Notes under the pieces: model-generated
Databases searched by the model: none
What the model was told of the DNA's origin: nothing
The model's input: the letters and a program-made list of their open reading frames with translations, nothing else
IMG/VR virus record: IMGVR_UViG_3300017751_000001
Source: a virus
Direction: 5' to 3' (one strand)
Length of the DNA: 55,913 nt
Shown here: piece by piece, positions 1-55,913 of the stretch
Numbering within the stretch: the first letter of the stretch is position 1
Layout: each line of letters starts with the position of its first letter
Made by a program: the position numbers and the translations under genes

Positions 1-1531
1 GAAGAGTTCCATTCACCAAAACTACAACTTTATTACTCAGTCTCTTTTCGCTTCTAGAAGCATCATATTCAATAATTTTAATCTCACCAGTTATCTCAGT
101 ATTGTCATTGGAGAGAACAATTTTTTCACCAATAAAGAAGACAACATCATCAAAAAGATTAATTCTGAAGGTATTGATGTTGAGTTGGTCAACAGAACTA
201 ATATTATGAATTGTTGGGATATTATAGATCCAACTATTAAACTGAGAGTCTTCTCCCTTATCCAAACCAAAAGTAGATAGTTTTAAGCTATCACCAACTA
301 CCATATTGGCAGTATCACTTACGTCAATGTTATCAATGACATTAACGATTCTTAGTTGTACCTGAGATGTTTGTCCAAATCCAGCATAAGAAAAAGCTAG
401 TTTATCTTCAAAAATTTCTGCACCAAATACCAAGTCAGTGGAAATACCGCTGACACCTAAAAATTGATTAATTGTTTTATCTGTATATGATATTTCAATA
501 AAGTTTGAATCTACTGTAGGTTTGATTAAAAGCGATCCCTCTCTATCAAATCCAATAGTAGAGTCAACCAGAATATTATCCGAGAACTGAGGAATACCTT
601 GTAGTGTTTTTGTTTTACCAGGAACTTGATAACTTCCAGAGAATGAAGATGCGTCTAGAGAGATTTCATAGAAATCTTTTTTATCAATAGGTCTATATTC
701 TACATTATAAATCGAAGCACTTACTGTTCCAATACCAGTCACATTCTGGAACAGGAAGTTACCTACAGTTCGTAGGGGATCTCCATCAAAAAGATTTTCT
801 ACAAGAATATTCTTAGTCTTGAAATAAACATTGGCAGAAGAAGTAATAGTATCATCAATTGGTTTGATGAGCTCAATTTCTTCACCATACAATAGTTTAA
901 AGAGAATTTGATATGATGCATCAGTTCCCTTTGCCGAGTAAAAATCCTTAGCTCTAGTAAGGGTATTTTGGACAGAGGTGCCTTCAACAAAAGATCTGTT
1001 TTCAAACCCAGGTAAAAATTCTTTCTTAAACTTGGCAAAGAATTCTTGTAGGAATAAATTACTTAAATTATATACTAACGACCCAGCACTATGTTCATCA
1101 GCTTCGGAGATGGAGAAATCTAAAAATTCAGAATTAACGTCCTGCTGAATTTTACTAATTCCACTAAAACCTCTACTACACTCTAAGAACTGAGTTTCAG
1201 TCTTGGACTTGTATGTAATAATTTCATTATCAATTTTAATAAGTCCGTACTGATCAGGCCATCCTGCAGTTGACTGAACTGTAATTGTATCGTCCGCAGA
1301 AAAAATATCTAAAAGAAGAACATTATATGGTATTAAACTCTCATTGTTAAATGCGGTAATCTGCCTATACTCTGGCAAATTAACAGCAAGATCTGTAACA
1401 CCAGATTGATGTTCTTGGGAAATGTAGTACTGTTCTAAAAACTCAGTAAAAAGAGGAGACTCTTGATTCAAAAATGAAGGAATCTGAGACTCAATTAATT
1501 GAGAGATCTTAACTTTGTTTTGTTCAGGCAT
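1..1531 (-). CDS. gp7: Baseplate wedge protein gp7-like, N-terminal part (runs off window start)
   Basis: ATG at 1531 (MPEQNKVKISQLIESQIPSFLNQESPLFTEFLEQYY...), directly downstream of gp6; missed by the ORF track because it is truncated. Confidence 0.75.
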   Translation of the reverse strand, partial: MPEQNKVKISQLIESQIPSFLNQESPLFTEFLEQYYISQEHQSGVTDLAVNLPEYRQITAFNNESLIPYNVLLLDIFSADDTITVQSTAGWPDQYGLIKIDNEIITYKSKTETQFLECSRGFSGISKIQQDVNSEFLDFSISEADEHSAGSLVYNLSNLFLQEFFAKFKKEFLPGFENRSFVEGTSVQNTLTRAKDFYSAKGTDASYQILFKLLYGEEIELIKPIDDTITSSANVYFKTKNILVENLFDGDPLRTVGNFLFQNVTGIGTVSASIYNVEYRPIDKKDFYEISLDASSFSGSYQVPGKTKTLQGIPQFSDNILVDSTIGFDREGSLLIKPTVDSNFIEISYTDKTINQFLGVSGISTDLVFGAEIFEDKLAFSYAGFGQTSQVQLRIVNVIDNIDVSDTANMVVGDSLKLSTFGLDKGEDSQFNSWIYNIPTIHNISSVDQLNINTFRINLFDDVVFFIGEKIVLSNDNTEITGEIKIIEYDASRSEKRLSNKVVVLVNGTL

Positions 1532-1532
1532 T

Positions 1533-3404
1533 TTACGATCTGATATATCCTTCGTCGGAATAGCTGGAAGTCACGACATATGAAGTAGCGGAAGTATTCT
1601 CACCAGAAGAAACAACATCAACGAGAGCAGTTACCTCACTATTTGCAACGTCATATTGCAAATAGATGTCCTTCAAAGCAATGATATCATTGGACTCGGG
1701 AATTGCCTCTATTTGAACTGTTCCATTATTCAAAGAAGTTCCTGATATATTTACCACATCCAAAAGAACCTCTCCTTCATCATATTTAACTGTTCCAGCA
1801 TTATTCTTAACAATGACTGGTTCGTTATTTTCTAATTTAAAGAATACGATTCTTCCTCTAGTAGAAGTACTCGGGATATCAGCAAGGTAAAGAGTTCCAC
1901 CAATGCCATCTACAGTAAATCCAGTCGATCGTACAGAGTACCCTTTAGAATTTACAAAGAAAGCATTACCAAAACACAATTCATACGTTGCAAATAGTCC
2001 AGGTTCTGGAATCAAATCTCTTCTAATCTTAACCTTAGTAATATTAGAGGTAACTCCATTATCAGTATCATCAATAAGAGCAACAATTTTACTGTACTTA
2101 AATCTTCCACCAAAACTGTTTATGTCATCCGACTTGGAATACGCAGTGAGAGTATTGAAAATTTTAGTTCTTAGTGTAGAAGGATCAAAAACAGAGTTAG
2201 TATTATAATAAACTGCTGAATTAGTCTCTACGTACAAGTATTTCAGATCTACAATTTCTGGTTTGATACCTGCAATAGAATACTGTTTTAGTTCTCTTGA
2301 AATTTGATCTTTGGTTATCTGTGATAGGAAAGAACCATTTCTCGGTTTAACAGATATGAATACTTTACCAAACTCAGGCGGATCCAACTCCTCCCCCCCG
2401 TAGGAGGTCACAGATTCAACGTTAGGGTATATGAAGGGGATTATACCCTTGTAGTCATTTGCCGTCACTGCACGGTACTGTGCCGCGTATATACGAGGTG
2501 CAAGATATTTGATGGAATCTATACTTTCAACATTATCTCCACTAGAAGATTTCTGCTGAGTAGTAATCAATGAGATGCCATCTGTTATAGTTGAGATGGT
2601 ATCGTCCTTAAGAATACCAGTAAAGGTGAAATTAGAAGCATTATTACCATTACTGCCGTTGGTAACGATATAACTTACAGTAATTTTAGCACCAGCTGGT
2701 GGTTTTTTACCTAAAATTCCGTCGCCAAATAGAATTTCGTATTTTTCGTCTTCAATTTCCTGAATAAGGAACAATCTGGATGTAGAATCGACTCTCAGAA
2801 TGTTATCGTATAGTTGATAAATCTCATTTGTTGTAGATTCTACCTGAATACGAATTGAAGACGTATCAACATTAGCATTTGGAATAATATATCGTTGATT
2901 TGGAACAGAATAATCTACTGTAAAAGTTTTTGTGAGGTAAACTCCCTCAAAAATGTTCAAATTATCGAAAAATGCAATATTATTGTTGTCTACAGTAGTA
3001 ACAAAGTCGTCGGGAATTGAAAAAATGTATTGTCCATTTACCTGAGACCCTAATGCAACCGTTCCCGCCTTCAAAGTTACGATTCTAGTGTCATTTGAAC
3101 CCAAATCAACAGAGAAGTTGATGACTGCACGGGAAGATCTACTTGATCTAGGTACATATCCAATGTTTCTCGACAGTGCAACAACATTTTCTCTAAGAGT
3201 AGCACTGTCAAGGAAGCATTCATTGACCGCCATATTGGTATTATATGACGTAATGTAAGAATTATACGCAAGAAGGTCAATTAAGACTGAAAAATTGGAT
3301 CCTTCAAAGTCGAAATCAGTAAAATTACTGTTCGCACGAAGATAATCCTTAATTTGTACCTTAAGGCTATCAAAATCTAGGTTTGTAAATTGATTAAATG
3401 ACAT
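1533..3404 (-). CDS. gp6: Baseplate wedge subunit gp6
   Basis: LDFDSLK...DFDFEGS...LAYN...FLDSATLRENVV, FGDGILGKKP, QYRAVTANDY motifs of T4 gp6; synteny with gp25. Confidence 0.95.
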   Translation of the reverse strand: MSFNQFTNLDFDSLKVQIKDYLRANSNFTDFDFEGSNFSVLIDLLAYNSYITSYNTNMAVNECFLDSATLRENVVALSRNIGYVPRSSRSSRAVINFSVDLGSNDTRIVTLKAGTVALGSQVNGQYIFSIPDDFVTTVDNNNIAFFDNLNIFEGVYLTKTFTVDYSVPNQRYIIPNANVDTSSIRIQVESTTNEIYQLYDNILRVDSTSRLFLIQEIEDEKYEILFGDGILGKKPPAGAKITVSYIVTNGSNGNNASNFTFTGILKDDTISTITDGISLITTQQKSSSGDNVESIDSIKYLAPRIYAAQYRAVTANDYKGIIPFIYPNVESVTSYGGEELDPPEFGKVFISVKPRNGSFLSQITKDQISRELKQYSIAGIKPEIVDLKYLYVETNSAVYYNTNSVFDPSTLRTKIFNTLTAYSKSDDINSFGGRFKYSKIVALIDDTDNGVTSNITKVKIRRDLIPEPGLFATYELCFGNAFFVNSKGYSVRSTGFTVDGIGGTLYLADIPSTSTRGRIVFFKLENNEPVIVKNNAGTVKYDEGEVLLDVVNISGTSLNNGTVQIEAIPESNDIIALKDIYLQYDVANSEVTALVDVVSSGENTSATSYVVTSSYSDEGYIRS

Positions 3405-3820
3405 TATGTCCTAGTAGATTGTAGGATAAAATCGATATCTTGCACTGGTAAGGGCAATCCAATGACGGTATATGTTAAATGAACGTTCATATCATTGGAA
3501 TCTGGGGGATGATATACTCTAGCCTCCACATTAGCTATCCTTTCCTCAAAGTTTTCGAGTAAATACTGAATTTCTTCTTCCATTCCAGAAGCAAGATCAT
3601 CTGTTGGTTGCTCAAATAAGGAATTTTCAATTGTAGAACCAATTAAATTTTGAAAGAATCGTTCACCAATATTAGTTCTAACTAAATTGGTTACAGATCT
3701 TTTAATTGCATCTGCATCATTAAACGATCCTAGGTCATTTGTAACAGGATGTGGTACAAATGACAAACTAATATCCTTAAAAGTTCTGGATACTCGTTGT
3801 TTACTGATGGATCTAGCCAT
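3404..3820 (-). CDS. gp25: Baseplate wedge subunit gp25
   Basis: FKDISLSF..HPVTNDL, AIKRSVTNLVRTNIGERFF, LFE, FEERI motifs (gp25/GPW family). Confidence 0.93.
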   Translation of the reverse strand: MARSISKQRVSRTFKDISLSFVPHPVTNDLGSFNDADAIKRSVTNLVRTNIGERFFQNLIGSTIENSLFEQPTDDLASGMEEEIQYLLENFEERIANVEARVYHPPDSNDMNVHLTYTVIGLPLPVQDIDFILQSTRT

Positions 3821-3846
3821 TATTCTAGAGTTTATATCTCCGCCTT

Positions 3847-4503
3847 TTATTTATTATCCTTTTCTTCAGGTGTTTCCCAGAAATATTCATCAGTATCACC
3901 CAATCTACCCCAATCAATACCGTTTTCTACCTGATAGTACTCCGTAGAGACCTTAAAGTCGGGTATTTTTGGCTCTTGGGGGGTTAGACTAATGTCAAAG
4001 ATACGACATCTGTTGTTCGGGTACAGCGCAAACTGTCCATTTTCCAATTCAAGTACATTAAATGACTTATGTTCCTGTGGAATTTCACTTACAGAGTAAT
4101 CAATTACATCAGGATCACCATGATAATTGTCTAGAGTACAAATATATGTACCCATAAGGTTACCAAAGTGTCTAGTTCGGACTTGCCAGTCCATAGATGC
4201 TACAAATTGTTTGCATACATTGATTATTCCATAGTCCATGCAATTCCAAAACTGCAAATTAGGCAGATCTAAATCAGGATCAGGTGTCTTTGGTTCGGAA
4301 ACAAATGCACTGATGGGCAATTTATCAAACATTGCACCATATTCAGGCAAATAAGTTTCAAAATAAAAAGAACGTCCAGGTATCGACTTAGCCGACACCC
4401 AGACGCCTTCAATAAATTCACCATGTCCGTCTTGCAAGTCTCTTAGATACTCTTTACGGACCCACACTTTTTGTGCGGGTAGATTAACAACTAGTGAACT
4501 CAT
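3847..4503 (-). CDS. Conserved cyanophage hypothetical protein
   Basis: 218-aa ORF in operon; typical codon usage. Confidence 0.8.
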   Translation of the reverse strand: MSSLVVNLPAQKVWVRKEYLRDLQDGHGEFIEGVWVSAKSIPGRSFYFETYLPEYGAMFDKLPISAFVSEPKTPDPDLDLPNLQFWNCMDYGIINVCKQFVASMDWQVRTRHFGNLMGTYICTLDNYHGDPDVIDYSVSEIPQEHKSFNVLELENGQFALYPNNRCRIFDISLTPQEPKIPDFKVSTEYYQVENGIDWGRLGDTDEYFWETPEEKDNK

Positions 4504-4508
4504 ATACT

Positions 4509-4664
4509 TTACCCAGAAGCTAGAGGAGAATTTGGATTAGTTTCGTTTCTAGACTCTTTTGCTTTCTTTCTTGCTTGAGCAGCAACATCATATCCAAACT
4601 GTTGAGCACCTTCAGTTGCAGCTGCTTCTGCATTAGGTGAGTTTCTTGGATCAGAATCAGCCAT
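4509..4664 (-). CDS. Small hypothetical protein (51 aa)
   Basis: Hand translation MADSDPRNSPNAEAAATEG...PLASG*; start overlaps upstream stop (TAATG). Confidence 0.6.
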   Translation of the reverse strand: MADSDPRNSPNAEAAATEGAQQFGYDVAAQARKKAKESRNETNPNSPLASG

Positions 4665-4810
4665 TACCTTCCTTGTCCCCGATAGCGTTTACGTTTGTTG
4701 TTTGCAGATGTAGCGGCATACTTAGTATTTTGTCCACTACCTTGACGTGTTTTCTTAGGTTGAGATTCGATGAAAGCCGAACCCTCCTTAGACATTTTTC
4801 TTACAGCCAT
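4664..4810 (-). CDS. Small basic protein (48 aa)
   Basis: MAVRKMSKEG...KKTRQGSGQNTKYAATSANNKRKRYRGQGR*; CTAAATA late-type motif immediately upstream. Confidence 0.7.
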   Translation of the reverse strand: MAVRKMSKEGSAFIESQPKKTRQGSGQNTKYAATSANNKRKRYRGQGR

Positions 4811-4869
4811 TATTTAGTAATACTTAGAGGTTTTTAGAGAGACGGCACAGAGAAACGCGCCGCCAGGAT

Positions 4870-5025
4870 TTATTCAGGTGTTGCTTGGAGTCTTTGGGGA
4901 GAGACTCCCTCACTTATATAATGTTCAAGTCTCTCTTTAGCTTGTTCCTTAGTTAGGTGTTGATCTAGAACAGGATTGTTGATACCCCACCCATCAGTAC
5001 CCAACTCCATAACTTTATATTGCAT
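4870..5025 (-). CDS. Small hypothetical protein (51 aa)
   Basis: MQYKVMELGTDGWG...LTKEQAKERLEHYISEGVSPQRLQATPE*; coupled to upstream stop (TGATG). Confidence 0.65.
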   Translation of the reverse strand: MQYKVMELGTDGWGINNPVLDQHLTKEQAKERLEHYISEGVSPQRLQATPE

Positions 5026-5777
5026 CAGATAACTCGGGTCTTTTCATGTCCAACACGGATACCTGGATCACACCAGATTTCATAACCAGCTTCCTTAGCG
5101 TCAAGACAGAAGGAAACATCTTCACCACACATATCCTGAACATCTCCAGAATCAAAGACTTGCATCTTAGGAGCGAACCAGGGATACTCAAGACTCTCGA
5201 AGACTCCTTTCTTAATCAGTACCCATCCGAAACCTGTGTAGTCAACGGTGAAAGGCTTACGACGACGAGAGATTGATTCACCAGTTTCGTGATTCATCAC
5301 ACCGCCATTCTTAGCGAAGTCCTCTTCTTCAAGCCAGTGTGCAACAGAAGTGGTCTTACCATCTTCAGTCATATACCAACCAGCTGCGATGTCCTTCTTC
5401 ATCCACACAAGACGGTAGAACTTCTCAACATCAAAAACGATGTCCGAGTCGATCCACAGTTGATAATCATATTCCAGTTTCCCATCCCAGGGAATCTGTT
5501 TGGGTCCACGGAGAACGTTAGCACCGAGTACTTTGCATCGTGCAAAGTTAACCATGGAAGAGTAGTCCTGTGCAATCTGAATACTTGCACCTGTTTGAAC
5601 TAGATCAAAGCATAGTTGAACAAATGCTTTGAGAAAAATATACGAGACGCCGCGTCCTGGAAGACAAAAGACAATGCTTTTGCCCTTTACCATTTCTTTA
5701 GCAGCTGCGAGGTCAAAATCATCTTCTACTTTCTTTGGAGTAGGAGCTTTTGCTTTTACAGTAAATCCTTTAGCCAT
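5025..5777 (-). CDS. Glycosyltransferase-like protein (GT-A fold)
   Basis: WIDSDIVF DxD motif, TGFGWVLI, GEDVSFC, GHEK. Confidence 0.75.
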   Translation of the reverse strand: MAKGFTVKAKAPTPKKVEDDFDLAAAKEMVKGKSIVFCLPGRGVSYIFLKAFVQLCFDLVQTGASIQIAQDYSSMVNFARCKVLGANVLRGPKQIPWDGKLEYDYQLWIDSDIVFDVEKFYRLVWMKKDIAAGWYMTEDGKTTSVAHWLEEEDFAKNGGVMNHETGESISRRRKPFTVDYTGFGWVLIKKGVFESLEYPWFAPKMQVFDSGDVQDMCGEDVSFCLDAKEAGYEIWCDPGIRVGHEKTRVI

Positions 5778-5800
5778 AACTTAGAATGTTTTACAAAATT

Positions 5801-5829
5801 ATTCTACCACAGCAACCCAATCATTGCAA
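5801..5829 (-). promoter_or_regulatory. sigma70-type promoter
   Basis: TTGCAA-N17-TAGAAT upstream of the glycosyltransferase-like gene. Confidence 0.6.
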
Positions 5830-5839
5830 TGGTCACGGT

Positions 5840-6007
5840 TTATTTAGAGGTATCAATCTTAACGATTTTCAACATCTCATTGCGGAGGTCATCATCTTTA
5901 TACCAATCAAAATACTCTCTGACGAATACAAGCTTATGCTCCAAATCTTCTTCTCGGCATTCATGAATAATCATGTCTTCACCGACAAATACATTATAAA
6001 CATTCAT
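5840..6007 (-). CDS. Hypothetical protein
   Basis: ORF track; ATG start chosen at MNVYNVF. Confidence 0.55.
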   Translation of the reverse strand: MNVYNVFVGEDMIIHECREEDLEHKLVFVREYFDWYKDDDLRNEMLKIVKIDTSK

Positions 6008-6143
6008 CTTCAAAAGTGGCAAGTAGTTCTTCTAGATCAGAGCGTACATCAGGTAAAAAATGTAATTGACTGTCCTCCTCTAGTCTATACGAAAGTGTCT
6101 CAATTATCAAGTCTAGATGATAAGGTTCCAGTTCTACATTCAT
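5994..6143 (-). CDS. Small acidic hypothetical protein (49 aa)
   Basis: MNVELEPYHLDLIIETLSYRLEEDSQ...EDECL*. Confidence 0.55.
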   Translation of the reverse strand: MNVELEPYHLDLIIETLSYRLEEDSQLHFLPDVRSDLEELLATFEDECL

Positions 6144-6184
6144 GCTTATATTAACAATGTTAACCTATCTATACATTTAATATT

Positions 6185-6856
6185 TTAAGAAGCAACATTG
6201 TCTAATACTTGATAACTATCCAATGATACGTTACCTGCAACACATACGCGATACTCACCGTCGAACGCCGCGCCGCTGGTGGTATGATGTGGATACACCA
6301 TATGACTAATCTGACTTGGGAAGAATATCATACGACCTTCCATACCTCTATCAAGTCTCCAATTCTTCTTCAACATAATACCTGTAGTTGATGGATAGAT
6401 TAACTGGAAGTCCCCTGCATAAGGTCTGAACGCTTCGTTGTCCTTCTGTTCATCTCTATAGTCATATGGAATGTTTAACCACACTGCAAAGGACCACAGA
6501 GCGCTGTGATCATGTATTGAGAGATACTCTCCTGGCTTGCTACATCTCACCCAACACCGACTTACACTAATTCCATGCATCTGTGAGGTACACATCAGAG
6601 TGTGCTTACCATACTTCTCGGCATACGTGTTGATGCAAGGACCGAGACACTCTCCCATAAACTTCTCATACGTCTCTTCAGACCACTCGAAGTCCCACTG
6701 AGGTACTTCCGTTCCCTTGACAATTTTATGTCCGTCAAATTCCCACCCCTCGGGAGCTTGTCGAATCAGATCATTGTAGAGACAATCAATCTGTTCCTGG
6801 GTGAGTTGTGCTTCAATAATACCGAAGTTTGGTAGATCAATAACTTGCATCTTCAC
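6185..6856 (-). CDS. 2OG-Fe(II) oxygenase-like protein
   Basis: HDH...IFFPSQISHMVYP...RVCVAGN facial-triad pattern. Confidence 0.8.
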   Translation of the reverse strand: MKMQVIDLPNFGIIEAQLTQEQIDCLYNDLIRQAPEGWEFDGHKIVKGTEVPQWDFEWSEETYEKFMGECLGPCINTYAEKYGKHTLMCTSQMHGISVSRCWVRCSKPGEYLSIHDHSALWSFAVWLNIPYDYRDEQKDNEAFRPYAGDFQLIYPSTTGIMLKKNWRLDRGMEGRMIFFPSQISHMVYPHHTTSGAAFDGEYRVCVAGNVSLDSYQVLDNVAS

Positions 6857-7034
6857 AGGCGCCTGGATCAGGTGGTAATACTTCGATTTCTACTTTGCTT
6901 ATATCAATCTCTTTATTCTCTAACTTGGTTTCGAGTTCATCCACTGTTAGACAATAATTGAGTACTCTCGTTTGTCCCTCAGTAGTCTTCTCATATACAT
7001 GAAAGAGCATCTCGTTAATATTGTAAGTTGGCAT
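6837..7034 (-). CDS. Hypothetical protein
   Basis: 65-aa ORF with AAGGA SD. Confidence 0.65.
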   Translation of the reverse strand: MPTYNINEMLFHVYEKTTEGQTRVLNYCLTVDELETKLENKEIDISKVEIEVLPPDPGACEDASY

Positions 7035-7233
7035 AATTCCTTGACTATCTCCTTATCTATGCTCGACCTTACAGGACTTTTTTATACCTGAAAAATTTTT
7101 TAAATGAACTCGTAATCACTCTCTCGATTTTGGTTCGTTGTAGGTTAGGGTAGTTAGCTATTATTAAAACACCCCCCATCGGAACATAACATAACACATA
7201 ACAACCGCAAAAACCCTGCTATTTGCTACTGAT

Positions 7234-7262
7234 ATCCTACCAGACTTGAGAGGGAATGTCAA
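7234..7262 (-). promoter_or_regulatory. sigma70-type promoter
   Basis: TTGACA-N17-TAGGAT; -35 lies in the loop of an inverted repeat GAGGGAGTG/CATTCCCTC. Confidence 0.7.
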
Positions 7263-7283
7263 GCACTCCCTCTTGAATGTGTA

Positions 7284-7481
7284 TCAGATATGTGAAGCCA
7301 TCTTAGTGTTAATCTTACCTCGGTTAGTGTTAGTACGGAGACCCTTTGTTTGTGTCATAACAAGCAAATCCTTCCGAGGACGTTGAGTCTTAAGCACGGT
7401 GTACTTTACCTCACCACGAGCATCAGCAATCAAAAGATCTCCACGGGATGCAGTAGCAACGTTGAGTGTAGTCTGAGTCAT
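7284..7481 (-). CDS. Hypothetical basic protein (65 aa)
   Basis: Start moved to MTQTTLNV, downstream of the motif promoter at 7510-7567. Confidence 0.6.
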   Translation of the reverse strand: MTQTTLNVATASRGDLLIADARGEVKYTVLKTQRPRKDLLVMTQTKGLRTNTNRGKINTKMASHI

Positions 7482-7509
7482 TTGTGAAGCAAATCTCTTT
7501 GACTCTCTT

Positions 7510-7567
7510 AATATACACGATCTAGACTGCTCATGGGAGAATAGTGGACAGTTCACGTAGTGTATAC
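7510..7567 (-). promoter_or_regulatory. Two-box motif promoter, copy 1
   Basis: GTATACA-N10-TGTCCAC-N28-TATATT-AAGAGAGTC. Confidence 0.7.
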
Positions 7568-7638
7568 AGAACGACTCATAGTGACTGAAAGTATGGTAGC
7601 TATAAGCTAAGCACTGCCCTTTGAACCCTTACAGAGTT

Positions 7639-7667
7639 AGTATAACGAATGCTCCAAGGATTGTCAA
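7639..7667 (-). promoter_or_regulatory. sigma70-type promoter
   Basis: TTGACA-N17-TATACT. Confidence 0.75.
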
Positions 7668-7724
7668 GTAATTTGCTACCATCAGAATCCCTTATAAGGG
7701 GTCCATAAGTGTGCCTCGGAGGTC

Positions 7725-7753
7725 TTGACATTTTCTGGGATTCATGATAGCCT
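7725..7753 (+). promoter_or_regulatory. Plus-strand sigma70-type promoter with no downstream gene
   Basis: TTGACA-N17-TAGCCT with extended -10 TGn. Confidence 0.5.
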
Positions 7754-7852
7754 GCGGTCCAAGATCACTACTCTAAGGACCATTTAAAACCGCATACATC
7801 TACGAGAGATACAACACGCAACTACATTTAATTAGCCATTTAATTAATAGCA

Positions 7853-7893
7853 TAAAAAGAACCTTCGGAGATACTCTGAAGCATATCCGAAGG
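7853..7893 (-). terminator. Intrinsic terminator candidate
   Basis: CCTTCGGA...TCCGAAGG stem followed by TTCTTTTT. Confidence 0.55.
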
Positions 7894-7915
7894 CACTTTA
7901 CGGTGTATTCGAGCA

Positions 7916-8032
7916 CTAATCGCTGTCGTATTCTACCTCGATTGCGTACTCATAATCATACTCATCTTTATTATCTTCTCTATACCTTTCCTCTTCTGAT
8001 TCGATCAGCATTGCATACTCTTCCTCATCCAT
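7916..8032 (-). CDS. Hyperacidic small protein (38 aa)
   Basis: MDEEEYAMLIESEEERYREDNKDEYDYEYAIEVEYDSD*; AAGGAG SD. Confidence 0.55.
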   Translation of the reverse strand: MDEEEYAMLIESEEERYREDNKDEYDYEYAIEVEYDSD

Positions 8033-8231
8033 TCTTCTTCTCCTTTCGCTTACCTTTCTTAGTGTTATATGTACCGAGGTTTTCTACATATAATTCTCTT
8101 ACCTTTTCATCACCTTTTAACTGTATAAGTTCTTTCCAGTTCCAATCTCTAGGATGAACACAGTTAGTATCATCTACGGTGAAATCGATAGTAACGCGAT
8201 AGCGTGTGAGTTGAGTGTTAGTGAGAAGCAT
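8025..8231 (-). CDS. Hypothetical protein
   Basis: Start at MLLTNTQL, downstream of promoter 8257-8285. Confidence 0.65.
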   Translation of the reverse strand: MLLTNTQLTRYRVTIDFTVDDTNCVHPRDWNWKELIQLKGDEKVRELYVENLGTYNTKKGKRKEKKNG

Positions 8232-8256
8232 TGTAGAGTGAGAAGTAGACCATACT

Positions 8257-8285
8257 ATTTTATATGAGAAGATATCAATTGTCAA
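8257..8285 (-). promoter_or_regulatory. sigma70-type promoter
   Basis: TTGACA-N17-TAAAAT. Confidence 0.7.
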
Positions 8286-8409
8286 TCTTTTGCATCTCTT
8301 CGTCCCTATAATACTTTACGATTTCTTGATATAAACGATCTTGTGATTTGATTGATAATTGTCCATAATAGTTAAACACTTGTCGAGTTGACGATGTTTC
8401 TTTTTTCAC
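8275..8409 (-). CDS. Small hypothetical protein (44 aa)
   Basis: GTG start overlapping upstream stop; fills the gap. Confidence 0.4.
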   Translation of the reverse strand: MKKETSSTRQVFNYYGQLSIKSQDRLYQEIVKYYRDEEMQKIDN

Positions 8410-8933
8410 GGCAATACAAGATAATTAAGATTTAAGATAATACGAGTTTGAGCATCAGTGCATGTATATCCATGATGACTAATACTACCATCAAAGATAA
8501 CAATACGATTCGCTTCACTCTTCACAATCTTCCCCGTTTCAAACTTAGTAAACCCATCATTTGTATTCAGGTAAAAGATTGCAGTTTTGTGAATATCACC
8601 AGGGATATCACGATCCCTATGAAATGTGCCAATAGGGCGATTATCATCTTGTCTCCAGTTCAAATTCACTTTTGAACTTACGATAAGCACATCAGAACCA
8701 GCATGAACATTTTCAATCTGAGGCATTATGACGCCAAAGAATATGTCAGTCCATTCGGCGTTACCTTCATTCGCACGATATAAAGTATGAGTGAATTGAC
8801 CAGTTGTTTTCTCTTCATCAGGACGAGTAATGCGCTGATTAAAGAACCAAGGAAAATCACCAGATTCGACAAGTGTATTCAGTTTAGAAAAATCTTCCGA
8901 ATCTAGAAAATCATCATAGACCTTAATACTCAT
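8406..8933 (-). CDS. 2OG-Fe(II) oxygenase-like protein
   Basis: FHRD...AIFYLNTNDG...NRIVIFDG..HHG...RIILNLNY. Confidence 0.75.
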   Translation of the reverse strand: MSIKVYDDFLDSEDFSKLNTLVESGDFPWFFNQRITRPDEEKTTGQFTHTLYRANEGNAEWTDIFFGVIMPQIENVHAGSDVLIVSSKVNLNWRQDDNRPIGTFHRDRDIPGDIHKTAIFYLNTNDGFTKFETGKIVKSEANRIVIFDGSISHHGYTCTDAQTRIILNLNYLVLP

Positions 8934-9106
8934 GGATAGTAATAATGCGACGGAGGATCTTCACCAGGGAAATGTGAATACGACTTCTGAAAGAATGGCA
9001 AAACACCTATCACTGAATTCGACCAAACATAAGTGCCATTTGAGAAACGAACAACATAATGTTTCTCTCTCGTTTTAACATCAGAAGCAGAGACTATAGT
9101 TGTCAT
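8930..9106 (-). CDS. Hypothetical protein (58 aa)
   Basis: MTTIVSASDVKTREKHYVVRF...; ATGA overlaps at both ends. Confidence 0.55.
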   Translation of the reverse strand: MTTIVSASDVKTREKHYVVRFSNGTYVWSNSVIGVLPFFQKSYSHFPGEDPPSHYYYP

Positions 9107-9366
9107 TTACCGACTCCCATTCCCATCTGTGGCGTGTTAACTTCTAACTCACTAATCACCTCTTGTTTAGGTAACAAACTATCGAGAACTTCCTGATCAT
9201 AAAGATTCAGAATCTCACCGATAAGTTCATCTTGTCCACATGTAGAATATTCTTTCATCATCATATCAAACATGCAACCGAGAAGCGAATCCATGTCCAT
9301 ATCATCAATGATCATAGTACAATAATCAGAACGCAATGTGTCAAGTTGTGATTCGTTAAGTTTCAT
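9103..9366 (-). CDS. Hypothetical acidic protein
   Basis: ORF track; resembles 11926-12099. Confidence 0.7.
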   Translation of the reverse strand: MKLNESQLDTLRSDYCTMIIDDMDMDSLLGCMFDMMMKEYSTCGQDELIGEILNLYDQEVLDSLLPKQEVISELEVNTPQMGMGVGK

Positions 9367-9389
9367 TGAATTAGAAGAATAAAGGTGAA

Positions 9390-9632
9390 TTAGTCTGTTG
9401 GGAATTGTGCAAGTTTAGCATCAGCAAGTGCAGCAATCATTGTCCACACTTTCTGTCCTGATAGTTGATTCTCAGAACAAATAAATTCGACGGAATCTTC
9501 GATAGTTTCCATCACTTCAATCGCTTCGGATGTTAGATCAGTCATGTTAGTTTTGCGAAATGTGGGAATGTCGTTGATATCGGGACCGTTCCAAAAGTCG
9601 TCCCAATCTGAAGCGTTTCCAGTCGTAATCAT
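9390..9632 (-). CDS. Hypothetical protein
   Basis: ORF track; ATGA coupling. Confidence 0.65.
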   Translation of the reverse strand: MITTGNASDWDDFWNGPDINDIPTFRKTNMTDLTSEAIEVMETIEDSVEFICSENQLSGQKVWTMIAALADAKLAQFPTD

Positions 9633-9976
9633 GAGAAGATGTAACCGTTGTCGAAATCTTCGGTTGTGAATACACTGTTACCGTTAATAGCACCCGCAAA
9701 CTTTCTTACAAACCACTTGTAATTCTTTTGAAATACTCCCTCACCAGCGATGCAAAACTCATCACAAAGTGCATTCAAACGTGATTTAGTTGTCGTTGTC
9801 TGCCAACCACCATCAAAGATTGTCATGTCGTTGTCAGAAACCTCGGCAATCTTGTTACCGTGGAGACGTACAACAGAGACACCAGTTTCGGGGTCAAAAT
9901 GAACTGAAGTGTTAGCAGACTGCCAATCAGAGTTAGATTGAACAGCGGCACACATTTGAGTTTCGATCTTACGCAT
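9629..9976 (-). CDS. Conserved phage hypothetical protein
   Basis: Start MRKIETQM; LHGNKIA, GGWQTTTTKSRLNAL, GVFQKNYKWFV. Confidence 0.75.
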   Translation of the reverse strand: MRKIETQMCAAVQSNSDWQSANTSVHFDPETGVSVVRLHGNKIAEVSDNDMTIFDGGWQTTTTKSRLNALCDEFCIAGEGVFQKNYKWFVRKFAGAINGNSVFTTEDFDNGYIFS

Positions 9977-10034
9977 GATGAGAGAAGTGAAGAGGGTTAA
10001 GAGTGCGGTGAGGTCGTTTCCCCTCCACTCCTTT

Positions 10035-10092
10035 AATATACAGGAAGTGGCGGAGAAATCCACCAAAAGTGGACGGTTCTAGGGTTGTCACA
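10035..10092 (-). promoter_or_regulatory. Two-box motif promoter, copy 2
   Basis: TGTGACA-N10-CGTCCAC-N28-TATATT. Confidence 0.75.
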
Positions 10093-10309
10093 TCGCCTTC
10101 TTAAGGTAGATTTCGGCCAACCCGATCAGGGAGCCATCCTCTACCGTGGTAGGAAGGGGAGCGGTGTTCCACTTGTGGAAGGTCTTGCCCTCATCGCCTT
10201 CGTTCATAATGTCAGTGATCAGATCGCCTGTGATCTGGATGACGTTGGAACCCTGGTAGGTTGCTCCGTAGTGAGCGGAGAGGATATCGATTGCTTGTGT
10301 TTTGTTCAT
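10088..10309 (-). CDS. Hypothetical protein (GC-rich cassette)
   Basis: Start MNKTQAID just after a -10 box; ~52% GC by hand count. Confidence 0.7.
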   Translation of the reverse strand: MNKTQAIDILSAHYGATYQGSNVIQITGDLITDIMNEGDEGKTFHKWNTAPLPTTVEDGSLIGLAEIYLKKAM

Positions 10310-10315
10310 ACTGAT

Positions 10316-10374
10316 AGTATGGCAGCTTTTGAGCTGAAAATCAAGCGATAGTGTGCAGTTGCCCAACTGGTTTG
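10316..10374 (-). promoter_or_regulatory. Two-box motif promoter, copy 3
   Basis: CAAACCA-N10-TGCACAC-N29-CATACT, includes TTGATT -35. Confidence 0.7.
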
Positions 10375-10520
10375 GGTTGGTTGATGGTATGCTGGGCCAT
10401 CCCCGCTTTTGTGTCTTGAGAATCATGGCCACCACTAGACCAAAAACCTGTTTTTTCCATAATTCTGTCGGGAGTGGGTGTTACGTCATTCGCACCGCTC
10501 CCGATATGGAAAAAAGACTA
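10364..10520. repeat. 157-bp non-coding direct repeat, copy A
   Basis: Ungapped match to 13452-13608, ~28 mismatches by hand alignment. Confidence 0.9.
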
Positions 10521-10544
10521 AGTATCATTCATGACACACACATA

Positions 10545-10790
10545 TCATAGTTTGCTATTCGCAAGTCCAACAGATTTGCAATACATTTCTGATGCTTTCA
10601 TTTCATTTTGTTGATGATAGTCCATCCATGATTTGATCTCTGCTCGAAAATCATTAATCATATCATCCGCAGAAACTTCTTCACTAGCAAGATATTCTCC
10701 TACTATGTCACACAACAAACCGCGAAGATGTTGGCGATATGGAAATGTGTCATTGTAGGTAATGTTGTCAGTCACATTTAGATCAGTCAT
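10545..10790 (-). CDS. Hypothetical protein
   Basis: ORF track. Confidence 0.7.
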   Translation of the reverse strand: MTDLNVTDNITYNDTFPYRQHLRGLLCDIVGEYLASEEVSADDMINDFRAEIKSWMDYHQQNEMKASEMYCKSVGLANSKL

Positions 10791-10963
10791 GATTGTTTTA
10801 GTTGTTGAAGAGATTGAACCGCTGATTGCATTGATGAACGAGCATATCCTGCAGCGAAAGGATAACTCCGATCAGGATTAGTATCCGAACTATCTATCTC
10901 ATGACAGACACGAATAGCATCCTTGAGGTTATCAATGATTCTGTCGATTTCAGTAGTTTGCAT
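10787..10963 (-). CDS. Hypothetical protein (58 aa)
   Basis: MQTTEIDRIIDNLKDAI...SYPFAAGYARSSM...; coupled at both ends. Confidence 0.65.
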   Translation of the reverse strand: MQTTEIDRIIDNLKDAIRVCHEIDSSDTNPDRSYPFAAGYARSSMQSAVQSLQQLKQS

Positions 10964-11157
10964 CAATACTCCGATAGAATACTCATTCGACGTTGTTGAC
11001 GTGGCACATAAAGTGCTGGACGTTTGTAACCATTACTCTTGGCATACTGCACTCGATCGATATAATCATTATACTCATCTGGTGACACTATGTCATCCCA
11101 ATCTCCATCAAAATGTTCATCAGAAGAGTAGCGATCAGTGTAGGAACTGTGCATCAT
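10963..11157 (-). CDS. Hypothetical protein
   Basis: ORF track; coupled stops/starts. Confidence 0.6.
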   Translation of the reverse strand: MMHSSYTDRYSSDEHFDGDWDDIVSPDEYNDYIDRVQYAKSNGYKRPALYVPRQQRRMSILSEY

Positions 11158-11288
11158 TTTGATCCTTGAATAGTTGTTGAGTCATAGTAGTTCATCATCT
11201 GGGTATCACGTTGCGCTAGGAATAGCAGATAACAAGTGATACCGACAAAGATAAAGATTCCACTTAGTAAGTATTGAGTTACTTTCAT
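11154..11288 (-). CDS. Small single-pass membrane protein (44 aa)
   Basis: MKVTQYLLSGIFIFVGITCYLLFLAQRD... Confidence 0.6.
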   Translation of the reverse strand: MKVTQYLLSGIFIFVGITCYLLFLAQRDTQMMNYYDSTTIQGSK

Positions 11289-11289
11289 A

Positions 11290-11544
11290 TCACCAGCGAG
11301 TTTGAATAAGGGCCGAGTTGAAAAGTTGTGGTTCTGTGTGAAGATCAGTCACTTCATAGTTGTACCCATAAACACGATTATCAACCTCTTTTTCAAACGA
11401 TTCTTTGTTAATGTAGGACTTTGATTGCATGTCATTAGCAAACGTAACTGTCTTATACATTAGACGCTCACTAATACTTCCATCAGCATACTTGACGGGG
11501 TAGAAGTCAACAACCATGTTTCCGTGTTGTGCTGTGAGTTGCAT
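11290..11544 (-). CDS. Hypothetical protein
   Basis: ORF track; follows motif promoter copy 4. Confidence 0.7.
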   Translation of the reverse strand: MQLTAQHGNMVVDFYPVKYADGSISERLMYKTVTFANDMQSKSYINKESFEKEVDNRVYGYNYEVTDLHTEPQLFNSALIQTRW

Positions 11545-11571
11545 TTGAGTTGAATTGTTTGGTATGAATTA

Positions 11572-11629
11572 ATTATAGGGCATCTGGCGCCCTATGGGTC
11601 ACCAGGTGGCCACTTCATTGGCAGGCACA
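11572..11629 (-). promoter_or_regulatory. Two-box motif promoter, copy 4
   Basis: TGTGCCT-N10-TGGCCAC-N28-TATAAT; ATAGGGC/GCCCTAT inverted repeat in spacer. Confidence 0.7.
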
Positions 11630-11829
11630 CGGGACACGGTGAGACGGCGGAAACCATAATCACGCCACTGATCGCAAGACTCGTTAACAATACGATCATG
11701 CTGCCTCTCCATGCCCTTGTGAGTCGTACACTTGCGACACTTGCGAAAGTATACGACGGGATGCTGTGGCGACTCAGGGAAGTCAATCTCGATTTTGTAG
11801 TGAGAGTGATTAGCGATTTGAACTGCCAT
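11599..11829 (-). CDS. Hypothetical protein with CxxC (GC-rich cassette)
   Basis: Start MAVQIANH; RKCRKC; ~52% GC by hand count. Confidence 0.7.
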   Translation of the reverse strand: MAVQIANHSHYKIEIDFPESPQHPVVYFRKCRKCTTHKGMERQHDRIVNESCDQWRDYGFRRLTVSRVPANEVATW

Positions 11830-11854
11830 GGAGTGACTTTCTTTTGACTCTTTA

Positions 11855-11912
11855 ATAATACAGGCGGAGGCGAGGAAATCTACAAAAAGTGGACGGTTCC
11901 CCAACTGGTTTA
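11855..11912 (-). promoter_or_regulatory. Two-box motif promoter, copy 5
   Basis: TAAACCA-N10-CGTCCAC-N28-TATTAT-TAAAGAGTC. Confidence 0.75.
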
Positions 11913-11925
11913 TTTCTCTGTACTT

Positions 11926-12099
11926 TTACAGCAAACTAGGGTTATATTGCTTTACCTCGTCAATCAATTCATCATCAGACAAACTATCCAATTCGGCATT
12001 TTGCATGTCCACAAAATACTTTTGCAAATCATCTAGCGTCATTTGACTCAAGTCCCACTGAATAAACTGCTCTTGTAAATCATCACGAATTATAGTCAT
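11926..12099 (-). CDS. Hypothetical acidic protein
   Basis: Start MTIIRDDL with GGAGG SD. Confidence 0.65.
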   Translation of the reverse strand: MTIIRDDLQEQFIQWDLSQMTLDDLQKYFVDMQNAELDSLSDDELIDEVKQYNPSLL

Positions 12100-12386
12100 T
12101 TTACCTCCACTAATTCTTGTTGATACTGCATCCATTGCTCTTCTGTGATCTCATCCACACTCTCTTGAATCACCTGATAGATGTAATCGTTGTTTCCTAC
12201 ATCGTCAAAGATACGTGCAATCAACGCAGGATCTTCTACCTGAGCATCATAATCAAACTCACCATTTTCATCCTTTAAATGACAATCATTCTTGGTATAA
12301 ATCCATGCGCCACATTCTGCATCTTCTCCCTGTTCTTCAATCATTCGTGATACTCTGTCTTGAAGTTGCTTGAGAGTGTAATTCAT
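12096..12386 (-). CDS. Hypothetical acidic protein
   Basis: ORF track. Confidence 0.7.
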   Translation of the reverse strand: MNYTLKQLQDRVSRMIEEQGEDAECGAWIYTKNDCHLKDENGEFDYDAQVEDPALIARIFDDVGNNDYIYQVIQESVDEITEEQWMQYQQELVEVK

Positions 12387-12389
12387 GAT

Positions 12390-12581
12390 TCAATTAGTGG
12401 CGTAAGTTTGAGCAATTGCATCGGACTTAAATCGTCTGCATAACTTAAACAAGAGTTTCAAGTCATCTGCAATCACATATCGAAATGAAGATGATTCGAT
12501 GATAAACTTATCATCTTCCAACCAAACTTGTGGAAGTTGTTTCTTGTAGATTGGGAAATCAGTTGGCATAATGTTAATCAA
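12390..12581 (-). CDS. Hypothetical protein
   Basis: ORF track; start uncertain. Confidence 0.6.
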   Translation of the reverse strand: MINIMPTDFPIYKKQLPQVWLEDDKFIIESSSFRYVIADDLKLLFKLCRRFKSDAIAQTYATN

Positions 12582-12730
12582 CCTCCGAACATGTCGTCGA
12601 ATAGTTGTTGTCCAGAGCGCTCATCATTTTCATATTTCTTTGCATATTGTGCCATGCGTTCGAGTGCTTCATCGCGAGAGATTGACTCAGGGAAGAAATA
12701 CTCACGGCCTGATGGAGTTGTGTAGCGCAT
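12578..12730 (-). CDS. Hypothetical protein (50 aa)
   Basis: Start MRYTTPSGREY after motif promoter copy 6. Confidence 0.65.
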   Translation of the reverse strand: MRYTTPSGREYFFPESISRDEALERMAQYAKKYENDERSGQQLFDDMFGG

Positions 12731-12756
12731 TTGGGTTCGTTTCTTTTGACTCTTTA

Positions 12757-12814
12757 ATAATACAGGCAAAGGGGGCGAAATCCACCAAAAGTGGACGGTT
12801 CGCCCACAGGCACA
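12757..12814 (-). promoter_or_regulatory. Two-box motif promoter, copy 6
   Basis: TGTGCCT-N10-CGTCCAC-N28-TATTAT-TAAAGAGTC. Confidence 0.75.
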
Positions 12815-12816
12815 CG

Positions 12817-13161
12817 TCAGCGAACGTATAAAAATGAACCGTAAGGATCTACGATCTCAGGGTGATCAGTCAAGAAATCAATATAGAACCGAATGCCTTT
12901 CGCAGGTGCTTTATGTGATGCTGGTTTGTAACATGCACCAGTCTCTTTGTCGATGAACATGAACACACCATTATTTGAAAAACTGTTATCAGCATGAACC
13001 CTGAATTGATTCACCTTGATATATTTTTTGCCTACACTATATTCTAACTTAGAGTATGAACTATGTCCCGATTCAATTGCATTAACTTTCCATCGATTGC
13101 TGACAACCTCAAGAAAACATTCGGTGAGATATTCTGTTTTGGATTGAGTGATTGTTGTCAT
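12817..13161 (-). CDS. Conserved phage hypothetical protein
   Basis: GKKYIKV...FIDKETGACYKPASHKAPAKGIRF...DPYGSFLY. Confidence 0.75.
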   Translation of the reverse strand: MTTITQSKTEYLTECFLEVVSNRWKVNAIESGHSSYSKLEYSVGKKYIKVNQFRVHADNSFSNNGVFMFIDKETGACYKPASHKAPAKGIRFYIDFLTDHPEIVDPYGSFLYVR

Positions 13162-13191
13162 GATGATAATAAAAAGTTTGTGAAGTTTGAA

Positions 13192-13380
13192 TCAGAAAGG
13201 GTTAGACCATGACTCATACTTTTTCATGGTGATGTAACCTTCCTTACAAAGTTCATCAGTGAAGCAACTCCATGCTTCTGCTTTTGCAATACTATCTGTT
13301 GCCCACTGTGTGCCCATAGTTGAAACTTTCCAGTTGTAACGGAACTGCTCCAGTGCTTGTGCTTTGGTGGTTGATCGCAT
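13192..13380 (-). CDS. Hypothetical protein
   Basis: ORF track; follows motif promoter copy 7. Confidence 0.7.
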   Translation of the reverse strand: MRSTTKAQALEQFRYNWKVSTMGTQWATDSIAKAEAWSCFTDELCKEGYITMKKYESWSNPF

Positions 13381-13405
13381 TCGGTTGAATTCCTTTGACT
13401 CTTTA

Positions 13406-13462
13406 ATAATACACGATTTTCAGGTCTGTGCGAGTTTAGTGGACACCTTGGCAACTGGTTTG
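13406..13462 (-). promoter_or_regulatory. Two-box motif promoter, copy 7
   Basis: CAAACCA-N10-TGTCCAC-N27-TATTAT-TAAAGAGTC. Confidence 0.75.
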
Positions 13463-13608
13463 GTTTGGTTGGTGGTACTCTGACATGCCCTCGTTTTCCT
13501 ATCTTGAGAACCCTTGCCACCACTAGACCGAAAACCTGTTTTTTCCATAATTCTATCAGGCACGGGTGTTACGTCATTCGCACCGCTCACGATATCAAAA
13601 AAACACTA
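13452..13608. repeat. 157-bp non-coding direct repeat, copy B
   Basis: Ungapped match to 10364-10520 (offset 3088 bp). Confidence 0.9.
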
Positions 13609-13623
13609 ATTAACATTTAACCA

Positions 13624-13932
13624 TCACACGAAGAACTGCTCTAATGGAGTTAAATTAAGTTGCATTGCAGTATATGGAGAAGTTTCATTTATGTTAACTT
13701 CAACACCTACTTTATTACAATTGACGGGGGCATGGTAAGTGTGCGTACTGCTTCTCTTTGTTCTTTTATGTTTGACGAATCCCCAGATACAACGAGATTC
13801 ATCACCATCATTGTAGAGAAACCTACGATCAGATATAGTCCAGATAGCATCCACATTAGTTTTAAATTGTATCGACTCATAGCGGTATCCTTTGGGTGGT
13901 TGATGAATAAAATCGGAGGGAAGTTCGATCAT
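13624..13932 (-). CDS. Conserved cyanophage hypothetical protein
   Basis: ORF track; IWGFVK...YHAPVN...TSPYTAM. Confidence 0.75.
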   Translation of the reverse strand: MIELPSDFIHQPPKGYRYESIQFKTNVDAIWTISDRRFLYNDGDESRCIWGFVKHKRTKRSSTHTYHAPVNCNKVGVEVNINETSPYTAMQLNLTPLEQFFV

Positions 13933-14225
13933 AGTTTGCCACTCACAACGGAGGATCCTACGACTCTAGTGTATTGTTCAAGTGTGCCATCTTGAAGACA
14001 CTTAAGATGAAATCTTGTCATCTGAGTAACACCATCTTCAGTGGCGCCAGTAAGAAAGTTAGCACCATAAGGTTCTTTTAAGACACTAGTATAAAGTCCA
14101 AACCGTGTCTTTTTAACGTAAAAGGCATCATCAATCCAGACTTGATCATCAGGAATATTCTTTTCAGTTGTAGGATTAGAACCTAGAGAATCTCTAAGTG
14201 TTGTTTTTGGTTGTTGATCAGTCAT
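13929..14225 (-). CDS. Hypothetical protein
   Basis: ORF track; ATGA coupling. Confidence 0.7.
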   Translation of the reverse strand: MTDQQPKTTLRDSLGSNPTTEKNIPDDQVWIDDAFYVKKTRFGLYTSVLKEPYGANFLTGATEDGVTQMTRFHLKCLQDGTLEQYTRVVGSSVVSGKL

Positions 14226-14464
14226 AATGTTGATACTAATTTAGATAGACCAATGACCATGAGGAATCCTAACATTCCCACAACGTCATAAGACTTAGTT
14301 CTGATGAAATATGGCAGTGACATTGTATCCCCAATCAGGTTCATTGTCACCCCAAGATAAACATTCACATGTAAAACAATAAAATAGGCAGCAATCACGA
14401 AGATGCTACCTAAGATTCTCATGGGAACGTCTAATCTCGGCAAAGAGATTGATCCATTTGACAT
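14222..14464 (-). CDS. Small membrane protein
   Basis: Three hydrophobic stretches; true start may be internal. Confidence 0.6.
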   Translation of the reverse strand: MSNGSISLPRLDVPMRILGSIFVIAAYFIVLHVNVYLGVTMNLIGDTMSLPYFIRTKSYDVVGMLGFLMVIGLSKLVSTL

Positions 14465-14571
14465 AGTTTTTCGTTCCGTGATTCAATAGTTTTCATCATG
14501 TCTGAGTTTAGCAAACTGACTAGAAGGTTTACACCTAATAGAACAACGATGGCAGAAAGTGCAATCCTCAT
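14431..14571 (-). CDS. Small membrane-anchored protein (46 aa)
   Basis: MRIALSAIVVLLGVNLLVSLL...EKLCQMDQSLCRD*. Confidence 0.55.
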   Translation of the reverse strand: MRIALSAIVVLLGVNLLVSLLNSDMMKTIESRNEKLCQMDQSLCRD

Positions 14572-14984
14572 GCTGCTACCTCTTCAGGGATTTCAATGAG
14601 TTGTCCGAAAGAATCGGACCATGTTTTAACATCATAACAGAACCATTCACCTTTGTCAAAAATATAAGCGTATTCTGCACCACAGTTATCACACTGATCG
14701 AAATACTCAGTGATTGATTCTGCAAGTTTAGGTGCATTCTCTTCGATAGATTCGCCACGACCAGTGTAATACTGAACGTGTTCGGCACACTTCTTACGAT
14801 CCCAATCAGTATCTGAAGCAATACATGACATATTGCCACCGTCAATTAGTTCTGAAACATCTTCTTTGGTGGTATACTTTTTGGATAGAGTAACACCCAA
14901 CCACTCAGGATAACCATCCCAGTGATGATAAACACTAACAATACCGCCATTAAGTTGGATGCCGATGCGAGCGTTAGTTGACAT
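14568..14984 (-). CDS. Conserved phage hypothetical protein
   Basis: Start MSTNARIG; VYHHWDGYPEWLG, AEYAYIF. Confidence 0.75.
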   Translation of the reverse strand: MSTNARIGIQLNGGIVSVYHHWDGYPEWLGVTLSKKYTTKEDVSELIDGGNMSCIASDTDWDRKKCAEHVQYYTGRGESIEENAPKLAESITEYFDQCDNCGAEYAYIFDKGEWFCYDVKTWSDSFGQLIEIPEEVAA

Positions 14985-15144
14985 AAAGAAAGAATGAAAA
15001 AGAGAGTGAGAGAGAGGCGGTTCCACGTAAGGGAACACATTTAATTTACCTCTCGATTTGTGTGGAGTTTATCACCAGCAGTAGAGTTGCCAACTGACTC
15101 ACTTAGGAGTGATGAATGGGTGTCCTGTTCCCCTCCACTCATCT

Positions 15145-15203
15145 AATATACATGATATGGGTGGTCTGTGGGAGGTTAGTGGACACTTTGTGCCACTGTC
15201 CAC
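15145..15203 (-). promoter_or_regulatory. Two-box motif promoter, copy 8 (perfect palindromic boxes)
   Basis: GTGGACA-N11-TGTCCAC-N28-TATATT. Confidence 0.78.
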
Positions 15204-15437
15204 TCAGTCTCTAATAAAATTATACTTTGCGTCACCTTTTTTCTCTTCTGGCTTATCTTCAGTCAGAACATCTGCGCCGTCAGACTCTTCCAAGTCCATC
15301 ATTTTTGGCTCATCAGCAATCATAACTGGTTCTGGCTCTGGTGCAGCAACTGGTGCGGGTGGCGTTGGTGCTGCTGGTGCTGGTGCTGTGGGTTCAGGTG
15401 AGGATTTTCCACCTAGCAATTCTCCGAATCTTGTCAT
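15204..15437 (-). CDS. Pro/Ala-rich hypothetical protein
   Basis: MTRFGELLGGKSSPEPTAPAP...; AATAAATA late-type motif at 15461-15468. Confidence 0.65.
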   Translation of the reverse strand: MTRFGELLGGKSSPEPTAPAPAAPTPPAPVAAPEPEPVMIADEPKMMDLEESDGADVLTEDKPEEKKGDAKYNFIRD

Positions 15438-15466
15438 CGTTGTTAAGGAATAGTACAATTTATTTA

Positions 15467-16357
15467 TTACCAAGTTTTGATTTTGGTAAAGTTGCGATAT
15501 GAAAACTCACGACGATTTACAAGTTTATAGGTGCCATACTTATTGGTCACAACGTAACCCTCATGATCACAATCTTCATCATCAAACTGTACCTGAACGT
15601 TTTCATCAGATGTGATCCCTTTCATCATCAATCGTTTGATTTCCATGATAGTTTTATAGAGCAATGTCATGGTCTTACCCATACCTGCATTAGAAATATC
15701 AGTATTCTCACGAATACACTTATTAACCGCTACTTTGAGTTCCTTTCCTCTCTGTTTCTCAGGAAATCTAACAAGATTTGCAACCACAGAAGCAAAATTA
15801 ATAAGGTAGTCAATTCTACGACTACGGGAGGTAAAATGAGCATCAGTGTTCAGATATCGAGTGTTACTGTTATGTTCATATCTATCCCACTTAGCATCAA
15901 AGTTTGCACACATTGTCTTGAGATCTTTACCATGATAACTGGTATGTACTGCTACAACAATACCCTTATCAATCGTCTCGTCAAAGTTATATGTGAGTGT
16001 GTTTGGAGTAAAAGTATCAGTTCCACCAAAACCTATAAAATCACCTTGCCAAACTCCTGGAGTCTTACGCAAACACTCGAAACATGTATGTAAGATAGCA
16101 GCAACCTTAGGAAGATGTCCGTGATTGAGTTCTATATCATGATGACTATAATTGATCTTTACTTTTACCTTATTGAATACACTTTTTGTACCAACAAACC
16201 ACTTTCCTTCATTTGTACCGAATACTATAGCGGGAGCACCGTCCCACTTAACAGTGGCGGTGCTGCTACGATCACGCAAGAACTGGAGCATATTGTTAAA
16301 GGTCTCGCGATTATATAAAATCGCGTCCTCGGGGTGCTCAAGGTGGGTGTTTTTCAT
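15467..16357 (-). CDS. Putative ligase-like nucleotidyltransferase (DUF6267-like)
   Basis: MKNTHLEHPED; KWDGAP, QGDF, HEGYVV, YKLV motifs. Confidence 0.65.
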   Translation of the reverse strand: MKNTHLEHPEDAILYNRETFNNMLQFLRDRSSTATVKWDGAPAIVFGTNEGKWFVGTKSVFNKVKVKINYSHHDIELNHGHLPKVAAILHTCFECLRKTPGVWQGDFIGFGGTDTFTPNTLTYNFDETIDKGIVVAVHTSYHGKDLKTMCANFDAKWDRYEHNSNTRYLNTDAHFTSRSRRIDYLINFASVVANLVRFPEKQRGKELKVAVNKCIRENTDISNAGMGKTMTLLYKTIMEIKRLMMKGITSDENVQVQFDDEDCDHEGYVVTNKYGTYKLVNRREFSYRNFTKIKTW

Positions 16358-16363
16358 GAGTTT

Positions 16364-16424
16364 ATAATAAACCATAAAAAACGCCTTGTCTGCCCCCTAT
16401 GTGACAGTTTTTATATAAGCACAC
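16364..16424 (-). promoter_or_regulatory. Two-box motif promoter, copy 9 (degenerate)
   Basis: GTGTGCT-N11-TGTCACA-N30-TATTAT. Confidence 0.55.
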
Positions 16425-16483
16425 CCCCAAAACGATGATACTGATGTTTTTGGGCGCTTTTTATATAAAAGGCAATTTGCCAT

Positions 16484-16509
16484 AAAAAAAGACCCTCACT
16501 CGGAGGGTC
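16484..16509 (-). terminator. Intrinsic terminator
   Basis: GACCCTC-CGAGT-GAGGGTC-TTTTTTT. Confidence 0.8.
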
Positions 16510-16654
16510 GTTCTTCTAGTGTATATTTCGATTTCTTAAGTTTATATCTTTTAATATATTTCTCGGCGTGTTCTCGACACACAAAGTGACAAACAGCGTC
16601 CTTAGTCTCCAATCTAAATGGAAATGCCTTCCATGGAAATTTCTCTTTTACCAT
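16496..16654 (-). CDS. Small hypothetical protein (52 aa)
   Basis: MVKEKFPWKAFPFRLETKDAVCHFVCREHAEKYIKRYKL... Confidence 0.6.
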   Translation of the reverse strand: MVKEKFPWKAFPFRLETKDAVCHFVCREHAEKYIKRYKLKKSKYTLEERPSE

Positions 16655-16657
16655 TAA

Positions 16658-17215
16658 TTATCGGATAGGAATATTAAATGACATGATTGTTCTTTGATCA
16701 TTACTTGCATTTGGTTGTGATTCATGACCAATTGCAGCAGGGAAAAGTATAATATCACCCTCCTGAACGTCTGGAAGTTGCATCATTAATACTCTACCAT
16801 AGAGAGGATCTAGGTAAGGACATTGAAGCATAGTAGAGGTATGTATCTCGGGATTAAACTCAAGATGGAGAACACCAGATATATTACCAAACCCATGATT
16901 ATGCAAACCATGATAGTCTCCACAGTGATATCTTTGAGTCCATAGTTGAAACTTAGTATAGTCACCATGTCGAGGAAGACCTACTTTTTGCCAAACATCT
17001 TCCAGGGGTTCGCCAATTAATTTCCACCACTTTTCTAGGTATGGATGTGGTGTAACATTGCCAACCTTAAAGAAATCAGTGGTACAAGTATTATTCTTAC
17101 ATTCATCACCATCAAGATCAATCATCTCAAGTAATTGAGGTTTCAACTCGTCCCAATTAGGCAGAGAAATCTTATGAACAGGTATTCCGAAGAGATCAAG
17201 TGATCCGAAAGTCAT
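16658..17215 (-). CDS. 2OG-Fe(II) oxygenase-like protein
   Basis: HGLHNH, ISGVLH, EGDIILFPAAIGHES, RTIMSFN. Confidence 0.8.
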   Translation of the reverse strand: MTFGSLDLFGIPVHKISLPNWDELKPQLLEMIDLDGDECKNNTCTTDFFKVGNVTPHPYLEKWWKLIGEPLEDVWQKVGLPRHGDYTKFQLWTQRYHCGDYHGLHNHGFGNISGVLHLEFNPEIHTSTMLQCPYLDPLYGRVLMMQLPDVQEGDIILFPAAIGHESQPNASNDQRTIMSFNIPIR

Positions 17216-17344
17216 TTGCGTCTTTTGTCCTTTTTGCGAAGTTTAGTGCCTGGTCTCTTTAAATCTTTTCTAAGATTTTGTAGAAACTTAAAGTGTGCTC
17301 TTAGTGGGTCAATCACATGTAGACTGACCCTAATATCTCGATCT

Positions 17345-17581
17345 TTACTCAATTTCAATCCATCGTAAGTTTGGGATATCATCGTCATTATACTGACTCA
17401 TATCGTCCACAAAAGTCCACTCAGAGTCTTCAGATTCGTCATCAACAACCATCTCACTGACGATTGATTTTGCATCATCGTAACGATCCTCACCGACTAA
17501 TACTTCCAAACGAGAAGCATAAGTATTTTCTAGATTGTCGAGACAGTTGTCACGAATTTGTTCGATCATTGTGTTTTGCAT
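17345..17581 (-). CDS. Acidic hypothetical protein
   Basis: ORF track. Confidence 0.65.
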   Translation of the reverse strand: MQNTMIEQIRDNCLDNLENTYASRLEVLVGEDRYDDAKSIVSEMVVDDESEDSEWTFVDDMSQYNDDDIPNLRWIEIE

Positions 17582-17605
17582 GTGATTAGTCTAGTGTAAA
17601 ATTAG

Positions 17606-17824
17606 TTACTTGTCAACTTTCCAATCTTTGTTACCCTTAACAGGCACCCAAAAAAAGTAACATTGATTCAGTGACTTGAGAAACATCCACTGAGAACCAT
17701 CTGCCATCTCACGTTCATTTTCAATAGTGCAAGAATGAAAGAGGTCCATCTCATTGGCAAACCTATTCTTTGCCTTCCGAGATAGCGGAGTCACAGTGAC
17801 TCGTTTGGTCTTGGTCTTGGTCAT
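17606..17824 (-). CDS. Hypothetical protein
   Basis: Start MTKTKTKRV after motif promoter copy 10. Confidence 0.7.
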   Translation of the reverse strand: MTKTKTKRVTVTPLSRKAKNRFANEMDLFHSCTIENEREMADGSQWMFLKSLNQCYFFWVPVKGNKDWKVDK

Positions 17825-17843
17825 AGTTGTTTTTTCAACAGTC

Positions 17844-18209
17844 TTATTGTAAGGCATCTAACAGTGGATTGGTGGGTATGGTGTCCAGTTCATTCAACTG
17901 TCCACCCTGTCCCCGAGAACCCTTGCCACCACTAGGGTTCAGTAAATGTTTATTTTGAATTTTCTTTGATTTTCGTTTGACAGGTGTTTTGGTACGTTTC
18001 TGCGATTTAGAATATGTCTTTTGGAGTTTTTCTACTCTACGCATGGCAATATCAAAGGAGGATGATAATCCCATTGGATCACCATTGCAAATTACCATCC
18101 ATTTTTTGCCACAAGGGAGTACAGCAAACAACCCATTAGGTGAGACATAATCTTTTATATACTTACTGTTAAGTATAGTTGAATTGTGGTTATGATACTT
18201 GTCTTTCAT
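17844..18209 (-). CDS. Hypothetical protein (3' end overlaps 28-bp site and motif promoter)
   Basis: ORF track. Confidence 0.6.
   Translation of the reverse strand: MKDKYHNHNSTILNSKYIKDYVSPNGLFAVLPCGKKWMVICNGDPMGLSSSFDIAMRRVEKLQKTYSKSQKRTKTPVKRKSKKIQNKHLLNPSGGKGSRGQGGQLNELDTIPTNPLLDALQ
17846..17905 (-). promoter_or_regulatory. Two-box motif promoter, copy 10
   Basis: GTGGACA-N11-TGGACAC-N29-TACAAT. Confidence 0.7.
17915..17942. repeat. 28-bp imperfect palindrome (11-6-11), third copy of the CCACCA-core site
   Basis: GAGAACCCTTG-CCACCA-CTAGGGTTCAG; first 21 bp identical to 13506-13526. Confidence 0.8.
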
Positions 18210-18410
18210 CTATCCATGACACTCCATAAACTCATCGAGTGTGTAACCTTCGCCAGTGTCAGTCTCTTCAATCAATTGTTCGATTGTAAGTTCTTCCATC
18301 TCTTTGCGATATTCTTCTGGTGTTGGATCTTGTGGATCGTAATCGTCATGGCAGAGATATTCCCATTCATGAACAAGTGCGTCCACAAGTTGTTCTTTGG
18401 TGTAGTTCAT
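18210..18410 (-). CDS. Acidic hypothetical protein
   Basis: ORF track; ATGA coupling to helicase. Confidence 0.7.
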   Translation of the reverse strand: MNYTKEQLVDALVHEWEYLCHDDYDPQDPTPEEYRKEMEELTIEQLIEETDTGEGYTLDEFMECHG

Positions 18411-19612
18411 CGACGAATCTCACTGATAGCGGGTTGACCTTGATTAAACACAACATCAACAACTGCCTGAACTTTCTTGGCAGTGCTGATACCTACTCTG
18501 TCATAAGTTGGGATGCAAACTAACCCAAACTTCTTCTCACTTCCACCCAGACGGATCACACGACCGATAGACTGACTGATACCGATGTAATCCATGTTAC
18601 GCATGAAGATAACAGCCTCAAGTCCACTGACGTTGATACCCTCAGACAGAATAGAGTGGTGAAGAACAACAAACTTTTTGGTCTTGTCCTTGCCCCAGGT
18701 GTTCAGAGTGTCAAAGAATACATCGCGATTGACTTTCTTGCCATCGATGATTGCACCTGTCTTCGATGTAATAGTCATCCAAGAATAACCACGTTTGCGA
18801 AGTTGTAAACAAAACTTAGAATGAGTGAGAAGATTGATGATCTGTTTTGTTGTGCGAGCACAGATCAAAGTTTTGTTGATTTTGTTGTCATCAATAGTCT
18901 CAAGCAGATTGTCACAATCATCAGCAAACATAACCTTACGACCTTTGATCATAGGCAGTTGCTTGACTACAACTTTAGGGGGGAGAATGTAACCCTGTTC
19001 AACCAACTCAGGAGCAGGAACATTGCACAGAACCTGACCATAAACAGACCAATTCATGCCTGGTTTAGAAGGCGTGAGAGAATGTTTAGGTGTTGCAGTA
19101 AAGAAGTAACAACGATTTGTGTTCTCTGCAAAATACTCAGTCGCAGGGAAGAAGTTCTTCTGAACACTATTATGTGCTTCATCAAAGTAGATGTTGTCTA
19201 CCTCAATGTCTGCTTCCACAACACGATGAAGAGAATGATAAGAGGTAAAGATAATAACATTCTCACCTACTGCACGAGCAGTGTTAGCAAAGACATGAAT
19301 ATCGTTTGCTTTGGTTGTAGAATAGTGGTCGGTTTCACCACTATGAACGTGCATCACATGCGTGTGAGTAGTATCAATCAACTCAAGGAATTCAGAGCAC
19401 AGTTGTTCTGCCAACAGAATACGTGGAGCAACAACAACAGTCGTCATTCCGTTGTCAATATACTTACAATTCTCCACAACATCCTGAATCATACAGATAG
19501 TTTTGCCACCACCTGTAGGCACGATAACTTGACCCTTGTCATAGGCAAGCATACTATTAAGAATGCGTTTCTGATGTGGACGAAGGGTCAGGGTCATTCG
19601 TGTTCCGTTCAT
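18407..19612 (-). CDS. Superfamily 2 (DEAH) helicase/ATPase
   Basis: LRPHQ, PTGGGKT, DEAH, TAT, SEGIN, QSIGRVIR motifs. Confidence 0.92.
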   Translation of the reverse strand: MNGTRMTLTLRPHQKRILNSMLAYDKGQVIVPTGGGKTICMIQDVVENCKYIDNGMTTVVVAPRILLAEQLCSEFLELIDTTHTHVMHVHSGETDHYSTTKANDIHVFANTARAVGENVIIFTSYHSLHRVVEADIEVDNIYFDEAHNSVQKNFFPATEYFAENTNRCYFFTATPKHSLTPSKPGMNWSVYGQVLCNVPAPELVEQGYILPPKVVVKQLPMIKGRKVMFADDCDNLLETIDDNKINKTLICARTTKQIINLLTHSKFCLQLRKRGYSWMTITSKTGAIIDGKKVNRDVFFDTLNTWGKDKTKKFVVLHHSILSEGINVSGLEAVIFMRNMDYIGISQSIGRVIRLGGSEKKFGLVCIPTYDRVGISTAKKVQAVVDVVFNQGQPAISEIRR

Positions 19613-19618
19613 AGATTA

Positions 19619-19676
19619 ATTATACACAAAAAAACCCCCTTAGGCAAGGAGGTGGGACAGTATGATAACCGTCACA
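19619..19676 (-). promoter_or_regulatory. Two-box motif promoter, copy 11
   Basis: TGTGACG-N10-TGTCCCA-N5-TTGCCT-N17-TATAAT. Confidence 0.72.
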
Positions 19677-19679
19677 TGA

Positions 19680-19829
19680 CTAGAACTGACGAAGTAGTTT
19701 CTCAGTTTCGGGATCGAATTTCTCTCGGATACCACTATTAGGCATCCAATCTTCAGGACCAGTTTCCATCATACTATCATAGAGTTCATCGAAATCGTTG
19801 TACTCAAAATCAAATTGGTCGTTGTTCAT
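19680..19829 (-). CDS. Small acidic protein (49 aa)
   Basis: MNNDQFDFEYNDFDELYDSMMETGPEDW...LRQF*. Confidence 0.6.
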   Translation of the reverse strand: MNNDQFDFEYNDFDELYDSMMETGPEDWMPNSGIREKFDPETEKLLRQF

Positions 19830-19831
19830 AA

Positions 19832-20107
19832 TCAAGTAGGTTGAGAGTCGCCAGTTAGGAGTTCAGTTGGACCTTCAGAGACAGGTGTTACCATGTCAAA
19901 CTTTTCTGTGATTGAAATCTTTTCACGGAATGAACTCAGTTCACTGTGAAGAGCAACAATATCACTTTGAGTTTTATTGAGAGCACCTAGTACGAGTTGC
20001 TCAAGTTCACCCAATCGTCGGTCAAGTTCACCAACTGTTGCCATTGTAGCATTCAGTTGTTTGGTAAGTCTGTCCTGTGTGTGGATAGAAGCGCGTTGAT
20101 CTGCCAT
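19832..20107 (-). CDS. Coiled-coil hypothetical protein
   Basis: ORF track; AATAAATA late-type motif upstream. Confidence 0.7.
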   Translation of the reverse strand: MADQRASIHTQDRLTKQLNATMATVGELDRRLGELEQLVLGALNKTQSDIVALHSELSSFREKISITEKFDMVTPVSEGPTELLTGDSQPT

Positions 20108-20170
20108 AATGAGTTAATCTAGACGTTGTATTTATTGGTGATTGGCAAGGGTCTCTCAGAGGACTCTTTA

Positions 20171-20228
20171 ATTATACTCCATGAGACCCCCCTAGGAGCG
20201 TCTCTGAGACAGTTTGTAGACTGGTTAG
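20171..20228 (-). promoter_or_regulatory. Two-box motif promoter, copy 12
   Basis: CTAACCA-N10-TGTCTCA-N28-TATAAT-TAAAGAGTC. Confidence 0.7.
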
Positions 20229-20383
20229 TATAAACTCGTTGGATGGATGTTAACAACCTCTCCACCAGTCATAGACTCGCATTGTGCCTTAGCATCAGAG
20301 GGAGAAGGAGAGATAGATTCAAACTCGATAGTTTCGAGTCGATTGTCTCTAGTACGGACTGTAGCAGTGAATGAATTAGTCAT
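20225..20383 (-). CDS. Small hypothetical protein (52 aa)
   Basis: MTNSFTATVRTRDNRLETIEFES...AKAQCESMTGGEVV...; ATGA coupling. Confidence 0.6.
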   Translation of the reverse strand: MTNSFTATVRTRDNRLETIEFESISPSPSDAKAQCESMTGGEVVNIHPTSLY

Positions 20384-20946
20384 GATGATGAAGTGTAGTG
20401 ACTTGTATTAAAACTAACCATAATTCTATCTTGATCGCTCTCATTTACTCTACTACCATGTTCCAACCAACTTGGAAAGAGATAGAGATGATTCTCTCTT
20501 ATCGGTAGATCAAATTCGTAGGCATTATAGTCGGAGTAATCTTCATGTAACTCGCACATTCTATATGGTTGTAGTGGTGAAACAAAATAAAGATCACCAC
20601 TATTTTGTGGTAGATCTAGATAAAGTGCTCCACTCACTACACTATATTCATGTCGATGTCGTCTTGTATATCCACCAGTAGGTAAAACATTATACCAGGT
20701 ATTGTCAATTTGTACAGGTTTACATCGAAGTTTGTTAACATAATCCTGAAGACAATCTACGAATAATTTACCTACGGGAAGAGATTCTTCAATAGAAAAA
20801 GGATCCCATCTGCCATGACTAGACTCTCCAGTAACAGATAAATGGTGGAATCCTTTCTGTCCCTGTTCACCAATTATTTGTTTAAATTTAGAGAGAGTAG
20901 ACCCCGAAAGGTCATACTCTTCAACTAGAACAGGGAATAACTTCAC
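20380..20946 (-). CDS. 2OG-Fe(II) oxygenase-like protein (TIGR02466-like)
   Basis: WYN..HRH..SGALY..LFPSWLEHG..RIMVSFN. Confidence 0.82.
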   Translation of the reverse strand: MKLFPVLVEEYDLSGSTLSKFKQIIGEQGQKGFHHLSVTGESSHGRWDPFSIEESLPVGKLFVDCLQDYVNKLRCKPVQIDNTWYNVLPTGGYTRRHRHEYSVVSGALYLDLPQNSGDLYFVSPLQPYRMCELHEDYSDYNAYEFDLPIRENHLYLFPSWLEHGSRVNESDQDRIMVSFNTSHYTSSS

Positions 20947-22463
20947 TTATTACTCTTCTCCATGTTTGGACCTGCAAGAGCAAGTTGAGCATTCTCCATG
21001 ATAGTCTGTCCACCTTTTGAGTGTGGGATAATGTGATCGATGTGGACTTTATCACCGTTCTCAACATCAGTGATTGGGATAAGTTCACCAGTCAGAGCAC
21101 ACTTACCCTGTTGACGAGACCATAGAATACGACGCCATTCCTGAGGGAAATAACGAGTCTTATCCTTAGTGACAACAATACCACGTTCTTTCAACATGGG
21201 GATGAACTCATTACGGATAAGTTCCAGACGGTGCTTCATCTTGTAATTGGTGTTAGCACCATATAGATCCTTGAACTTACAGGAAGAACGACCAGTCTCG
21301 AACCTTGCATCTTCCTCACCCCAATATTTACCAACCAACTCAAGATAACACTCAAGGAAGGATTCATAGTCCAGTTTGTTGTTATCCAGGCGGTGAACTT
21401 CATCACCCTCGGCATAGATTTCAACCAGAGCACAGTAAAGATCAATCAGACGATTACGAGCACCACCAAGTTTGGTGAAATCACCGACATACTTTACCAT
21501 CGGCATGAAAGTAGATTCAAAGAACTTCTTGAAGTCTTTGAAGTTGTTCTCTGCCTCAGAGTTTGAGTTGTAATCAGAGTCAAGAGTCTTGGGTGAGAAG
21601 GCATCAACCTGACCACGGAAAGTGTAGTAGTTCAGGAGAGATGCAAGATATGCACAGAACTTGTATCGTTCTGCATTAGACTTAAGAACAAAAGTCTTCT
21701 TCTCATTGTCAAGTACAAAGCGATCCTTGTACTTATAGTTCAGTTCACGAATACTTGTGCAGATCTCAGATGTGCTGCAGTTACGAAGTTCCTCAGTGTT
21801 GAGGTTCTCGTTATCATTCAGACGTTCAAACAAATCACGACGTTCTTCACGATTGAGACCAGAATACTCGATCCATGCAATCGTTTGGTTGTCGATAAAC
21901 TCAACCAGAGCAGGAAACTCTTCACAACATACTTCATAAGTGAAGTAGTTTGTCTTGTTCAGAGTGTAGCGAACCAGATCACCTTCACCAGTAGGGATCA
22001 CATAGTTTCCAGGTTGAAGAGCAATCTTATTGTCGAACCAATCCATAATGGTATCGGAACGATTGCCACCGTCGATGTGAACCCAGTTGAAATCTTTGGA
22101 GATGAACAACTTCTGGTGATCAATGAATTGCAGATCTTGAGGAACACCAGATGACAGAGCAATCGGTTCAAGAATCTCTACCGATTTCTCAAGGTTGATG
22201 AGGTGAAAGATGGAAGTATCAGAGTAACCTTGTGCAAGGGCACTCATATACTTAGACTGTTTATCAGGAATGAAACGCCAAACAGACTCACGTTGTACCG
22301 TGCAATCGCGACCAGTTTGTTTGACGATTCTAGAAAAATCTTTGAGTGTAGCGAATTGTGTGACCTTCTGCATCACCTTGCGGGTGGAGAGATCTTTTAC
22401 TGCGACTTCTGTAATTTTGCCAGACATAATAATAATCCTTGTAGGGACTGTAGTGTGTGTCAT
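20943..22463 (-). CDS. DUF262 + HNH nuclease (GmrSD-like)
   Basis: QRESVW, IDGGNR, LFERLN (DUF262 motifs); C-terminal HIDHIIPHSKGGQT..EN (HNH); start may be 22427. Confidence 0.8.
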   Translation of the reverse strand: MTHTTVPTRIIIMSGKITEVAVKDLSTRKVMQKVTQFATLKDFSRIVKQTGRDCTVQRESVWRFIPDKQSKYMSALAQGYSDTSIFHLINLEKSVEILEPIALSSGVPQDLQFIDHQKLFISKDFNWVHIDGGNRSDTIMDWFDNKIALQPGNYVIPTGEGDLVRYTLNKTNYFTYEVCCEEFPALVEFIDNQTIAWIEYSGLNREERRDLFERLNDNENLNTEELRNCSTSEICTSIRELNYKYKDRFVLDNEKKTFVLKSNAERYKFCAYLASLLNYYTFRGQVDAFSPKTLDSDYNSNSEAENNFKDFKKFFESTFMPMVKYVGDFTKLGGARNRLIDLYCALVEIYAEGDEVHRLDNNKLDYESFLECYLELVGKYWGEEDARFETGRSSCKFKDLYGANTNYKMKHRLELIRNEFIPMLKERGIVVTKDKTRYFPQEWRRILWSRQQGKCALTGELIPITDVENGDKVHIDHIIPHSKGGQTIMENAQLALAGPNMEKSNK

Positions 22464-22490
22464 CGTGGGGAACCCCCGTCAGACAAATAT

Positions 22491-22519
22491 AGTATGGCAA
22501 AGATGATCCATATTGTCAA
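22491..22519 (-). promoter_or_regulatory. sigma70-type promoter
   Basis: TTGACA-N17-CATACT upstream of the nuclease. Confidence 0.7.
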
Positions 22520-22599
22520 GCGTTTTTTCGATAAGAGATTCTAATGGGTCGTTCATTGACAGAGCGACCCCTACAGCAGTATGATAACTCTGCTAAGGT

Positions 22600-22773
22600 T
22601 CAATCATCATCCTCTGCTTCTTTAGAGTCGTTATCCAATACTTGCAACATTTCCAACGCTCCTTGCAATTTTAGATACTCTTCTCTCTTCGATTCAAAAT
22701 TCTTTTGCATTTCTTGAAGTTCTGCTCTGAGATTTTCAGAACGTTCTGTGAGCTCTTTTGAGTAGTTTGCCAT
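22600..22773 (-). CDS. Small coiled-coil protein (57 aa)
   Basis: MANYSKELTERSENLRAELQEM...KLQGALEMLQ...; late motif upstream. Confidence 0.65.
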   Translation of the reverse strand: MANYSKELTERSENLRAELQEMQKNFESKREEYLKLQGALEMLQVLDNDSKEAEDDD

Positions 22774-22794
22774 AATAAATTTGACTGTTTTTAG

Positions 22795-22812
22795 TATTTA
22801 TTGCTATAAATA
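22795..22812. promoter_or_regulatory. Back-to-back T4-type late promoters
   Basis: AATAAATA on minus (22795-22802), TATAAATA on plus (22805-22812). Confidence 0.7.
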
Positions 22813-22838
22813 AAGTTATAATAGGTCAAGATATAATC

Positions 22839-24491
22839 ATGTCTACTAATCCTACAGATGGAGAGTATAATTATGATCAGGAAGTTCTAGATAAATCAGA
22901 TGCCCCTGCGGCATTTCCGATCAAGTATTATACTCACTTATCGGAAAGACATGTATATAAACAACTTTCTAGTGTAGATGATTTTATCTTCTATTCTTAT
23001 GTTTGGTTTCAACCAGATCAATATGATGAAGAGAGAGATAATGGTGAATATAAGATTTTAATTAGAGGAACTACATTTCAGCATCAAGCGGGCACAGAAG
23101 ATAGAATTATTGAGAAGTTTGTCTCACATTCTAACACTGTCGTGTTTGTAGACTGTATGTTTAGAGATACTGGTGTCCCATTTAAATCTAATAGAGACCT
23201 AAGAGATTGTGCTAAATGGATTTCCACAATTGCTGGACGATTCAATGGAAATAAGGATCAAATTTATATTGTAAATGCAGACGAAGATACTTTACATCAT
23301 GTCAATATTAATGAACAAACACTTGCTCTATCTGTTGACAGTAGAACCGAATCATTAGTATGCAGTTATCCAAAAACTGCAATGATGGATGGTCAACTGC
23401 CAGAAGATCTTCCAGATAATGTTAAAGAATCGATTGCAAGTTCAGAGGGTATAGCAGACTTTGATGTTAGTGGAGGTACAATTTCAAACGCATATAATAC
23501 TAACTTCAATAGTGGAGACATGCGTTTTAGTCAACTCCGAGACAAGTTTGGTGGCACTGATATAAGAGCGTCACAATATACTAGAACTAGAAGGATTGTT
23601 GCTATTCCCGAAAACAATAATGTGCCTCTTCCAAATGAAACTTGGAAATTTTCTAAACTCCGTGGTGCTGTTAATGGAGTTGTTGCTTCTTGTAATGGCA
23701 ACTTTGCTCACTTGAAAGCGAGATGGCAAGTCTTCAACAATGATATGATCTATCAAAATGACAATTTCTCTAAAAAAGTTATTGTAACTGGTCATTGTGG
23801 TTCATTAGATGTTAATCAACCAGCATTTAGGTGGAACGCTACAGGGAAAGGAGCATTACAATTCCGAGTTAATGGAAAAGTATATGGTTATTCTGGTCCA
23901 GGAGGAAACGCAAACTCAGGTAATGGAGGCAATGCAGGATATGCTTTGCACGTTGCTTCTCCCATAGAAGCAAGAAGCAGTGACTGGAATAACAGAATCC
24001 GCGGCGGTGGCGGCGGCGCTGGTGGCGGCGGTAGAGGTGGCAAAGGAGGCGGCGGAGGGAACTCTGGCGTTAAGAGATGTTCAGGTTGGTTCTGTCATGA
24101 AACCAAAATTAAATGCCGTAAAGATGGAGGCGAGGGCGGCGATGGCGGCAATGGCGGACACGGCGGTCATGGTGCTGGGTATAAATGGACAGGTAACTCT
24201 TGGAACAATCGCTTTAATGGATCCCGTACAAACGGCAGCAGTGGCGGTGGCGGTAGCGACCGTTCAGGCGGTAAAGGTGGAAAAGGTGGTGATGGCGGCA
24301 ACGGCGGCAATTTTGGGGCGAATGGCGCTGGCGGCGGCAACGGTGGTAAAGGATCAAATGGTGGAAAGGACGAGCATGATTGCGGATATCGCGGCAGCCG
24401 TGATGGAGAAAATGGGGACAAAGGTGGCGGCGGTGGCATTTGCGTTGGTACTTGGACTTCAAGCGGCAATGGCACCATCGGTTTTATCTAA
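22839..24491 (+). CDS. Gly-rich tail-fibre adhesin-like protein (gp38-like C-terminus)
   Basis: NGKVYGYSGPGG..GGNAGYAL..IRGGGGGAGGGG followed by GGxGGx repeats; late promoter. Confidence 0.65.
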   Translation: MSTNPTDGEYNYDQEVLDKSDAPAAFPIKYYTHLSERHVYKQLSSVDDFIFYSYVWFQPDQYDEERDNGEYKILIRGTTFQHQAGTEDRIIEKFVSHSNTVVFVDCMFRDTGVPFKSNRDLRDCAKWISTIAGRFNGNKDQIYIVNADEDTLHHVNINEQTLALSVDSRTESLVCSYPKTAMMDGQLPEDLPDNVKESIASSEGIADFDVSGGTISNAYNTNFNSGDMRFSQLRDKFGGTDIRASQYTRTRRIVAIPENNNVPLPNETWKFSKLRGAVNGVVASCNGNFAHLKARWQVFNNDMIYQNDNFSKKVIVTGHCGSLDVNQPAFRWNATGKGALQFRVNGKVYGYSGPGGNANSGNGGNAGYALHVASPIEARSSDWNNRIRGGGGGAGGGGRGGKGGGGGNSGVKRCSGWFCHETKIKCRKDGGEGGDGGNGGHGGHGAGYKWTGNSWNNRFNGSRTNGSSGGGGSDRSGGKGGKGGDGGNGGNFGANGAGGGNGGKGSNGGKDEHDCGYRGSRDGENGDKGGGGGICVGTWTSSGNGTIGFI

Positions 24492-25531
24492 CTGTGAGGT
24501 TGATTGCCTCCCTTAACTCCACTATATCCATACATGATTTCAGTATTAGTTCCTGATGCTGAAACAGTAAGTACAGTTACACCATAAACAGTTTCTAAGA
24601 TTTCATCATCTTCCCAGGTGATGATTTCATCTTTAATATGTTCATCTATCCAACGGTAATTGTTACATTTATATAAACTATCAGATACAAAATTTGAGTG
24701 TGATGCAGATCTTTGTTGAAATACTTGATAGTTATCCGTAGGTTTTGTACCTGATGGAGCAAGTTTACTATAAGTAGTAGAAATTACAAAAGATGTCTCC
24801 TCATATAATCCTTCTGGTCCATATTTAATTAGTATTGTAGTTTCATTATCTCCATCCTGAGACAAAAAATCTTCTTCGATGAGTTCAGAAACTGCACGAC
24901 AATTAGTTCTCGCCAAAGAACCTTCTGGTGTTACCTTTTCTATTAATGTAGAGAATGAATTTTCGTTTTCACTCTTTTCTAGTCCAATCTCTACAGTCTG
25001 TCTCTTCCTATTAATACGCAAATAGTTTATTGTATAGTCTAGTTCGGTTAAATCATCTACATTCTTTACCGAATCTAGTGCTCTTTTGAGATCTCCAATC
25101 GATTGTCTTCCTGTAATCTCAGTAACAAGAGAACATAATGACATGATAGATGGTTCAAATAGGGGAACAGAATCTAAAGAAATATGTTCTTCCTCTGGGC
25201 AATTGAGATCATCGGCACTGAAGAAATATCCAATAATATTAAACGTATAGTTTAATAGATTATTGCGGATAACATGTCCATCCCATAGTCTATATGTCCC
25301 AGTTCCTAATTGAGATTCAAACCAAAATCCATATAAGGTAGTCCCATCAGATTTTTTTGAAAAGAGTGCTCCAGAATCTCTCCTAGTAGATCTTTTATCA
25401 GACCAACTATAAGCGAACAGACTCGGGTTTGCTTCAGTAATTTTCTTAACGTTATCAACGTCAGTCGATGTAATTAAGTTTGGATACTTTCCAGATTGTT
25501 GTACTCTTTCAAGTCTTTCTAATTCTACCAT
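24488..25531 (-). CDS. Hypothetical protein
   Basis: Long ORF; ATG at 25531 (MVELERLER). Confidence 0.75.
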   Translation of the reverse strand: MVELERLERVQQSGKYPNLITSTDVDNVKKITEANPSLFAYSWSDKRSTRRDSGALFSKKSDGTTLYGFWFESQLGTGTYRLWDGHVIRNNLLNYTFNIIGYFFSADDLNCPEEEHISLDSVPLFEPSIMSLCSLVTEITGRQSIGDLKRALDSVKNVDDLTELDYTINYLRINRKRQTVEIGLEKSENENSFSTLIEKVTPEGSLARTNCRAVSELIEEDFLSQDGDNETTILIKYGPEGLYEETSFVISTTYSKLAPSGTKPTDNYQVFQQRSASHSNFVSDSLYKCNNYRWIDEHIKDEIITWEDDEILETVYGVTVLTVSASGTNTEIMYGYSGVKGGNQPHS

Positions 25532-25533
25532 TT

Positions 25534-26121
25534 TTAGATTAAACTCCAATCTTGACCTTTTTCGTAACCAAACCAGCAAACTATCGAATAACGTATACCT
25601 TTAGTTACTGGTGTCACTTCATGTGGATATAAAAAATTACTTGGATATATGTGAACAGAGTTAGATTTCTTTTCCAAGTCTATTGTTTTCCAGAACCTAA
25701 GTTCTCCACCCTCATAATCATCATTTATACCATATGAAACTGTAACTGAACCAGCATCACCGTTAAGATCCGCATGATATGTTATTCTTCCAGTTTCGGG
25801 ATACTTACATAACCAGTATCCGCTATATTTATTATAAAGATCCATTTCTTCAGGCAGAAAATCCTCATAGTCTGAATATACTATGGGAATAGTCTTTAAC
25901 ATCACCTTATGGCATAAATTCCACAACTCTTCCTCATCACCAGAACGTGACAGGCATACATGAAATCTACATGTTTCTGTATTTTTCATATTATAAAATT
26001 CATCTCCGTTTGGTCTATCGATCTTACCAAAATCAAACTGATCACACAAAGTTATAAATCTTTGGTGATCCTTTTCGTTAAGAATATTGTTATGTGTATG
26101 GATATAATTTTGTAATTTCAT
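25534..26121 (-). CDS. 2OG-Fe(II) oxygenase (prolyl-hydroxylase-like)
   Basis: HAD, YEGGEL.F, YPSNFLYPHEV.PV..G.RYS. Confidence 0.88.
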   Translation of the reverse strand: MKLQNYIHTHNNILNEKDHQRFITLCDQFDFGKIDRPNGDEFYNMKNTETCRFHVCLSRSGDEEELWNLCHKVMLKTIPIVYSDYEDFLPEEMDLYNKYSGYWLCKYPETGRITYHADLNGDAGSVTVSYGINDDYEGGELRFWKTIDLEKKSNSVHIYPSNFLYPHEVTPVTKGIRYSIVCWFGYEKGQDWSLI

Positions 26122-26882
26122 TCAGTAAAATACTTGGGGCTAATAAATCCAGATAAACTTATTCGTGGACTCTCTTTATACCAGTCAATTTTCATTAAAG
26201 AACTGTGAAAAACATATGCTGGATATAGAATTAATCTATTGAATTTCATAGGTTCATAATGATATTCTTCCCAAGCATCATCCATTCCATTAGAGTCGAA
26301 ATTTACATATTCGTCTTTCGTATCCCTCATTTTTTCAAATTGCCATTCTTTATATTTCCAATATTCTGAAGTTCTTTTGAATGATTTATCAACATTTTGT
26401 AGATTTATTTCTCCTGCGTCAGCATGTCTGTAGAATGCAGTACCGCCGTTTTGTTCATCTTTATTCAAATACAATACAAATGCCATCATTGCTGGATCTA
26501 CATGAGGTTGTAGACATTTTCTTGCACACTGCACACCACCATGCAGTACATTAATCTGATAGTTCCAACGATATTCATCTAATTTATCTTCTGGAATATC
26601 AAAATCCGTATACAAATCTAGCAATTGTGTAGCTGCTGAGTCAATCTCAGGGAATCTATTAGGTACATAACCGAACCATCCAGGCAGTAAAGATTCGGAT
26701 TCCATACTATTCAATACCAGGGGAGTGGATTGAATATATTCTGATATTAACCTATCAGGATCCATTAAAAAATCATCAACAACAACTAGAGGGTGATTTT
26801 TTTCCCCTATCTTTTTGTTATTGATGATAGCATCCGCATTGACCCTAATATTTTCGGGTTCTACATAATTTAAATTCATCAT
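26118..26882 (-). CDS. DUF6445-like 2OG-Fe(II) oxygenase-fold protein
   Basis: VVDDFLMDP, PHVD, LYLN, GGTAFYRH, FNRLILYP..FHS. Confidence 0.75.
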   Translation of the reverse strand: MMNLNYVEPENIRVNADAIINNKKIGEKNHPLVVVDDFLMDPDRLISEYIQSTPLVLNSMESESLLPGWFGYVPNRFPEIDSAATQLLDLYTDFDIPEDKLDEYRWNYQINVLHGGVQCARKCLQPHVDPAMMAFVLYLNKDEQNGGTAFYRHADAGEINLQNVDKSFKRTSEYWKYKEWQFEKMRDTKDEYVNFDSNGMDDAWEEYHYEPMKFNRLILYPAYVFHSSLMKIDWYKESPRISLSGFISPKYFTE

Positions 26883-26899
26883 AAAATACCCATTTTTAG

Positions 26900-26907
26900 T
26901 ATTTATT
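26900..26907 (-). promoter_or_regulatory. T4-type late promoter
   Basis: AATAAATA overlapping the fibre stop codon. Confidence 0.55.
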
Positions 26908-29900
26908 TCAGTTTTTTAATCTCCTCTCTGAGGGAATCAATCTGATCAGATTGTTCCTTAATTGCTTCAATAAGCAAAGGAACAATCTTTTCATACTTAA
27001 CGGTTAGGTAACTGTCGTGTGCAGAATCAGTAACTGCTTCAGGTAGAACTTTTTCAACCTCTTGTGCAGAAACACCAACATGGTCAATTGTTGTATCTTT
27101 ACCAAATTCATCAAGAGCACGTTCGTTAAAGTTGAATGTAAAACCATTCAAAGAACGTACTTTTTCTAGAGCATTTGCAATAGTATTTCTATTGGTCTTC
27201 AGTCGATCATCTGATACGAAAGCAACAACGTCTCCTTTTATTCTTAAGTCATTGGAGTTTGAGTCGTAGGATATTCCAGAATCAACTCTCATTCTAGTGT
27301 ACGCACCACCCCCCGCATTGCCTTTCTGTAGAATAAGATAGTGTGGACCAGAGTCATTCCCTAAACCATTGACCAGAACGTCATCGGTTTTACCCGCCTT
27401 GCCAGTTGTATCTTGGTTTAGTGTTGGAACCACTGAAGCATCAAGTGTTCCTCCTACGATATCATCAGCACTGATTTCAGGAACTACACTAGAAGGTAGT
27501 GTTCCTGTTGTGATGTTTGATGCGTTTAGGTTAGTGACCTCGGAACCATTACCAATAAATTTACCCCTGAAATTAGGAGCATAAACTGAACTATTCTCGT
27601 ATTTGAAATTACTGACTACAACAGTTTGGTTTTCACCAACGTTATGTAAAATGCCTTTGAGCTTATCAACACTCTGTGCCTTAGTCGCATTAGAGGCAGT
27701 TCCTGTTAAATTACCAGTAACGTTACCAGTGATTGTACTACTTACGTTGAGTGTGCCACTAAATGATCCATTACTACCACTTATAGTTCCTCCACTGAAA
27801 CTATTTGCGGTAATAATATTACCTTTAAAGTTGCCAGAACTATCTCGGGAAACAATACTAGCACTACTTTGATTAGTAGAAGACGTATTCATTCCATCAA
27901 GTAAGTCTGCATTAAAGTTGGTGACTTTAGTTGTAGATACACACTTGAATGGTGCGTTACCAGTGGCACAAGTAGATTCAAATTGGAATGATTTTACTTT
28001 ACCATTAGTACCACAATTAATATCCAGTTGAGTGACACCATTAGCAGTATATCCATTCAGATATCTGATCTTAGCATCGGCACCTTGGTCACCACTACTA
28101 TTACCAACTTCCAACTTAGGTGTTTTGATAATACCACTGGAAGAAGGTTCCATGGTAAGTTCTTGCGATGTGATATTGTTAATCGTCGCAGAAGAACCAC
28201 TATCAGTACAAGTAATTGTTGATGTTGCAGTAATTGCCGTACAATTAATAGTAAGAGTACTAGCAGTTTTTGGATTTAATGTAGTTGCTTTAACATCATT
28301 AAATATTGCAGTTGGACCTACAATTTGCTGATCAAATTCAATTTCCCTAATTCTTGCAACAGAAGATCCACCCTGAACTTCTAGATCTCCAGTCAAAGTT
28401 AGATCTGTACCAGAACCAGTAGTATAATTAAGAGTCTTAATAGTGGCACTAGATCCACCATCAGTAACAGTCAGGTTATTTGTTACCTCAAAGTTAGTTG
28501 CAATACCAGATTGAATTTTTGGTTGATTTAGATGAGAGACAGAAGGTGCATGGAAGTTGGTAATAACACCAACATTGATATATGCACTAGTAATAGCAAC
28601 TCTCGAAACACCTTGATATGTTTCACCACCGCCTTGTACTGGTAGTGCTACACTTCCTCCACCAGTATCATCTGGCATACCAGGACCAGTAAGACTTACA
28701 ATGTTTGCATGGCCATTAAGTGTAGATCCTGATCTATTACCAATTGTCAGAACTCCACCAGGTCCAGTAGTTCCAACATTGAAATCAGTAGCAAAACCAG
28801 TTTGAACTACAAGATCTTCAGCAAAGAACTTACCACTACCATTCAGTGGATCTTGTTCTCTTACAGATATGTTACTACAGGTAATGTCACCCTTGATTGA
28901 GTTAATACCAGTGTAACCAGAAGTAATTTCTCCTAGGAAATCAACCTTACAATTGGATTTGAAGGAAACATAAGTACCAACAACTTCCATATCGTGAAGT
29001 CTGGATGTGCCTCCCTCATGTACTTGAGTATAGTATCCATAAGTTTCCCACTTAATACCCTCATCGGAGAATCCACCAGAGAAATTATAAGCATAGAAGT
29101 TTGCAAGTTGTCTAACAACAATGGAGTCATAAGTAACACCAGAGAATGTCTGATTAGATGCAAATGTAACAATACCAGCAACAAATAGGTGATCTAGTTT
29201 AGTTACACCATTAACTTCTAGAGTATCTCTCCATCGGAAAGTAGAACCATCACTAGCACCAATAGATACTTGATCTACGGTGTAGAAGTTTCTATGCTTC
29301 TCTCTAGAAATAACACCAAATCTTCTCCAATCACCCTCGGCATAAATGTGTCCAACATACCCACCATTATCAGGAATACCAATGAATGAAAGGTCACCTG
29401 ATCTCTTAGCACCTGTTGGAGTTTGAATACCAACTGTCATCAATTTACCCTGAGGTGCATTACCTCTCAGGAAGAAGTTCTTAGTTTCAATGCCGGCATC
29501 CGAACTATTAGCAAGTTTTTCGGTGAAGTTTACAGGACCATAGAATTGGGATGTTCTATTGTTATTATCACCACCCTCAACCGTAATTGATTCCCTAACA
29601 AGTAGTTCATCAAATACACCAGAAACTCTCTTAGTTCCTTCTGCCTCAGCATCATCTCCAGTATATGAGAAGATGGGTGCGCCAACAACTTCTTCTTCAC
29701 CAGTAATAGACGATAACCTCTTATATCCAGTATAGAAGTCACCACTGTCATTCATTCCAGTGTATACAACTTTACCACCATCAAGTTCTTTCTTTTGTGC
29801 GGCAAGTGTTTCTATATCTGTTAGAACTCTATCCTGTTTTTGTGGCAGAGATGTTGAGTAGTTACCAGATCCATAACCTAGATATTCAAATGTATGTCCA

Positions 29901-32900
29901 GACGCACGGAGAATAGATGGTCTACGAAGTTCCATTGGAAGAACTGCAATCTTCTTGATAGTTGATCCAACTGGTGCTGAGGTATTAACTGTACCAAACT
30001 GACCACGAAGAACACTATTAATATTATCACTGGTGAAACGCATGATTTCTGAACCAATGACAATATAATCTCCTTTACTAAATCCTTCTGTCGAAGTAAG
30101 AGTAAGTACAGTATCAGTAGAAGTGATTGGAGCATCAACAGTGGTGGAAATACCAGCATAGAAATAAGATGCTCTACCTGCAAGATTATTTTCACCAAGA
30201 CCTAGAGTCTTAGAGTTTGCACTGATACCAGTACCAAATAGTCTAGTATTAATTGTGTCATATGCAGTTATGAAACCAACAGTATGAACACCAACACTGA
30301 AGTGAATACTCCTTAGTGGATTATCATTGTCAACATCATCAACGATAAAGATGTTATCATCCCAATTACCATTTCCAGTTCCCTGAATAGTAAAACAGTT
30401 ACCAGCAACCAAAGTATGGTTAGCATCTGTTAGAAGTTTTACAGAGCCTTCATCTCTGTCAATAACATCAATGTAAGTTACTCCAACACCAATATTTGCA
30501 TGATGATATGTTGGGAGTCTTCTGTCATCTCTGACAGTGAAGTATGGTCCTAGTCCTCTAGATTGTGGAATTTCTACAGAGATTGACTTAGAACTTGGAA
30601 TGTCTACAATTTTAAATGTTCCATTCAGAATAGGATCTGCGAAACCAGATAGGTGCATACCATCATAGATGTTATCAAATACACCAGTAACTTCAACAAC
30701 AGCATTAGTTGTAGGAGATCCTGCTGGGAAAGCAGAGATAGTCATGGTATTACCAATACCATAACCAGTACCACCATCAAGAATCTCTACACTTGTTACA
30801 GTACCAGCGGCAGAAATTTGTACTTTAGCTGATGATTGTTTGCCAGTTAAAGCAACGTTTTCGAGATCTGCAGCATAGATAACAGTCGAAATACCAGAAC
30901 CGTTATTATATCCAGAACCAGGCTCGATAATATTAAGACTCTTAATCTGATTGAATCTATGTTCTGAATCCGTGAACATTGTAAGAGTGGTGTTACCCGT
31001 ACCAGTGACAACTGCACCAGTTACAGCATAACCAACTCTCTGACCTTGCATGAAATATGACAGTGCCTCACGAGTCAAAGAGTTCTGTCTATTATTAGAA
31101 ATTACGTTACCAATAACACTTGCATTAGCATGAGTGATAGATGGTTGTGGATCAGATGTATAGTTGTCTCTATCTTGTTGAGGATATAGATTTCTAATAT
31201 CCTGCGAGAAGGACTTAGTAGATACACCGAAACCAAGATCCTTATCCAAAGGAATAGAACCACAAACGAGAGTTAGGTTATATACACCATCTTGTCCAGA
31301 AGTTCCAGGAATATGTGGTTTAGACTCTTGCACTCTATACACATATAGAGAGTCCAATGCTTTAGATCTTTCAACTATAGGAAGATCTTCAATTTGTTGT
31401 TGCGTAGTTCTCTCGTTAATTTCATTAAGGAATGCACCAGGATCCGTAGTAATACCAGTAATGGTAAATGCCTTACTAGAAACTACATTATCAATTTCAA
31501 ACTCACCATTAAATCCAACTTTATAGGTATTAAGTGGATTGTTAACGGACTCTACATTTTTAACTTTAACTAAATCACCCTCAATCAATCTGTGAGGAAG
31601 TTCAGTTGTGATCGTAATAGTTGTGCCATTAAAATCAGCACTCTTAATGATCTTAACATTCTTAAGTTGAGTTGGGTTAGAGAGATCCGCAGTTAGGAAA
31701 GATGCACTACCAATACCAACAGTCTTAGATTCCTGTAGAACAAATCCAGGTTTAGGAGCACGAGCATCAACATGTTCTTTAGGTAGAACATATCTAACAC
31801 GATACAATCTATCGATAAGGGATCTGTTATCTACTCTACGTTTGACGTATGTTGAACCAGTTTCATCACCAATAACACCAGCACCAATAGTTTGAAGTGC
31901 TGGGAAGATCTGGTTAAATGTTTCACTGGGGTGAGCAATAACATACCACTGTGTATTAACATTATCCCATTGAATTGGGTGTCCAGGATCTCCTGGTAAT
32001 TTATCAGTAACTCTAGAAACTACAGTTAGTTCACCACCACCATTAGCCAAACCAGTTAGAGGTCTACGAGCAAGAGCATCATTACGTGTAGATGCTAACT
32101 GAATTCTATTTGCAGCAAGGTTACCACCAGCAATAGCATAGTAGATCTTATCATTAACAATACCGTTTGGAGTTTCTCCAGTATTAGAGAAGATTCTAAT
32201 TTTCTCACCATTATTGAGTTGGTGATTAGTTGTTAGGGTAATAACATTAGAAATAATAGCATTGACACCAGAATTTCTAATAACTTTATAGTCTTTCTCG
32301 GACTCTACACCAGTTCCTGAAGGAACCTGCATAAGAATTGGAGTCTCATAAGTTTCCTGAACTGCCTGACCAGTGAGAGTATTAACAATACTCAAAAATA
32401 GTTTATCTTCCTTCTTGGCACCAATTCTATAAGAGTCAACCTGTGCAGGTGGAACAATTTCTTCTGTATTATAATTAAAGAGATATAGTCTATCAGTAAT
32501 ACCAACACCAACAGTTTTTGGTGTATCAAGTGTCAACCAAGATGCCGTAGTTTCTGCTTTTTGGATTTCTCTTGGGGGTAGAACGTGAGTGATGTATCCT
32601 ACATCATCACGATTAAACGACTCTGGTCTAAATCCTGATGATTCCAGAGCAGTTTGTCCAAAGTTAGAGTTAGAGTTAGTAATTGAAGCATCACCACCTC
32701 TTTCTGCATGGAAATGACGTGCATATGCAATAGCAAAGATGGAAACTAACTGAACAACAGCATTGTTCCTTACTCTCATGTGAGAGGTTTCAAATGTTGG
32801 TTTATAGATTGCTCTTGAGTTTGAGTGTAGAGGTCTATCTGAATCAGATACACTCAGATCATCATTGAAGATTGCAGTGTCGGGATTGTAGAGAATGAAA

Positions 32901-34174
32901 GCATCATCATCTTTCTGAATAGAAATACCCGTAAACTGAGCACAAACCATGGACTTAAATCCAGTGGCTTTATCACCATCACAATCAAGTCCATTGAGAC
33001 CGTATACTGAACGTAGAGAGCAGTTAAAGACGTAAGGTGATGCAGAACCCACAGTATCGGGTTCGATGATTACAGACGAATTCTGGATCTCCTGAGACGT
33101 TGGCAGTGCTGTGATAGGTACACTGGGAGCAAGATATGTGAACTCAGTATCGCTGATAACTTCCTCAACTAGGAAGGATCCGTTGTATGAGTTAACAGAT
33201 GTTGTGATACCAGCAATAAGAACAGGAGTATCCTTGAATAGTCCATGTGCCTTTGTCGTGTCTACAGTGATAATATTATTAGGAGTATTACCGTCACCAG
33301 ACTTAATAGAAGTAATACCAACTGGGTCAGCAGCAAGGTCACCAACAATTCTAAATTCGTCTACACTTGGTTCAAAATCATCGAATGTAGGATAATCGGG
33401 AACAGGTCTACCAGAAGCATCACCATAAGCTTTTGCTACCTTAAAGTAGAACATATCTAGGTCGGTTAACCCAGAATCCTCTCCATTGATTATTACATTA
33501 TTTACACCATCTGCATAGGTAAATGCAGCTAGTTTATGGTGAGAACATGTAGGAACCTTTGTGTTACTATCATAGTCATAGTATGCGGTTCTAGAAATAT
33601 CTGCATCAAAGATCGTGAAAGCGGTAAAGTAACAAGTACCAGTAACACGAAGAATACCACTATATAATTGGTTATCATCTAGTGCATCGGGTACATATAA
33701 TGGTCTCAGTTTAGTTTTACGAAGATCCAATCCAATGATAGAAGTACCACGGGGGAGAATTGATCCGCCTTCCGTGGAGTTATACTTATAAAGTTCGTTG
33801 TTTGGATCTAGAATATCAAAATTAGTTTCCGAAGTAAACTGAGTCAGATCAGCAGGTTGCCATCCTGCATTTTTCCTAATACTAAATTGAGCAGATCCGA
33901 GATTACTCGTTACAGTATATCCTGGTCTGTTATCAATGTAGTGAATGCCAGGGAAAACCAGAATGGTCGTTCTATCAATTTTGTCATTATTTTTGCCTGT
34001 TTGATAAGAAAATCTAGCAGCTTCAATTAAAGCTCGTTGAATAGTTTTGAATGGTCTCGTCTGTGAGTTACCACGGTTTTCAATACTATCAGTAGCATCA
34101 AAGTCGCTTGGATTTACATATAAAATATTACCTTCAGCGTTCTTTAGAAAATTTTCTAATCTTGATAGAGGCAT
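26903..34174 (-). CDS. Large tail fibre/structural protein with C-terminal peptidase S74 intramolecular chaperone
   Basis: N-terminal ILYVNPSDFDATDS..NRGNS..RPFKTIQRA; G/S/T-rich beta repeats; SDDRLKTN...GVSAQEVEKVLPEAV...YEKIVPLLIEAIKE. Confidence 0.88.
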   Translation of the reverse strand: MPLSRLENFLKNAEGNILYVNPSDFDATDSIENRGNSQTRPFKTIQRALIEAARFSYQTGKNNDKIDRTTILVFPGIHYIDNRPGYTVTSNLGSAQFSIRKNAGWQPADLTQFTSETNFDILDPNNELYKYNSTEGGSILPRGTSIIGLDLRKTKLRPLYVPDALDDNQLYSGILRVTGTCYFTAFTIFDADISRTAYYDYDSNTKVPTCSHHKLAAFTYADGVNNVIINGEDSGLTDLDMFYFKVAKAYGDASGRPVPDYPTFDDFEPSVDEFRIVGDLAADPVGITSIKSGDGNTPNNIITVDTTKAHGLFKDTPVLIAGITTSVNSYNGSFLVEEVISDTEFTYLAPSVPITALPTSQEIQNSSVIIEPDTVGSASPYVFNCSLRSVYGLNGLDCDGDKATGFKSMVCAQFTGISIQKDDDAFILYNPDTAIFNDDLSVSDSDRPLHSNSRAIYKPTFETSHMRVRNNAVVQLVSIFAIAYARHFHAERGGDASITNSNSNFGQTALESSGFRPESFNRDDVGYITHVLPPREIQKAETTASWLTLDTPKTVGVGITDRLYLFNYNTEEIVPPAQVDSYRIGAKKEDKLFLSIVNTLTGQAVQETYETPILMQVPSGTGVESEKDYKVIRNSGVNAIISNVITLTTNHQLNNGEKIRIFSNTGETPNGIVNDKIYYAIAGGNLAANRIQLASTRNDALARRPLTGLANGGGELTVVSRVTDKLPGDPGHPIQWDNVNTQWYVIAHPSETFNQIFPALQTIGAGVIGDETGSTYVKRRVDNRSLIDRLYRVRYVLPKEHVDARAPKPGFVLQESKTVGIGSASFLTADLSNPTQLKNVKIIKSADFNGTTITITTELPHRLIEGDLVKVKNVESVNNPLNTYKVGFNGEFEIDNVVSSKAFTITGITTDPGAFLNEINERTTQQQIEDLPIVERSKALDSLYVYRVQESKPHIPGTSGQDGVYNLTLVCGSIPLDKDLGFGVSTKSFSQDIRNLYPQQDRDNYTSDPQPSITHANASVIGNVISNNRQNSLTREALSYFMQGQRVGYAVTGAVVTGTGNTTLTMFTDSEHRFNQIKSLNIIEPGSGYNNGSGISTVIYAADLENVALTGKQSSAKVQISAAGTVTSVEILDGGTGYGIGNTMTISAFPAGSPTTNAVVEVTGVFDNIYDGMHLSGFADPILNGTFKIVDIPSSKSISVEIPQSRGLGPYFTVRDDRRLPTYHHANIGVGVTYIDVIDRDEGSVKLLTDANHTLVAGNCFTIQGTGNGNWDDNIFIVDDVDNDNPLRSIHFSVGVHTVGFITAYDTINTRLFGTGISANSKTLGLGENNLAGRASYFYAGISTTVDAPITSTDTVLTLTSTEGFSKGDYIVIGSEIMRFTSDNINSVLRGQFGTVNTSAPVGSTIKKIAVLPMELRRPSILRASGHTFEYLGYGSGNYSTSLPQKQDRVLTDIETLAAQKKELDGGKVVYTGMNDSGDFYTGYKRLSSITGEEEVVGAPIFSYTGDDAEAEGTKRVSGVFDELLVRESITVEGGDNNNRTSQFYGPVNFTEKLANSSDAGIETKNFFLRGNAPQGKLMTVGIQTPTGAKRSGDLSFIGIPDNGGYVGHIYAEGDWRRFGVISREKHRNFYTVDQVSIGASDGSTFRWRDTLEVNGVTKLDHLFVAGIVTFASNQTFSGVTYDSIVVRQLANFYAYNFSGGFSDEGIKWETYGYYTQVHEGGTSRLHDMEVVGTYVSFKSNCKVDFLGEITSGYTGINSIKGDITCSNISVREQDPLNGSGKFFAEDLVVQTGFATDFNVGTTGPGGVLTIGNRSGSTLNGHANIVSLTGPGMPDDTGGGSVALPVQGGGETYQGVSRVAITSAYINVGVITNFHAPSVSHLNQPKIQSGIATNFEVTNNLTVTDGGSSATIKTLNYTTGSGTDLTLTGDLEVQGGSSVARIREIEFDQQIVGPTAIFNDVKATTLNPKTASTLTINCTAITATSTITCTDSGSSATINNITSQELTMEPSSSGIIKTPKLEVGNSSGDQGADAKIRYLNGYTANGVTQLDINCGTNGKVKSFQFESTCATGNAPFKCVSTTKVTNFNADLLDGMNTSSTNQSSASIVSRDSSGNFKGNIITANSFSGGTISGSNGSFSGTLNVSSTITGNVTGNLTGTASNATKAQSVDKLKGILHNVGENQTVVVSNFKYENSSVYAPNFRGKFIGNGSEVTNLNASNITTGTLPSSVVPEISADDIVGGTLDASVVPTLNQDTTGKAGKTDDVLVNGLGNDSGPHYLILQKGNAGGGAYTRMRVDSGISYDSNSNDLRIKGDVVAFVSDDRLKTNRNTIANALEKVRSLNGFTFNFNERALDEFGKDTTIDHVGVSAQEVEKVLPEAVTDSAHDSYLTVKYEKIVPLLIEAIKEQSDQIDSLREEIKKLK

Positions 34175-34217
34175 TTTATCTGCTCAATATATTATTCCTT
34201 TTTGTATTTAGACAATG

Positions 34218-34268
34218 AAAAAACCCCTCCAACCCTAAGGTCAGAGAGGTCGCACTTCCTTCACACAT
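34218..34268 (-). ncRNA. Candidate ~50-nt small RNA with intrinsic terminator
   Basis: Promoter TTGCAC-N17-TATAAT, then GTGTGAAGGAAGTGCGA, hairpin CCTCTCTGACC-TTAG-GGTTGGAGGGG, TTTTTT; no ORF. Confidence 0.6.
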
Positions 34269-34272
34269 ACTG

Positions 34273-34301
34273 ATTATATCACAAAAATAGTACCTGTGCA
34301 A
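34273..34301 (-). promoter_or_regulatory. sigma70-type promoter
   Basis: TTGCAC-N17-TATAAT with extended -10 TGn. Confidence 0.75.
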
Positions 34302-34489
34302 ATCATAGTTACTCCATTATGTTTTTTGATTCTGTGCAGATAACCCATTTATAACTCTTTTTCATTTCATTTGCAAACCACTTGGCATTAATTTCGTCAT
34401 CAAAGTATCTGCTCTGTTGTTGAGGAGAAAGTTTTCCTGGTTCGGACCATCGAACAATGTATTTACTCACAAAAATAGTACCTGTGCAA
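34279..34489. repeat. Perfect 23-bp direct repeat (34279-34301 and 34467-34489)
   Basis: TCACAAAAATAGTACCTGTGCAA twice. Confidence 0.9.
34309..34470 (-). CDS. Small hypothetical protein (53 aa)
   Basis: GTG start, MSKYIVRWSEPGKLSPQQQSRYFDDEINAKWFA... Confidence 0.6.
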   Translation of the reverse strand: MSKYIVRWSEPGKLSPQQQSRYFDDEINAKWFANEMKKSYKWVICTESKNIME

Positions 34490-35195
34490 TCCTTTCATTA
34501 TTTTTGAACCATCCAGGAGCCATACTTGGTGCATGTAGAACATCTACAGGGTAAATAAGCATCCTATTATATCTCATTCCAATCTCTGCCTCAATTTTTA
34601 GTGCAGAAGACATTCGTAACGTATCAAACAAACCCTGGTAAGATTCGGTGCATTTATTATCGGCACTTGTTATCTCAGTAAACTGTTTTTCATATAGTAG
34701 AGATCTTTCTAGTCCTTGTTTGTCAAGATAACTATAGAAGTTTGTGCCTCCCTGGCATTCCTCAGGAGTATTCAAATAGATTACAACTCCAAATCTAGAT
34801 GGCAATTGAAACCTCAAATATGTATCTTGGTGAGGAATCAACCCAAAAGGATTATTGACTAGTGTTTGGTTACTAGTAAAGTTTACTAAAAACTCTGCAT
34901 TTCTCCAATTAGTTTCATATGATAACTCATCGTACCAGTTATTCCAGATAGCACGATTTCTAACAAAATCATCAATAACTTCTTTTATATTACGGATATC
35001 TTTGTGTGGAATTGCTAGTCTATCACCAAAGTCGCAGTGTTCATTGATCTTTCCTGCTTCACCTCTACGAGTTAATGCAAATTTTCTAACTTCATCAGGA
35101 TTTTGATAAAGATTATCAATTACCATACATGTAACTGCATTTGGTCCAATACCGTCAAGTTGAGCAACTTCTAACGCATTACCGATCTCAAACAT
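34467..35195 (-). CDS. DUF6445-like 2OG-Fe(II) oxygenase-fold protein
   Basis: VIDNLYQNPDEVR, PHQD, IYLN.PEECQGGT.FY, YNRMLIYP..LHAP. Confidence 0.75.
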   Translation of the reverse strand: MFEIGNALEVAQLDGIGPNAVTCMVIDNLYQNPDEVRKFALTRRGEAGKINEHCDFGDRLAIPHKDIRNIKEVIDDFVRNRAIWNNWYDELSYETNWRNAEFLVNFTSNQTLVNNPFGLIPHQDTYLRFQLPSRFGVVIYLNTPEECQGGTNFYSYLDKQGLERSLLYEKQFTEITSADNKCTESYQGLFDTLRMSSALKIEAEIGMRYNRMLIYPVDVLHAPSMAPGWFKNNERIAQVLFL

Positions 35196-35220
35196 ATTTG
35201 CAACAAATTTATATTATATA

Positions 35221-35293
35221 TGGGAGATGTGGGGATCGAACCCACCTTATCCGAATTATGAGCTCGGTGCATTCACCAGATTGCTAATCTCCC
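35221..35293 (-). tRNA. tRNA with CAT anticodon (elongator Met or Ile2)
   Basis: GGGAGAT/ATCTCCC acceptor, CCGAG-CTCATAA-TTCGG anticodon arm, GTTCGATC T loop. Confidence 0.9.
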
Positions 35294-35297
35294 TAAA

Positions 35298-35369
35298 CTC
35301 CCCTTCCTGGGATCGAACCAGGGACCAAACGATTAACAGTCGTTCGCTCTACCGCTGAGCTAAAGAGGA
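35298..35369 (-). tRNA. tRNA-Asn(GTT)
   Basis: TCCTCTT/AAGGGGA acceptor, AACGA-CTGTTAA-TCGTT arm, GGTTCGATCC. Confidence 0.95.
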
Positions 35370-35551
35370 TTGTCTTTTTTATGCGTCTCTAGAAGATATT
35401 CAACAGTGTTTGCTACATCATTCATAGCATCACGAAGCATAGGTTGTTGACCAGAAGTTTGTTCTACTTTAGTAGTGCCATTCTTAAACTCCTCGCAAAG
35501 AGTCCAACGCCATTGACCCATACTATTAGAATACCAAAGATTGATCTTCAT
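35360..35551 (-). CDS. Conserved small hypothetical protein
   Basis: MKINLWYS..MGQWRWTL; GAGG SD; stop overlaps tRNA-Asn 5' end. Confidence 0.7.
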   Translation of the reverse strand: MKINLWYSNSMGQWRWTLCEEFKNGTTKVEQTSGQQPMLRDAMNDVANTVEYLLETHKKDNPL

Positions 35552-35566
35552 GGAACCTCTAGATTT

Positions 35567-35587
35567 AAAGGGGGCATTACACCCCCC
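35567..35587 (-). terminator. Hairpin/terminator after tmRNA
   Basis: GGGGGG-TGTAATG-CCCCC-TTT. Confidence 0.55.
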
Positions 35588-35594
35588 AGAACTA

Positions 35595-35842
35595 CTTGGT
35601 TAACAAGGCTAGTTTAACCCCGATCTCCCATTTAGGCAGTCGCGAGTTCGCGAGTGCGGGAGAATGCAACGATGTTATTCGCTGCGGTGTCAGATGTTTT
35701 TGCATCTATGGTTTGCTTATCCAAGCAGGTTTCAGTCACATTCCGTGTACCCTGTCGAAACCATGGCACCCCCAAGTAATGGAGGTGAGGGGAATCGAAC
35801 CCCTGTCCAGAATGTCGATGATGCAACCTATTCCACAAAAGT
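35595..35842 (-). ncRNA. ssrA: Circularly permuted two-piece tmRNA
   Basis: Acceptor piece ending GGACAGGGGTTCGATTCCCCTCACCTCCA (35780), 6-nt spacer, coding piece starting GGGGGTGCCATGGTTTCGAC (35773); G3.U70; tag ANNIVAFSRTRELATA* at 35632-35682; outer ends approximate. Confidence 0.93.
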
Positions 35843-35846
35843 GGAA

Positions 35847-35918
35847 AGCCCACAGTCGGATTTGAACCAACGACCTACGCTTTACAAAAGCGTTGCTCTA
35901 CCACTGAGCTATGTGGGC
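35847..35918 (-). tRNA. tRNA-Thr(TGT)
   Basis: GCCCACA/TGTGGGC acceptor, ACGCT-TTTGTAA-AGCGT arm, GGTTCAAATCC. Confidence 0.95.
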
Positions 35919-35960
35919 AGGAAACAGGATGCCACTCTTTTAAAACATCCTGATACCAAT

Positions 35961-35989
35961 AATATAGACTAGAAAAGGTTAGATGTCAA
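35961..35989 (-). promoter_or_regulatory. sigma70-type promoter of the tRNA/tmRNA cluster
   Basis: TTGACA-N17-TATATT. Confidence 0.8.
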
Positions 35990-36125
35990 CAGGTCTTGGA
36001 GGAGGACTTTTAAGACCAGAGTTGTGAAGTCTTTTGATTGCTTTGGATAATTCTGGAGTTTCATCCCATTGCCAAATTTCTTCGCGTCCTTTTTTATCTA
36101 CTTTTTTGAACTTTTTAGTACTCAT
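35979..36125 (-). CDS. Small basic hypothetical protein (48 aa)
   Basis: MSTKKFKKVDKKGREEIWQWDETPELSKAIKRLH... Confidence 0.6.
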   Translation of the reverse strand: MSTKKFKKVDKKGREEIWQWDETPELSKAIKRLHNSGLKSPPPRPVDI

Positions 36126-36337
36126 TTTCCGTCTCCAATAGTAATGTCAAGTACTCGATCAATTTTAAACTTATTGGAACGTGCATCAACCTCAACGGCA
36201 TCCATTCTTTGTTCCAATCTTTTCAGTCTGGTGATAATATCGCCAACTGCTTCACCAATATAGTCAATATTGTCAAGCAAAAGCTCATTACCATACTTTG
36301 CATTAGGTTCGCTTTTAATTACTTTTTCTTCTTCCAT
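36122..36337 (-). CDS. Coiled-coil hypothetical protein
   Basis: Start MEEEKVIK with GAGG SD. Confidence 0.65.
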   Translation of the reverse strand: MEEEKVIKSEPNAKYGNELLLDNIDYIGEAVGDIITRLKRLEQRMDAVEVDARSNKFKIDRVLDITIGDGK

Positions 36338-36338
36338 G

Positions 36339-36869
36339 TTATCCTCTATAGTCCATGTAGATGTTTCCTGAAATTGTACTGCCAATATTACCACTATTTA
36401 CGAAGTGAAGCAACATTGACGGAAAAATAATAATACTTCCTGGTCCTAGATCTGGTTTATAGTCTGGGGGAAAAGTATGGCAATTGAGACCATACTTTTC
36501 TTGAATGATGCCTAGCGAGGGATTTAGAAATGATGTTTTGGATCTTACCGTTTCATAGATGATAAAACTCCATTGACATACTGGATGAATATGTGGATCT
36601 TGATAATCATTCTCCTTATATACGTTCCTCCACATATGATCAATACGAGGATTCATAGCAATTAGACCCTCGGGACCAAGATTTTTCTCAATTACAGTAA
36701 CTAAGTGCTGCATGGCATCATCACTAATATCTAGTTCAGAATTAAATGATGATGGAGTGTTTGAATCCCAAGTTCCTATAACTTCTTCATCTTTGCATGG
36801 AGGAATCTTGAATAGTTCAAGATCAATAGTGTCTTCAAAGATTGGAATAGCAAAGATTTCTTTCTTCAT
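36339..36869 (-). CDS. 2OG-Fe(II) oxygenase-like protein
   Basis: QDPHIH, WSFIIY, IIFPSMLLHFV, TISGN. Confidence 0.78.
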   Translation of the reverse strand: MKKEIFAIPIFEDTIDLELFKIPPCKDEEVIGTWDSNTPSSFNSELDISDDAMQHLVTVIEKNLGPEGLIAMNPRIDHMWRNVYKENDYQDPHIHPVCQWSFIIYETVRSKTSFLNPSLGIIQEKYGLNCHTFPPDYKPDLGPGSIIIFPSMLLHFVNSGNIGSTISGNIYMDYRG

Positions 36870-37519
36870 TTTTTAGCAGGTAGGGGATCCTTCCTCATAG
36901 TTTTATATACTAAAGTTGCTCTAAGTCCTCGGTAATATTCTCCATTGGGAGGAGCACCTCTATGTGGAATATTACCTTTGAAGAAACATACTCTTCCTGG
37001 TTTTGGTAGAACTTCTACAGTTTCCCCATTATGTTCAATAATAGTTGGACCACCCCATTCAGGTTCCCATCTCTTATTTACATAATAGATCCAGCTTAAT
37101 CCATTATCACAACTACAATCTTGATGAATAGTTGTATCATGAATATATTGTTGTCCATTGACTAGGACTTCCCCTAATTCAATATCAAAATTAATAGAAC
37201 CTACAACTGCATTATACAACATTTCGTAGGCACTGTCACCTGAAGATTCCGATTTAGGTGGATAGATTGATTGTTTGAAACAAGGAACTTCAAAATCAAA
37301 GTCAGCACCTTTATCATAATCCCAATTTGGCGTGCCGTCTTTGTTATCCTTACGTCCACTACAGAGACCATACTGCCATCCAAATCCATGCAGAATTGTT
37401 TTGTCCATGTGATGAATAAACCACCATGGAAATAGATTATCAATCACGAAGATCTCATCCTTTGACAGATCGTATTGTGAAAAATTTAAAGGTTCTTTAG
37501 AGCAGTCAATATGTATCAT
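36866..37519 (-). CDS. 2OG-Fe(II) oxygenase
   Basis: HQD, WEPEWGG, PKPGRV..FKGNIPHRG, R. Confidence 0.82.
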   Translation of the reverse strand: MIHIDCSKEPLNFSQYDLSKDEIFVIDNLFPWWFIHHMDKTILHGFGWQYGLCSGRKDNKDGTPNWDYDKGADFDFEVPCFKQSIYPPKSESSGDSAYEMLYNAVVGSINFDIELGEVLVNGQQYIHDTTIHQDCSCDNGLSWIYYVNKRWEPEWGGPTIIEHNGETVEVLPKPGRVCFFKGNIPHRGAPPNGEYYRGLRATLVYKTMRKDPLPAKK

Positions 37520-37552
37520 TAATAATATGAGAGTATAGTATATATCTGGAGA

Positions 37553-39160
37553 TTAGATCCCCACTTCACTCCAATCAAAGTCCTCAAGAGTCTTTGCTTG
37601 GTTTTTTTGTTTCTCTCTCTTATCATTAACAAAAGCAATACCTTGCAACATACCCCAGGCAGTAGTTTCTTGTTCTCCTCTCAACTCTCTAACAATTCTA
37701 GTTCCATCAAGATATTTGTTAATCTTGGGAGTATTTTCAGAAATTTTAGAAGACATCTCACTTTCTCTACTTGCAATTGCACTGGTAAGACTACCACAAC
37801 CATTAAGACTTGGATTATTTGGACTAACAGCAGTAGTTCCCATAATAGCTGACGGTTCTGTTCCCCCAACTCCAACTGTGAGAGTTTGTCCCTCTACTGC
37901 ATATGTAGCAGCTGTATACGAGTAAGTGTATGGAATCCCACCGTTGGCTGCATCTCCCCCATCACCAGCCCGATCAACATCTTGGAGTGTTGGCCAAGAG
38001 GAAGCACCTACCCAATACTCAGCAAATCCTGCACCAACTGGAGGTTCGGGTTCTTCTCGAACTTCATGCCATTTTTTTGTTTGCTTTGGATCTCCATTAT
38101 TAATCAAATCGATCTTATGACCTCTACCAACTCTATTTCCATCAGCAATTCCAATTTCTACTGGATCGATGGGGTTTTTAGTAGCTTCAAACTGAAGATC
38201 TCGATTATTAGGTCCCCTAACAATAAGAAAAGAAGCATGAGAAGCACCAATTGAAGTTTGTGTATCTAAAAATACTGCAGGGTAAGCTTCTACCTTACCT
38301 ATGGAAAATATATTAGATGATGTAGTACCTAAAGAAACACTACTCATTACAGCAAAATCAATGTTCACATTATTACTATATCCACCAGCGAGATCGAGAT
38401 TAGCAACTGATGTACCAAAAGACTCAATGAAAGTTCCAGCAGCAAAGAAATCCGAAAAGATGATATCTCCTATAGCAAATTGTGACATGAATCCTGATGT
38501 GGCATCGCTATAAACTTTATTGTCTGCACCAGTACAAAATCCACTTACGTTTACTCTTACCTTTGGATAATTTGCCGTTCCTAATCCAGTAACAACTGGA
38601 AGGTTACCTGTTTGAAAAACAACAGGATCTTCCAAATCATCAGTAAGAAGATCACCAACTTTAATAATACCTCCAGTAAAGGCGGTTGCATTAGAATCAA
38701 ATATAACAAGGACACTTGTTAATGGGTCGATGCTAGAATCTTGAATCTCATCGATTACATTGGAACCGTACTCTTTATTCTTAGGATACCTATAATACTT
38801 ACAACCATAATAATTAATCTGTTGACGTTGAGCTGGGTCCTTTACAACCTCCCAAGTTTGAATGTCTTCATCATCACCCCAGATAGAAACTGTATCTGAT
38901 TTTTGAAGTTGCCAAATCAATGGACTTAAACAACCAGCTGCAATTCTTGCATCATATGCATCTTTAACTGCAGTAATAGTAGTATTAATCTCACTAACTA
39001 GAGGAACAGTCTTTTGATCCAAAGCTTCTATTAGTTCATCATACTCATCCGCAATGGCATCAGCAATACTGAGTTGTTCAGTCATTGCCTCTACTTGATC
39101 TTTTGCTTGATTTCGTTGCTGTCGCAACCTTTTAGCCATTTCAGCAGGATTCGCTTTCAT
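37553..39160 (-). CDS. Putative virion structural protein
   Basis: 535 aa, coiled-coil ends, coupled within the baseplate operon. Confidence 0.65.
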   Translation of the reverse strand: MKANPAEMAKRLRQQRNQAKDQVEAMTEQLSIADAIADEYDELIEALDQKTVPLVSEINTTITAVKDAYDARIAAGCLSPLIWQLQKSDTVSIWGDDEDIQTWEVVKDPAQRQQINYYGCKYYRYPKNKEYGSNVIDEIQDSSIDPLTSVLVIFDSNATAFTGGIIKVGDLLTDDLEDPVVFQTGNLPVVTGLGTANYPKVRVNVSGFCTGADNKVYSDATSGFMSQFAIGDIIFSDFFAAGTFIESFGTSVANLDLAGGYSNNVNIDFAVMSSVSLGTTSSNIFSIGKVEAYPAVFLDTQTSIGASHASFLIVRGPNNRDLQFEATKNPIDPVEIGIADGNRVGRGHKIDLINNGDPKQTKKWHEVREEPEPPVGAGFAEYWVGASSWPTLQDVDRAGDGGDAANGGIPYTYSYTAATYAVEGQTLTVGVGGTEPSAIMGTTAVSPNNPSLNGCGSLTSAIASRESEMSSKISENTPKINKYLDGTRIVRELRGEQETTAWGMLQGIAFVNDKREKQKNQAKTLEDFDWSEVGI

Positions 39161-40041
39161 TATCCGTTCACTCCTTCTCTGTAATCATAGTTATATCCAA
39201 CAATAGAACGTTGATCCTGTCCAGGATAATCCTCGATCTTTCCTTCATACTCAACGACGATCTTATCAACATCTTTTCTTTCACCAAAAATTGTGTAATA
39301 GTAATTGAAGTAAATTCCCCCACCAATATTAATTACACCGCCATTATAATCAACCGACTCTACGTATAGATTTTGGTTTTCTCCAATAGGAGTTAAATTA
39401 ACAGTGATGGAATCTTCATGTACTAGACCTTTCCAGTATTCTGGTATTGGAATTACATTGGATTCCGATTTACCACGATAATATACCGCAGCCTCTGGTC
39501 CTTCTATACAAATATGTGTCAGTCTCCAACCTTTCTTGGTTGGGTGATGCATATCAAATCCTTTTGGTGGAGATGCCACAGCGATAGCAAGCTTAGCATC
39601 TAACCATGGGGAATTAATAACACCAGCAACATTGAGTACTCCATTGACATTATCTGCACCATTTTGCACCTTCACCGAATTACCAACTTTCAATGCATTG
39701 GCAATATCAACACCATTTTTAAGACTTAACGCATTCTTAATTGTAGTACCAAGTTTAGTTGTAAGACCAGTAAAGGTACTAACTGCTTGAACATTGAAAA
39801 TACCAATGATATTTGCAATCCCAATTACTTCTAATGATGCTGGAACTGATATGCCCATTGGGGGACCAATCATTACTGTAGCTCGTGGAGCCCCAACGGT
39901 TCCATTTGCACCAAAATATGCTGGTCCATTACAAACTAATGTACCAGGAAATACTCTTGAAGCAGCATCCAGAAAAGAAACGTCTAATGCTCCGATGATA
40001 ACCTTATCACCGAACATTCCTATTGAGCCAGTAACTGCCAT
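39160..40041 (-). CDS. Putative baseplate spike-associated structural protein
   Basis: Beta-repeat middle; C-terminal FDMHHPTK..RLTH.CIEGPEAAVYYRG; downstream of gp5. Confidence 0.6.
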   Translation of the reverse strand: MAVTGSIGMFGDKVIIGALDVSFLDAASRVFPGTLVCNGPAYFGANGTVGAPRATVMIGPPMGISVPASLEVIGIANIIGIFNVQAVSTFTGLTTKLGTTIKNALSLKNGVDIANALKVGNSVKVQNGADNVNGVLNVAGVINSPWLDAKLAIAVASPPKGFDMHHPTKKGWRLTHICIEGPEAAVYYRGKSESNVIPIPEYWKGLVHEDSITVNLTPIGENQNLYVESVDYNGGVINIGGGIYFNYYYTIFGERKDVDKIVVEYEGKIEDYPGQDQRSIVGYNYDYREGVNG

Positions 40042-40610
40042 TAGAAGAAGTCCTTAAATTTATCTAGGAACTTAAGAATACCTCCCAAGAAACTGCCCTG
40101 GAAAATATCTGTCATAGTTCCACCTTCATTTGAAACTGATCCTGTATTTTCGACAAAAGTTGCTCCCAACGATAAATTATTGGATCCAAGGATATTTACA
40201 TTGGTCCCTCTAATATGACAAACAGCACCTTTAATATAAACATGTTTACCAGAAACAAGAGTAATTTCACCAGAACCATCCTCAGCAGATAATCGAATAT
40301 TTCTACCCTTAAGGATAATATCTCCATCCTGAGCATCAATCAAAATATGACCAGAACCAGCTGTTAAGATCTTAGCATAATCATCTTCTGTGGTTGATTT
40401 ATACCCACAGAGTTCATATGAGGTTCCATTACATACAGACTTATAATACCCATCTTTATAATATGAGAATCCCTGAGTTTGATCAGTAACAATGGAAAAA
40501 TCGGTAGTTTTACCCTTCAACTCACCCGAATCGATCAATACCCCAGATTCCATTCGGAATCCAGGATAATTTCTAAAATATTCTTTAGTAGTTGGTTTTT
40601 GTGTGCTCAT
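40041..40610 (-). CDS. Putative gp5-like beta-helix spike protein
   Basis: GDIILKGRNIRLSA-type repeats; adjacent to gp5. Confidence 0.55.
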   Translation of the reverse strand: MSTQKPTTKEYFRNYPGFRMESGVLIDSGELKGKTTDFSIVTDQTQGFSYYKDGYYKSVCNGTSYELCGYKSTTEDDYAKILTAGSGHILIDAQDGDIILKGRNIRLSAEDGSGEITLVSGKHVYIKGAVCHIRGTNVNILGSNNLSLGATFVENTGSVSNEGGTMTDIFQGSFLGGILKFLDKFKDFF

Positions 40611-43375
40611 TAAATACAGTCGATAACTTGAATTACGAGATTTTGGTTTACATCGTCACCTGCGCCAGTATCTTTCGTGGTATTCGGTGAATATGCCAAG
40701 ACAGGTCGTATCTTTCCACCAGTACCAGTACTTGTATTTATTATGATAGGAGGGAGCCTTGTGAATCTATGATCACAGTCTTTCAAATCAACACCAAGAA
40801 TTGATCCAGATGGACTTAGTTGTAAATCAAAGGTGCAATCATCTCCCACGTCTATATGATCAGTAGGAGTGTATCCAATTCCAGGTCCTATAATTATGAA
40901 ACCCGTAAAGATTCCCACTGGTGGATCTGAGGGTCCCGAAGATCGTCTAGTAGAGAAATTGTAAGTATTGGTTCCAGCAATACCAGCGAACTTATTACCT
41001 GCAGCATCAGAAACTGATCCCCGATCCATGGTAATAAAATAATCTGTTGCTAACTTCAGATCTTTATCTGGATTAATCTTGACAACATCTATTCCAATGA
41101 ATTCAACCTTATCCATGTCTTCAATTTCAATTTTTTCATGAAGATCATTAGTTGCTAACTCTGAAATTGAAATTGTTCCCTTTCCTCGTACAATTTCCTC
41201 ACTAAATGTTATGACTATATTTGTAGATGAATTAATACCACTAGTGTTATCTGCTGGGGTAGTGAAAACAATATACGGAGCTTGCAAGTCCTTTATGGGA
41301 GTAAACTTATCATCATCGCCATCGCCACCACCCTCGTCATCATCGTTGGGGTCATCGTTAGGATCATCCTCAGGAACCAGAGGATCAAAGTTTGGACAAT
41401 AATATTCTCGACCAGTCTTTTGATCTACCCAGATGAAGCCAGATTCACGCTCCATTCTAGTTTTACCTTTATATTTCTTTTTCCTTAGTCTAGCTACAAC
41501 TTTACAATCATTCTTGAATGGATCTGGAAATTCTAGGTTATTGGGATCATCCTCTTCGGGATTGGTATCGGTATCATCATCATTTGGAGGATTAACTGGT
41601 CTTGTTCCACCAGGTGCTGGACAATATCCAGAACCTTCTTCAAGCATGAATATTTGTTTTACTCTACCTTTTGCATCAACGGTACATTCTGCAATTGCTC
41701 CCCCACCATATCTGGTTTTATCGATAATACATATTTTTGGCGGGAATCGATAACCTCTTCCTCTATTTGTTACCTCAATAGAAAGAATACTTCCGTCATC
41801 TCCCGAGATGATAGGAACTGCTTTTGCAGTTTTTGTGCATGTTCCAATAATTTTTACCTTTGGAGGTAAACAATATGTGAATTTACTTCCAGGAGGAATA
41901 GTATCTGGAATATCATCCTGACTCTTGGGATTGGACGTTGTTTGATTACAATCAAAGAACTGTGATACATTTCCACCCATCAAACTGAGGAATGAAAGAC
42001 TTCCATCACCAGCTGCAGCATCTAGATCATCAAGATTAATATCTAACTTATCAGTTTTAATGATCTGGACATTATCCAAAACACTGGAAATTTTACCAGC
42101 AGCTTTTGTAGATAGTCCCCATCCCTGAGACCAATCATCATAATCCTTACATTGTAGGTTATCACATGCAAGGAAACTCATGATCATGTTAATGTATCCA
42201 CCTACCTTTCCTAGTAGGCTTCCAATACCACCAAGAGCACCAGTCAACCAATCCAATCCATCCATGATTGGTTCCAAGGCCTCGTCGATCGCATCAGTCA
42301 TCTTTGCAATCATTGTTGCAACTGCTTGTTCTACTCCACAAACAGATGCACCAATTGAGTTATTCACTAACTTTCTCAAGAACCCAAAGATATAATCGTA
42401 AAGATTAATTCCTAATTTTTCCAGGACACAGAAGAGAATATCCATGATTCTCTTAAGGGCAGCTGCAACAGGAGATTTTTGTGGTTCTGGTACAATTAGT
42501 CCAACGAAGTCTCTAAATCTTTTTCCTAGGAACTTAAATATTTTATCTCGAAGAGTATTGAGGATCATCTTCATCGCACCAACGATGAGTCTAGATGCTT
42601 TACCAACAATTCTTCTTATGTCAGCGACAAAGTTTTGTGCAGCGTTAATATAAGTCGATCCAAATTTCTGCAAAGAATTAATAGTTTTAAGAAAACTTCC
42701 TATTGCATGAGTAACTTTAGAGATAGCATCATTCTCACATGGATTAGACCCACTATGAGGTGCAAGAGACGCATTACCAAAGTATTGACTGGAAGACTGT
42801 ACGACTCTTCTAACACCCTCCACGTCCCCTACATTACCCGCAGTAGGAGATTTCCTGGCAGTCTTACCATTCTCTTGTGGAGTCGCTACAGTAGTGTCTC
42901 CTTGCACTGGTAGGTTGGTAGGACCAAAAGGTGCTCCCATAGATGTACCCGAGAATACACCAAACCCAGCAGATTTCTCCTCATCAATTGATTCTTTAGT
43001 GATCGTATTCTTAACTTCTTTTAGATTCCTTTGCAGAGCTCCAAAAATAACAGGTTGTTGTGCTTCTTCTCCATCCAGAAAGAAACCGAAAACAGTTTCT
43101 CCGCCTACCATGGAACTACTCTCACCAAGGCCACCTTGTCCTCCACCCATATAGGGTGAGGCCATTACATGAGCCCAAGGCAAATCTTTTTCTGCAAGAG
43201 TATCACCATCAAATGGATGATATCCAATTATTCTTACTCTACACCTATACGACCATCCTTCTTCGGGATCTGTAGATAAATCACGCCAAACCCGTGGATC
43301 AGCAACACGGCCGATCCACCAAATAAAACCGTCTCTGCCGGCATATTCAGTTTTTAGTAAAGAATGGTCGATCAT
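40610..43375 (-). CDS. gp5: Baseplate hub/spike protein gp5 (OB-fold N-terminus, Ig-like insertion)
   Basis: DGFIWWIGRV..RCRVRIIGYH..LPWAHV..GETVFGFFLDG..QQPVIFG. Confidence 0.88.
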   Translation of the reverse strand: MIDHSLLKTEYAGRDGFIWWIGRVADPRVWRDLSTDPEEGWSYRCRVRIIGYHPFDGDTLAEKDLPWAHVMASPYMGGGQGGLGESSSMVGGETVFGFFLDGEEAQQPVIFGALQRNLKEVKNTITKESIDEEKSAGFGVFSGTSMGAPFGPTNLPVQGDTTVATPQENGKTARKSPTAGNVGDVEGVRRVVQSSSQYFGNASLAPHSGSNPCENDAISKVTHAIGSFLKTINSLQKFGSTYINAAQNFVADIRRIVGKASRLIVGAMKMILNTLRDKIFKFLGKRFRDFVGLIVPEPQKSPVAAALKRIMDILFCVLEKLGINLYDYIFGFLRKLVNNSIGASVCGVEQAVATMIAKMTDAIDEALEPIMDGLDWLTGALGGIGSLLGKVGGYINMIMSFLACDNLQCKDYDDWSQGWGLSTKAAGKISSVLDNVQIIKTDKLDINLDDLDAAAGDGSLSFLSLMGGNVSQFFDCNQTTSNPKSQDDIPDTIPPGSKFTYCLPPKVKIIGTCTKTAKAVPIISGDDGSILSIEVTNRGRGYRFPPKICIIDKTRYGGGAIAECTVDAKGRVKQIFMLEEGSGYCPAPGGTRPVNPPNDDDTDTNPEEDDPNNLEFPDPFKNDCKVVARLRKKKYKGKTRMERESGFIWVDQKTGREYYCPNFDPLVPEDDPNDDPNDDDEGGGDGDDDKFTPIKDLQAPYIVFTTPADNTSGINSSTNIVITFSEEIVRGKGTISISELATNDLHEKIEIEDMDKVEFIGIDVVKINPDKDLKLATDYFITMDRGSVSDAAGNKFAGIAGTNTYNFSTRRSSGPSDPPVGIFTGFIIIGPGIGYTPTDHIDVGDDCTFDLQLSPSGSILGVDLKDCDHRFTRLPPIIINTSTGTGGKIRPVLAYSPNTTKDTGAGDDVNQNLVIQVIDCI

Positions 43376-43378
43376 TCA

Positions 43379-43606
43379 TCAGTCCTCATAAACAAGACAT
43401 TCTGGTTCTGATGGGTTTGTATCGCAATACAATTCTAAAGGTGTTGGATCGTGATGATCACCCGCTTCAATCTCCGACTTATGATGTTCCACATAGTCTT
43501 CTAATTCGTGCAGTTCGCCTTCGATATGACGACGTTGTTGTGGAGAGATAGATGCATTGTCTAAAATCTCCTTGTCTTTTTCGATGTGCTTTTCGATACT
43601 TTCCAT
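43379..43606 (-). CDS. cp12: CP12 Calvin-cycle regulator
   Basis: RRHIEGELHEL..HDPTPLELYCDTNPSEPECLVYED C-terminal CP12 signature. Confidence 0.92.
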   Translation of the reverse strand: MESIEKHIEKDKEILDNASISPQQRRHIEGELHELEDYVEHHKSEIEAGDHHDPTPLELYCDTNPSEPECLVYED

Positions 43607-43627
43607 AGTTTGTGTGATGCGGAATAC

Positions 43628-44935
43628 TTATATTCTATATGAATCTCGGACCAAATTCAATGATGTTGTGTTTTGACCACCTGCAACATCAAAGTGATGT
43701 CTTAAGCTGCGAATTAAATAATTACCACTCGATTCTTTATCCACAGATTTCTCTTCAGGAGACGATGATGGTCCGACTGTTGGAAAGATAACTTTCATCA
43801 ATTCCCCAACTTTTAAATTCACATTACATGGTACTACAATATTTAGTGACTGTGTAAACAACAAGTTATATCTAGAAAATGATTTAGCCATATCGGAATC
43901 ATCCCTACCACTATTTTCAGCAAAAGCCCCAGACTCCATACCTGTATCACCTATCCTAACAAGAATTCTACTTGCAGTGTCTATAATACCGCCTCCTGGT
44001 AGTCCCATATTTTTCCCCAACTCTGGGGTATGGTTATCTTTAATTTTATAACTAATGGCACTGAAATTCCAATCTATCGGATTATAGAAATAAGTTAAGT
44101 TTGAATATAAACCAACTCTTAAATTTCTAATTATATCCGTATTTTTATCCAAATATGAATGAATAACCTTGAATGTAGAATCTCCTTGACTTATAACACC
44201 AGTAGAAGTATATGTTGGGATATCTTTAGTGTCGGCGGATGTCACACTGATTGTATCCTTACACATCGTGTCAATAGACTTAAAATGAAATCCATCTTGA
44301 TTCTCAAAGAAAAAGAATCCAGATGTTCCAACACCTTCTGCATTAGTTCCAGAACCAGATGTACCTGTAGCCTGAGCAGTGCTTGAAAACGGAATTGATT
44401 TTGGTGCCAACCACGTACAAGTATGAAAGGGTTTTTTCTGATTACCCATAAATCCATAAGCGTTTGCAGTAGTTTCTACAAAAATTCTATCGGAAGTAAT
44501 AGATAATATGTTTTTTAAAATATTTTCTACATGGGTAGAAATGGGAGCTTTCTTAAATCTAGTCCGACATCTTGTAGCTTCATTATCAAAAACTGTTTTC
44601 GTTGCACAAGACAGTGTAAAGGTTTCCGTCCCATCCTTTGTAATCAAATCATTGACAGCAGTTACATATAAAGGATTATCCTTATTATATTCCAATACTC
44701 CAAGTGCCGTTTGGATTTTCAAATCCAATCGATCATATCCCCTAATAGGCAACTTATGATATAGATTATCAGTGTCAGCACACTTAATATAACATGTAAC
44801 CGAAGGACTCAGTAAATCCTCAAAGTAATCAATACTTGAAATAGCTCTATTAAAACTATAAGCCTTTTCATTATCTTCACCAGAAGAAGTCAGATATGCT
44901 TCGGAAATGTTGATGTTTGCGAGGGAAGAACTCAT
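43628..44935 (-). CDS. Putative baseplate hub protein (gp27-like)
   Basis: YFEDLLSP, FFFFENQDGFHFKSID, SGNYLIRSLRH; synteny with gp5. Confidence 0.65.
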   Translation of the reverse strand: MSSSLANINISEAYLTSSGEDNEKAYSFNRAISSIDYFEDLLSPSVTCYIKCADTDNLYHKLPIRGYDRLDLKIQTALGVLEYNKDNPLYVTAVNDLITKDGTETFTLSCATKTVFDNEATRCRTRFKKAPISTHVENILKNILSITSDRIFVETTANAYGFMGNQKKPFHTCTWLAPKSIPFSSTAQATGTSGSGTNAEGVGTSGFFFFENQDGFHFKSIDTMCKDTISVTSADTKDIPTYTSTGVISQGDSTFKVIHSYLDKNTDIIRNLRVGLYSNLTYFYNPIDWNFSAISYKIKDNHTPELGKNMGLPGGGIIDTASRILVRIGDTGMESGAFAENSGRDDSDMAKSFSRYNLLFTQSLNIVVPCNVNLKVGELMKVIFPTVGPSSSPEEKSVDKESSGNYLIRSLRHHFDVAGGQNTTSLNLVRDSYRI

Positions 44936-46821
44936 GATCCTGATAACTGAGTGAGTAAGATTGATTGTGAAATTGAAATAATATCACCACCACCACCATT
45001 GATAATACCATTCCCGCCACCGTTGCCGTTAGACATGACATTAGGCATAGATTTATGTCTTTGTGGTAACTGATTGGCAGTGATAATAGTATTATTTACT
45101 TTATTTGGTCTATTATACGATGGGTATTGGTTTACTGGAGGTTGTTCACGTTTAGTTGTATCTATTGTTGATGGGGGAATTTGATTCTGATTGGGTTGAG
45201 AAGAATTTGCAGTGGAAGAAGGTGCTGGAACTACAGTTGTTTTTGGAGCTGCAGGTTCTGCAGTTGATTGTTCTTCTAGTTTTTTTGCATATGTTACTAA
45301 TTTACTTTCAAATTCATCTCTAGTAATTCGTTCTCCATTGGGATTGAAGTATTTGTCTTCTTGGGTTCCTAGAATATTTCTACCAAAAACATATGTACCA
45401 ACTTCAGGAATACGTACTTTTTCATCAACTTTAGAAATATCATGAGATGATTTTAGTTCTTCAATCTGTGTTGCTAACTCTCTTAGTTTCTTTTTAGATT
45501 CTACTGATTGTTCTTGGGTTTTACTATTTTGTGGTATTACCTGTGTTTTTGGAGTAACAGCAGATGGGGGTTCTGCTGAAGGAACTGTTGGGATAGTATT
45601 TGTAGGTTGGATAGATGTTGCACTATTTACTTCTGCAAATGGAACTTTATGTAAACCACCTAAGAATTTACTAGACTGAGCAGCATCGTATCGTTCATAA
45701 GTTCCTTGTTTATATAATTCCAGATGCAAGTGTGTATCTTTATATTGAGTTTCTTCTCCACCTAGAGGAACGAGAGTACCAATAATTTGACCTCTATCAA
45801 TTTTATCTCCAGGTTGCACACTTGGATTCATATGCAAGTATCTTGCATCAACATCAAGATCTGGATGATTAATCATTACACCAGCAAGATATGCATCCTT
45901 ACTAGGATTATATTTCTCATCAATAACTACACCATCCGACATTGCAATAATTGGAGTTCTAGGATTTTTCCTATATGGAGTAGTTTCTGCTATATCAGTT
46001 CCATCATGCATTTGACCATTTCGCATTCCAACAGGAGAAGAAACATAATTTCCACCTGGGAATGGGTGCAATCCACCAGATCCATAGTTAGCAGTATTGA
46101 CTTTACCTGATGTTGGGGTCGAAACTGAAGGTGGAGTTTGGGATGGTGTTGTTCGGCTTGCTAATACTGGAAGTCCTTGAGTAAAAACACCTGCACTAGC
46201 AAGAGATCCAAACAGTGTAATAGTCGAAGCAAATTTGGTTACATTTAATTTTTTATTTTCTGTCCATTTACCAGGACCAAAATCATCTGGAGTTCTTGGC
46301 GTAAGATTTTTTCCATATGATCTAGTTTGACCCGTCTCTAAAAAATAAATTTGTTCATCTACTTCTTGTGCAACTCCAGTGATCCAATCCCACCACCTTA
46401 AATTCTTTTTTTGTTCATACAGGAGTCTAAGTTTTTCTTCCCTAGTTCCAGGAGCCTTTGCTGTTTTCCTTTCATTGGTATTAATTAATTCAGGAACAAG
46501 AGCAGGTAACCATGCCCCTGCGGTGCCGAGAATAGTTACAATAGATGCACCTTGCAGCATACGACCAAGCAATGCATTAGTTGCCATACCAAATGGAGAC
46601 GGCAAACTTAACGCAAATCCGCCCTTACTATTCTTACCTATAACAGACAAATCAATTGTCTTAAGGTATTTCATTCTATTTTTGGAGGGAAACTTAAAGT
46701 TCCTCAGTTTAGTGTCGTTACGTCTAATAAACTTACTAAACCGTACAATTGCTTTTTCCGTATCCGCGACAGGACGCCTTACACCTTCCGCTACTGCTCT
46801 AATGTTAATTGGTTTAGCCAT
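44932..46821 (-). CDS. Virion protein with M23 peptidase domain
   Basis: HDGTD, YLHM, HLHLE zinc motifs. Confidence 0.8.
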   Translation of the reverse strand: MAKPINIRAVAEGVRRPVADTEKAIVRFSKFIRRNDTKLRNFKFPSKNRMKYLKTIDLSVIGKNSKGGFALSLPSPFGMATNALLGRMLQGASIVTILGTAGAWLPALVPELINTNERKTAKAPGTREEKLRLLYEQKKNLRWWDWITGVAQEVDEQIYFLETGQTRSYGKNLTPRTPDDFGPGKWTENKKLNVTKFASTITLFGSLASAGVFTQGLPVLASRTTPSQTPPSVSTPTSGKVNTANYGSGGLHPFPGGNYVSSPVGMRNGQMHDGTDIAETTPYRKNPRTPIIAMSDGVVIDEKYNPSKDAYLAGVMINHPDLDVDARYLHMNPSVQPGDKIDRGQIIGTLVPLGGEETQYKDTHLHLELYKQGTYERYDAAQSSKFLGGLHKVPFAEVNSATSIQPTNTIPTVPSAEPPSAVTPKTQVIPQNSKTQEQSVESKKKLRELATQIEELKSSHDISKVDEKVRIPEVGTYVFGRNILGTQEDKYFNPNGERITRDEFESKLVTYAKKLEEQSTAEPAAPKTTVVPAPSSTANSSQPNQNQIPPSTIDTTKREQPPVNQYPSYNRPNKVNNTIITANQLPQRHKSMPNVMSNGNGGGNGIINGGGGDIISISQSILLTQLSGS

Positions 46822-48491
46822 TATCCGTCAACGATGTTATATACGATTCTTGAATACATGGTGTGGATGTTTCCAACATCAAATGGAACCAGGAAAGGAA
46901 CTTTGGCTCCTTCAAGATCGGGTTTAATATCATGATCTTGTTGCTGGCTCTGTTGGGTATTGCCCGTATTTAGTGGAATAATATTAGTTTGAACATCATC
47001 TTCAGTGATAATTTGTTCTGGAGACTGAGCAATAGTTTTAGAAGCTTCCGATCTTAATTCCGACCCATCAAGAGATGGATTCAATCCAGTTGCACTCGCA
47101 TAGTTACTATATGATGCGTTATACGTAGCCATGAAATTGGCAGTATTTACGTTTGGTTGACTTCCTCCAGGTAAGGAAGGCCATCCCATATCTACAGAGA
47201 GTTTTGGAACAACATCTGACATTAGGTTACCATCCCTAATAGACTGAATCATTCCTTGTTCACCACCTTTTCCACCTTGAATACCATACACTTTGGTCAT
47301 GTATGATCTCATCATTCTGTCTTGATTTGACTTGGTAAATTTATCCTTATTCAGATCAAGTCCAGCGTCTATTGCAGTTTGTCTATGGAAATCTGGGTGG
47401 AATTGATATGCACCAATTGCACCCGTCGTGGTATTACCCTGTCCTTGCATACTCTCACCAGCTTGGAAAGCTTGTTCAATAGTTAGTCCTTCAAGATTGA
47501 CACCATGATCAATCTGACCTTGAATCGCATTTGCATCACCTTCTCCAGCAGAAACTGCATCCATTAAAGCAAGCATTTCTGGCGCAGCATTTGGAAGAGA
47601 AATACCACTACCAGAAGCAGTTCCCATAGGTGTGCTCGTAGGTTGAGCACTGGATTCTGGTTTTAAATTGGTTCCTCCAGAACCTTTAGAGTTGTTGGGA
47701 TCTGGTATAGTGTTCCCACCTCTAATTCCCTCTAGAATAGAAGAAAATTCCTCAACAGTGGAGTTGAATAACGCAACATCCATATTAGACATTCCAGTCA
47801 ATGACTGTTGTTGTTCAACTGCTCCTCCAGCACCAGGAGGAGCTCCACTAATTTGTCCACCTTGTGGAGGCGGACCTTCTTTTTCTGCTTTTTGCATCTG
47901 ATCATATGTGATCTTTGCAGCAAAAGCAGCAGTAACTGCAAGAGCAAGAGTTTTTAATCCACCCAATCCCATCCCAGGAGATTTTGCGGAACCCAAATTC
48001 TTAGCAGCACCAGCTAGTTGAGTAATTAACTTTAATATAATATCTCTGGATTGGAATATAAAGTCGAATGTCCTCTGTAGAGGTTGCATTAAACTCATCA
48101 AATTCTGTTGGAATCTTTGGAGTTCGTCTAGTCCACCCCTAAAGATTCGGGCCAACAGTTCGTTTGGATCAAACGAATTTACCTGTCTTTCTACTCTTTC
48201 CGAGATTGTGGGAACAAGTCTGTTAACTTTATTCTCTACAATCTGATTAATTCTGGTTACATTGATTCCATCAGACTCTTCCTGTGGTTGCAGAGACTGT
48301 GAAATATTCTCTACTGCGCCTACAAGTGGAGATCTAGCAGGTTGTACTCTCGAAGATCCCGCAACTCCTGATTTTTGCCTACCTAGGAAATTCCCAGCAA
48401 CACTAGAATTTTGCCTACCACGACGAAAAAATGCCCCAGGGTTAACCCCAGACATTCTCGGCATTATTCGTGGTGTAATAGGACTACGCAT
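46821..48491 (-). CDS. Virion protein with lysozyme-like domain
   Basis: AVSAGEG, GAIGAYQF, FTKSNQD, WPSLPGG. Confidence 0.7.
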   Translation of the reverse strand: MRSPITPRIMPRMSGVNPGAFFRRGRQNSSVAGNFLGRQKSGVAGSSRVQPARSPLVGAVENISQSLQPQEESDGINVTRINQIVENKVNRLVPTISERVERQVNSFDPNELLARIFRGGLDELQRFQQNLMSLMQPLQRTFDFIFQSRDIILKLITQLAGAAKNLGSAKSPGMGLGGLKTLALAVTAAFAAKITYDQMQKAEKEGPPPQGGQISGAPPGAGGAVEQQQSLTGMSNMDVALFNSTVEEFSSILEGIRGGNTIPDPNNSKGSGGTNLKPESSAQPTSTPMGTASGSGISLPNAAPEMLALMDAVSAGEGDANAIQGQIDHGVNLEGLTIEQAFQAGESMQGQGNTTTGAIGAYQFHPDFHRQTAIDAGLDLNKDKFTKSNQDRMMRSYMTKVYGIQGGKGGEQGMIQSIRDGNLMSDVVPKLSVDMGWPSLPGGSQPNVNTANFMATYNASYSNYASATGLNPSLDGSELRSEASKTIAQSPEQIITEDDVQTNIIPLNTGNTQQSQQQDHDIKPDLEGAKVPFLVPFDVGNIHTMYSRIVYNIVDG

Positions 48492-48675
48492 TACGTTTCG
48501 ATGATTCTATTTGCTTACGTTTCAAATTCTCTTCTTCAATATGCGCTCTTAAGAGACCAACATAAATATCTCTCTCCCAGGAAACCATGTTTTCAATTTC
48601 GGTCAAAGAATATTTATGGAACTGCATCAAAGCGAAGTTGATTCTGTAATATGCCTCAAGATCAATATGAGACAT
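48484..48675 (-). CDS. gp51: Baseplate hub assembly protein gp51-like
   Basis: YYRINFALMQFHKYSLTEIENM..WERDIY; follows gp26. Confidence 0.75.
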   Translation of the reverse strand: MSHIDLEAYYRINFALMQFHKYSLTEIENMVSWERDIYVGLLRAHIEEENLKRKQIESSKRNA

Positions 48676-48677
48676 TA

Positions 48678-49400
48678 TTAGGCGAAAAAACTCGATAAAC
48701 CCTCCAAAACGACTGTATTCTCTTTTTTAGTATTGGGATTCATGACTTTGATTTCATGACGAAGTTTAGGCATAGTTTCAAAGAACTTTTCAATTTTTTT
48801 GAATTGTTCGGAAGTCAAACTTTCTACCCAATCCCTAAGTTCTTTTTTGGAACATTCGGAAGCAGTCCACATATCCTCTTCAGTATAAACTTGTTCAATA
48901 CAAGAACAGATAATATCAAAAGATCTTTCCACTTCACTATCATCTCCAGACCTAACACTAAAGTTAGTATCAATGAATTGACCCATAGTTGGATACTTCA
49001 TTCTAAGAACATACCCCTGACCAAGTTCTAGATCTCGGTTATGATCTGGATGCTTTTCAACTTCAACTTTATCGATTGGGATCGATACATTAATTTTAGT
49101 TTCTCCGTCATCACCACAAGTAACGACAATATCTATAGACTCACCTACCGACTTACCACGAATATTCAAGAACAAATATTCAATATCAAAACTAGGTAGA
49201 TCTTCAATCTTAACTCTGCCGATAACGCATTCTTTTAGAACTTGTTTAACCGCTGTACTAATTTGATTGGTATCCTCACTTTCAAGTGCTAAGATAAGAA
49301 TCTTTTCTTCTCTTACCAAAAATGGTCTATATTTAATTTTTTTGCCACTTGAGGGCAATACCAATTCGTATTGGGATGTCGTAATCTTTGGTAAAGGCAT
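48678..49400 (-). CDS. gp26: Baseplate hub subunit gp26
   Basis: MPLPK..YELVLPS..YRPFLVREEKIL..DIEYLFLNIRGKSVGE. Confidence 0.92.
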   Translation of the reverse strand: MPLPKITTSQYELVLPSSGKKIKYRPFLVREEKILILALESEDTNQISTAVKQVLKECVIGRVKIEDLPSFDIEYLFLNIRGKSVGESIDIVVTCGDDGETKINVSIPIDKVEVEKHPDHNRDLELGQGYVLRMKYPTMGQFIDTNFSVRSGDDSEVERSFDIICSCIEQVYTEEDMWTASECSKKELRDWVESLTSEQFKKIEKFFETMPKLRHEIKVMNPNTKKENTVVLEGLSSFFA

Positions 49401-49424
49401 GACTATTATTTCAGTTCATAAAGG

Positions 49425-49432
49425 TATTTATT
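49425..49432 (-). promoter_or_regulatory. T4-type late promoter
   Basis: AATAAATA upstream of gp26. Confidence 0.55.
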
Positions 49433-49446
49433 AGGTTATTGGAAAC

Positions 49447-50262
49447 CTATGGTTGTATTGTTGATGTTGTAGTTTCGATTTGCCCGTTTCTTAACCATTG
49501 TTGAGTTAAGGTATTTGGACCACTCTGAAACTCTCCAACTAACATTGAATTTTCTTGGTTATTAATAGTTCGTCGTCCTGATTGAATAATTACCTTTCTA
49601 TCGTATCTCATAGTAATTGATACTTTAAGTAATTGTGCAGCATCATACGAAAGTGGAATACTTTCAATATTTGTTGGGAAAGCATTCACAAAAGCATAGA
49701 TGATATTATCACGATAATCTCTCTCAAATTTTGTGAGAGAAATCATTCGTTTATATTGTTGTGGATATCTAAATCTATACACTGGTATTTGATCTATTAG
49801 TCCTTCATATCCACCAGGACTCCCAGACGTAAGTTTATCAGGAGCATAGATTGGATTCATAAAATTAATCCACTCTTCAAATAATCGAAGCGTCTGATAC
49901 TCAGAAGAAACATAAAACGTAAATGCAACTTCCATATCTCTTCTAGGACCAGAAAAAGACTCATACATTCCCTGACGATCCCCAAAAACTTCAAAGGGAG
50001 CTACATTTGTTCCAGGAATAAATGTTTCCGAACATAAAAAATCAAATCTTTCTGGATTATCTTTTCCAAATACACCTGCGCTGGACAGCCAACCACTTAG
50101 ATCGGTATCAGCATCTGCTCCACCAGTTTCTGCTAAGTGAAGTGATACTTTATAGTTATTAGTAGTTGCGGGAGATTGTAGTTGTGCAGCAAACGTCCCA
50201 TCATTTGTTCTTGATTTTCCTGCTTCACCAAGAATACCTTGGAGTTGCTGTATAATTCCCAT
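49447..50262 (-). CDS. Tail tube-like protein (gp19/gp54 family)
   Basis: LCSETFIPG, FEEWINF, NAFPTNIESIPLSY. Confidence 0.7.
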   Translation of the reverse strand: MGIIQQLQGILGEAGKSRTNDGTFAAQLQSPATTNNYKVSLHLAETGGADADTDLSGWLSSAGVFGKDNPERFDFLCSETFIPGTNVAPFEVFGDRQGMYESFSGPRRDMEVAFTFYVSSEYQTLRLFEEWINFMNPIYAPDKLTSGSPGGYEGLIDQIPVYRFRYPQQYKRMISLTKFERDYRDNIIYAFVNAFPTNIESIPLSYDAAQLLKVSITMRYDRKVIIQSGRRTINNQENSMLVGEFQSGPNTLTQQWLRNGQIETTTSTIQP

Positions 50263-50295
50263 CTAAATAAATTTATGGTTTTATATACTATGTAT

Positions 50296-50733
50296 ATGTC
50301 TTATAAGGGAAAATATAAACCAGAACATCCCAAAAAATACAAAGGAGACCCAACTAACATCATTTACAGGTCTCTTTGGGAACGAAAGTTTATGAGATAT
50401 TGTGATTTAAATGAAAGTGTTTATCAATGGCAATCTGAAGAAATTATTATCCCATACAAGTCCCCTATGGATAATCGTATCCATAGGTATTTTCCAGACT
50501 TCTTCATAAAATATACTGATAGGAATGGAAAGAGAAGATCTGTTGTGATTGAGGTTAAACCAAAAAGACAACTAAAGATGCCTGAAAAAAATCCAAAAAG
50601 AAGAACAAAATCCTGGGCACATGATGTTCATAATTGGATAATTAATCAAGCAAAGTGGAAAGCTGCAGAAGAATATTGTGCAGATCGTCAGTATGAATTT
50701 AGAATCATGACTGAAGATGATTTAGGGGTATGA
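50296..50733 (+). CDS. gp4: Head completion nuclease gp4
   Basis: YKGKYKPEHPKKYKGDPTNIIYRSLWERKFM, HRYFPDF, IEVKP, NQAKWKAA. Confidence 0.93.
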   Translation: MSYKGKYKPEHPKKYKGDPTNIIYRSLWERKFMRYCDLNESVYQWQSEEIIIPYKSPMDNRIHRYFPDFFIKYTDRNGKRRSVVIEVKPKRQLKMPEKNPKRRTKSWAHDVHNWIINQAKWKAAEEYCADRQYEFRIMTEDDLGV

Positions 50734-51224
50734 TTGCACAAAGTATCACAGAACAAGCAGGAAAGAAAAGACGCAGTGGAGACTGGTACGTTAATGCATT
50801 AGAGCAGGCGTTATCATCAATACAAGATCCCGATATCAGTGAAAGTGATACTGGTGGAGTTGCTGTTGGAGATCTTATATTTTTTCAATATGGTGCAAAA
50901 TATCCAGAAAAATATGAGTTTTGGGATTTGCAACCACTCTCATATGTTATCGAATTCTATCCCGATGGATTTTTGGGAGCAAATCTACACTACATAAATC
51001 CAGATTATAGAGACGCAGTTGCAAGAAGCTTGATAAATAGTAAAGGCGGTGTAACTGTACCCAAAAACTCCATACATAGATATTTGTTTTCTGGTATAGG
51101 CAGTTTATACAAAATTCCAAAGAGTGAAGATTGGGGTGATATAGCGCTTCTACCAACAGAAAAGTTTATTGACAATCGTGGTATGAAGTATCCCAAGCAT
51201 AGAGCATACTCTTGGAGTAAGTAA
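50730..51224 (+). CDS. gp2: DNA end protector gp2-like
   Basis: FQYGAK, WDLQPL, GFLGANLHY, IHRYL, LLPTEKF. Confidence 0.8.
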   Translation: MIAQSITEQAGKKRRSGDWYVNALEQALSSIQDPDISESDTGGVAVGDLIFFQYGAKYPEKYEFWDLQPLSYVIEFYPDGFLGANLHYINPDYRDAVARSLINSKGGVTVPKNSIHRYLFSGIGSLYKIPKSEDWGDIALLPTEKFIDNRGMKYPKHRAYSWSK

Positions 51225-52798
51225 TGGCAGAACAGAAACTAAAAGTAGATCCCCCAATTACCCAAGTTGTAGATGGAGTAACAGTAGGATACGAAGTTGT
51301 TGTAACAACAAGTTCTAGTGGTGCTTTCGGGAATAAAAAAGTAATTTCTGATGTAAGGGCATATCCAGTTGATGACAATAATCAAAGATTAAAAGGCGCT
51401 AAACAATTATATAGAAATGGTATTTGGTCAAAAAATCAAATTACTACACTTTCGACAGAACAACAATCCGATTTCCATAAACGTATACAAAGACAAACCC
51501 TAAAGTTTGCAAGTAATACGAACACTACTAGTCCCCAGTGGGCTAGAATTGAGGGGTCAAATACAAATACTCCGCCTACAGCAACTGCAACAGAAACAGG
51601 TAAAGCTTCTGGACAAAATACAACTGTGAATGGCGCAAAGAATATCGTAAGCAATGTGATTGGAGGCATTGAGGGTATTAGCCAGCTCGCTAGCGAGATT
51701 CAAAAGGGCGGACTGTATTCTCAAATAGATAAATTTAGTATGAGTAGTGGATCATTTGACACTAACTCTGATACGCTTATATTGAAGGATTATTCTGGAT
51801 ATTTGAGATATCCACTGGGTGCAAATAGGAATCAAGATACATTAAAAATGACTTGTTTTCGATATAGATCTCCGTATCGTGATGCTATTGAAAGTGGTAG
51901 TATCGGAAATATCAAGAGGAACAGTCCATTCAGAGAAAGATTGGGAACTATTGAATTACCTATGCCAAATTCTATAGTGGATACTACTTCTGCTGGATGG
52001 GAAGTTGATTATATGAATGATATAACAATGTCGGCTGCTAACAAGATTCAAGAAAGCGCCATTCAGTATGGTGCTGCAGCAGGGCTTCAGGGACTTGGTG
52101 TACCTGGCGCTGGTACAATATCTAAACTTGCACTCATCGGAAGCATGTATTCGGGAGCAGCGAAGGATTCTGGATTAGGAGGATTATTGGGAGCAAATGT
52201 TGTTAGTATGTTAGGGTCAAATTTGGGATTTGATATTCCTGCAGACCAAATCCTCTCTAGGGGTGGTGGAATTGTAAGTAATAGTAATGCAGAATTATTG
52301 TTTAGGGGAGTAAGACTAAGGAGATTTTCATTTAATTATAGTTTAGTTGCTCGAAGTGACCAAGAAACTAGAAGTATTACACATTTAATTCGAGCATTCA
52401 AACAATGGAGTGCTCCAAGAAAGTTAACTGGGGATGTTGCAGAAGGTTCACAGGTGCAAGCTGGTGGATCCTCACTATTCTTGGGTACTCCAAATATATT
52501 TCAATTGTCATATATGACAACGGAAAATGGACAACGTTTAGTAAACAAACACGTACATAAGTTTAAAGCTTGTGCATTAACGAAGTTCTCCGTTAACTAT
52601 TCGCCAAATCAGCAATGGTTATCTTATGAAGGCGGTGCTCCTGTAATTTTTAATTTACTCTTTGAATTTGCAGAACTTGAACCTATATACAATACAGACT
52701 ATACAAATAATATTCCAGGAGGCCGTCAAGCGGATCCGTTAGGTGGCACTGGTTCTGGAGATTTGATGCCCATCCAAATTTACGACGTAGGTTACTAA
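51224..52798 (+). CDS. gp48: Baseplate tail tube cap gp48
   Basis: LRYP, IELPMPN, NAELLFRGVRLRRFSF, FKACAL, FAELEPIY. Confidence 0.88.
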   Translation: MAEQKLKVDPPITQVVDGVTVGYEVVVTTSSSGAFGNKKVISDVRAYPVDDNNQRLKGAKQLYRNGIWSKNQITTLSTEQQSDFHKRIQRQTLKFASNTNTTSPQWARIEGSNTNTPPTATATETGKASGQNTTVNGAKNIVSNVIGGIEGISQLASEIQKGGLYSQIDKFSMSSGSFDTNSDTLILKDYSGYLRYPLGANRNQDTLKMTCFRYRSPYRDAIESGSIGNIKRNSPFRERLGTIELPMPNSIVDTTSAGWEVDYMNDITMSAANKIQESAIQYGAAAGLQGLGVPGAGTISKLALIGSMYSGAAKDSGLGGLLGANVVSMLGSNLGFDIPADQILSRGGGIVSNSNAELLFRGVRLRRFSFNYSLVARSDQETRSITHLIRAFKQWSAPRKLTGDVAEGSQVQAGGSSLFLGTPNIFQLSYMTTENGQRLVNKHVHKFKACALTKFSVNYSPNQQWLSYEGGAPVIFNLLFEFAELEPIYNTDYTNNIPGGRQADPLGGTGSGDLMPIQIYDVGY

Positions 52799-53556
52799 TG
52801 GCAGGTTATTTTTCATATCTACCAAATATTAGATACTTATCAAGATCTTTAGATAGAAATTCTATAGATGAAACTAGTGATGTAAAAAATCTTTTCAGAA
52901 GAGCTCGTATACGAGAAGACCAATCAAATGTAGTATATGCATTTAATGAATACTATATTCCTGGAAATATACGACCAGATCAACTGGCCGAACAGGTTTA
53001 TAACAATTCCAATTACGATTGGATTATCTTAATGGCAAATAATATTATCGATATTCGTAATGAATGGCCTATGGATGATGTGACTTTCCAAAAATATTTA
53101 CTTGCAAAGTATAAAAAACAATCGGAAATTGCATCTGTTCATCATTATGAAACTACTGAGCAATTAGATGACTTCTCAAGAGTTGTTGTTCCTGCTGGAT
53201 TAATAGTAGATTCTAATTTTGATATGTCATATTTGGAAAGAAACTTAGATAGACAAATAGAAATTAGTTATAGTAATATAAATTCGGGAGTTCCTGAAGC
53301 AACTACAGTAGATGATAATGGATCTGCGAGAGATAGTAACGGAAACATCATTGAAAATTTGAGAGTAAAAGCCATTACCAATTATGAGTATGAGACTAAT
53401 GTCAATGATCTTAAAAGAAATATTATACTTCCCAAGAAAGAATACATAGCAACTTTCATCTCAGACCTTGATAAGATAATGACTTACGATACAAGATCTT
53501 CAGAAACTATTGATTCTAGAACAAAATCCGTATCTAATTCTAGACTTACTGGATAA
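52798..53556 (+). CDS. gp53: Baseplate wedge gp53
   Basis: YFSYLPN, KNLFRR, RPDQLA, DWIIL..NNI..EWP, HHYET, NYEYE. Confidence 0.9.
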   Translation: MAGYFSYLPNIRYLSRSLDRNSIDETSDVKNLFRRARIREDQSNVVYAFNEYYIPGNIRPDQLAEQVYNNSNYDWIILMANNIIDIRNEWPMDDVTFQKYLLAKYKKQSEIASVHHYETTEQLDDFSRVVVPAGLIVDSNFDMSYLERNLDRQIEISYSNINSGVPEATTVDDNGSARDSNGNIIENLRVKAITNYEYETNVNDLKRNIILPKKEYIATFISDLDKIMTYDTRSSETIDSRTKSVSNSRLTG

Positions 53557-54229
53557 AATTATTTTCCTCTAACCATTGAAGAGTCATTGGAGTGGGGTCA
53601 TAGTCGGACCACATAGTACCTGCAGCACAAGATTGAAGTGCTTTAAGAGTCATGCCTTCAGTTTTACCTGCCCAGGTTGCTTCCTTCTCCCAAGGAATAG
53701 CAGCGGGTTGTAATACATATGCTCTACGTGCCATCTCTTGCCACATCTCAGGAACAGAATCCTCAGGCATAATGATTGCAATCATACTGTTATCAATGGT
53801 GCCGGCCATGCAGTCTTGTGCAGCGTGCCATCCTTCATGACGCATTACACTCATCAATACATGAGGACGATGCATAAATGTTTTATTCAGAAAGAAATTA
53901 TTACTGACAGTATGATAGACACCACGATGTCCTACTGGAAAATACTTCTCATCCGCTAGAAACACATTGACTCCGACCTGATTGAGAGAAACGAGCATGT
54001 TGTTGAACTCGTTTGCAACAGGATAAAAATCGTCAGTATTAGGATACTCACTAGAAACATCCAAAAGACTGAAGACCTCTTTAACTTCATCCTTACACTC
54101 TCTGAGTAACATACATCCCATCGAATGATTGGTATAGTAATCATTCTCGGTAATAGGATCGGCCTTGGTGGGAAGTGTTGTTACTTGTGCAGCTCCAAGT
54201 AGAATCCCTGCAATAATATAATTCCACAT
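53546..54229 (-). CDS. Exported zincin-like (HExxH) protein
   Basis: N-terminal signal-like stretch from MWNYIIAG; RHEGWHAAQDC...E. Confidence 0.7.
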   Translation of the reverse strand: MWNYIIAGILLGAAQVTTLPTKADPITENDYYTNHSMGCMLLRECKDEVKEVFSLLDVSSEYPNTDDFYPVANEFNNMLVSLNQVGVNVFLADEKYFPVGHRGVYHTVSNNFFLNKTFMHRPHVLMSVMRHEGWHAAQDCMAGTIDNSMIAIIMPEDSVPEMWQEMARRAYVLQPAAIPWEKEATWAGKTEGMTLKALQSCAAGTMWSDYDPTPMTLQWLEENNFIQ

Positions 54230-54254
54230 AAAAAAGGGATCATAAGACCCCCTC

Positions 54255-54283
54255 AGTATATCACTTTTAAATTTTACTGTCAA
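54255..54283 (-). promoter_or_regulatory. sigma70-type promoter
   Basis: TTGACA-N17-TATACT. Confidence 0.7.
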
Positions 54284-54306
54284 TAAGGTTTACGATACCG
54301 TAATAG

Positions 54307-54314
54307 TATAAATA
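54307..54314 (+). promoter_or_regulatory. T4-type late promoter
   Basis: TATAAATA. Confidence 0.75.
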
Positions 54315-54335
54315 ATTGAAAATTGTCTTTGAACT

Positions 54336-54908
54336 ATGGACACTAAGGAATATATTCTCTTTTCAGAGGCATATGCTGGCATATACACTGAAAATCAAAT
54401 TGAACCTGAAGGTGAGGTAATTTCTGAAATGCCAGAAATGAAGCATGTCAGAACTGCATCTGATGGACAAAAGAGATACTCAACAAAAGATGATGGTCGT
54501 CATCAACGTGGTGTAAGTCCAGATGGAAAACCTGGTGGTGTTAACGTTGCAAAAACAACTGGACCTGCTGGTGCAGCAATTTATAATACTGTTAGAAAAG
54601 TAAAAAATAAAATCTTCGGTGAGGATGTTGATCTATTTGAACTTATCAAGGATTTCCTGACGAGTGAAGGGTATGCTAACGATGAGAAATCAGCACTCGC
54701 TATCATGTCTAACATGAGTGAAGAGTGGAGAAACGATATCATCGAAAGCATTGAGAATGATCTATCCGTCGTAGAACAAAAAGCAACTGCTACTGATGGT
54801 CACGGTAATACATACCGCGATTACAACAATGATGGACTGTCTGACAGACAAAAAAGAATGAAAGAATTTGGTGCCAAGCGTGCTGCTATGTTAGTTAAAG
54901 GAGTCTAA
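54336..54908 (+). CDS. Late hypothetical protein (possible internal head protein)
   Basis: EAYAGIY N-terminus; DLFELIKDFLTSEGYA..ALAIMSNMSEEWR module. Confidence 0.7.
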   Translation: MDTKEYILFSEAYAGIYTENQIEPEGEVISEMPEMKHVRTASDGQKRYSTKDDGRHQRGVSPDGKPGGVNVAKTTGPAGAAIYNTVRKVKNKIFGEDVDLFELIKDFLTSEGYANDEKSALAIMSNMSEEWRNDIIESIENDLSVVEQKATATDGHGNTYRDYNNDGLSDRQKRMKEFGAKRAAMLVKGV

Positions 54909-55093
54909 GAAGACTTATTCTTCCATTCACGCATTCCTTTGACCTCTACTCCACGATTGATCATTGACATCATGGATTCTTGTGCGGAAATCATATCGAA
55001 GTAAGTAGCAACTCTGTTGTTACCCCATAGAACATAATCAACGCACCAAAATCCATGAATCAATGGATCAAGTACCCTAAGGGTGCGGTTCAT
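54905..55093 (-). CDS. Hypothetical protein
   Basis: ORF track; start uncertain. Confidence 0.5.
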   Translation of the reverse strand: MNRTLRVLDPLIHGFWCVDYVLWGNNRVATYFDMISAQESMMSMINRGVEVKGMREWKNKSS

Positions 55094-55307
55094 GAGTCCT
55101 GAAATAGTTCTCAATTGCTTCAATGCGTTCTTCATTGTGTGCAATGATATCAAGTTGCTCTTGAATTGCAGCAAGTACATCAGGATGTTCACCGATACCC
55201 ACAGGATTGTGGAGGTAAACTTCTACGTTTGCTTTTGCCTTTTTGATACTACCCTCAGCGTCGGCGCGAAGGGCATCAAGAATATTGTTTCTAAGATCGC
55301 AAGACAT
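55077..55307 (-). CDS. Conserved hypothetical protein
   Basis: KAKANVEVYLHNPVGIGEHPD. Confidence 0.8.
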   Translation of the reverse strand: MSCDLRNNILDALRADAEGSIKKAKANVEVYLHNPVGIGEHPDVLAAIQEQLDIIAHNEERIEAIENYFRTHEPHP

Positions 55308-55310
55308 TTA

Positions 55311-55913
55311 TCAATCCTCAGCAAGTTTTTGGAAGTATGAAAGTGCATCATCTGCATCTTCATCTGTTTCTTCAGTTGAAGCAACTGCTGCACGACCTTC
55401 ACTAAGATCTTCAAGAGTTTCTTCTTCTACTACTTCGGGATCAGGAGCACGAAGTTGTTGTTTGCGTCCAAGAACGGCATCTAGACGTTTCTTCAGAGCA
55501 TCATAAGTTTTGAACTTATCATCAGAAGTAAATTCACTGAGATCAACAACTTGATTGTAGATAACTTCTAGTTCAGTATCATCCTCAAGGAGAGGTTCTA
55601 CACGACCAAACTCAGAAGAATCATAGTTCCAATAACCAGCAACCTGTTTGATCTTCAACTTAAAGTTAGCACCCTTCCAGAAATCAAATGGATTGATGGG
55701 CTCTTCATCTTCAAACTCGGGTTGCATTGATGCGGTGATCTTATCAAAGATCTTCTTACCGAATTTATAGAGGAAGACTTTACCTTCGTTGTCGGGATTT
55801 GATGCATCCTTTACTACATACACGTTAGCATAGTAGGACAGTTTACGCTTCTGTTTACGTGCAATTTCTTTGTCTGATTCATTGCCACTATTCCAGAGAC
55901 TACGATTCAGTTC
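55311..55913 (-). CDS. gp32: Single-stranded DNA-binding protein gp32 (5' end outside window)
   Basis: RKQKRKLSYYANVYVVKD, NEGKVFLYKFGKKIFDKI, GANFKLK, NYDSSEF, acidic tail. Confidence 0.96.
   Translation of the reverse strand, partial: ELNRSLWNSGNESDKEIARKQKRKLSYYANVYVVKDASNPDNEGKVFLYKFGKKIFDKITASMQPEFEDEEPINPFDFWKGANFKLKIKQVAGYWNYDSSEFGRVEPLLEDDTELEVIYNQVVDLSEFTSDDKFKTYDALKKRLDAVLGRKQQLRAPDPEVVEEETLEDLSEGRAAVASTEETDEDADDALSYFQKLAED

Follow-up and report, generated by a model that had tools for sequence, protein, structure and literature searches.

The window analysed here, the whole 55.9-kb stretch of DNA, comes from a T4-like Synechococcus cyanomyovirus and raises the question of what a palindromic element repeated between small genes is for: starting transcription, moving genes, or both. 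A sequence-only reading had favoured both functions, describing co-oriented activator sites that double as the junctions of an integron-like cassette array. The minus strand carries every gene between 7.4 and 22.5 kb, and each of the 12 sites that had been listed lies upstream of an operon start (Table 1). The sites are probably early-class promoters serving the hyperplastic region of small genes in this virus, and it seems likely from their sequence that 12 small early-gene operons of a T4-like marine Synechococcus virus start from one repeated promoter. The units had been described as one to five tiny genes, which is too narrow: they comprise one to about eight genes, and the products of the helicase gene (401 aa) and the DUF6267 gene (302 aa; Pfam) are not tiny.

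Architecture of the repeated element

A two-block weight matrix built from 143 instances of other phages, with the window, L003 and L004 excluded, gave 12 minus-strand and no plus-strand matches in the whole window at a threshold of 5, and these are exactly the 12 co-oriented copies picked out earlier. An earlier matrix at threshold 6 found a single match in two of 20 shuffled windows; the minus strand has six copies of the strict pattern GTCCAC-N27/28-TANNNT, where dinucleotide shuffles predict 1.2 per strand; and in about 770 kb of related loci all 181 matches to the motif are on the gene strand. The two-box description, applied at first to all 12 copies, is right for 10 of them but not for E9 (16364) and E12 (20171), which have negative box-block scores and are promoters without a convincing two-box.

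In the 10 window copies with both boxes, box A (G-M-C-A-G-T-T) is followed after 4-5 nt by box B (AACTGTCCAC). The symmetry noticed by eye is real though imperfect, a dyad of 24 bp in all (G-M-C-A-G-T-T, 4-5 nt, A-A-C-T-G-T-C-C-A-C). The distance from box B to the -10 hexamer is 27-30 bp as reported, namely 28 bp in eight copies, 29 in two, and 27 and 30 in one each; of 158 unique instances, 151 have a spacer of 28 or 29 bp, and the phage motif as a whole lies 35-36 bp from the -10. A -35-like hexamer at the usual spacing is absent from 10 of the 12 sites, in line with the first description. A conserved GTG immediately precedes the -10 hexamer, and the start region after the hexamer, also conserved, reads AAGAGTCAAAGG or GAGTGGAGGGG and contains the ribosome-binding site. 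The recurring downstream sequences are likewise present, AAAGAGTC after E5, E6, E7 and E12 and GAGTGGAGGGG after E2 and E8; E1 has GAGAGTC in place of AAAGAGTC. Two subtypes of the two-box element are recognisable in this phage, type I (E2, E5, E6) and type II (E1, E7, E8). Box A had also been placed at upstream stop codons, and it does touch or overlap those at 10088, 12817, 15204, 19680 and 20225, but the stop at 11599 falls after box B. Promoter E11, whose build is common to orthologous promoters, is the only clearly PeSL-like composite (PeSL, promoter-early stem-loop) among the window elements, and E12 is similar to the GTGGCACAGAG...CTCTGTGC type upstream of the helicase genes of relatives.

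Table 1. Predicted promoters and neighbouring features of the array, with element-flanked indels of relatives.
Feature	Position or loci	Strand	Details
E1, two-box promoter	7510..7567	-	leave-out score 55.2; box A 7567-7559; box B TGTCCAC 7550-7544; -10 TATATT 7515-7510, then AAGAGAGTC; ATG 7481
E2, two-box promoter	10035..10092	-	score 42.3; box A TGTGACA, overlaps TGA stop of 73-aa gene; box B CGTCCAC 10075-10069; -10 TATATT 10040-10035; leader GAGTGGAGGGG; predicted to drive Kyano_Gp96 gene (ATG 9976) and ~7 more genes
E3, weaker two-box promoter	10316..10374	-	score 23.8; box A AAACCAGT; box B TGCACAC 10357-10351; both boxes within small ORF; -10 CATACT/TACTAT; predicted to drive one 73-aa gene (10309-10088)
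E4, two-box promoter	11572..11629	-	score 13.5; inside 3' end of 76-aa gene; box A TGTGCCT; box B TGGCCAC 11612-11606; -10 TATAAT 11577-11572; predicted to drive gene 11544-11290 and 4 others
E5, two-box promoter, type I	11855..11912	-	score 37.7; 80% identity to E6; box B CGTCCAC 11895-11889; -10 TATTAT 11860-11855, then AAAGAGTC; predicted to drive one 76-aa gene (11829-11599)
E6, two-box promoter, type I	12757..12814	-	score 42.9; box A TGTGCCT after stop 12817; box B 12797-12791; -10 12762-12757; weak terminator-like stem 12807-12791, including box B
E7, two-box promoter, type II	13406..13462	-	score 41.6; box B TGTCCAC 13445-13439; spacer 27; -10 TATTAT 13411-13406
E8, two-box promoter	15145..15202	-	score 40.4; best dyad, GTGGACA...TGTCCAC; box B 15185-15179; -10 TATATT 15150-15145; long leader beginning GAGTGGAGGGG
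E9, promoter without convincing two-box	16364..16423	-	box block -5.5 (box B 16406), -10 block 11.7; -10 TATTAT 16369-16364; ATG of DUF6267 gene probably 16357
E10, two-box promoter	17846..17904	-	score 27.4, box block 25.1 of it; inside 3' end of 121-aa gene; box A GGTGGACAGTT; box B TGGACAC 17887-17881; -10 TACAAT 17851-17846; ATG probably 17823
E11, helicase (UvsW-like) promoter	19619..19676	-	score 33.5; sigma-70 call; box A TGTGACG; box B TGTCCCA 19659-19653; -10 TATAAT 19624-19619; terminator hairpin and T7 19653-19634, -35-like TTGCCT in loop
E12, hairpin-type promoter (CAGAGAC...GTCTC)	20171..20228	-	box block -0.7 (box B 20211); no convincing box B; -10 TATAAT 20176-20171, then AAAGAGTC
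Intrinsic terminator closing E10 operon, ahead of E9	16491..16509	-	7-bp stem, 5 GC pairs, then T7
Direct repeat ~165 bp, copy 1	10366..10532	-	runs into E3 box A
Direct repeat ~165 bp, copy 2	13454..13617	-	runs into E7 box A
Element-flanked indel	L013/L029		1132 bp, 53-bp repeat
Element-flanked indel	L032/L007		938 bp, 46-bp repeat
Element-flanked indel	L018/L028		3877 bp, 29-bp repeat
Element-flanked indel	L068/L066		579 bp, 70-bp repeat
Element-flanked indel	L030/L040		302 bp, 18-bp repeat

Counterparts in cyanophages and hosts

Syn9 has nine matches to the element, all on the plus strand, seven of which lie at 43.1-53.0 kb in an array around the helicase gene that is homologous to the window array; P-TIM40 has four copies at 52.4-55.0 kb, P-HM2 also has the two-box, and S-PM2 has three weak copies. 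This recurrence indicates that the two-box is a predicted early-promoter element conserved among cyanomyoviruses. Weigele et al. 2007 reportedly predicted an early-gene regulatory element in Syn9, and Doron et al. 2016 (ISME J 10:1437) are said to have tied early start sites of Syn9 and P-TIM40 to an early regulatory element and to have described an infection programme common to different hosts. The window two-box, given its sequence matches in both phages, is presumably their 'novel early regulatory element'. The suggestion of a promoter with an upstream recognition site centred near -52 is supported by the anatomy and conservation of the element, that is, its fixed phasing to the -10, the lack of a -35-like hexamer at most sites, its strand specificity and its presence in Syn9, P-TIM40 and P-HM2.

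The dyad occupies, in most copies, the place of an otherwise needed -35, and it is proposed that a protein reading it as double-stranded DNA would help the host RNA polymerase to start right after infection. The strict two-box was found in none of five marine Synechococcus genomes, and a two-box with one mismatch shows no enrichment in four of them (8 matches vs 5 controls). The motif derived de novo from 41 host promoters of yfr2 small-RNA genes aligns in register with the phage element in all 24 columns (column-shuffle p = 0.0045; z = 3.2, a moderate matrix similarity) and lies 36-37 bp from the -10, as compared with 35-36 bp in phages. To judge by its place, length and GTTG/GTTA signature, this motif is probably CGRE1, through which the GntR/PlmA regulator PMM1637 binds yfr2 promoters (Lambrecht et al. 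2018, PMC6191309); the outcome of the CGRE1-type element there is induction, not repression (PMC6191309). Since host yfr2 promoters share both blocks at the same -10 distance, a host PlmA-type GntR regulator is the best candidate for the reader of the phage dyad, an assignment we make tentatively. The GTTA variant predicted for phages of high-light Prochlorococcus was not seen in P-HM2.

Possible too, if doubtful, is that the boxes are read not by PlmA but by a virion-delivered protein or a part of the host RNA polymerase (an alternative sigma factor or the alpha C-terminal domains), the likeness to yfr2 being superficial. The moderate similarity of the matrices, the extra C that most phage copies of box B (TGTCCAC) have relative to host forms and the missing GTTA adaptation in P-HM2 all point that way, but the host promoters match in blocks, spacing and -10 distance, and a pan-cyanobacterial host factor would suit the one infection programme across hosts that Doron et al. 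2016 reportedly found. The injected enzyme Alt favours early promoters in T4, which also speaks for a virion-delivered protein, yet alt, modA and modB are missing from cyanomyoviruses (PMC2984593). It is improbable that the dyad is the operator of a phage-encoded repressor ending early transcription, with an extended -10 alone responsible for initiation: operators are typically palindromic and the conserved GTG makes initiation without a -35 conceivable, but a dyad at about -64 to -41 lies upstream of the polymerase footprint core, as is usual for activators, and host yfr2 promoters of the same layout are induced via their element (PMC6191309).

We give very little credence to a hairpin reading, in which boxes A and B would fold, as RNA or DNA, to terminate or shield the transcript upstream and would be a PeSL stem-loop instead of a protein site. 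The boxes are inverted repeats, box A often adjoins the upstream stop codon, and in E11-type promoters box B belongs to a real terminator stem; however, mirrored positions in boxes A and B show no covariation across the 158 instances, the pairable fraction at all 10 symmetric position pairs equals the expectation from independent columns (in 59 instances, for example, the C at -13 is opposite a T at +2), mean pairing across the dyad reaches only 5.5 of 10 positions, and a terminator-like stem is present in only two of the 12 window elements. The lack of covariation argues for the dyad being a recognition site rather than a hairpin.

Recombination at the elements

Breakpoints do occur at elements in relatives, among which five of 33 clean indels, 0.3-3.9 kb in size, have promoter elements on both sides as direct repeats of 18-70 bp (Table 1). 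Homology of the window breaks exactly at the -10 box of E3, E5 and E7; at E3 homology to L193 begins at the -10, position 10324, and at E5 homology to L171/L172 begins at the -10, position 11864. Different element variants are carried by the homologues of one gene, the one downstream of E4. L004 has a tRNA-Leu and a type I element in place of window positions 13413-13505, and at least 12 relatives have the unit made up of the E7 promoter and its two genes (13458-12817) together in one block. The two copies of the ~165-bp repeat are 82.7% identical, copy 1 contains a small ORF (MEKTGF..SSGG..NQ.KPV), and the same region of one relative's locus matches both.

The idea that the elements are the cassette junctions applies to a minority of events, 17 of the 33 clean indels being at plain gene junctions without elements. 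Element junctions are 11% of junctions and take 30% of the boundaries, an excess explained by their being about threefold longer, and no boundary enrichment at elements is left once the greater length of their intergenic gaps is allowed for. Crossovers in relatives fall anywhere in the element (between boxes A and B, from box B to the start region, in the T-run/-10) within 18-70 bp of identity. By analogy with PeSLs, elements of 50-80 bp in direct orientation between unrelated genes may act as homology patches for general recombination of the phage, and would in this way give rise to some, though not the majority, of the promoter swaps and of the gains and losses of genes that distinguish related phages.

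The indel pattern matches the homologous recombination between dispersed repeats described for PeSLs. The integron-like interpretation is not supported, as each unit has its own promoter and crossover points vary; the remark that no integrase is encoded agrees with a scan of 38 of the 42 window ORFs of at least 140 aa, in none of which an integrase or recombinase domain was found (the 2423-aa ORF lay outside the scan). Without an integrase in these ORFs and without a fixed crossover point, the array is PeSL-like, not integron-like. That the element is an attC-like site for a dedicated recombinase, and the array a true integron analogue, is scarcely credible: imperfect palindromes do recur between cassettes and bound some indels, but the scanned ORFs supply no recombinase, crossovers are spread over the element, every cassette has its own promoter and the element plays no part in half of the indels.

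Comparison with known systems

PeSLs have been described in the T4-type phages RB49/phi1, T4/PST and KVP40/nt-1 (Arbiol et al. 2010, PMC2839356; Comeau et al. 2014, PMC4122927); cyanophages were outside the scope of those papers, and the sole cyanophage paper on PeSLs found few in S-PM2 (PMC4503421). Like PeSLs, the window array consists of early-promoter units repeated between the small accessory genes of a hyperplastic region, with stop codons adjoining and no dedicated recombinase in the ORFs scanned, and for PeSLs and cyanophage elements alike, close relatives differ by indels that have direct repeats of the unit on either side, with crossovers that vary and include the stretch from -10 to start codon. 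PeSLs, however, are sigma-70 promoters with a -35 and a G/C stem-loop terminator, whereas in the window elements the two-box dyad replaces the -35 and a terminator stem of PeSL type is found only in E11 and weakly in E6. Integron cassette arrays share with the window array co-oriented small-gene units with imperfect palindromes between them; unlike them, the window array has no integrase (scanned ORFs), attC structure, shared Pc promoter or fixed crossover point.

From the early element of T4-like cyanophages nothing essential differs: the two-box and its -10 distance are the same, a -35 is lacking, it clusters upstream of small genes around a UvsW-type helicase in Syn9 and also in P-TIM40, and it is not a promoter type in general use by the host. 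What sets this phage apart is the larger number of copies (10 + 2 in 12.7 kb) and the recognisable subtypes. The CGRE1-type promoters that marine picocyanobacteria have at genes of the yfr2 small-RNA family and the phage element both have the blocks G-M-C-A-G-T-T and A-S-n-G-n-C-C with equal internal spacing and a near-identical -10 distance, and both lack a -35; box B of the host reads AGCGCCC or AGAGTAC where the phage has AACTGTCCAC. The early-gene signal of a cyanophage thus closely resembles the yfr2 signal of its host, and in related phages it is sometimes also the seam at which genes are gained and lost.

Anatomy and identity of the promoter array

The 7400-20400 stretch matches solely Synechococcus and Prochlorococcus myoviruses (top match Sf-FS3, 80.7% identity over 39% of the stretch) and is a hyperplastic small-gene region of a T4-like cyanophage. 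Pfam recognizes gp6, gp53 and T4_baseplate proteins in its flanks and a Kyanoviridae Gp96 protein, DUF7717, DUF6267 and several 2OG-Fe(II) oxygenases within it, where a UvsW-type helicase was also identified by homology. Every gene from 7.4 to 22.5 kb lies on the minus strand, and the array's 12 co-oriented promoter sites (E1-E12) occupy 12.7 kb, with the baseplate module on one side and the tail-fibre module on the other. An Rfam scan of 7-21 kb returned nothing beyond one sub-threshold ctRNA match within a coding region. Further features of the window and its relatives are collected in the table.

On the minus strand the sites are ordered as box A (TGTGMCA, GTGGACAGTT or AAACCAGTT), box B (TGTCCAC or a near variant) about 11 nt downstream, a -10 hexamer 27-30 nt further on and, often, AAAGAGTC or GAGTGGAGGGG. 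On this strand GTCCAC-N27/28-TANNNT, a strict form of the pattern, is found six times versus 1.2 expected. A two-block weight matrix, built on copies in Syn9 and 80 related IMG/VR loci, gave 181 gene-strand matches in about 770 kb of related loci versus none on the opposite strand. After retraining that left out the window and its two closest relatives, the matrix recovered from both strands of the 55.9 kb exactly the 12 sites listed by the sequence-only reading and no others, establishing these copies as real. E9 and E12 score through the -10 block alone, so that the two-box element, claimed for all 12 copies, is present in ten. Ten of the 12 window sites have no -35 and carry the conserved motif upstream of the -10 at a fixed spacing (27-29 bp). 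The stop codons at the first box and the boxes downstream had been described correctly; the units, put at one to five genes, hold one to about eight. A AAAGAGTC at 4559 was rejected as a thirteenth copy, as it lies within a coding region. The ATG at 15142 is unlikely to be a real start because it lies merely 2 nt past the -10 of E8.

Of 158 unique instances in the relatives, 90 have 28 bp and 61 have 29 bp between box B and the -10 (together 151). This phase-locked spacing implies that the two-box element touches the transcription machinery directly. With the -10 set at -12 to -7, box B covers roughly -47 to -41 and box A roughly -64 to -56, and the centre lies near -52, as the earlier reading had placed it. 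Box A, which spans -17 to -8 when counted from box B, forms an imperfect inverted repeat with it, a geometry that would also fit an RNA or DNA hairpin. That reading was rejected: over the 10 symmetric pairs of the two boxes, the paired fraction never rises above the independent-column expectation, and because the boxes do not covary the dyad is taken to be read as duplex DNA rather than maintained as a hairpin. GAGTC stands exactly 4 nt past the -10 in 66 of the 158 instances (42%) and therefore covers the likely start site. GAGTC is a GANTC site, the kind methylated by CcrM-type enzymes; the Syn9 array contains a DNA methyltransferase gene. A genome-wide GANTC bias as the source of the start-region GAGTC was rejected, the 242 sites observed versus 194 expected being neither a depletion nor a striking excess.

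The same sequence lies upstream of gp55, gp63, gp68, gp73 and the helicase gene gp75 in Syn9, whose whole genome yields nine matches, all on the plus (gene) strand and seven of them between 43.1 and 53.0 kb. P-TIM40 has the element four times at 52.4-55.0 kb, with a perfect dyad (TGTGACA...TGTCACA); P-HM2 carries several copies and S-PM2 three weak ones. On the strength of these sequence matches, the window element is identified as a conserved cyanomyovirus early-promoter element, of which the array is an ordinary, well-preserved case. The promoter element itself is already known: Doron et al., in 2016, reportedly described a novel regulatory element that controls early genes in Syn9 and P-TIM40 and is conserved among T4-like cyanophages.

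Eight of the related loci carry a second repeated promoter-like motif in place of the two-box element, a GC-rich hairpin followed by CTAAACTGTC-N4-5-TAGTAT, which stands ahead of either the helicase gene or homologues of the gene at window position 11544. This motif may represent another temporal class.

Likeness to the host yfr2 promoters

Cyanomyoviruses are without the T4 proteins Alt, Mod, MotA and AsiA that reprogramme the host RNA polymerase (PMC2984593). The same 2010 review, noting that alt, mod, motA and asiA are absent, describes the control of early and middle transcription in these phages as unclear and their early promoters as poorly understood (PMC2984593). TGTGNCA-N10-12-TGTCCAC has no match in five marine Synechococcus genomes, and with one mismatch allowed it gives 8 matches versus 5 for controls in four of the five, which is no excess; by these strict searches, the hosts do not use the phage form as a general motif. 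The strict pattern is too narrow for a variant of the type found at yfr2, a family of host small-RNA genes, and that variant emerged through the loci of Rfam family RF01701.

We gathered 41 yfr2 promoters via RF01701. Gibbs sampling of these host sequences, with no phage input, returned a 24-nt motif, tgtG.CAGTt.a...Ag.G.cC, whose position in 33 of the promoters is -58 to -65, counted from the start of the Rfam model. Host motif and phage element align with 24 of 24 columns in register (p = 0.0045, column-shuffle test) and have in common the conserved columns G-M-C-A-n-T, then A-S-n-G-n-C-C. From the motif to the best -10 hexamer, 20 of 32 host promoters have a distance of 36-37 bp, versus 35-36 bp in the phages, and the phage matrix has its top match at -59 to -63, the same spot as the host motif, in 11 of 12 Synechococcus yfr2 promoters. 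Several yfr2 promoters also contain a perfect 21-nt palindrome, CAACTGGCAC-N-GTGCCAGTTG, whose half-sites are those of the phage boxes in reversed order; in marine Synechococcus it sits between the two-box motif and the -10.

Lambrecht et al. 2018 (PMC6191309) describe CGRE1 as a 21-22-nt palindromic motif of Prochlorococcus and marine Synechococcus that begins 55-57 nt upstream of yfr2 start sites, bears the signatures GTTG (low-light) or GTTA (high-light) and is bound by the PlmA-family protein PMM1637. In the MED4 genome CGRE1 occurs nowhere besides yfr2 promoters (PMC6778093). Our de novo host motif fits this description in length, start and GTTG/GTTA, and we infer, provisionally, that it is CGRE1. 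A GTTA form was predicted for phages of high-light Prochlorococcus, but P-HM2 does not show it. The likeness of the phage element to the yfr2/CGRE1 promoters appears to be new: the papers searched that mention CGRE1 do not deal with cyanophages.

Because the two-box element resembles the yfr2 promoters, a host PlmA-type regulator is a candidate for its reader. That PlmA indeed binds the phage early promoters is a serious possibility, although we would stop short of calling it probable. Slightly more tentatively still, we propose that T4-like cyanophages launch their infection programme by copying the host yfr2 promoter architecture. The two-box element would then be a PlmA-type GntR site, read by a regulator present in all cyanobacteria; early phage transcription would be switched by this single host stress regulator, and early-gene shuffling would use those repeated sites as its seams as well.

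Gene gain and loss at the elements

The relatives are metagenomic fragments, and because many of the loci are related to each other, counts among them are not independent events. Compared with the 80 loci, homology blocks of the window end mostly at gene boundaries. Element-bearing block ends are box A of E7 (15 loci), box A of E8 (9), position 12817 beside E6 (12) and E11 (18); element-free ends are the helicase/g7 junction (22 and 69 loci), g7/g8 (27) and positions 11289, 12386 and 12578. Over all loci an element is present at 11% of 1462 gene junctions, and 30% (67/222) of the boundaries at junctions fall there; this was rejected as boundary enrichment, the difference arising because element-bearing gaps are about three times longer.

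A census of locus pairs at least 88% identical yielded 33 distinct clean indels, of which 17 have a plain junction at both ends and five lie between 18-70-bp direct repeats of promoter elements. Wherever an indel is flanked by direct repeats 29 bp or longer, promoter elements bound it. Within the window, the pairs E5/E6, E6/E7 and E2/E6 have stretches of 20-24 bp in exact identity. Homology to the window starts exactly at the -10 of E7 (versus L004, one of the two closest relatives), of E5 (versus L171/L172) and of E3 (versus L193), and homologues of the gene at 11544 have at least four different upstream halves. This pattern is a signature of homologous recombination between dispersed promoter repeats, which would account for a minority of events. 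The earlier proposal that the element is the junction for cassette gain, loss and shuffling thus holds for part of the indels and for the breaks at E3, E5 and E7; about half of the indels lie at plain junctions, and the breakpoints that do map to elements show no enrichment once gap length is allowed for. A near-identical contig (99.8%) behind L170/L190 has no indel.

The segment that replaces the upstream half of E7 in L004 includes a tRNA-Leu(TAA). Whether Syn9 infects Synechococcus WH5701 is reportedly decided by the supply of Leu-TAA tRNA (PMC11726456). Elsewhere, two direct-repeat copies of about 165 bp, with 82.7% identity between them, bracket about 3 kb, while the relatives have one copy; each copy contains a sigma-70-like promoter and a small ORF (MEKTGF.SSGG...NQ.KPV) with boxes A and B encoded at the ORF 3' end.

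Features of the window and related loci (positions are in the window unless a locus is named)
Feature	Position or locus	Strand	Size	Remarks
Protein with C-terminal HNH nuclease domain	20943-22463	minus	506 aa	Directly upstream of the array; next comes a 2OG-Fe(II) oxygenase, translationally coupled
Putative starred tmRNA (ARAGORN)	35541-35869	minus		Tag peptide AKTSDTAANNIVAFSRTRELATA; overlaps tRNA-Thr; tRNA-Met and tRNA-Asn adjoin
E8 leader	15040-15145	minus	about 100-160 nt	Begins GAGTGGAGGGG, as does the leader after E2
Direct repeat, first copy	10366-10532	minus	about 165 bp	Runs into box A of E3
Direct repeat, second copy	13454-13617	minus	about 165 bp	Runs into box A of E7
Protein with C-terminal SGGKGS motif, as in the repeat	17844-18209		121 aa	Overlaps E10
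Single-gene unit	10309-10088			Flanked by elements in many other phages
Single-gene unit	11829-11599			Flanked by elements in many other phages
tRNA-Leu(TAA) and type I element (subtype of E2, E5, E6)	L004 16108-16193			In a 94%-identical relative; in place of about 13413-13505, the upstream half of E7 in the window
Second promoter-like motif	L009, L025, L040, L044, L049, L058, L073, L077
Perfect palindrome in yfr2 promoters	L232, L234, L235, L237, L238, L243, L251, L264		21 nt
Indel	L013/L029		1132 bp	53-bp repeat, box B to start region
Indel	L032/L007		938 bp	46-bp repeat
Indel	L018/L028		3877 bp	29-bp repeat over boxes A-B
Indel	L068/L066		579 bp	70-bp repeat of hairpin-type helicase promoter
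Indel	L030/L040		302 bp	Common 18-bp T-run and -10

Relation to integrons, PeSLs and CGRE1 promoters

The array had been called integron-like, without an integrase in the window. The second part is correct as far as the Pfam scan reaches, no integrase domain, tyrosine-recombinase included, appearing in the 38 scanned of the window's 42 ORFs of at least 140 aa (a set without the 2423-aa ORF). The comparison itself was rejected: an integron has one common promoter, promoterless cassettes and a fixed attC crossover point, whereas here each unit has its own -10 and the crossovers at the element vary, so the term does not apply.

The promoter-early stem-loops (PeSLs) of T4-type phages, for which homologous recombination between dispersed promoter repeats has been shown (PMC2839356), are closer. 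The window is PeSL-like in its dense co-oriented copies among the small accessory genes of a hyperplastic region, and in that indels between close relatives are bounded by two elements, although in a minority of events (5/33). A PeSL is, however, a strong sigma-70-like early promoter with -35 and -10, whereas in most window copies the two-box dyad replaces the -35; a sigma-70 scan calls only E11 (TTGCCT-17-TATAAT) and, weakly, E9 (CAGACA-17-TATTAT, 9/12). A PeSL also holds a stem-loop terminator or attenuator, while in the window a terminator-like stem is found only in E11 and weakly in E6. For these two reasons the element is not a PeSL in the strict sense. Orthologous helicase promoters in the relatives combine boxes A and B with a -10 and a terminator hairpin whose loop contains TTGACA. 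PeSLs are a known concept, but the PeSL papers searched give no description for cyanophages; the one cyanophage paper found to take them up reports few in S-PM2 (PMC4503421). Judged by the indels, the elements would act as PeSL-like recombination seams in cyanophage populations.

What appears to be new here, against the literature searched, is this sequence evidence for PeSL-like seams, together with a concrete candidate, the host PlmA-type regulator, for the factor reading the element; both bear on host takeover and accessory-gene exchange by abundant ocean viruses. To the host yfr2 promoters, with their presumed CGRE1 motif, the phage element is alike both in sequence, over the full set of aligned columns, and in its distance to the -10.

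What the first reader, a model, noticed from the sequence alone, without database searches (positions are those of the whole stretch)
10364..13608. 157-bp non-coding direct repeat with a long hairpin, bracketing a 3088-bp module
Seen: 10364-10520 and 13452-13608 align without gaps (~82%). Invariant blocks are GCCACCACTAGACC, AAAACCTGTTTTTTCCATAATTCT and GGGTGTTACGTCATTCGCACCGCTC. Copy A folds into a ~65-nt hairpin (TTTTTTCCAT...TCGGGAG.GGGTG-loop-CACCGCTCCCGA.ATGGAAAAAA); copy B keeps the apical stem-loop exactly but has a weaker lower stem. Both abut a motif promoter. The minus strand has loose matches to the E. coli dif arms (GGTGCGAATGA, TTATGGAAAAA) but 23 bp apart, which may be chance. 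Inference: unannotated structured RNA or ssDNA/cruciform protein-binding or recombination element.
Basis: partly seen in the sequence, partly recalled or inferred. Interest (0 to 1): 0.8.

Follow-up and report, generated by a model that had tools for sequence, protein, structure and literature searches.

The report
Conserved non-coding promoter-leader cassette in cyanophages
The two 157-bp repeats are copies of a conserved, non-coding regulatory cassette of marine Synechococcus T4-like phages, most likely a promoter with a fixed RNA leader that drives a small RNA, a tRNA or a gene; this phage carries two copies because gene modules around the cassette were shuffled by recombination.

Summary
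Window 10364-10520 and 13452-13608 align without gaps at 82.2%, and the three stated blocks are exact.

The window is a T4-like cyanomyovirus (Kyanoviridae) with genes on the minus strand. The element is a family, not a private duplication. It matches 75-93 cultured-phage records, one copy each, and about 45 environmental contigs. It usually lies downstream of an SF2 helicase and upstream of a phrog_336 gene.

It is non-coding and matches no Rfam family.

Its 5' module of about 109 nt never varies in length. It holds ATGAC, 16 nt, then (T/C)AGAAT, which is the best sigma70-like site on the sense strand in 43 of 46 copies. An invariant TCTAGTGGTGG follows about 16 nt after the expected start.

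What follows this module differs between lineages: a CA-rich stretch (both window copies), tRNA-Leu, hairpin RNAs, or a protein-coding gene directly. After that comes the multi-copy terminator/promoter cassette of this region.

The long hairpin is strong in copy A (z -5.2) but absent in copy B and in S-RIM8 (z about 0). Covariation is weak.

Best reading: a promoter-plus-leader cassette for a short RNA unit, duplicated by modular recombination. Transcription was not tested. The dif-like reading is rejected.

Other notes of this scan cover the same stretch of this genome; I found none on other DNA.

The parts
10364..10523 (-). Copy A of the element (sense strand is the window minus strand). It is the extra copy, with mosaic affinities.
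   Evidence: CM score 112.5 bits. Sliding-window nearest neighbours differ along its length.
13452..13611 (-). Copy B of the element. It is the orthologous copy: the conserved phrog_336 neighbour gene 13192-13380 lies downstream.
   Evidence: CM score 115.8 bits. Synteny.
10506..10515 (-). Copy A, 5' arm of the outer inverted repeat (TTTTTTCCAT). It pairs with 10451-10460.
   Evidence: Fold. Helix 1 is 84% paired across 46 copies.
10484..10489 (-). Copy A, -35-like hexamer ATGACG. ATGA is invariant and C is present in at least 90% of copies.
   Evidence: Alignment A2 columns 35-40. Site scoring.
10462..10467 (-). Copy A, -10-like hexamer CAGAAT, 16 nt after the -35-like hexamer.
   Evidence: A2 columns 57-62..
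10451..10460 (-). Copy A, 3' arm of the outer inverted repeat (ATGGAAAAAA). The A-run is the predicted transcription start region.
   Evidence: The start site is inferred, not measured.
10429..10439 (-). Copy A, invariant block TCTAGTGGTGG, about +17 to +27 from the predicted start.
   Evidence: Invariant in 46/46 copies. The search patterns required this block, so its invariance is partly by construction. The 24-mer has 0 chance matches in 100 shuffles.
10367..10416 (-). Copy A, purine-rich linker (10392-10416) and CA-rich block CCATCAACCAACCCAAACCAG (10367-10387).
   Evidence: Fixed offset of 41 nt from the block in all typical copies. Linker is 60-84% purine.
10314..10366 (-). Terminator/promoter cassette after copy A: small hairpin CAGTTGGGCAACTG, -35 TTGATT 10339-10344, TG-extended -10 CATACT 10316-10321. 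The ATG at 10309 sits at the expected +1, so the gene looks leaderless.
   Evidence: Sequence. Same arrangement upstream of homologues.
13572..13577 (-). Copy B, -35-like hexamer ATGACG.
   Evidence: The promoter scan reports 13577-13550, ATGACG/16/TAGAAT, 9 of 12, with TG.
13550..13555 (-). Copy B, -10-like hexamer TAGAAT preceded by TG.
13517..13527 (-). Copy B, invariant block TCTAGTGGTGG.
13455..13475 (-). Copy B, CA-rich block CCACCAACCAAACCAAACCAG.
13381..13454 (-). Cassette after copy B: degenerate GTCCAC box, then TGTATTATTAAAGAGTC promoter and Shine-Dalgarno region, before the ATG at 13380.
   Evidence: D3 family..
10524..13451 (-). The bracketed module: about 11 small early-type ORFs, including DUF7717 at 12817-13161, separated by terminator/promoter cassettes.
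17858..17940 (-). Third, partial copy (block plus CA-rich part, no promoter or hairpin part). It forms the last ~30 codons of ORF 17844-18209.
   Evidence: CM score 17.4 bits, E 0.019.

Best explanation
The repeat is a conserved, non-coding, single-locus regulatory cassette of a subset of marine Synechococcus T4-like phages. Read on the gene-sense (window minus) strand it has five parts. (1) An A/T-tract-flanked inverted repeat. (2) Inside that repeat, a sigma70-type promoter (ATGACc, 16 nt, (T/C)AGAAT), with its predicted start in the A-run. (3) A leader of fixed length carrying the invariant TCTAGTGGTGG. (4) A lineage-specific cargo: a CA-rich unstructured RNA here, tRNA-Leu or hairpin RNAs elsewhere, or directly a protein-coding gene. 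(5) The ordinary terminator/promoter cassette of the next gene. So it works as a short transcription unit wedged between two genes, whose product is an RNA rather than a protein. Where a hairpin forms, it probably also ends or stabilises the upstream transcript, as the stem-loop of a PeSL does. The window has two copies because homologous recombination in these conserved linkers has shuffled gene modules. Copy B is the ancestral copy. Copy A arrived with, or was rebuilt from, foreign flanks. Shown here: conservation, non-coding nature, fixed spacing, variable cargo, mosaic flanks. Inferred: promoter activity, transcription start, RNA product, role of the invariant block.
For: Family and copy number: 75 and 93 phage records match, always one place per record. 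The CM finds one strong copy in two nearly complete relatives and two plus one weak copy in the window.

Non-coding: no codon periodicity (entropy 0.62/0.54/0.61 and 0.43/0.44/0.38 by codon position). Synonymous fraction is 0.15-0.32 in all six frames. Stops, or no start codon, occur in several lineages. Database annotations disagree (21, 46, 48, 80 aa or none).

Promoter: ATGAC and AGAA.T were invariant in the 22 copies gathered with a pattern that fixed only the downstream block. This is the best sense-strand sigma70-like site in 43/46 copies, scoring 8-10 of 12. The consensus scan finds it in copy B. The spacer is variable in sequence but never in length.

Cargo on the sense strand: tRNA-Leu(TAA) starts about 19 nt after the block in L004/L005/L153. 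A 203-aa oxygenase CDS starts 8 nt after the module in L013, with no other promoter in between. The L017 cargo ends in a hairpin followed by CUUUUUCC.

Sense-strand RNA hint: the stem around the block is 87% paired, against 39-68% in slid controls, and uses conserved G-U pairs that could not form on the other strand.

Shuffling: copy A matches different lineages along its length, and matches copy B well only in the central module (0.83-0.97, against 0.57-0.73 in the 3' half). Homologues of the gene after copy A lack the element in 17 other contigs. L147 has the same promoter and first five codons fused to an unrelated ORF.
Against: No transcript data exist for any phage that carries the element, so the promoter is only a consensus match: 8/12 in half of the copies, and TG-extended in only 7/46.

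An antisense sigma70-like site (TAGACC, 16 nt, CATAAT) scores about as well in 37/46 copies.

The tRNA-Leu and the CDS could equally be expressed by read-through from upstream genes.

The typical cargo has no clear terminator. It folds no better than shuffled sequence (z +0.6, -0.5, +1.1).

Neither a promoter nor a weak stem explains why 11 nt are invariant.

Part of the invariance is imposed by the search patterns used to collect copies.
Confidence: 0.45

Rival explanations
1. The element is an RNA element of the read-through early transcript and has no promoter of its own. The long hairpin terminates, stabilises or marks a processing site (RNase E/III/P) between the upstream and downstream messages. 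The tRNA-Leu of some relatives plays the same punctuation role.
For: The hairpin folds far better than shuffles in copy A, Syn33, L006 and L147 (z -4.5 to -5.5). The outer stem is 84% paired, with some two-sided changes: UA to AU in 7 copies, UA to CG in 4, AU to GC in 3, CG to UA in 3. In the S-RIM8 group the stem is followed by a T-run, as in an intrinsic terminator. Cyanobacteria lack Rho (general knowledge), so hairpins are the expected terminators. PeSLs of other T4-type phages combine a stem-loop terminator with a promoter (PMC4122927).
Against: The hairpin is no better than shuffles in copy B, S-RIM8 and L158 (z -0.3, -0.1, +0.3). RNAalifold gives no consensus pairs. The inner stem is only 52% paired. 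A-run to T-run and T-run to A-run swaps in several lineages destroy the outer pairing but keep an A/T tract. The most conserved parts (ATGAC, AGAAT, TCTAGTGGTGG) lie in loops or outside the hairpin.
Confidence: 0.22
2. The element is a DNA-level site: a replication origin of the T4 type (a promoter whose purine-rich transcript primes from an R-loop), or a binding or recombination site for an unknown protein.
For: The architecture is gapless over about 165 bp across up to 25% divergence. A/T tracts are kept irrespective of strand. The region downstream of the promoter-like site is purine-rich and variable in sequence but fixed in length, 60-84% purine. TGGTGG and CCACCA form an inverted pair about 47 bp apart, and three co-oriented copies exist in the window. 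The flanks are mosaic.
Against: No recombinase or integrase gene was seen in the part of the window examined. The dif-like arms have the wrong spacing and are not conserved. All copies have the same orientation relative to the genes, which a transcription-linked function predicts. The purine-rich linker is replaced by a tRNA, hairpins or a CDS in other lineages, so it is not essential to the shared function. The neighbouring helicase does not match T4 UvsW among solved structures. TGGTGG is generally over-represented here, so a Chi-like reading has no support.
Confidence: 0.13
3. The 3' half is a decayed or remodelled tRNA-Leu gene, and the element as a whole is a tRNA promoter plus a pseudo-tRNA.
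For: Close relatives of the window (95-100% protein identity in the flanks) carry an intact tRNA-Leu(TAA) exactly where copy B has the CA-rich half. Copy B shows local similarity to that tRNA region (z 4.7, p about 0.002).
Against: The similarity is not significant for copy A or the other lineages (p 0.02-0.78). ARAGORN and the Rfam tRNA model find nothing at either copy. The CA-rich block is nearly invariant across genera, unlike a decaying pseudogene.
Confidence: 0.1
4. The element encodes a small peptide: MEKTG..SSGGKGSQ on the sense strand, or the ORF that is open on the opposite strand.
For: One antisense frame is open in 40/46 copies and one sense frame in 35/46. GenBank records annotate small ORFs here.
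Against: There is no third-position excess of variation. The synonymous fraction is 0.15-0.32. The start codon is missing in the S-RIM8 and divergent groups, and L124 has ATG TAA. Internal stops occur in L118, L144 and L150. Annotated ORFs differ in frame and length between records.
Confidence: 0.04

Closest known systems
PeSL (promoter-early stem-loop) cassettes of T4-type phages (Arbiol et al. 2010, PMC2839356; Comeau et al. 2014, PMC4122927)
   Same: Both are intergenic and lie in a hyperplastic region of a T4-like phage. Both combine a stem-loop with a sigma70-like promoter. Both are conserved while the neighbouring ORFs are swapped. Here two copies bracket a gene module, the geometry proposed for PeSL-mediated insertion, deletion and mini-circles.
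   Different: PeSLs are about 60-80 bp, number in the dozens per genome, have the stem-loop upstream of the promoter, and end in a Shine-Dalgarno sequence and start codon. This element is about 165 bp and is present once per genome (twice here). Its promoter-like site lies inside the inverted repeat. It carries an invariant 11-nt leader block and an RNA-type cargo. It is itself followed by the PeSL-like cassette of this phage (D2/D3 family).
Phage small stable RNA and tRNA transcription units, such as the T4 tRNA cluster with stable RNAs C and D (general knowledge, not tested here)
   Same: Both are short non-coding units among early genes. In this family a tRNA and a non-tRNA RNA are interchangeable at one locus.
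   Different: There is no sequence or Rfam similarity, no tRNA-like fold was detected, and expression is unproven.
Leader elements acting on RNA polymerase just after a promoter, such as lambda nut, HK022 put and ops (general knowledge)
   Same: All are conserved sequences at a fixed short distance downstream of a promoter, sitting upstream of terminator-containing gene arrays.
   Different: There is no sequence match. No NusG paralogue, N-like or Q-like factor was identified. This is purely an analogy.
T4 replication origins oriF/oriG: a promoter plus a downstream unwinding element, primed from an R-loop (general knowledge)
   Same: A promoter-like site followed by an A-tract and a purine-rich transcribed stretch, next to replication genes.
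   Different: There is no MotA box, since cyanophages lack MotA. The purine-rich part is dispensable in other lineages. There is no experimental or skew evidence.
dif/Xer sites
   Same: There are loose matches to the two 11-bp arms in copy A.
   Different: The arms are 23 bp apart instead of 6. One arm is not conserved in homologues. There is no reason for a lytic T4-like phage to resolve dimers with Xer.

Membership tests
PeSL cassette (T4-type phages) | Intergenic position in a hyperplastic region of a T4-like phage | tested here: met
   The window is Kyanoviridae-like. The element lies between small early-type ORFs, and gene content around it differs between relatives.
PeSL cassette (T4-type phages) | Stem-loop immediately upstream of a sigma70-like promoter, followed by a Shine-Dalgarno sequence and start codon | tested here: not met
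   The promoter-like site lies inside the inverted repeat. The stem-loop is absent in several lineages. A start codon follows directly only in L013. The D2/D3 cassettes next to the element do meet this feature.
PeSL cassette (T4-type phages) | Many copies per genome | tested here: not met
   One place per record in 75-93 phage records. One strong CM hit in nearly complete relatives.
PeSL cassette (T4-type phages) | Copies coincide with insertions, deletions or replacements between related phages; mini-circles form between nearby copies | tested here: inconclusive
   Mosaic flanks and module differences are seen. No deletion or circle junction was found among the fetched contigs.
Any Rfam RNA family | Covariance-model match | tested here: not met
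   No hit at gathering score in the window apart from tmRNA and tRNAs. Only chance-level hits at E up to 10 in 10000-14000. Only the tRNA of L153 was hit in seven relatives' loci.
Structured RNA (generic) | Consensus secondary structure supported by covariation | tested here: inconclusive
   RNAalifold gives 0 pairs. For the hand-drawn structure, 70.6% of cells pair against 69.1% in shuffles, and the covariation score is 0.139 against 0.118 (2/500 shuffles as high). The block stem is 87% paired but has only 3 two-sided changes.
tRNA gene or pseudogene | Cloverleaf detected by ARAGORN or the Rfam tRNA model | tested here: not met
   Nothing was detected at either copy. An intact tRNA-Leu is present only in relatives L004/L005/L153.
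dif/Xer recombination site | Two 11-bp arms separated by 6-8 bp and conserved among homologues | tested here: not met
   The spacing is 23 bp. The XerC-like arm varies between lineages.
Protein-coding gene | Open frame with a start codon in all members and an excess of synonymous change | tested here: not met
T4-type replication origin | Promoter-dependent R-loop priming and initiation of replication | not testable with these tools
   Only composition hints are available.

The most novel reading that the evidence does not exclude
The cassette is a phage small-RNA gene whose invariant 5' block is a seed or protein-binding loop. The block contains UGGUGGC, which is complementary to a tRNA 3' end ...GCCACCA, and in typical copies it can pair in cis with the CCACCA-ACCA stretch of the same RNA. 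On this reading the RNA acts on host tRNA, translation or an RNA-targeting defence. That would explain why some relatives carry a real tRNA-Leu at the same place, and why another small RNA of this genome was read as antisense to a host tRNA. Alternatively, the block makes RNA polymerase read through the many terminator cassettes downstream.
Probability: 0.12. Interest if true: 0.75.

Novelty: new variant of a known kind. Interest (0 to 1): 0.45.

Why it matters
Regulation of early genes in T4-like cyanophages is almost unmapped: they lack MotA and AsiA, and few transcription starts are known. This DNA segment is more conserved than the protein genes around it. It is shared by at least six genera of Kyanoviridae, it is absent from Rfam, and I found no paper describing it. 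That makes it a concrete handle.

It gives a testable candidate for a phage small RNA or leader element with an invariant 11-nt core. It also documents a locus where a tRNA, non-coding RNAs and a protein-coding gene are exchanged behind one conserved promoter-like module. This extends the PeSL idea of regulatory cassettes as recombination linkers to cyanophages, and to RNA cargo.

If the cassette turns out to be only a terminator/promoter linker, the finding is ordinary comparative genomics.

Tried and rejected
- **Known RNA family.** Rejected.
- **Coding, either strand.** Rejected on periodicity, synonymous fraction, stops and missing starts.
- **dif/Xer site.** Rejected on spacing and conservation.
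- **Recent tandem-type duplication.** Rejected. The 3' halves of A and B are as different as copies from different genera, and the flanks match different lineages.
- **tRNA-like fold or decayed tRNA for all copies.** Only copy B shows significant local similarity.
- **Chi-like hotspot.** TGGTGG is over-represented throughout and follows gene orientation, probably from Gly codons. No support.
- **Long-range pairing of the block with downstream segments.** MFE folds suggest lineage-specific partners, for example GGCAAGGG/CCCUUGCC in Syn33 and GGUGGAGAGC/GCUUUCCACC in L150. The partner positions are not homologous, and fold energies are not better than shuffles for typical copies. Left open.
- **Host sequences matching the block.** Two genome contigs pattern scans returned only chance-level or tRNA-like hits in unrelated taxa. 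They gave no cyanobacterial handle, so no host-target search was possible.
- **Literature.** Only the PeSL papers and general cyanophage genomics turned up; nothing on this element.
- **The look-up of encoding contigs.** The window's own assembly is not held.

Full report
**Setting**

The window is from a T4-like cyanomyovirus. Between 1 and about 20 kb nearly all ORFs are on the minus strand. DNA and protein matches are to Kyanoviridae that infect marine Synechococcus: Syn33/S-RIM12, ACG-2014a/b/g, S-CAM8, S-RIM8 and Sf-FS3. The window also carries a cyanobacterial-type permuted tmRNA and three tRNAs. The finding lies in an array of small early-type ORFs. These are separated by a repeated terminator/promoter cassette, families D2 and D3, for example ...GAACCGTCCACTTTTGGTGGATTTC...TGTATTATTAAAGAGTC.

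**The observation**

It is correct. The two stretches align without gaps at 129/157 = 82.2%, and the three quoted blocks occur exactly twice each. The repeat finder extends the pair to 181 nt at 80% identity, with spacing 3088. Similarity falls to background just outside the repeat. On the gene-sense (minus) strand, copy A folds into a long hairpin (-26.1 kcal/mol, z = -5.15). Copy B does not fold better than shuffled sequence (-11.9 kcal/mol, z = -0.34).

**It is a family, not a private duplication**

- blastn against 50,697 phage records finds the element in 75 records (query copy A) and 93 records (query copy B). All are Synechococcus myoviruses, always with one place per record, at 75-82% identity. 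Only a 31-nt core matches in the S-RIM8 group.
- Pattern scans of viral and metagenomic contigs added about 45 further distinct copies.
- A covariance model built on 46 copies scores the two window copies at 116 and 112 bits. It finds one weak third copy in the window (17.4 bits) and one strong copy in each of two nearly complete relatives.
- In annotated relatives the element lies zero to two small genes downstream of an SF2 (DEAD/ResIII) helicase. It is almost always followed by a homologue of window gene 13192-13380 (phrog_336, function unknown).
- Copy B therefore occupies the ancestral position, and copy A is the extra one.
- In a megablast of the 6-kb region against other phage genera, only 16-20% of the query matched. 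One of the few matching pieces ends at the element. So the element is more conserved than most neighbouring genes.

**It is not coding**

- Column entropy shows no three-base periodicity, either in the 5' module (0.62/0.54/0.61) or from the ATG to the end of the CA-rich part (0.43/0.44/0.38).
- The fraction of single-base codon differences that are synonymous is 0.15-0.32 in all six frames, close to what random change gives.
- The candidate sense peptide (MEKTG..SSGGKGSQ) lacks its ATG in the S-RIM8 and divergent groups, is ATG-TAA in L124, and ends at different places in different lineages.
- The antisense frame that is open in 40/46 copies has no start codon in S-RIM8-type copies.
- GenBank records annotate ORFs of 21, 46, 48 or 80 codons here, or nothing.
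- No Rfam family matches.

**Anatomy on the sense strand**

Coordinates refer to alignment A2. Column 1 is window 10523 for copy A and 13611 for copy B. The 109-column 5' module aligns without a single gap in 46 distinct copies. It contains, in order:

| Columns | Feature |
|---|---|
| 9-14 | T-run, which is an A-run in three divergent copies |
| 15-19 | CCATA |
| about 20-34 | variable G+C-rich stretch |
| 35-39 | ATGAC (ATGA invariant, C in at least 90%) |
| 41-56 | 16 variable bases |
| 57-62 | (T/C)AGAAT |
| 64-73 | ATGG plus A-run, which is a T-run in the S-RIM8 group and L158 |
| 76-84 | GGT.TT.G. |
| 85-95 | TCTAGTGGTGG, invariant |
| after 95 | ...GGTT(C/T)TC |

ATGAC and AGAA.T were already invariant in the first 22 copies, which were collected with a pattern that fixed only the downstream block. 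This matters because the later metagenome pattern required them.

Scored against TTGACA/TATAAT, the pair ATGACn-16-nAGAAT is the best sense-strand site in 43 of 46 copies, with 8-10 of 12 matches. The consensus scan reports it for copy B, with a TG extension. The expected start falls in the A-run, which puts the invariant block at about +17 to +27.

An antisense site (TAGACC-16-CATAAT) scores similarly in 37/46 copies, but it is lost in the S-RIM8 and divergent groups.

**What follows the module differs by lineage**

- In about 35 'typical' copies, including both window copies, there is a purine-rich linker. It varies in sequence, has constant length, and is 60-84% purine.
- After the linker comes a nearly invariant CA-rich block, ACAGCATACCACCAACCA...CAAACCAG. 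It starts at exactly the same offset (41) in every typical copy.
- In L004, L005 and L153 an intact tRNA-Leu(TAA) takes the place of the linker and CA-rich block of copy B. The flanking proteins of these contigs are 95-100% identical to the window's.
- In the S-RIM8/L017 group three hairpins follow. The last shows a compensatory U-A to C-G change between S-RIM8 variants. In L017 the last hairpin is followed by CUUUUUCC.
- In four divergent metagenomic copies a single hairpin with compensatory changes follows.
- In L013 and G006 a 203-aa 2OG-Fe(II) oxygenase gene starts 8 nt after the module, with no other promoter in between.
- In every case except L013, the unit ends at the ordinary terminator/promoter cassette of the next gene.

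**Is there a conserved RNA structure?**

Only weakly.

- RNAalifold predicts no consensus pairs on the 46-copy alignment.
- For a hand-drawn structure, the outer stem (T-run/CCAT with ATGG/A-run) is paired in 84% of cells, with a few two-sided changes. The inner stem is paired in 52% of cells. Overall pairing (70.6%) barely exceeds column shuffles (69.1%).
- The hairpin is thermodynamically significant in copy A, Syn33, L006 and L147. It is not significant in copy B, S-RIM8 or L158.
- A short stem that places TCUAGUGGUG in a loop is paired in 87% of cells, against 39-68% in slid controls. It relies on conserved G-U pairs that could only form in sense-strand RNA, but it has just three two-sided changes.
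- The typical cargo folds no better than shuffled sequence.
- The A-run/T-run swaps keep an A/T tract while destroying the pairing. That points to sequence and spacing, not the hairpin, as the conserved property.

**Origin of the two copies**

- Copy A is a mosaic. Its 5' flank and 3' half are closest to the L142/L115 lineages (0.80-0.93 identity in 30-nt windows). Its central module is closest to copy B (0.83-0.97). Its 3' half matches copy B at only 0.57-0.73.
- The genes upstream of copy A have distant homologues upstream of the element in the L017 lineage.
- The gene downstream of copy A (10088-10309) has homologues in 17 other viral contigs, none of which has the element nearby.
- L147 has an element followed by the same promoter and the same first five codons as in the window, fused to an unrelated ORF.
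- A third, promoter-less copy of the block plus CA-rich part has been absorbed into the 3' end of ORF 17844-18209.
- Together these show that conserved linkers in this region, including this element, are places where modules are joined. This is the behaviour described for PeSL cassettes in other T4-type phages (PMC2839356, PMC4122927).
- No deletion or circle junction between A and B was seen in the contigs I could fetch. The only other contig with both copies (L003) is nearly identical to the window.

**Interpretation**

The best-supported reading has three parts.

- The element is a promoter-plus-leader cassette that heads a short transcription unit with RNA-type cargo.
- It is bounded downstream by the next gene's terminator/promoter cassette.
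- In lineages where a hairpin forms, that hairpin also acts on the upstream transcript.

This explains the fixed spacing, the pattern of conserved hexamers with a variable spacer, the constant orientation, and the interchangeable cargo (tRNA, hairpin RNAs, CA-rich RNA, CDS).

It does not explain why 11 nt of the leader are invariant. I consider a binding site for a protein or RNA, or a signal acting on RNA polymerase, the most likely reasons, but nothing here tests that.

The rivals are: a read-through terminator or processing element, a DNA-level origin or binding site, a remodelled tRNA-Leu, and a small peptide. They are listed with their evidence in the rival explanations.

The dif-like idea is rejected.

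**Limits**

- No transcript data exist for the phages concerned.
- The window's own assembly is not held.
- Two genome-wide pattern scans aimed at host sequences gave only chance hits, so no host-target test could be made.
- Part of the reported invariance is imposed by the patterns used to collect copies.

Noticed in passing
window 10309-10344 (minus strand); loci L286-L302: Gene 10088-10309 looks leaderless. It has -35 TTGATT, a 17-nt spacer and a TG-extended -10 CATACT, and its ATG sits at the expected +1. Homologues in 17 viral contigs also have a -10-like hexamer 4-6 nt before the ATG.
   Followed up: partly
L147 (reverse strand), about 200-260 nt after its element: The same promoter and the first five codons (MNKTQ) as window gene 10088-10309 are fused to an unrelated ORF. 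This implies a recombination breakpoint just inside the coding region, a clear example of cassette shuffling.
   Followed up: partly
window 17844-18209 (minus strand): The last ~30 codons of this 121-aa ORF (..NPSGGKGSRGQGGQLNELDTIPTNPLLDALQ) are a diverged copy of the element's invariant block plus CA-rich part. The PHROG match covers only residues 5-71.
   Followed up: partly
L004 5342-5429, L005 10124-10209, L153 5494-5578: Close relatives carry tRNA-Leu(TAA) directly behind the 5' module, where copy B of the window has the CA-rich half.
   Followed up: yes
window 35221-35918 (minus strand): A phage-borne cyanobacterial two-piece (permuted) tmRNA (141.6 bits to RF01851) lies next to tRNA-Thr, tRNA-Asn and tRNA-Met. 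A canonical TTGACA-17-TATATT promoter and a leader hairpin sit upstream of tRNA-Thr.
   Followed up: no
window 9900-13450 (minus strand): A repeated terminator/promoter cassette (hairpin around GTCCAC...GTGGA, a T-run, then TGTATTATTAAAGAGTC) separates the small ORFs. These cassettes fit the PeSL definition better than the 157-bp element does.
   Followed up: partly
window 6185-6856, 16658-17215, 25534-26121, 36339-37519 (minus strand): There are at least five 2OG-Fe(II) oxygenase-family genes and two DUF6445 genes in one 56-kb window.
   Followed up: no
window 26903-34174 (minus strand): A very long ORF of 2423 aa lies among baseplate and tail genes. It was not examined.
   Followed up: no

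Follow-up and report, generated by a model that had tools for sequence, protein, structure and literature searches.

A conserved small RNA gene of Synechococcus T4-like phages with exact complementarity to host tRNA-Val(CAC)

The window analyzed here is the whole 55,913-nt stretch of the virus record IMGVR_UViG_3300017751_000001, which belongs to a T4-like Synechococcus myovirus. Just upstream of its fibre gene, we found a predicted small RNA (sRNA) gene whose 5' end is a 16/16 reverse complement of nucleotides 22–37 of cyanobacterial tRNA-Val(CAC). The same complement recurs in a large family of cyanophage sRNAs with otherwise unrelated bodies. Based on this match, the sRNA may be an antisense RNA with tRNA-Val(CAC) as its target, which we consider an even call. 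The complete account, in which the sRNA would pair with and disable this tRNA and so put a host-biased brake on protein synthesis, is more tentative and is held with clearly less than even confidence.

The sRNA gene lies on the minus strand. Its promoter comprises a -35 box TTGCAC (34296..34301) and, after a 17-nt spacer, an extended -10 element TGaTATAAT (34273..34281), which together match 10 of 12 consensus positions plus the TG. The predicted +1 is G 34266, the seventh base past the -10 box. With the start taken from the promoter and the end from a U6 tract (34218..34223), the predicted RNA has 49 nt (34218..34266). It begins with the 16-nt seed GUGUGAAGGAAGUGCG (34251..34266) and continues into a terminator hairpin of 13 pairs and a 4-nt loop (34222..34251). 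With 6 of the 13 pairs being G-C and U6 following, the hairpin scores as an intrinsic (Rho-independent) terminator, which is compatible with an sRNA because the hairpin is then its 3' end. The fold of the 49-nt RNA has a minimum free energy (MFE) of -20.1 kcal/mol (z -2.9) and leaves the first 15 nt unpaired, giving a free 5' end of 15–16 nt. The RNA contains no ORF, and no tRNA was called at 34218–34301 on either strand (ARAGORN, Rfam RF00005). All parts named in the initial annotation, i.e., a near-consensus promoter with +1 in 34266–34268, a hairpin, and U6 in about 50 nt free of ORFs, could thus be located. The CTAAATA late-promoter box that it assigned to the fibre gene, a neighbor outside the sRNA, was found after the terminator (34211–34205, minus strand).

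A trans-encoded sRNA is recognized by its own promoter and intrinsic terminator without an ORF, and by a conserved single-stranded seed beside a variable scaffold; the former is predicted from the sequence of the window and the latter is seen across the family described below. The promoter match alone is within chance, with 10 promoter-like sites in a 2-kb region against 8.5 in shuffles. As far as sequence can tell, conservation and the 16/16 match to a host tRNA lift the element far above chance.

The closest record to the window is phage Sf-FS3, with 86% identity across this stretch and a single difference, one loop base, in the sRNA. The genes around the sRNA are all encoded on the minus strand. 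They run from a tRNA/tmRNA cluster (35221–35918; Rfam and ARAGORN) through a 242-aa gene with a DUF6445/2OG-oxygenase-like domain match (35195–34467) and a 53-aa ORF without a Pfam match (34470–34309) to the sRNA and the fibre gene (ATG at 34174), which encodes 2423 aa with a Peptidase_S74 end by domain match. The -35 box and spacer of the sRNA promoter form one copy (34279..34301, minus strand) of a 23-bp direct repeat, of which the window holds two exact copies with none expected. The second copy (34467–34489) is the 3' end of the DUF6445 gene. Between them, the repeats bracket a 188-bp insert holding the 53-aa ORF. In Sf-FS3, there is one copy and no insert, and the -35 box is kept inside the 3' end of the upstream gene. 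This looks like a gene insertion, or a potential deletion, by recombination at the promoter-bearing repeat. The repeat was also considered as an NtcA site and dropped on its letters alone, as it reads GTA-N8-GTG and not GTA-N8-TAC.

The tRNA cluster of the window also holds a phage-borne two-piece (permuted) tmRNA of the cyanobacterial type (35541–35869, minus strand), at a distance of 1.3 kb upstream from the sRNA. Its score with Rfam RF01851 is 141.6 bits, and its tag, as read by ARAGORN, ends in ...ELATA; the locus L001 1344–1633 is listed alongside it. Sf-FS3 has the same tmRNA gene (143 bits), which is unannotated there and has a hypothetical CDS overlapping its end. Among the literature matches listed, there was no paper on a cyanophage tmRNA.

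The tRNA span matched by the seed begins with three bases of the 3' side of the D-stem and position 26 and then takes in the anticodon stem's 5' strand and all 7 nt of the loop, anticodon included (Synechococcus WH7803 gene, L157 2062–2133). In a scan of 596 Gb of bacterial genomes, every match of the 16-mer in cyanobacteria fell on the reverse strand of a tRNA-Val(CAC) gene. Outside the cyanobacteria, the 16-mer matched the same tRNA in Actinobacteria and Planctomycetota, and the remaining matches, all in coding sequence, were about as many as a 16-mer should find by chance in 596 Gb. The tRNA-Val(CAC) gene is the sole site of the target 14-mer at 0–1 mismatch in three Synechococcus genomes, where sites with two mismatches are no commoner than for a reversed-pattern control. 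Within the window, no further seed site with ≤3 mismatches was found.

The computed duplex of seed and tRNA-Val(CAC) has -30.6 kcal/mol, a value reached by none of 2000 shuffled seeds. For the sRNA and the tRNA together, the net cofold gain is about -17 kcal/mol, which leaves aside the tertiary structure and the modifications of the tRNA. When 2.3 Mb of cyanophage DNA were searched with the other 40 tRNAs of WH7803, the antisense matches were limited to chance ones within coding sequence, none of them comparable.

More than 118 IMG/VR contigs (a lower bound) contain the exact 16-mer, with about three apparent chance matches, and a 14-mer shifted by one base occurs in another 120. From both scans, we collected at least 124 distinct sRNA sequences with seed, hairpin, and U-tract, with a median length of 44 nt; related phages in this sample are non-independent. 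The family is common in phages of marine and freshwater Synechococcus. Only 13 core columns are invariant in a MAFFT alignment of 24 diverse members, a conservation that is partly built into the sample because most members were fished with patterns fixing the core. This 13-nt core is wholly unpaired in the MFE fold of 106 of the 124 members. A hairpin is always present, though the hairpin sequences are unrelated and fall into at least 35 types less than 60% alike; as MAFFT aligns the seed only, each sequence was folded separately.

A promoter precedes 119 of the 124 members (a -10-like box in 91, the late box TAAATA in 28), and the box ends mostly 5–7 nt ahead of the first base complementary to the tRNA. 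Hence, the complementarity starts at the predicted transcription start. The complementary stretch slides along the tRNA and stays at 15–20 nt, most often 16: members without the 5' extension have three extra matching bases at the 3' side, and vice versa. At positions -1, -2, and +1 next to the fixed 14-mer, 80% of members keep the match to the tRNA, which decays farther out. Seed and hairpin were found at no fewer than four unrelated genome positions, under early-type and late promoters. This recurrence with both promoter types speaks for selection on the RNA itself.

Sf-FS3 and S-SM2 each have one sRNA copy per genome, just upstream of the fibre gene as in the window, and in Bellamy, it likewise lies upstream of the fibre gene. 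Many other phages have it behind a late promoter in the interval from the major capsid gene g23 to g3. We checked this position directly in S-CAM9, S-RIM8, S-H35, and SynMITS9220M01; Syn19, Syn33, S-SM1, S-SSM5, and Syn9 (at about 119420–119470, between gp134 and gp135) belong to the same group. BLAST also gave matches to this region in S-B64, S-RIM4, and S-RIM50, with alignments that stop 3 nt before the 3' end of the seed. In S-RIM2, the sRNA precedes a 2OG oxygenase gene. In L274 (425–468), the sRNA copy lies about 1 kb upstream of the fibre gene, and the fibre promoter itself is without the element; therefore, the position shifts even among close relatives.

In a further group of contigs with large tRNA arrays, a phage tRNA-Gly(UCC) gene has seed and hairpin as its 5' leader, without a U-tract (L010 2576–2591 on the minus strand, L028, L025, L060, and L020). 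The leader mostly lies just after tRNA-Thr(UGU), and in L020 after tRNA-Arg. Processing of the tRNA by RNase P would release the same small RNA. Three of the five checked contigs (L028, L025, and L020) also carry tRNA-Val(UAC). Between seed and tRNA, some members of this group, e.g., L020, L032, L059, and L115, contain a longer conserved structure.

We compared 80 orthologous fibre upstream regions. Conservation at this place, which the initial annotation had proposed as a check, holds for some phages (the above-mentioned Sf-FS3, S-SM2, and Bellamy), but many of the regions have the late box only and no sRNA. In others, the place is taken by different RNAs, which are again antisense to tRNA-Val(CAC). 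One such sister class spans the whole anticodon stem-loop. Another, class IV with about 78 nt, is antisense to nearly the whole 3' half of the tRNA except for a deleted T-loop. From its predicted +1 on, it consists of the complements of the acceptor 3' strand, the 5' T-stem, the variable region, and finally the 3' anticodon stem and loop; one position is held as a G-U pair and not a mismatch. We located class IV at L286 1355–1470 and in L281, L290, L303, L311, and L313. S-SCSM2R matches it across 91% of its length; in S-CAM1 and Sf-FR1, the match is confined to the downstream part that covers the anticodon-loop complement (E 8e-3). The arrangement suggests that an inverted fragment of the tRNA gene was captured and gave rise to class IV.

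The complement of the anticodon loop is the sole feature common to all classes, which fits a mechanism with the loop as toehold. In all classes, the cofold gain with tRNA-Val(CAC) amounts to 17–20 kcal/mol.

A shorter antisense match of 13 nt to tRNA-Val(CAC) (nt 33–46) was noticed in S-RSM4 (L403, about 1500) and Syn1 (L395, about 1503). The match is embedded in a longer region where hairpins are repeated, each with GTGGYG after it, with a phage tRNA-Gly(UCC) gene about 80 nt downstream of the match in S-RSM4 and the nearest one about 580 nt downstream in Syn1. Possibly, the region forms a larger structured RNA with an anti-tRNA-Val segment in it.

The distribution of the target was assessed with the 18-nt target sequence: of 201 genomes in the WH7803 family, 122 contain a single mismatch-free copy. 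These 122 comprise nearly every genome larger than 2 Mb and few of those below 1.9 Mb. In four small genomes sampled, the closest tRNA gene was tRNA-Val(GAC), which has a different anticodon arm; the small genomes of the family are presumably Prochlorococcus. The tRNA was also used to search 15 complete phage genomes; of these, Syn9, S-SSM5, S-SM1, and Syn33 have the antisense element, and Syn1 and S-RSM4 have the shorter variant. Six phages isolated on Prochlorococcus (P-HM1, P-HM2, P-SSM2, P-SSM4, P-SSM7, and P-RSM4) have no element and only short matches inside coding sequence. The element was not found in S-PM2, S-ShM2, and S-SSM7 either; these are Synechococcus phages that manage without it, which counts against the proposed role.

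GUG is the commonest valine codon of the host and the rarest of the phage. In the Synechococcus loci, it makes up 51% of valine codons and 3.7% of all codons, against 7% and 0.47% in the ORFs of the window and 2% of valine codons in the fibre gene. These values show that the phage could afford the loss of tRNA-Val(CAC). GUG is not depleted more strongly in the phage than other NNG codons. As all NNG codons are equally rare in the phage, the GUG bias supports plausibility only: it follows from the difference in G+C content and does not single out tRNA-Val(CAC). The tRNA-Val(UAC) genes of phages, found in S-SM1 and several sRNA-carrying contigs, have different anticodon arms that the seed does not match. 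Syn9 carries such a tRNA-Val(UAC) as well (PMC11726456).

From these data, we propose the following mechanism. A minimal trans-acting antisense RNA of about 49 nt, with a sigma-70-type promoter and an intrinsic terminator of its own, would present an unpaired 5' end aimed at host tRNA-Val(CAC). Pairing is expected to nucleate on the 7-nt anticodon loop, the sole freely accessible stretch of the folded tRNA, from which strand displacement would proceed along the 5' side of the anticodon stem and reach the D-stem. A duplex of 16 bp would form and unfold the tRNA, which would then be lost to charging and decoding, or be cut by a double-strand RNase. As GUG is so common in the host and so rare in the phage, loss of the tRNA would slow host translation much more than that of the phage, and many sRNA carriers have a tRNA-Val(UAC) of their own, with an anticodon arm to which the seed is no match.

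Mature tRNA is tightly folded and modified, and invading both the anticodon stem and the D-stem costs energy. Because tRNAs are abundant, simple sequestration would require very abundant sRNA or a catalytic step. At its full extent, the proposal is a codon-selective host shut-off run by RNA via tRNA-Val(CAC) and complemented by phage tRNA-Val(UAC) that escapes the sRNA, in which the tmRNA of this lineage might recycle ribosomes stalled at GUG. We advance this scheme with reservation, as something short of an even chance. Scarce tRNA stalls ribosomes and tmRNA frees them, so that a link of the tmRNA gene with the sRNA is possible.

The sRNA had initially been read as a Yfr2-like sponge or mimic, the seed of which would titrate the loop of host Yfr1 and thereby rewire the control exerted by Yfr1 and Yfr2. 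Part of this reading is borne out. We located the host Yfr1 through its motif and found that Yfr1 of Synechococcus WH7803 indeed carries ACUCCUCACAC, that the Cyano-1 RNA of Rfam (Yfr2) starts with its exact complement, and that the seed is this complement with two extra A. As the site in Yfr1 is unpaired, the sRNA class of the window still has a net cofold gain of -12.5 kcal/mol with it, and for this class, a secondary pairing with Yfr1 is conceivable. A stand-alone conserved sRNA gene with a single-stranded, Yfr2-like 5' end therefore stands; Yfr1 as the target is not supported, and we regard it as very unlikely. The computed duplex with Yfr1 has -15.4 kcal/mol and needs two bulges, against 16 of 16 pairs and -30.6 kcal/mol for tRNA-Val(CAC), yet the two "extra" A match the tRNA exactly and are invariant in every seed-core member examined. 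Class IV relatives are without the whole stretch that holds them. Since the Yfr1 motif is invariant, a mimic of Yfr2 would be expected to copy its exact end. The covariance model of Cyano-1 (RF01701) gave no match at E ≤ 10 in 33900–34700, where a true WH7803 member scores 52.8 bits. Instead of a 5' end exactly complementary to the Yfr1 motif and a central stem-loop with GGAAACA-type motifs, the sRNA has the bulged seed and a body of a single terminator hairpin. The main argument for the tRNA and against Yfr1 comes from the sister classes: classes II–IV keep the tRNA match, whereas their complementarity to Yfr1 is reduced to the 6 nt GUGUGA and the gain falls to -8 to -9 kcal/mol.

Three other explanations were considered. 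The sRNA could protect the tRNA, either by shielding the anticodon loop from a host anticodon nuclease or by neutralizing inhibitory tRNA fragments. The same complementarity would be expected in this case, and tRNA halves would suit the finding that one class is complementary to the 5' side of the loop and another to the 3' half. Defences that cleave tRNAs and the counter-measures of phages are well documented (PMC10264068). Nevertheless, a tRNA unfolded by the duplex could no longer function, and a phage that hardly uses GUG has little to protect. To our knowledge, no nuclease acting on tRNA-Val has been described in these hosts. Overall, we consider protection unlikely. We judge similarly improbable that the seed acts on another host or phage RNA by shorter imperfect pairing and that its tRNA match only reflects origin from a captured tRNA gene fragment. 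Such pairing is how most sRNAs act, sites with two mismatches do exist in host genomes, and class IV, resembling an inverted tRNA 3' half with the T-loop deleted, suggests capture. However, the two-mismatch sites do not exceed their control, the window offers no other site at ≤3 mismatches, and capture leaves unexplained why 15–20 nt of exact complementarity are kept where hairpins and flanks have fully diverged. Highly improbable, finally, is the absence of any trans function, with the hairpin as the terminator of the upstream tRNA/early-gene cluster and the seed as a tRNA relic, attachment-site-like, or a Shine-Dalgarno-like 5' stabilizer. The hairpin does sit at the end of the upstream gene cluster, GAAGGAAGUG resembles a Shine-Dalgarno sequence, and phage attachment sites often copy parts of tRNA genes. 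Yet the phages in question are lytic and T4-like, the span copied here differs from the 3' part of a tRNA gene that is usually copied, and class IV lacks a Shine-Dalgarno-like stretch. Moreover, the element always runs antisense to the tRNA when oriented by its promoter, it has an own promoter at a fixed distance in 119 of 124 members, and it occurs at no fewer than four unrelated genome positions.

Rfam 15 contains no family matching the element, at gathering thresholds or at E ≤ 10 in 33900–34700, and a literature search across 8.4 million papers and preprints on the element, on cyanophage sRNAs, and on phage sRNAs pairing with tRNAs gave nothing relevant. The main comparative paper on these phages does not mention non-coding RNA. 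The sRNA family thus appears to be undescribed, and it would be a large new family even if it acted by another mechanism. Its Synechococcus hosts are major primary producers, and Syn9 and other model phages carry it. Should the pairing prove real, a regulatory antisense RNA would have a tRNA as its direct target, which would give a virus a new way to bias translation towards its own genes and provide a compact, programmable example of tRNA targeting by RNA. It would also add to work on why phages carry tRNA genes and on tRNA pools and infection outcome (PMC11726456).

Among known systems, Yfr2 (RF01701, Cyano-1) with its partner Yfr1 (RF01116) shares the host group with the phage sRNA, and both Yfr2 and the phage sRNA are short with an unpaired, purine-rich 5' end GUGUGA... 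for antisense pairing. The phage sRNA differs by the two extra A in its seed, by a body that is only a terminator hairpin without internal GGAAACA-type loops, by being phage-encoded, and by having a tRNA and not Yfr1 as its best complement. Phage sRNAs that reprogramme the cell by base pairing with host RNAs are exemplified by AgvB and AsxR, anti-sRNAs of enterohaemorrhagic E. coli prophages, and by DicF. Their targets are host sRNAs or mRNAs and their action depends on Hfq, whereas the target proposed here is a tRNA; we know of no phage sRNA of this type that targets a tRNA.

Watson-Crick pairing with a tRNA or its precursor, as proposed for the cyanophage sRNA, is used by the T-box leader (specifier codon and NCCA), by the retroviral primer-binding site (18 nt, tRNA 3' end), and by the 3'ETS-leuZ sponge, and class IV resembles them further in that its computed pairing includes the acceptor 3' strand. 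The T-box, however, reads a folded tRNA through 3 + 4 nt in cis, and the cyanophage sRNA would act in trans. The primer-binding site, unlike the sRNA, serves reverse transcription, and in 3'ETS-leuZ, a tRNA spacer is the regulator and not the target, opposite to our proposal. In its outcome, the proposal also resembles T4, infection by which is reported in classical work of the late 1960s and early 1970s to inactivate host tRNA-Leu(CAG) specifically. T4 would in this way remove the isoacceptor for a G-ending codon that is preferred by the host and rare in the phage, and it brings its own tRNA for an A-ending codon, much as proposed here. T4 uses a protein nuclease for this purpose, whereas the agent of the cyanophages, with its proposed effect on the tRNA, would be an antisense RNA.

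Follow-up and report, generated by a model that had tools for sequence, protein, structure and literature searches.

A permuted cyanobacterial-type tmRNA gene in a T4-like cyanomyovirus whose tag frame ends unlike those of picocyanobacteria

Phage-borne tmRNAs mean that some viruses bring along a ribosome-rescue RNA of their own. Among phototrophs, the marine picocyanobacteria rank with the most abundant, and translation in these hosts is reshaped by their T4-like phages. Here, we analysed a 55,913-nt stretch of viral DNA (IMG/VR record IMGVR_UViG_3300017751_000001; hereafter the window) and asked whether a locus within it encodes a tmRNA. This gene and its relatives share a conserved, phage-specific tag design, whereas the Ala-Ala end of the host tags never varies, which raises the further question of whether the phage changes the fate of rescued proteins.

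Identity and architecture of the gene

An initial annotation had placed a phage-encoded, circularly permuted two-piece tmRNA at positions 35595-35842. The feature proved real, although it lies on the minus strand and extends slightly farther, from 35846 to 35571. Both computational checks proposed at the time were strongly positive. ARAGORN reported a permuted tmRNA ('tmRNA*') at 35541-35869(-), and the Rfam model cyano_tmRNA (RF01851) matched end to end over 35863-35571 with 141.6 bits (E = 1.4e-38; cut-off 70 bits). The merged model tmRNA_permuted (RF04321, cut-off 47 bits) gave 87.2 bits. As the initial 17 nt of the Rfam match are the 3' end of a tRNA-Thr, the tmRNA proper begins at about 35846. 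An MFE fold of the single sequence (z = -3.76) recovered the T-arm, the acceptor stem and the main inter-piece helix P2 unaided. The locus is thus confirmed as a circularly permuted tmRNA gene of the cyanobacterial type.

Its parts follow each other in the permuted order that had been claimed, the T-arm and the acceptor 3' strand preceding the acceptor 5' strand on the minus strand. The acceptor stem GGGGGUG/CACCUCC-A with its G3.U70 pair was recovered both from the sequence and from the Rfam-derived pairs, and the 6-nt spacer UUACUU is present at 35779-35774. No CCA is encoded in the gene. The features are as follows, from upstream to downstream.

35961..35989 (-): near-consensus sigma-70-type promoter candidate, TTGACA-17 nt-TATATT (11/12 hexamer matches; a consensus match only)
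35847..35918 (-): tRNA-Thr (UGU), abutting the tmRNA 5' end (ARAGORN)
35831..35846 (-): 5' hairpin of the acceptor piece, UUCCAC/GUGGAA (Rfam alignment; host genes have an equivalent hairpin there)
35780..35828 (-): remainder of the acceptor piece (Rfam alignment and the pairs listed below)
35828-35808 (-): 5' strands of the inter-piece helix P2 (Rfam-derived pairs)
35804-35788 (-): T-arm (Rfam-derived pairs)
35787-35781 (-): acceptor 3' strand CACCUCC, with the discriminator A at 35780
35774..35779 (-): intervening spacer UUACUU, which would be taken out when the precursor is cut (sequence)
35734..35773 (-): start of the coding piece, with acceptor 5' strand, D-loop analogue and P2 3' strands (Rfam alignment)
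35773-35767 (-): acceptor 5' strand GGGGGUG, G3 opposite U70 (sequence, pairs)
35754-35734 (-): P2 3' strands (Rfam-derived pairs)
35714..35727 (-): PK1-region hairpin UGCUU/AAGCA, homologue of host UGCUC/GAGCA (re-alignment)
35683..35703 (-): 21-nt (7-codon) in-frame insertion peculiar to this phage lineage, opening with the probable resume codon and encoding AKTSDTA (ARAGORN coding start, alignments)
35632..35682 (-): host-like tag frame ANNIVAFSRTRELATA and stop codon UAA (35634-35632)
35663-35658 (-): UCUCCC strand, paired with GGGAGA at 35629-35624
35656-35637 (-): tag hairpin (pairs, MFE fold)
35571..35631 (-): 3' domain of the coding piece (Rfam alignment, pairs, MFE fold)
35628-35598 (-): 3'-domain hairpin
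35585-35571 (-): G+C-rich terminal hairpin, then UUUAAAU

Two further pairings between the pieces had been suggested in the initial annotation, with different outcomes. AUUCU/AGGGU is part of the Rfam P2 helix and covaries. AGGUU/AACCU is absent from the Rfam model, shows 70% of cells paired and involves a segment that is missing in 6 of the 18 phage homologues; we rejected it in favour of the competing Rfam helix GGU/ACU, which is paired in 18/18. The short spacer was also considered as a peculiarity of the gene. This was rejected, since phage spacers of 5-7 nt are ordinary when set against those of hosts (median 7 nt, minimum 5). The 5' hairpin (helix 1) aligns poorly among distant phage clades.

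Compared with picocyanobacterial tmRNA, the phage gene shares the permuted order, the 5' hairpin, P2, the T-arm, the G3.U70 acceptor stem, the D-loop analogue, the PK1-region hairpin, the tag core ANNIV.FSR, the tag hairpin, the 3' hairpins and the lack of an encoded CCA. The T-loop and the D-loop analogue are the same as in hosts. Only two differences separate the tRNA-like domains, and both are compensated flips: a G-C for a C-G pair in the T-arm, and a C-G for a G-C pair in the acceptor stem.

Genomic context and relatives

Judging from its sequence, the window is DNA of a T4-like cyanomyovirus and not of a host. Synechococcus phage Sf-FS3 is the closest record, but a different phage (over 20 kb, only 26% aligned, at 81% identity, with the gene order kept). 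The G+C content of the window is 34-43%, and the neighbouring genes encode a minor coat protein phrog, an Ig-like domain protein and two 2OG-Fe(II) oxygenases. The window holds four RNA genes according to ARAGORN, each on the minus strand: tRNA-Thr (35918-35847), the permuted tmRNA, tRNA-Asn and tRNA-Met. The promoter candidate lies ~43 nt upstream of tRNA-Thr, and from its position tRNA-Thr and the tmRNA probably share one precursor. The predicted promoter is the likely start of this precursor transcript. No riboswitch beside the gene, as present in Melnitz and AG-345-P14, was detected within the window at the Rfam cut-off.

The tmRNA locus is laid out as in Sf-FS3, between tRNA-Thr and a small ORF that is followed by tRNA-Asn. 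This ORF of 63 aa (35360-35551, minus strand) immediately follows the tmRNA and shares 10 nt with tRNA-Asn. It has 81% identity with its Sf-FS3 homologue and 38% with the S-SSM7 neighbour, belongs to phrog_2818 (unknown function) and occurs in 79 cyanophage records. As a partner of the tmRNA it was rejected, because many of its carriers have no tmRNA (S-SKS1, S-TIM5, S-SM2). Elsewhere in the window, an ORF of 2423 aa (26903-34174, minus strand) encodes a tail fibre whose C-terminus carries a Peptidase_S74 intramolecular chaperone domain and which is homologous to Sf-FS3 gene 26 and S-SSM7 gene 28.

A blastn search of a 50,697-record phage collection returned 18 matching records; within the matched parts, nucleotide identity was 71-88%. 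The phages concerned are Sf-FS3, S-CAM1, S-CAM3, S-SSM7/S-SSM6a, Marine virus AG-345-P14 and S-CBWM1, and ARAGORN together with Rfam confirmed a permuted cyano-type tmRNA in each of them. The carriers fall into Lipsvirus, Anaposvirus, Charybdisvirus, the Sf-FS3-like phages and Aokuangvirus. With just 18 of 50,697 records matched by blastn, the gene appears dispensable for most cyanophages. With a signature pattern, we additionally collected 27 contigs from IMG/VR and 120 from picocyanobacteria.

Permuted tmRNAs of cyanophages have already been catalogued, and the window gene adds one uncultured carrier. Among the 18,146 phage genomes in the survey of Buchholz et al. 2022 (PMC9004378), 402 had a tmRNA, 53 of them a two-piece one, and 50 of those 53 were aquatic. 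Their Table S1 lists S-CBWM1, S-CAM1, S-CAM3, S-SSM7, S-CRM01 and AG-345-P14 as 'Permuted', so the novelty implied in the initial annotation was overstated; Sf-FS3 is the sole matching cultured relative outside that list. The list of ssrA-bearing phages from the tmRNA Website of 2014 (PMC4131195) contains no cyanophage. Our literature search found no paper that analyses a cyanophage tag or tests a cyanophage tmRNA for expression, processing, charging or tagging, and the phage-specific tag design seems to be undescribed in the literature searched.

In the GenBank records of the matching cyanophages, the stretch carries no tmRNA annotation and is either blank or covered by a 'hypothetical protein'. 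Such CDSs overlie the tmRNA in S-SSM7 (SSSM7_025, L004:3004-3222), S-CAM3 (gp053, L005:2959-3099) and the S-CAM1 isolates KU686192-KU686196, and the start of SfFS3_24 does so in Sf-FS3 (L001:6293-6502). These CDSs and blanks look like mis-annotations. As GenBank misses the gene or overlays it with hypothetical proteins, annotation pipelines should include a search for permuted tmRNAs. Two observations were made alongside. ARAGORN also called a one-piece 'tmRNA' in Sf-FS3 (L001:5675-6092), a false positive that spans three tRNA genes. S-CAM1 carries a wcaG RNA motif (RF01761, 83.5 bits; L003:5566-5662) ~2.3 kb downstream of its tmRNA and just before tRNA-Gly.

Resume codon and tag peptide

The tag ANNIVAFSRTRELATA that had been proposed for the gene is present and in frame at 35682-35632, yet it probably begins seven codons farther upstream. 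Three in-frame Ala codons are candidates for the resume codon, and the tag would accordingly start with AKTSDTAANNIV, AANNIV or ANNIV. ARAGORN placed the start at GCA 35703 (codon 35703-35701), seven codons ahead of the GCG at 35682 that was chosen in the initial annotation and that agrees with the Rfam alignment. The placement of the extra 21 nt in the PK1 hairpin loop by cmscan was rejected for a single insertion downstream of the conserved linker, which brings hairpin and linker into base-for-base register with those of hosts and of insertion-free phage genes. This linker, from the PK1-region hairpin to the Ala codon, measures 10 nt in the window (ending AUAGAU), 11 nt in hosts (ending GUAACU) and 10 nt in the insertion-free phage genes, two of which (L020, L027) have a linker that ends CAGAU and is directly followed by GCA-AAU-AAC. 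If the 21 nt entered at the resume codon, GCA 35703 is the homologous start. Moreover, GCA 35703 is preceded by an A at -4, as in hosts, which both downstream Ala codons lack. E. coli tmRNA also has an A at this position.

Judging from these alignments, the full tag is probably AKTSDTA followed by ANNIVAFSRTRELATA, 23 residues in all. Constraint on the seven inserted codons is much weaker than on the core, with 10 extra amino-acid types against 5 synonymous ones. They also take part in RNA structure: the middle of the insertion pairs with its upstream context (AGAUG/CAUCU, present in AG-345-P14 in the compensated form AUCUG/CAGAU). For a second hairpin, GCNGCRA/UYGUNGC, covariation at synonymous third positions is perfect in 15/15 genes. 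RNA structure could account for part of the conservation, and both this and the weak constraint count against a 23-residue tag. The C-terminal ...FSRTRELATA is identical under every choice of resume codon.

It is at the C-terminus that phage and host tags part. Each of the 119 host tags is 16 residues long and closes with Ala-Ala, in nearly every case as ...APVAA (for example ANKIVSFSRQTAPVAA and ANNIVRFSRQAAPVAA). The tag in the window ends Leu-Ala-Thr-Ala and lacks the Ala-Ala end that is typical of the family, if not strictly defining. It shares ...AFSRTRELATA with the Sf-FS3-like tags; that of Sf-FS3 itself, AKTSDVAANNIVAFSRTRELATA, differs from the window tag by one residue. Other phage tags diverge from this form. 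S-CAM1 and S-CAM3 have ...AFSRSTVAA (end TVAA), S-CBWM1 has ...QAVSCA, and two contigs end in ...RRTAVAV. The tag of the S-SSM7 clade, ...AFSRILTREFARTDELVTA, ends LVTA and contains an internal duplication of 8 codons.

This duplication of ~24 nt (AFSR ... EFAR) is seen throughout the S-SSM7 clade (L004:2968-3283, L010, L016, L023, L024). Its first copy forms a new hairpin with inserted sequence, and its second copy pairs UUGCCC/GGGCAA where the window has UCUCCC/GGGAGA, that is, with two compensated pairs. In the IMG/VR contigs L020 (744-1009) and L027 (31-289), from which the 21-nt insertion is absent, the tag is ANNIVSFRRTAVAV and ends Ala-Val; here, a shortened 3' domain seems to lead without a break into a downstream tRNA.

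Selection on the gene and its proposed role

To judge conservation, pairs were counted in 18 distinct phage genes aligned on the Rfam-derived structure. In the acceptor stem and the T-arm, 100% of cells are paired, and G3.U70 is invariant (18/18). The P2 helices (helices 2-4) are 88-100% paired, with changes on both sides in 12 of 17 pairs. The paired share of cells is 81.9%, compared with 41-54% when partners are slid, and changes on both sides occur in 25 pairs as against 17.5 in shuffles, a value that 0 of 500 shuffles reached. The helices of the phage tmRNA are thus kept by compensatory changes. A comparison of the ANNIVAFSR codons across 15 phage genes yielded 8 extra synonymous codon types and a single amino-acid change, as is characteristic of a frame that is translated.

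In a tree of the core columns, 15 phage genes separate from 64 genes of Synechococcus, Cyanobium and Prochlorococcus with a split support of 100/100, and the same split received 92/93 when flanks and long-branch outliers were included. This well-supported phage-only branch points to an established phage lineage and not to recent captures; as the root of the tree is not fixed, the split carries no direction of transfer. One contig in the tree (L092), labelled as a Sphingobacterium thalpophilum MAG, bears a permuted tmRNA of picocyanobacteria that clusters with sequences of freshwater Synechococcus; the contig is probably mis-binned.

We searched for the protein partner of tmRNA as well. SmpB (PF01668) is absent from the four complete carrier genomes of Sf-FS3, S-CAM1, S-SSM7 and S-CBWM1, while a Synechococcus genome, used as positive control, scored 177.6 bits. 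This whole-genome check covers the relatives; the window was examined by tblastn with Synechococcus SmpB, which gave chance matches only (E > 1) and bears out the initial annotation, in which no smpB had been seen. Missing SmpB is what would be expected if the phage copy borrows the SmpB of its host.

Taking gene identity, structure and conservation into account, the gene probably encodes a functional two-piece tmRNA (ssrA) of picocyanobacterial ancestry, embedded in a cyanomyovirus tRNA cluster. That the region instead encodes a small protein, as GenBank assumed for S-SSM7, the S-CAM1 isolates and S-CAM3, has a next to negligible probability. Open frames of 73-102 aa do overlap the region on both strands and the homologues are overlaid by 'hypothetical protein' CDSs, but in a structured RNA with few stops, long frames arise as by-products. 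The covariance-model scores, the RNA covariation and the permuted tRNA-like architecture explain the conservation, and the indels among the homologues would be intolerable for any single long frame. It is also very unlikely that a phage ancestor acquired the gene as host DNA and that it has been carried along since then without a function. Its patchy occurrence among cyanophages (18 matching records) would fit such a passenger, as would the adjacent small ORF, present in 79 cyanophage records of which many are without tmRNA. However, the gene has persisted over several phage genera in a well-supported lineage found only in phages, and the compensatory base changes together with the synonymous-only change in the core of the tag indicate purifying selection inside phages.

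The remaining alternative grants the RNA a function of the opposite kind, namely that of a decoy, which would inhibit trans-translation in the host by titrating its SmpB, AlaRS or stalled ribosomes. A precedent exists in mycobacteriophage DS6A, whose minimal tRNA-like-domain form has an inhibitory effect (PMC4131195, PMC11915505), and both the absence of a phage SmpB and a tag end unlike that of the host would be compatible with it. We nevertheless regard a decoy as unlikely. It would not need an mRNA-like domain, yet the tag frame is intact in the window gene, whereas the DS6A form (PMC4131195) has none; the codons of ANNIVAFSR have changed almost only synonymously, and the hairpins of the tag region are kept by compensatory changes.

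For a functional tmRNA, we propose the following course of events. The RNA would be co-transcribed with tRNA-Thr, probably from an early-type promoter. The tRNA-processing enzymes of the host would then cut it in two, with ~67 nt for the acceptor piece and ~200 nt for the coding piece. Processing of the tRNA-Thr 3' end would set the 5' end of the acceptor piece, RNase P would cleave 5' of GGGGGUG, and trimming to the discriminator A would be followed by addition of CCA through the host CCA-adding enzyme. The two pieces, held together by helix P2, could then be charged with alanine by the host alanyl-tRNA synthetase via G3.U70. Host SmpB and EF-Tu would bring the RNA to ribosomes stalled on broken mRNAs, where translation would continue on the tag frame of the phage. 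As a likely benefit, ribosomes would stay free during infection, while mRNAs are cut and host transcription fails. Rescued proteins would receive a tag specified by the phage, with a Thr-Ala end and probably an N-terminal extension of seven residues.

As its C-terminus is unlike the Ala-Ala of 119/119 host tags, the phage tag may not act as the usual degron. It is conceivable, though we put this forward only tentatively, that the phage lineage redesigned the tag, with a 7-residue spacer at the resume codon and a C-terminus rewritten to Thr-Ala, and thereby alters the fate of rescued proteins. Were this the case, rescued proteins might be spared or slowed in the Ala-Ala-dependent proteolysis of the host, or routed to another protease, and ribosome rescue would be uncoupled from the host degradation pathway to the benefit of the phage.

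Other phage tmRNAs resemble the window gene in part. Those of the SAR11/OM43 myophages Melnitz and HTVC008M (PMC9004378) are likewise marine, phage-borne and permuted, with phage SmpB unreported, and have been proposed to act early in infection (PMC9004378). They differ in being of the alphaproteobacterial type, and the Melnitz gene is coupled to a glutamine riboswitch (PMC9004378). The one-piece tmRNAs of the mycobacteriophage Bxz1 group and of Bacillus phage G (PMC4131195) are also phage ssrA genes without SmpB, but have the standard, non-permuted order and come from another host phylum. Finally, the viral contig L025 (IMGVR_UViG_3300009068_000083) shows the same tRNA-like-domain pattern with an alphaproteobacterial-style tag, ANDEVFALAA, and a very long branch; it probably belongs to a phage of another host group.
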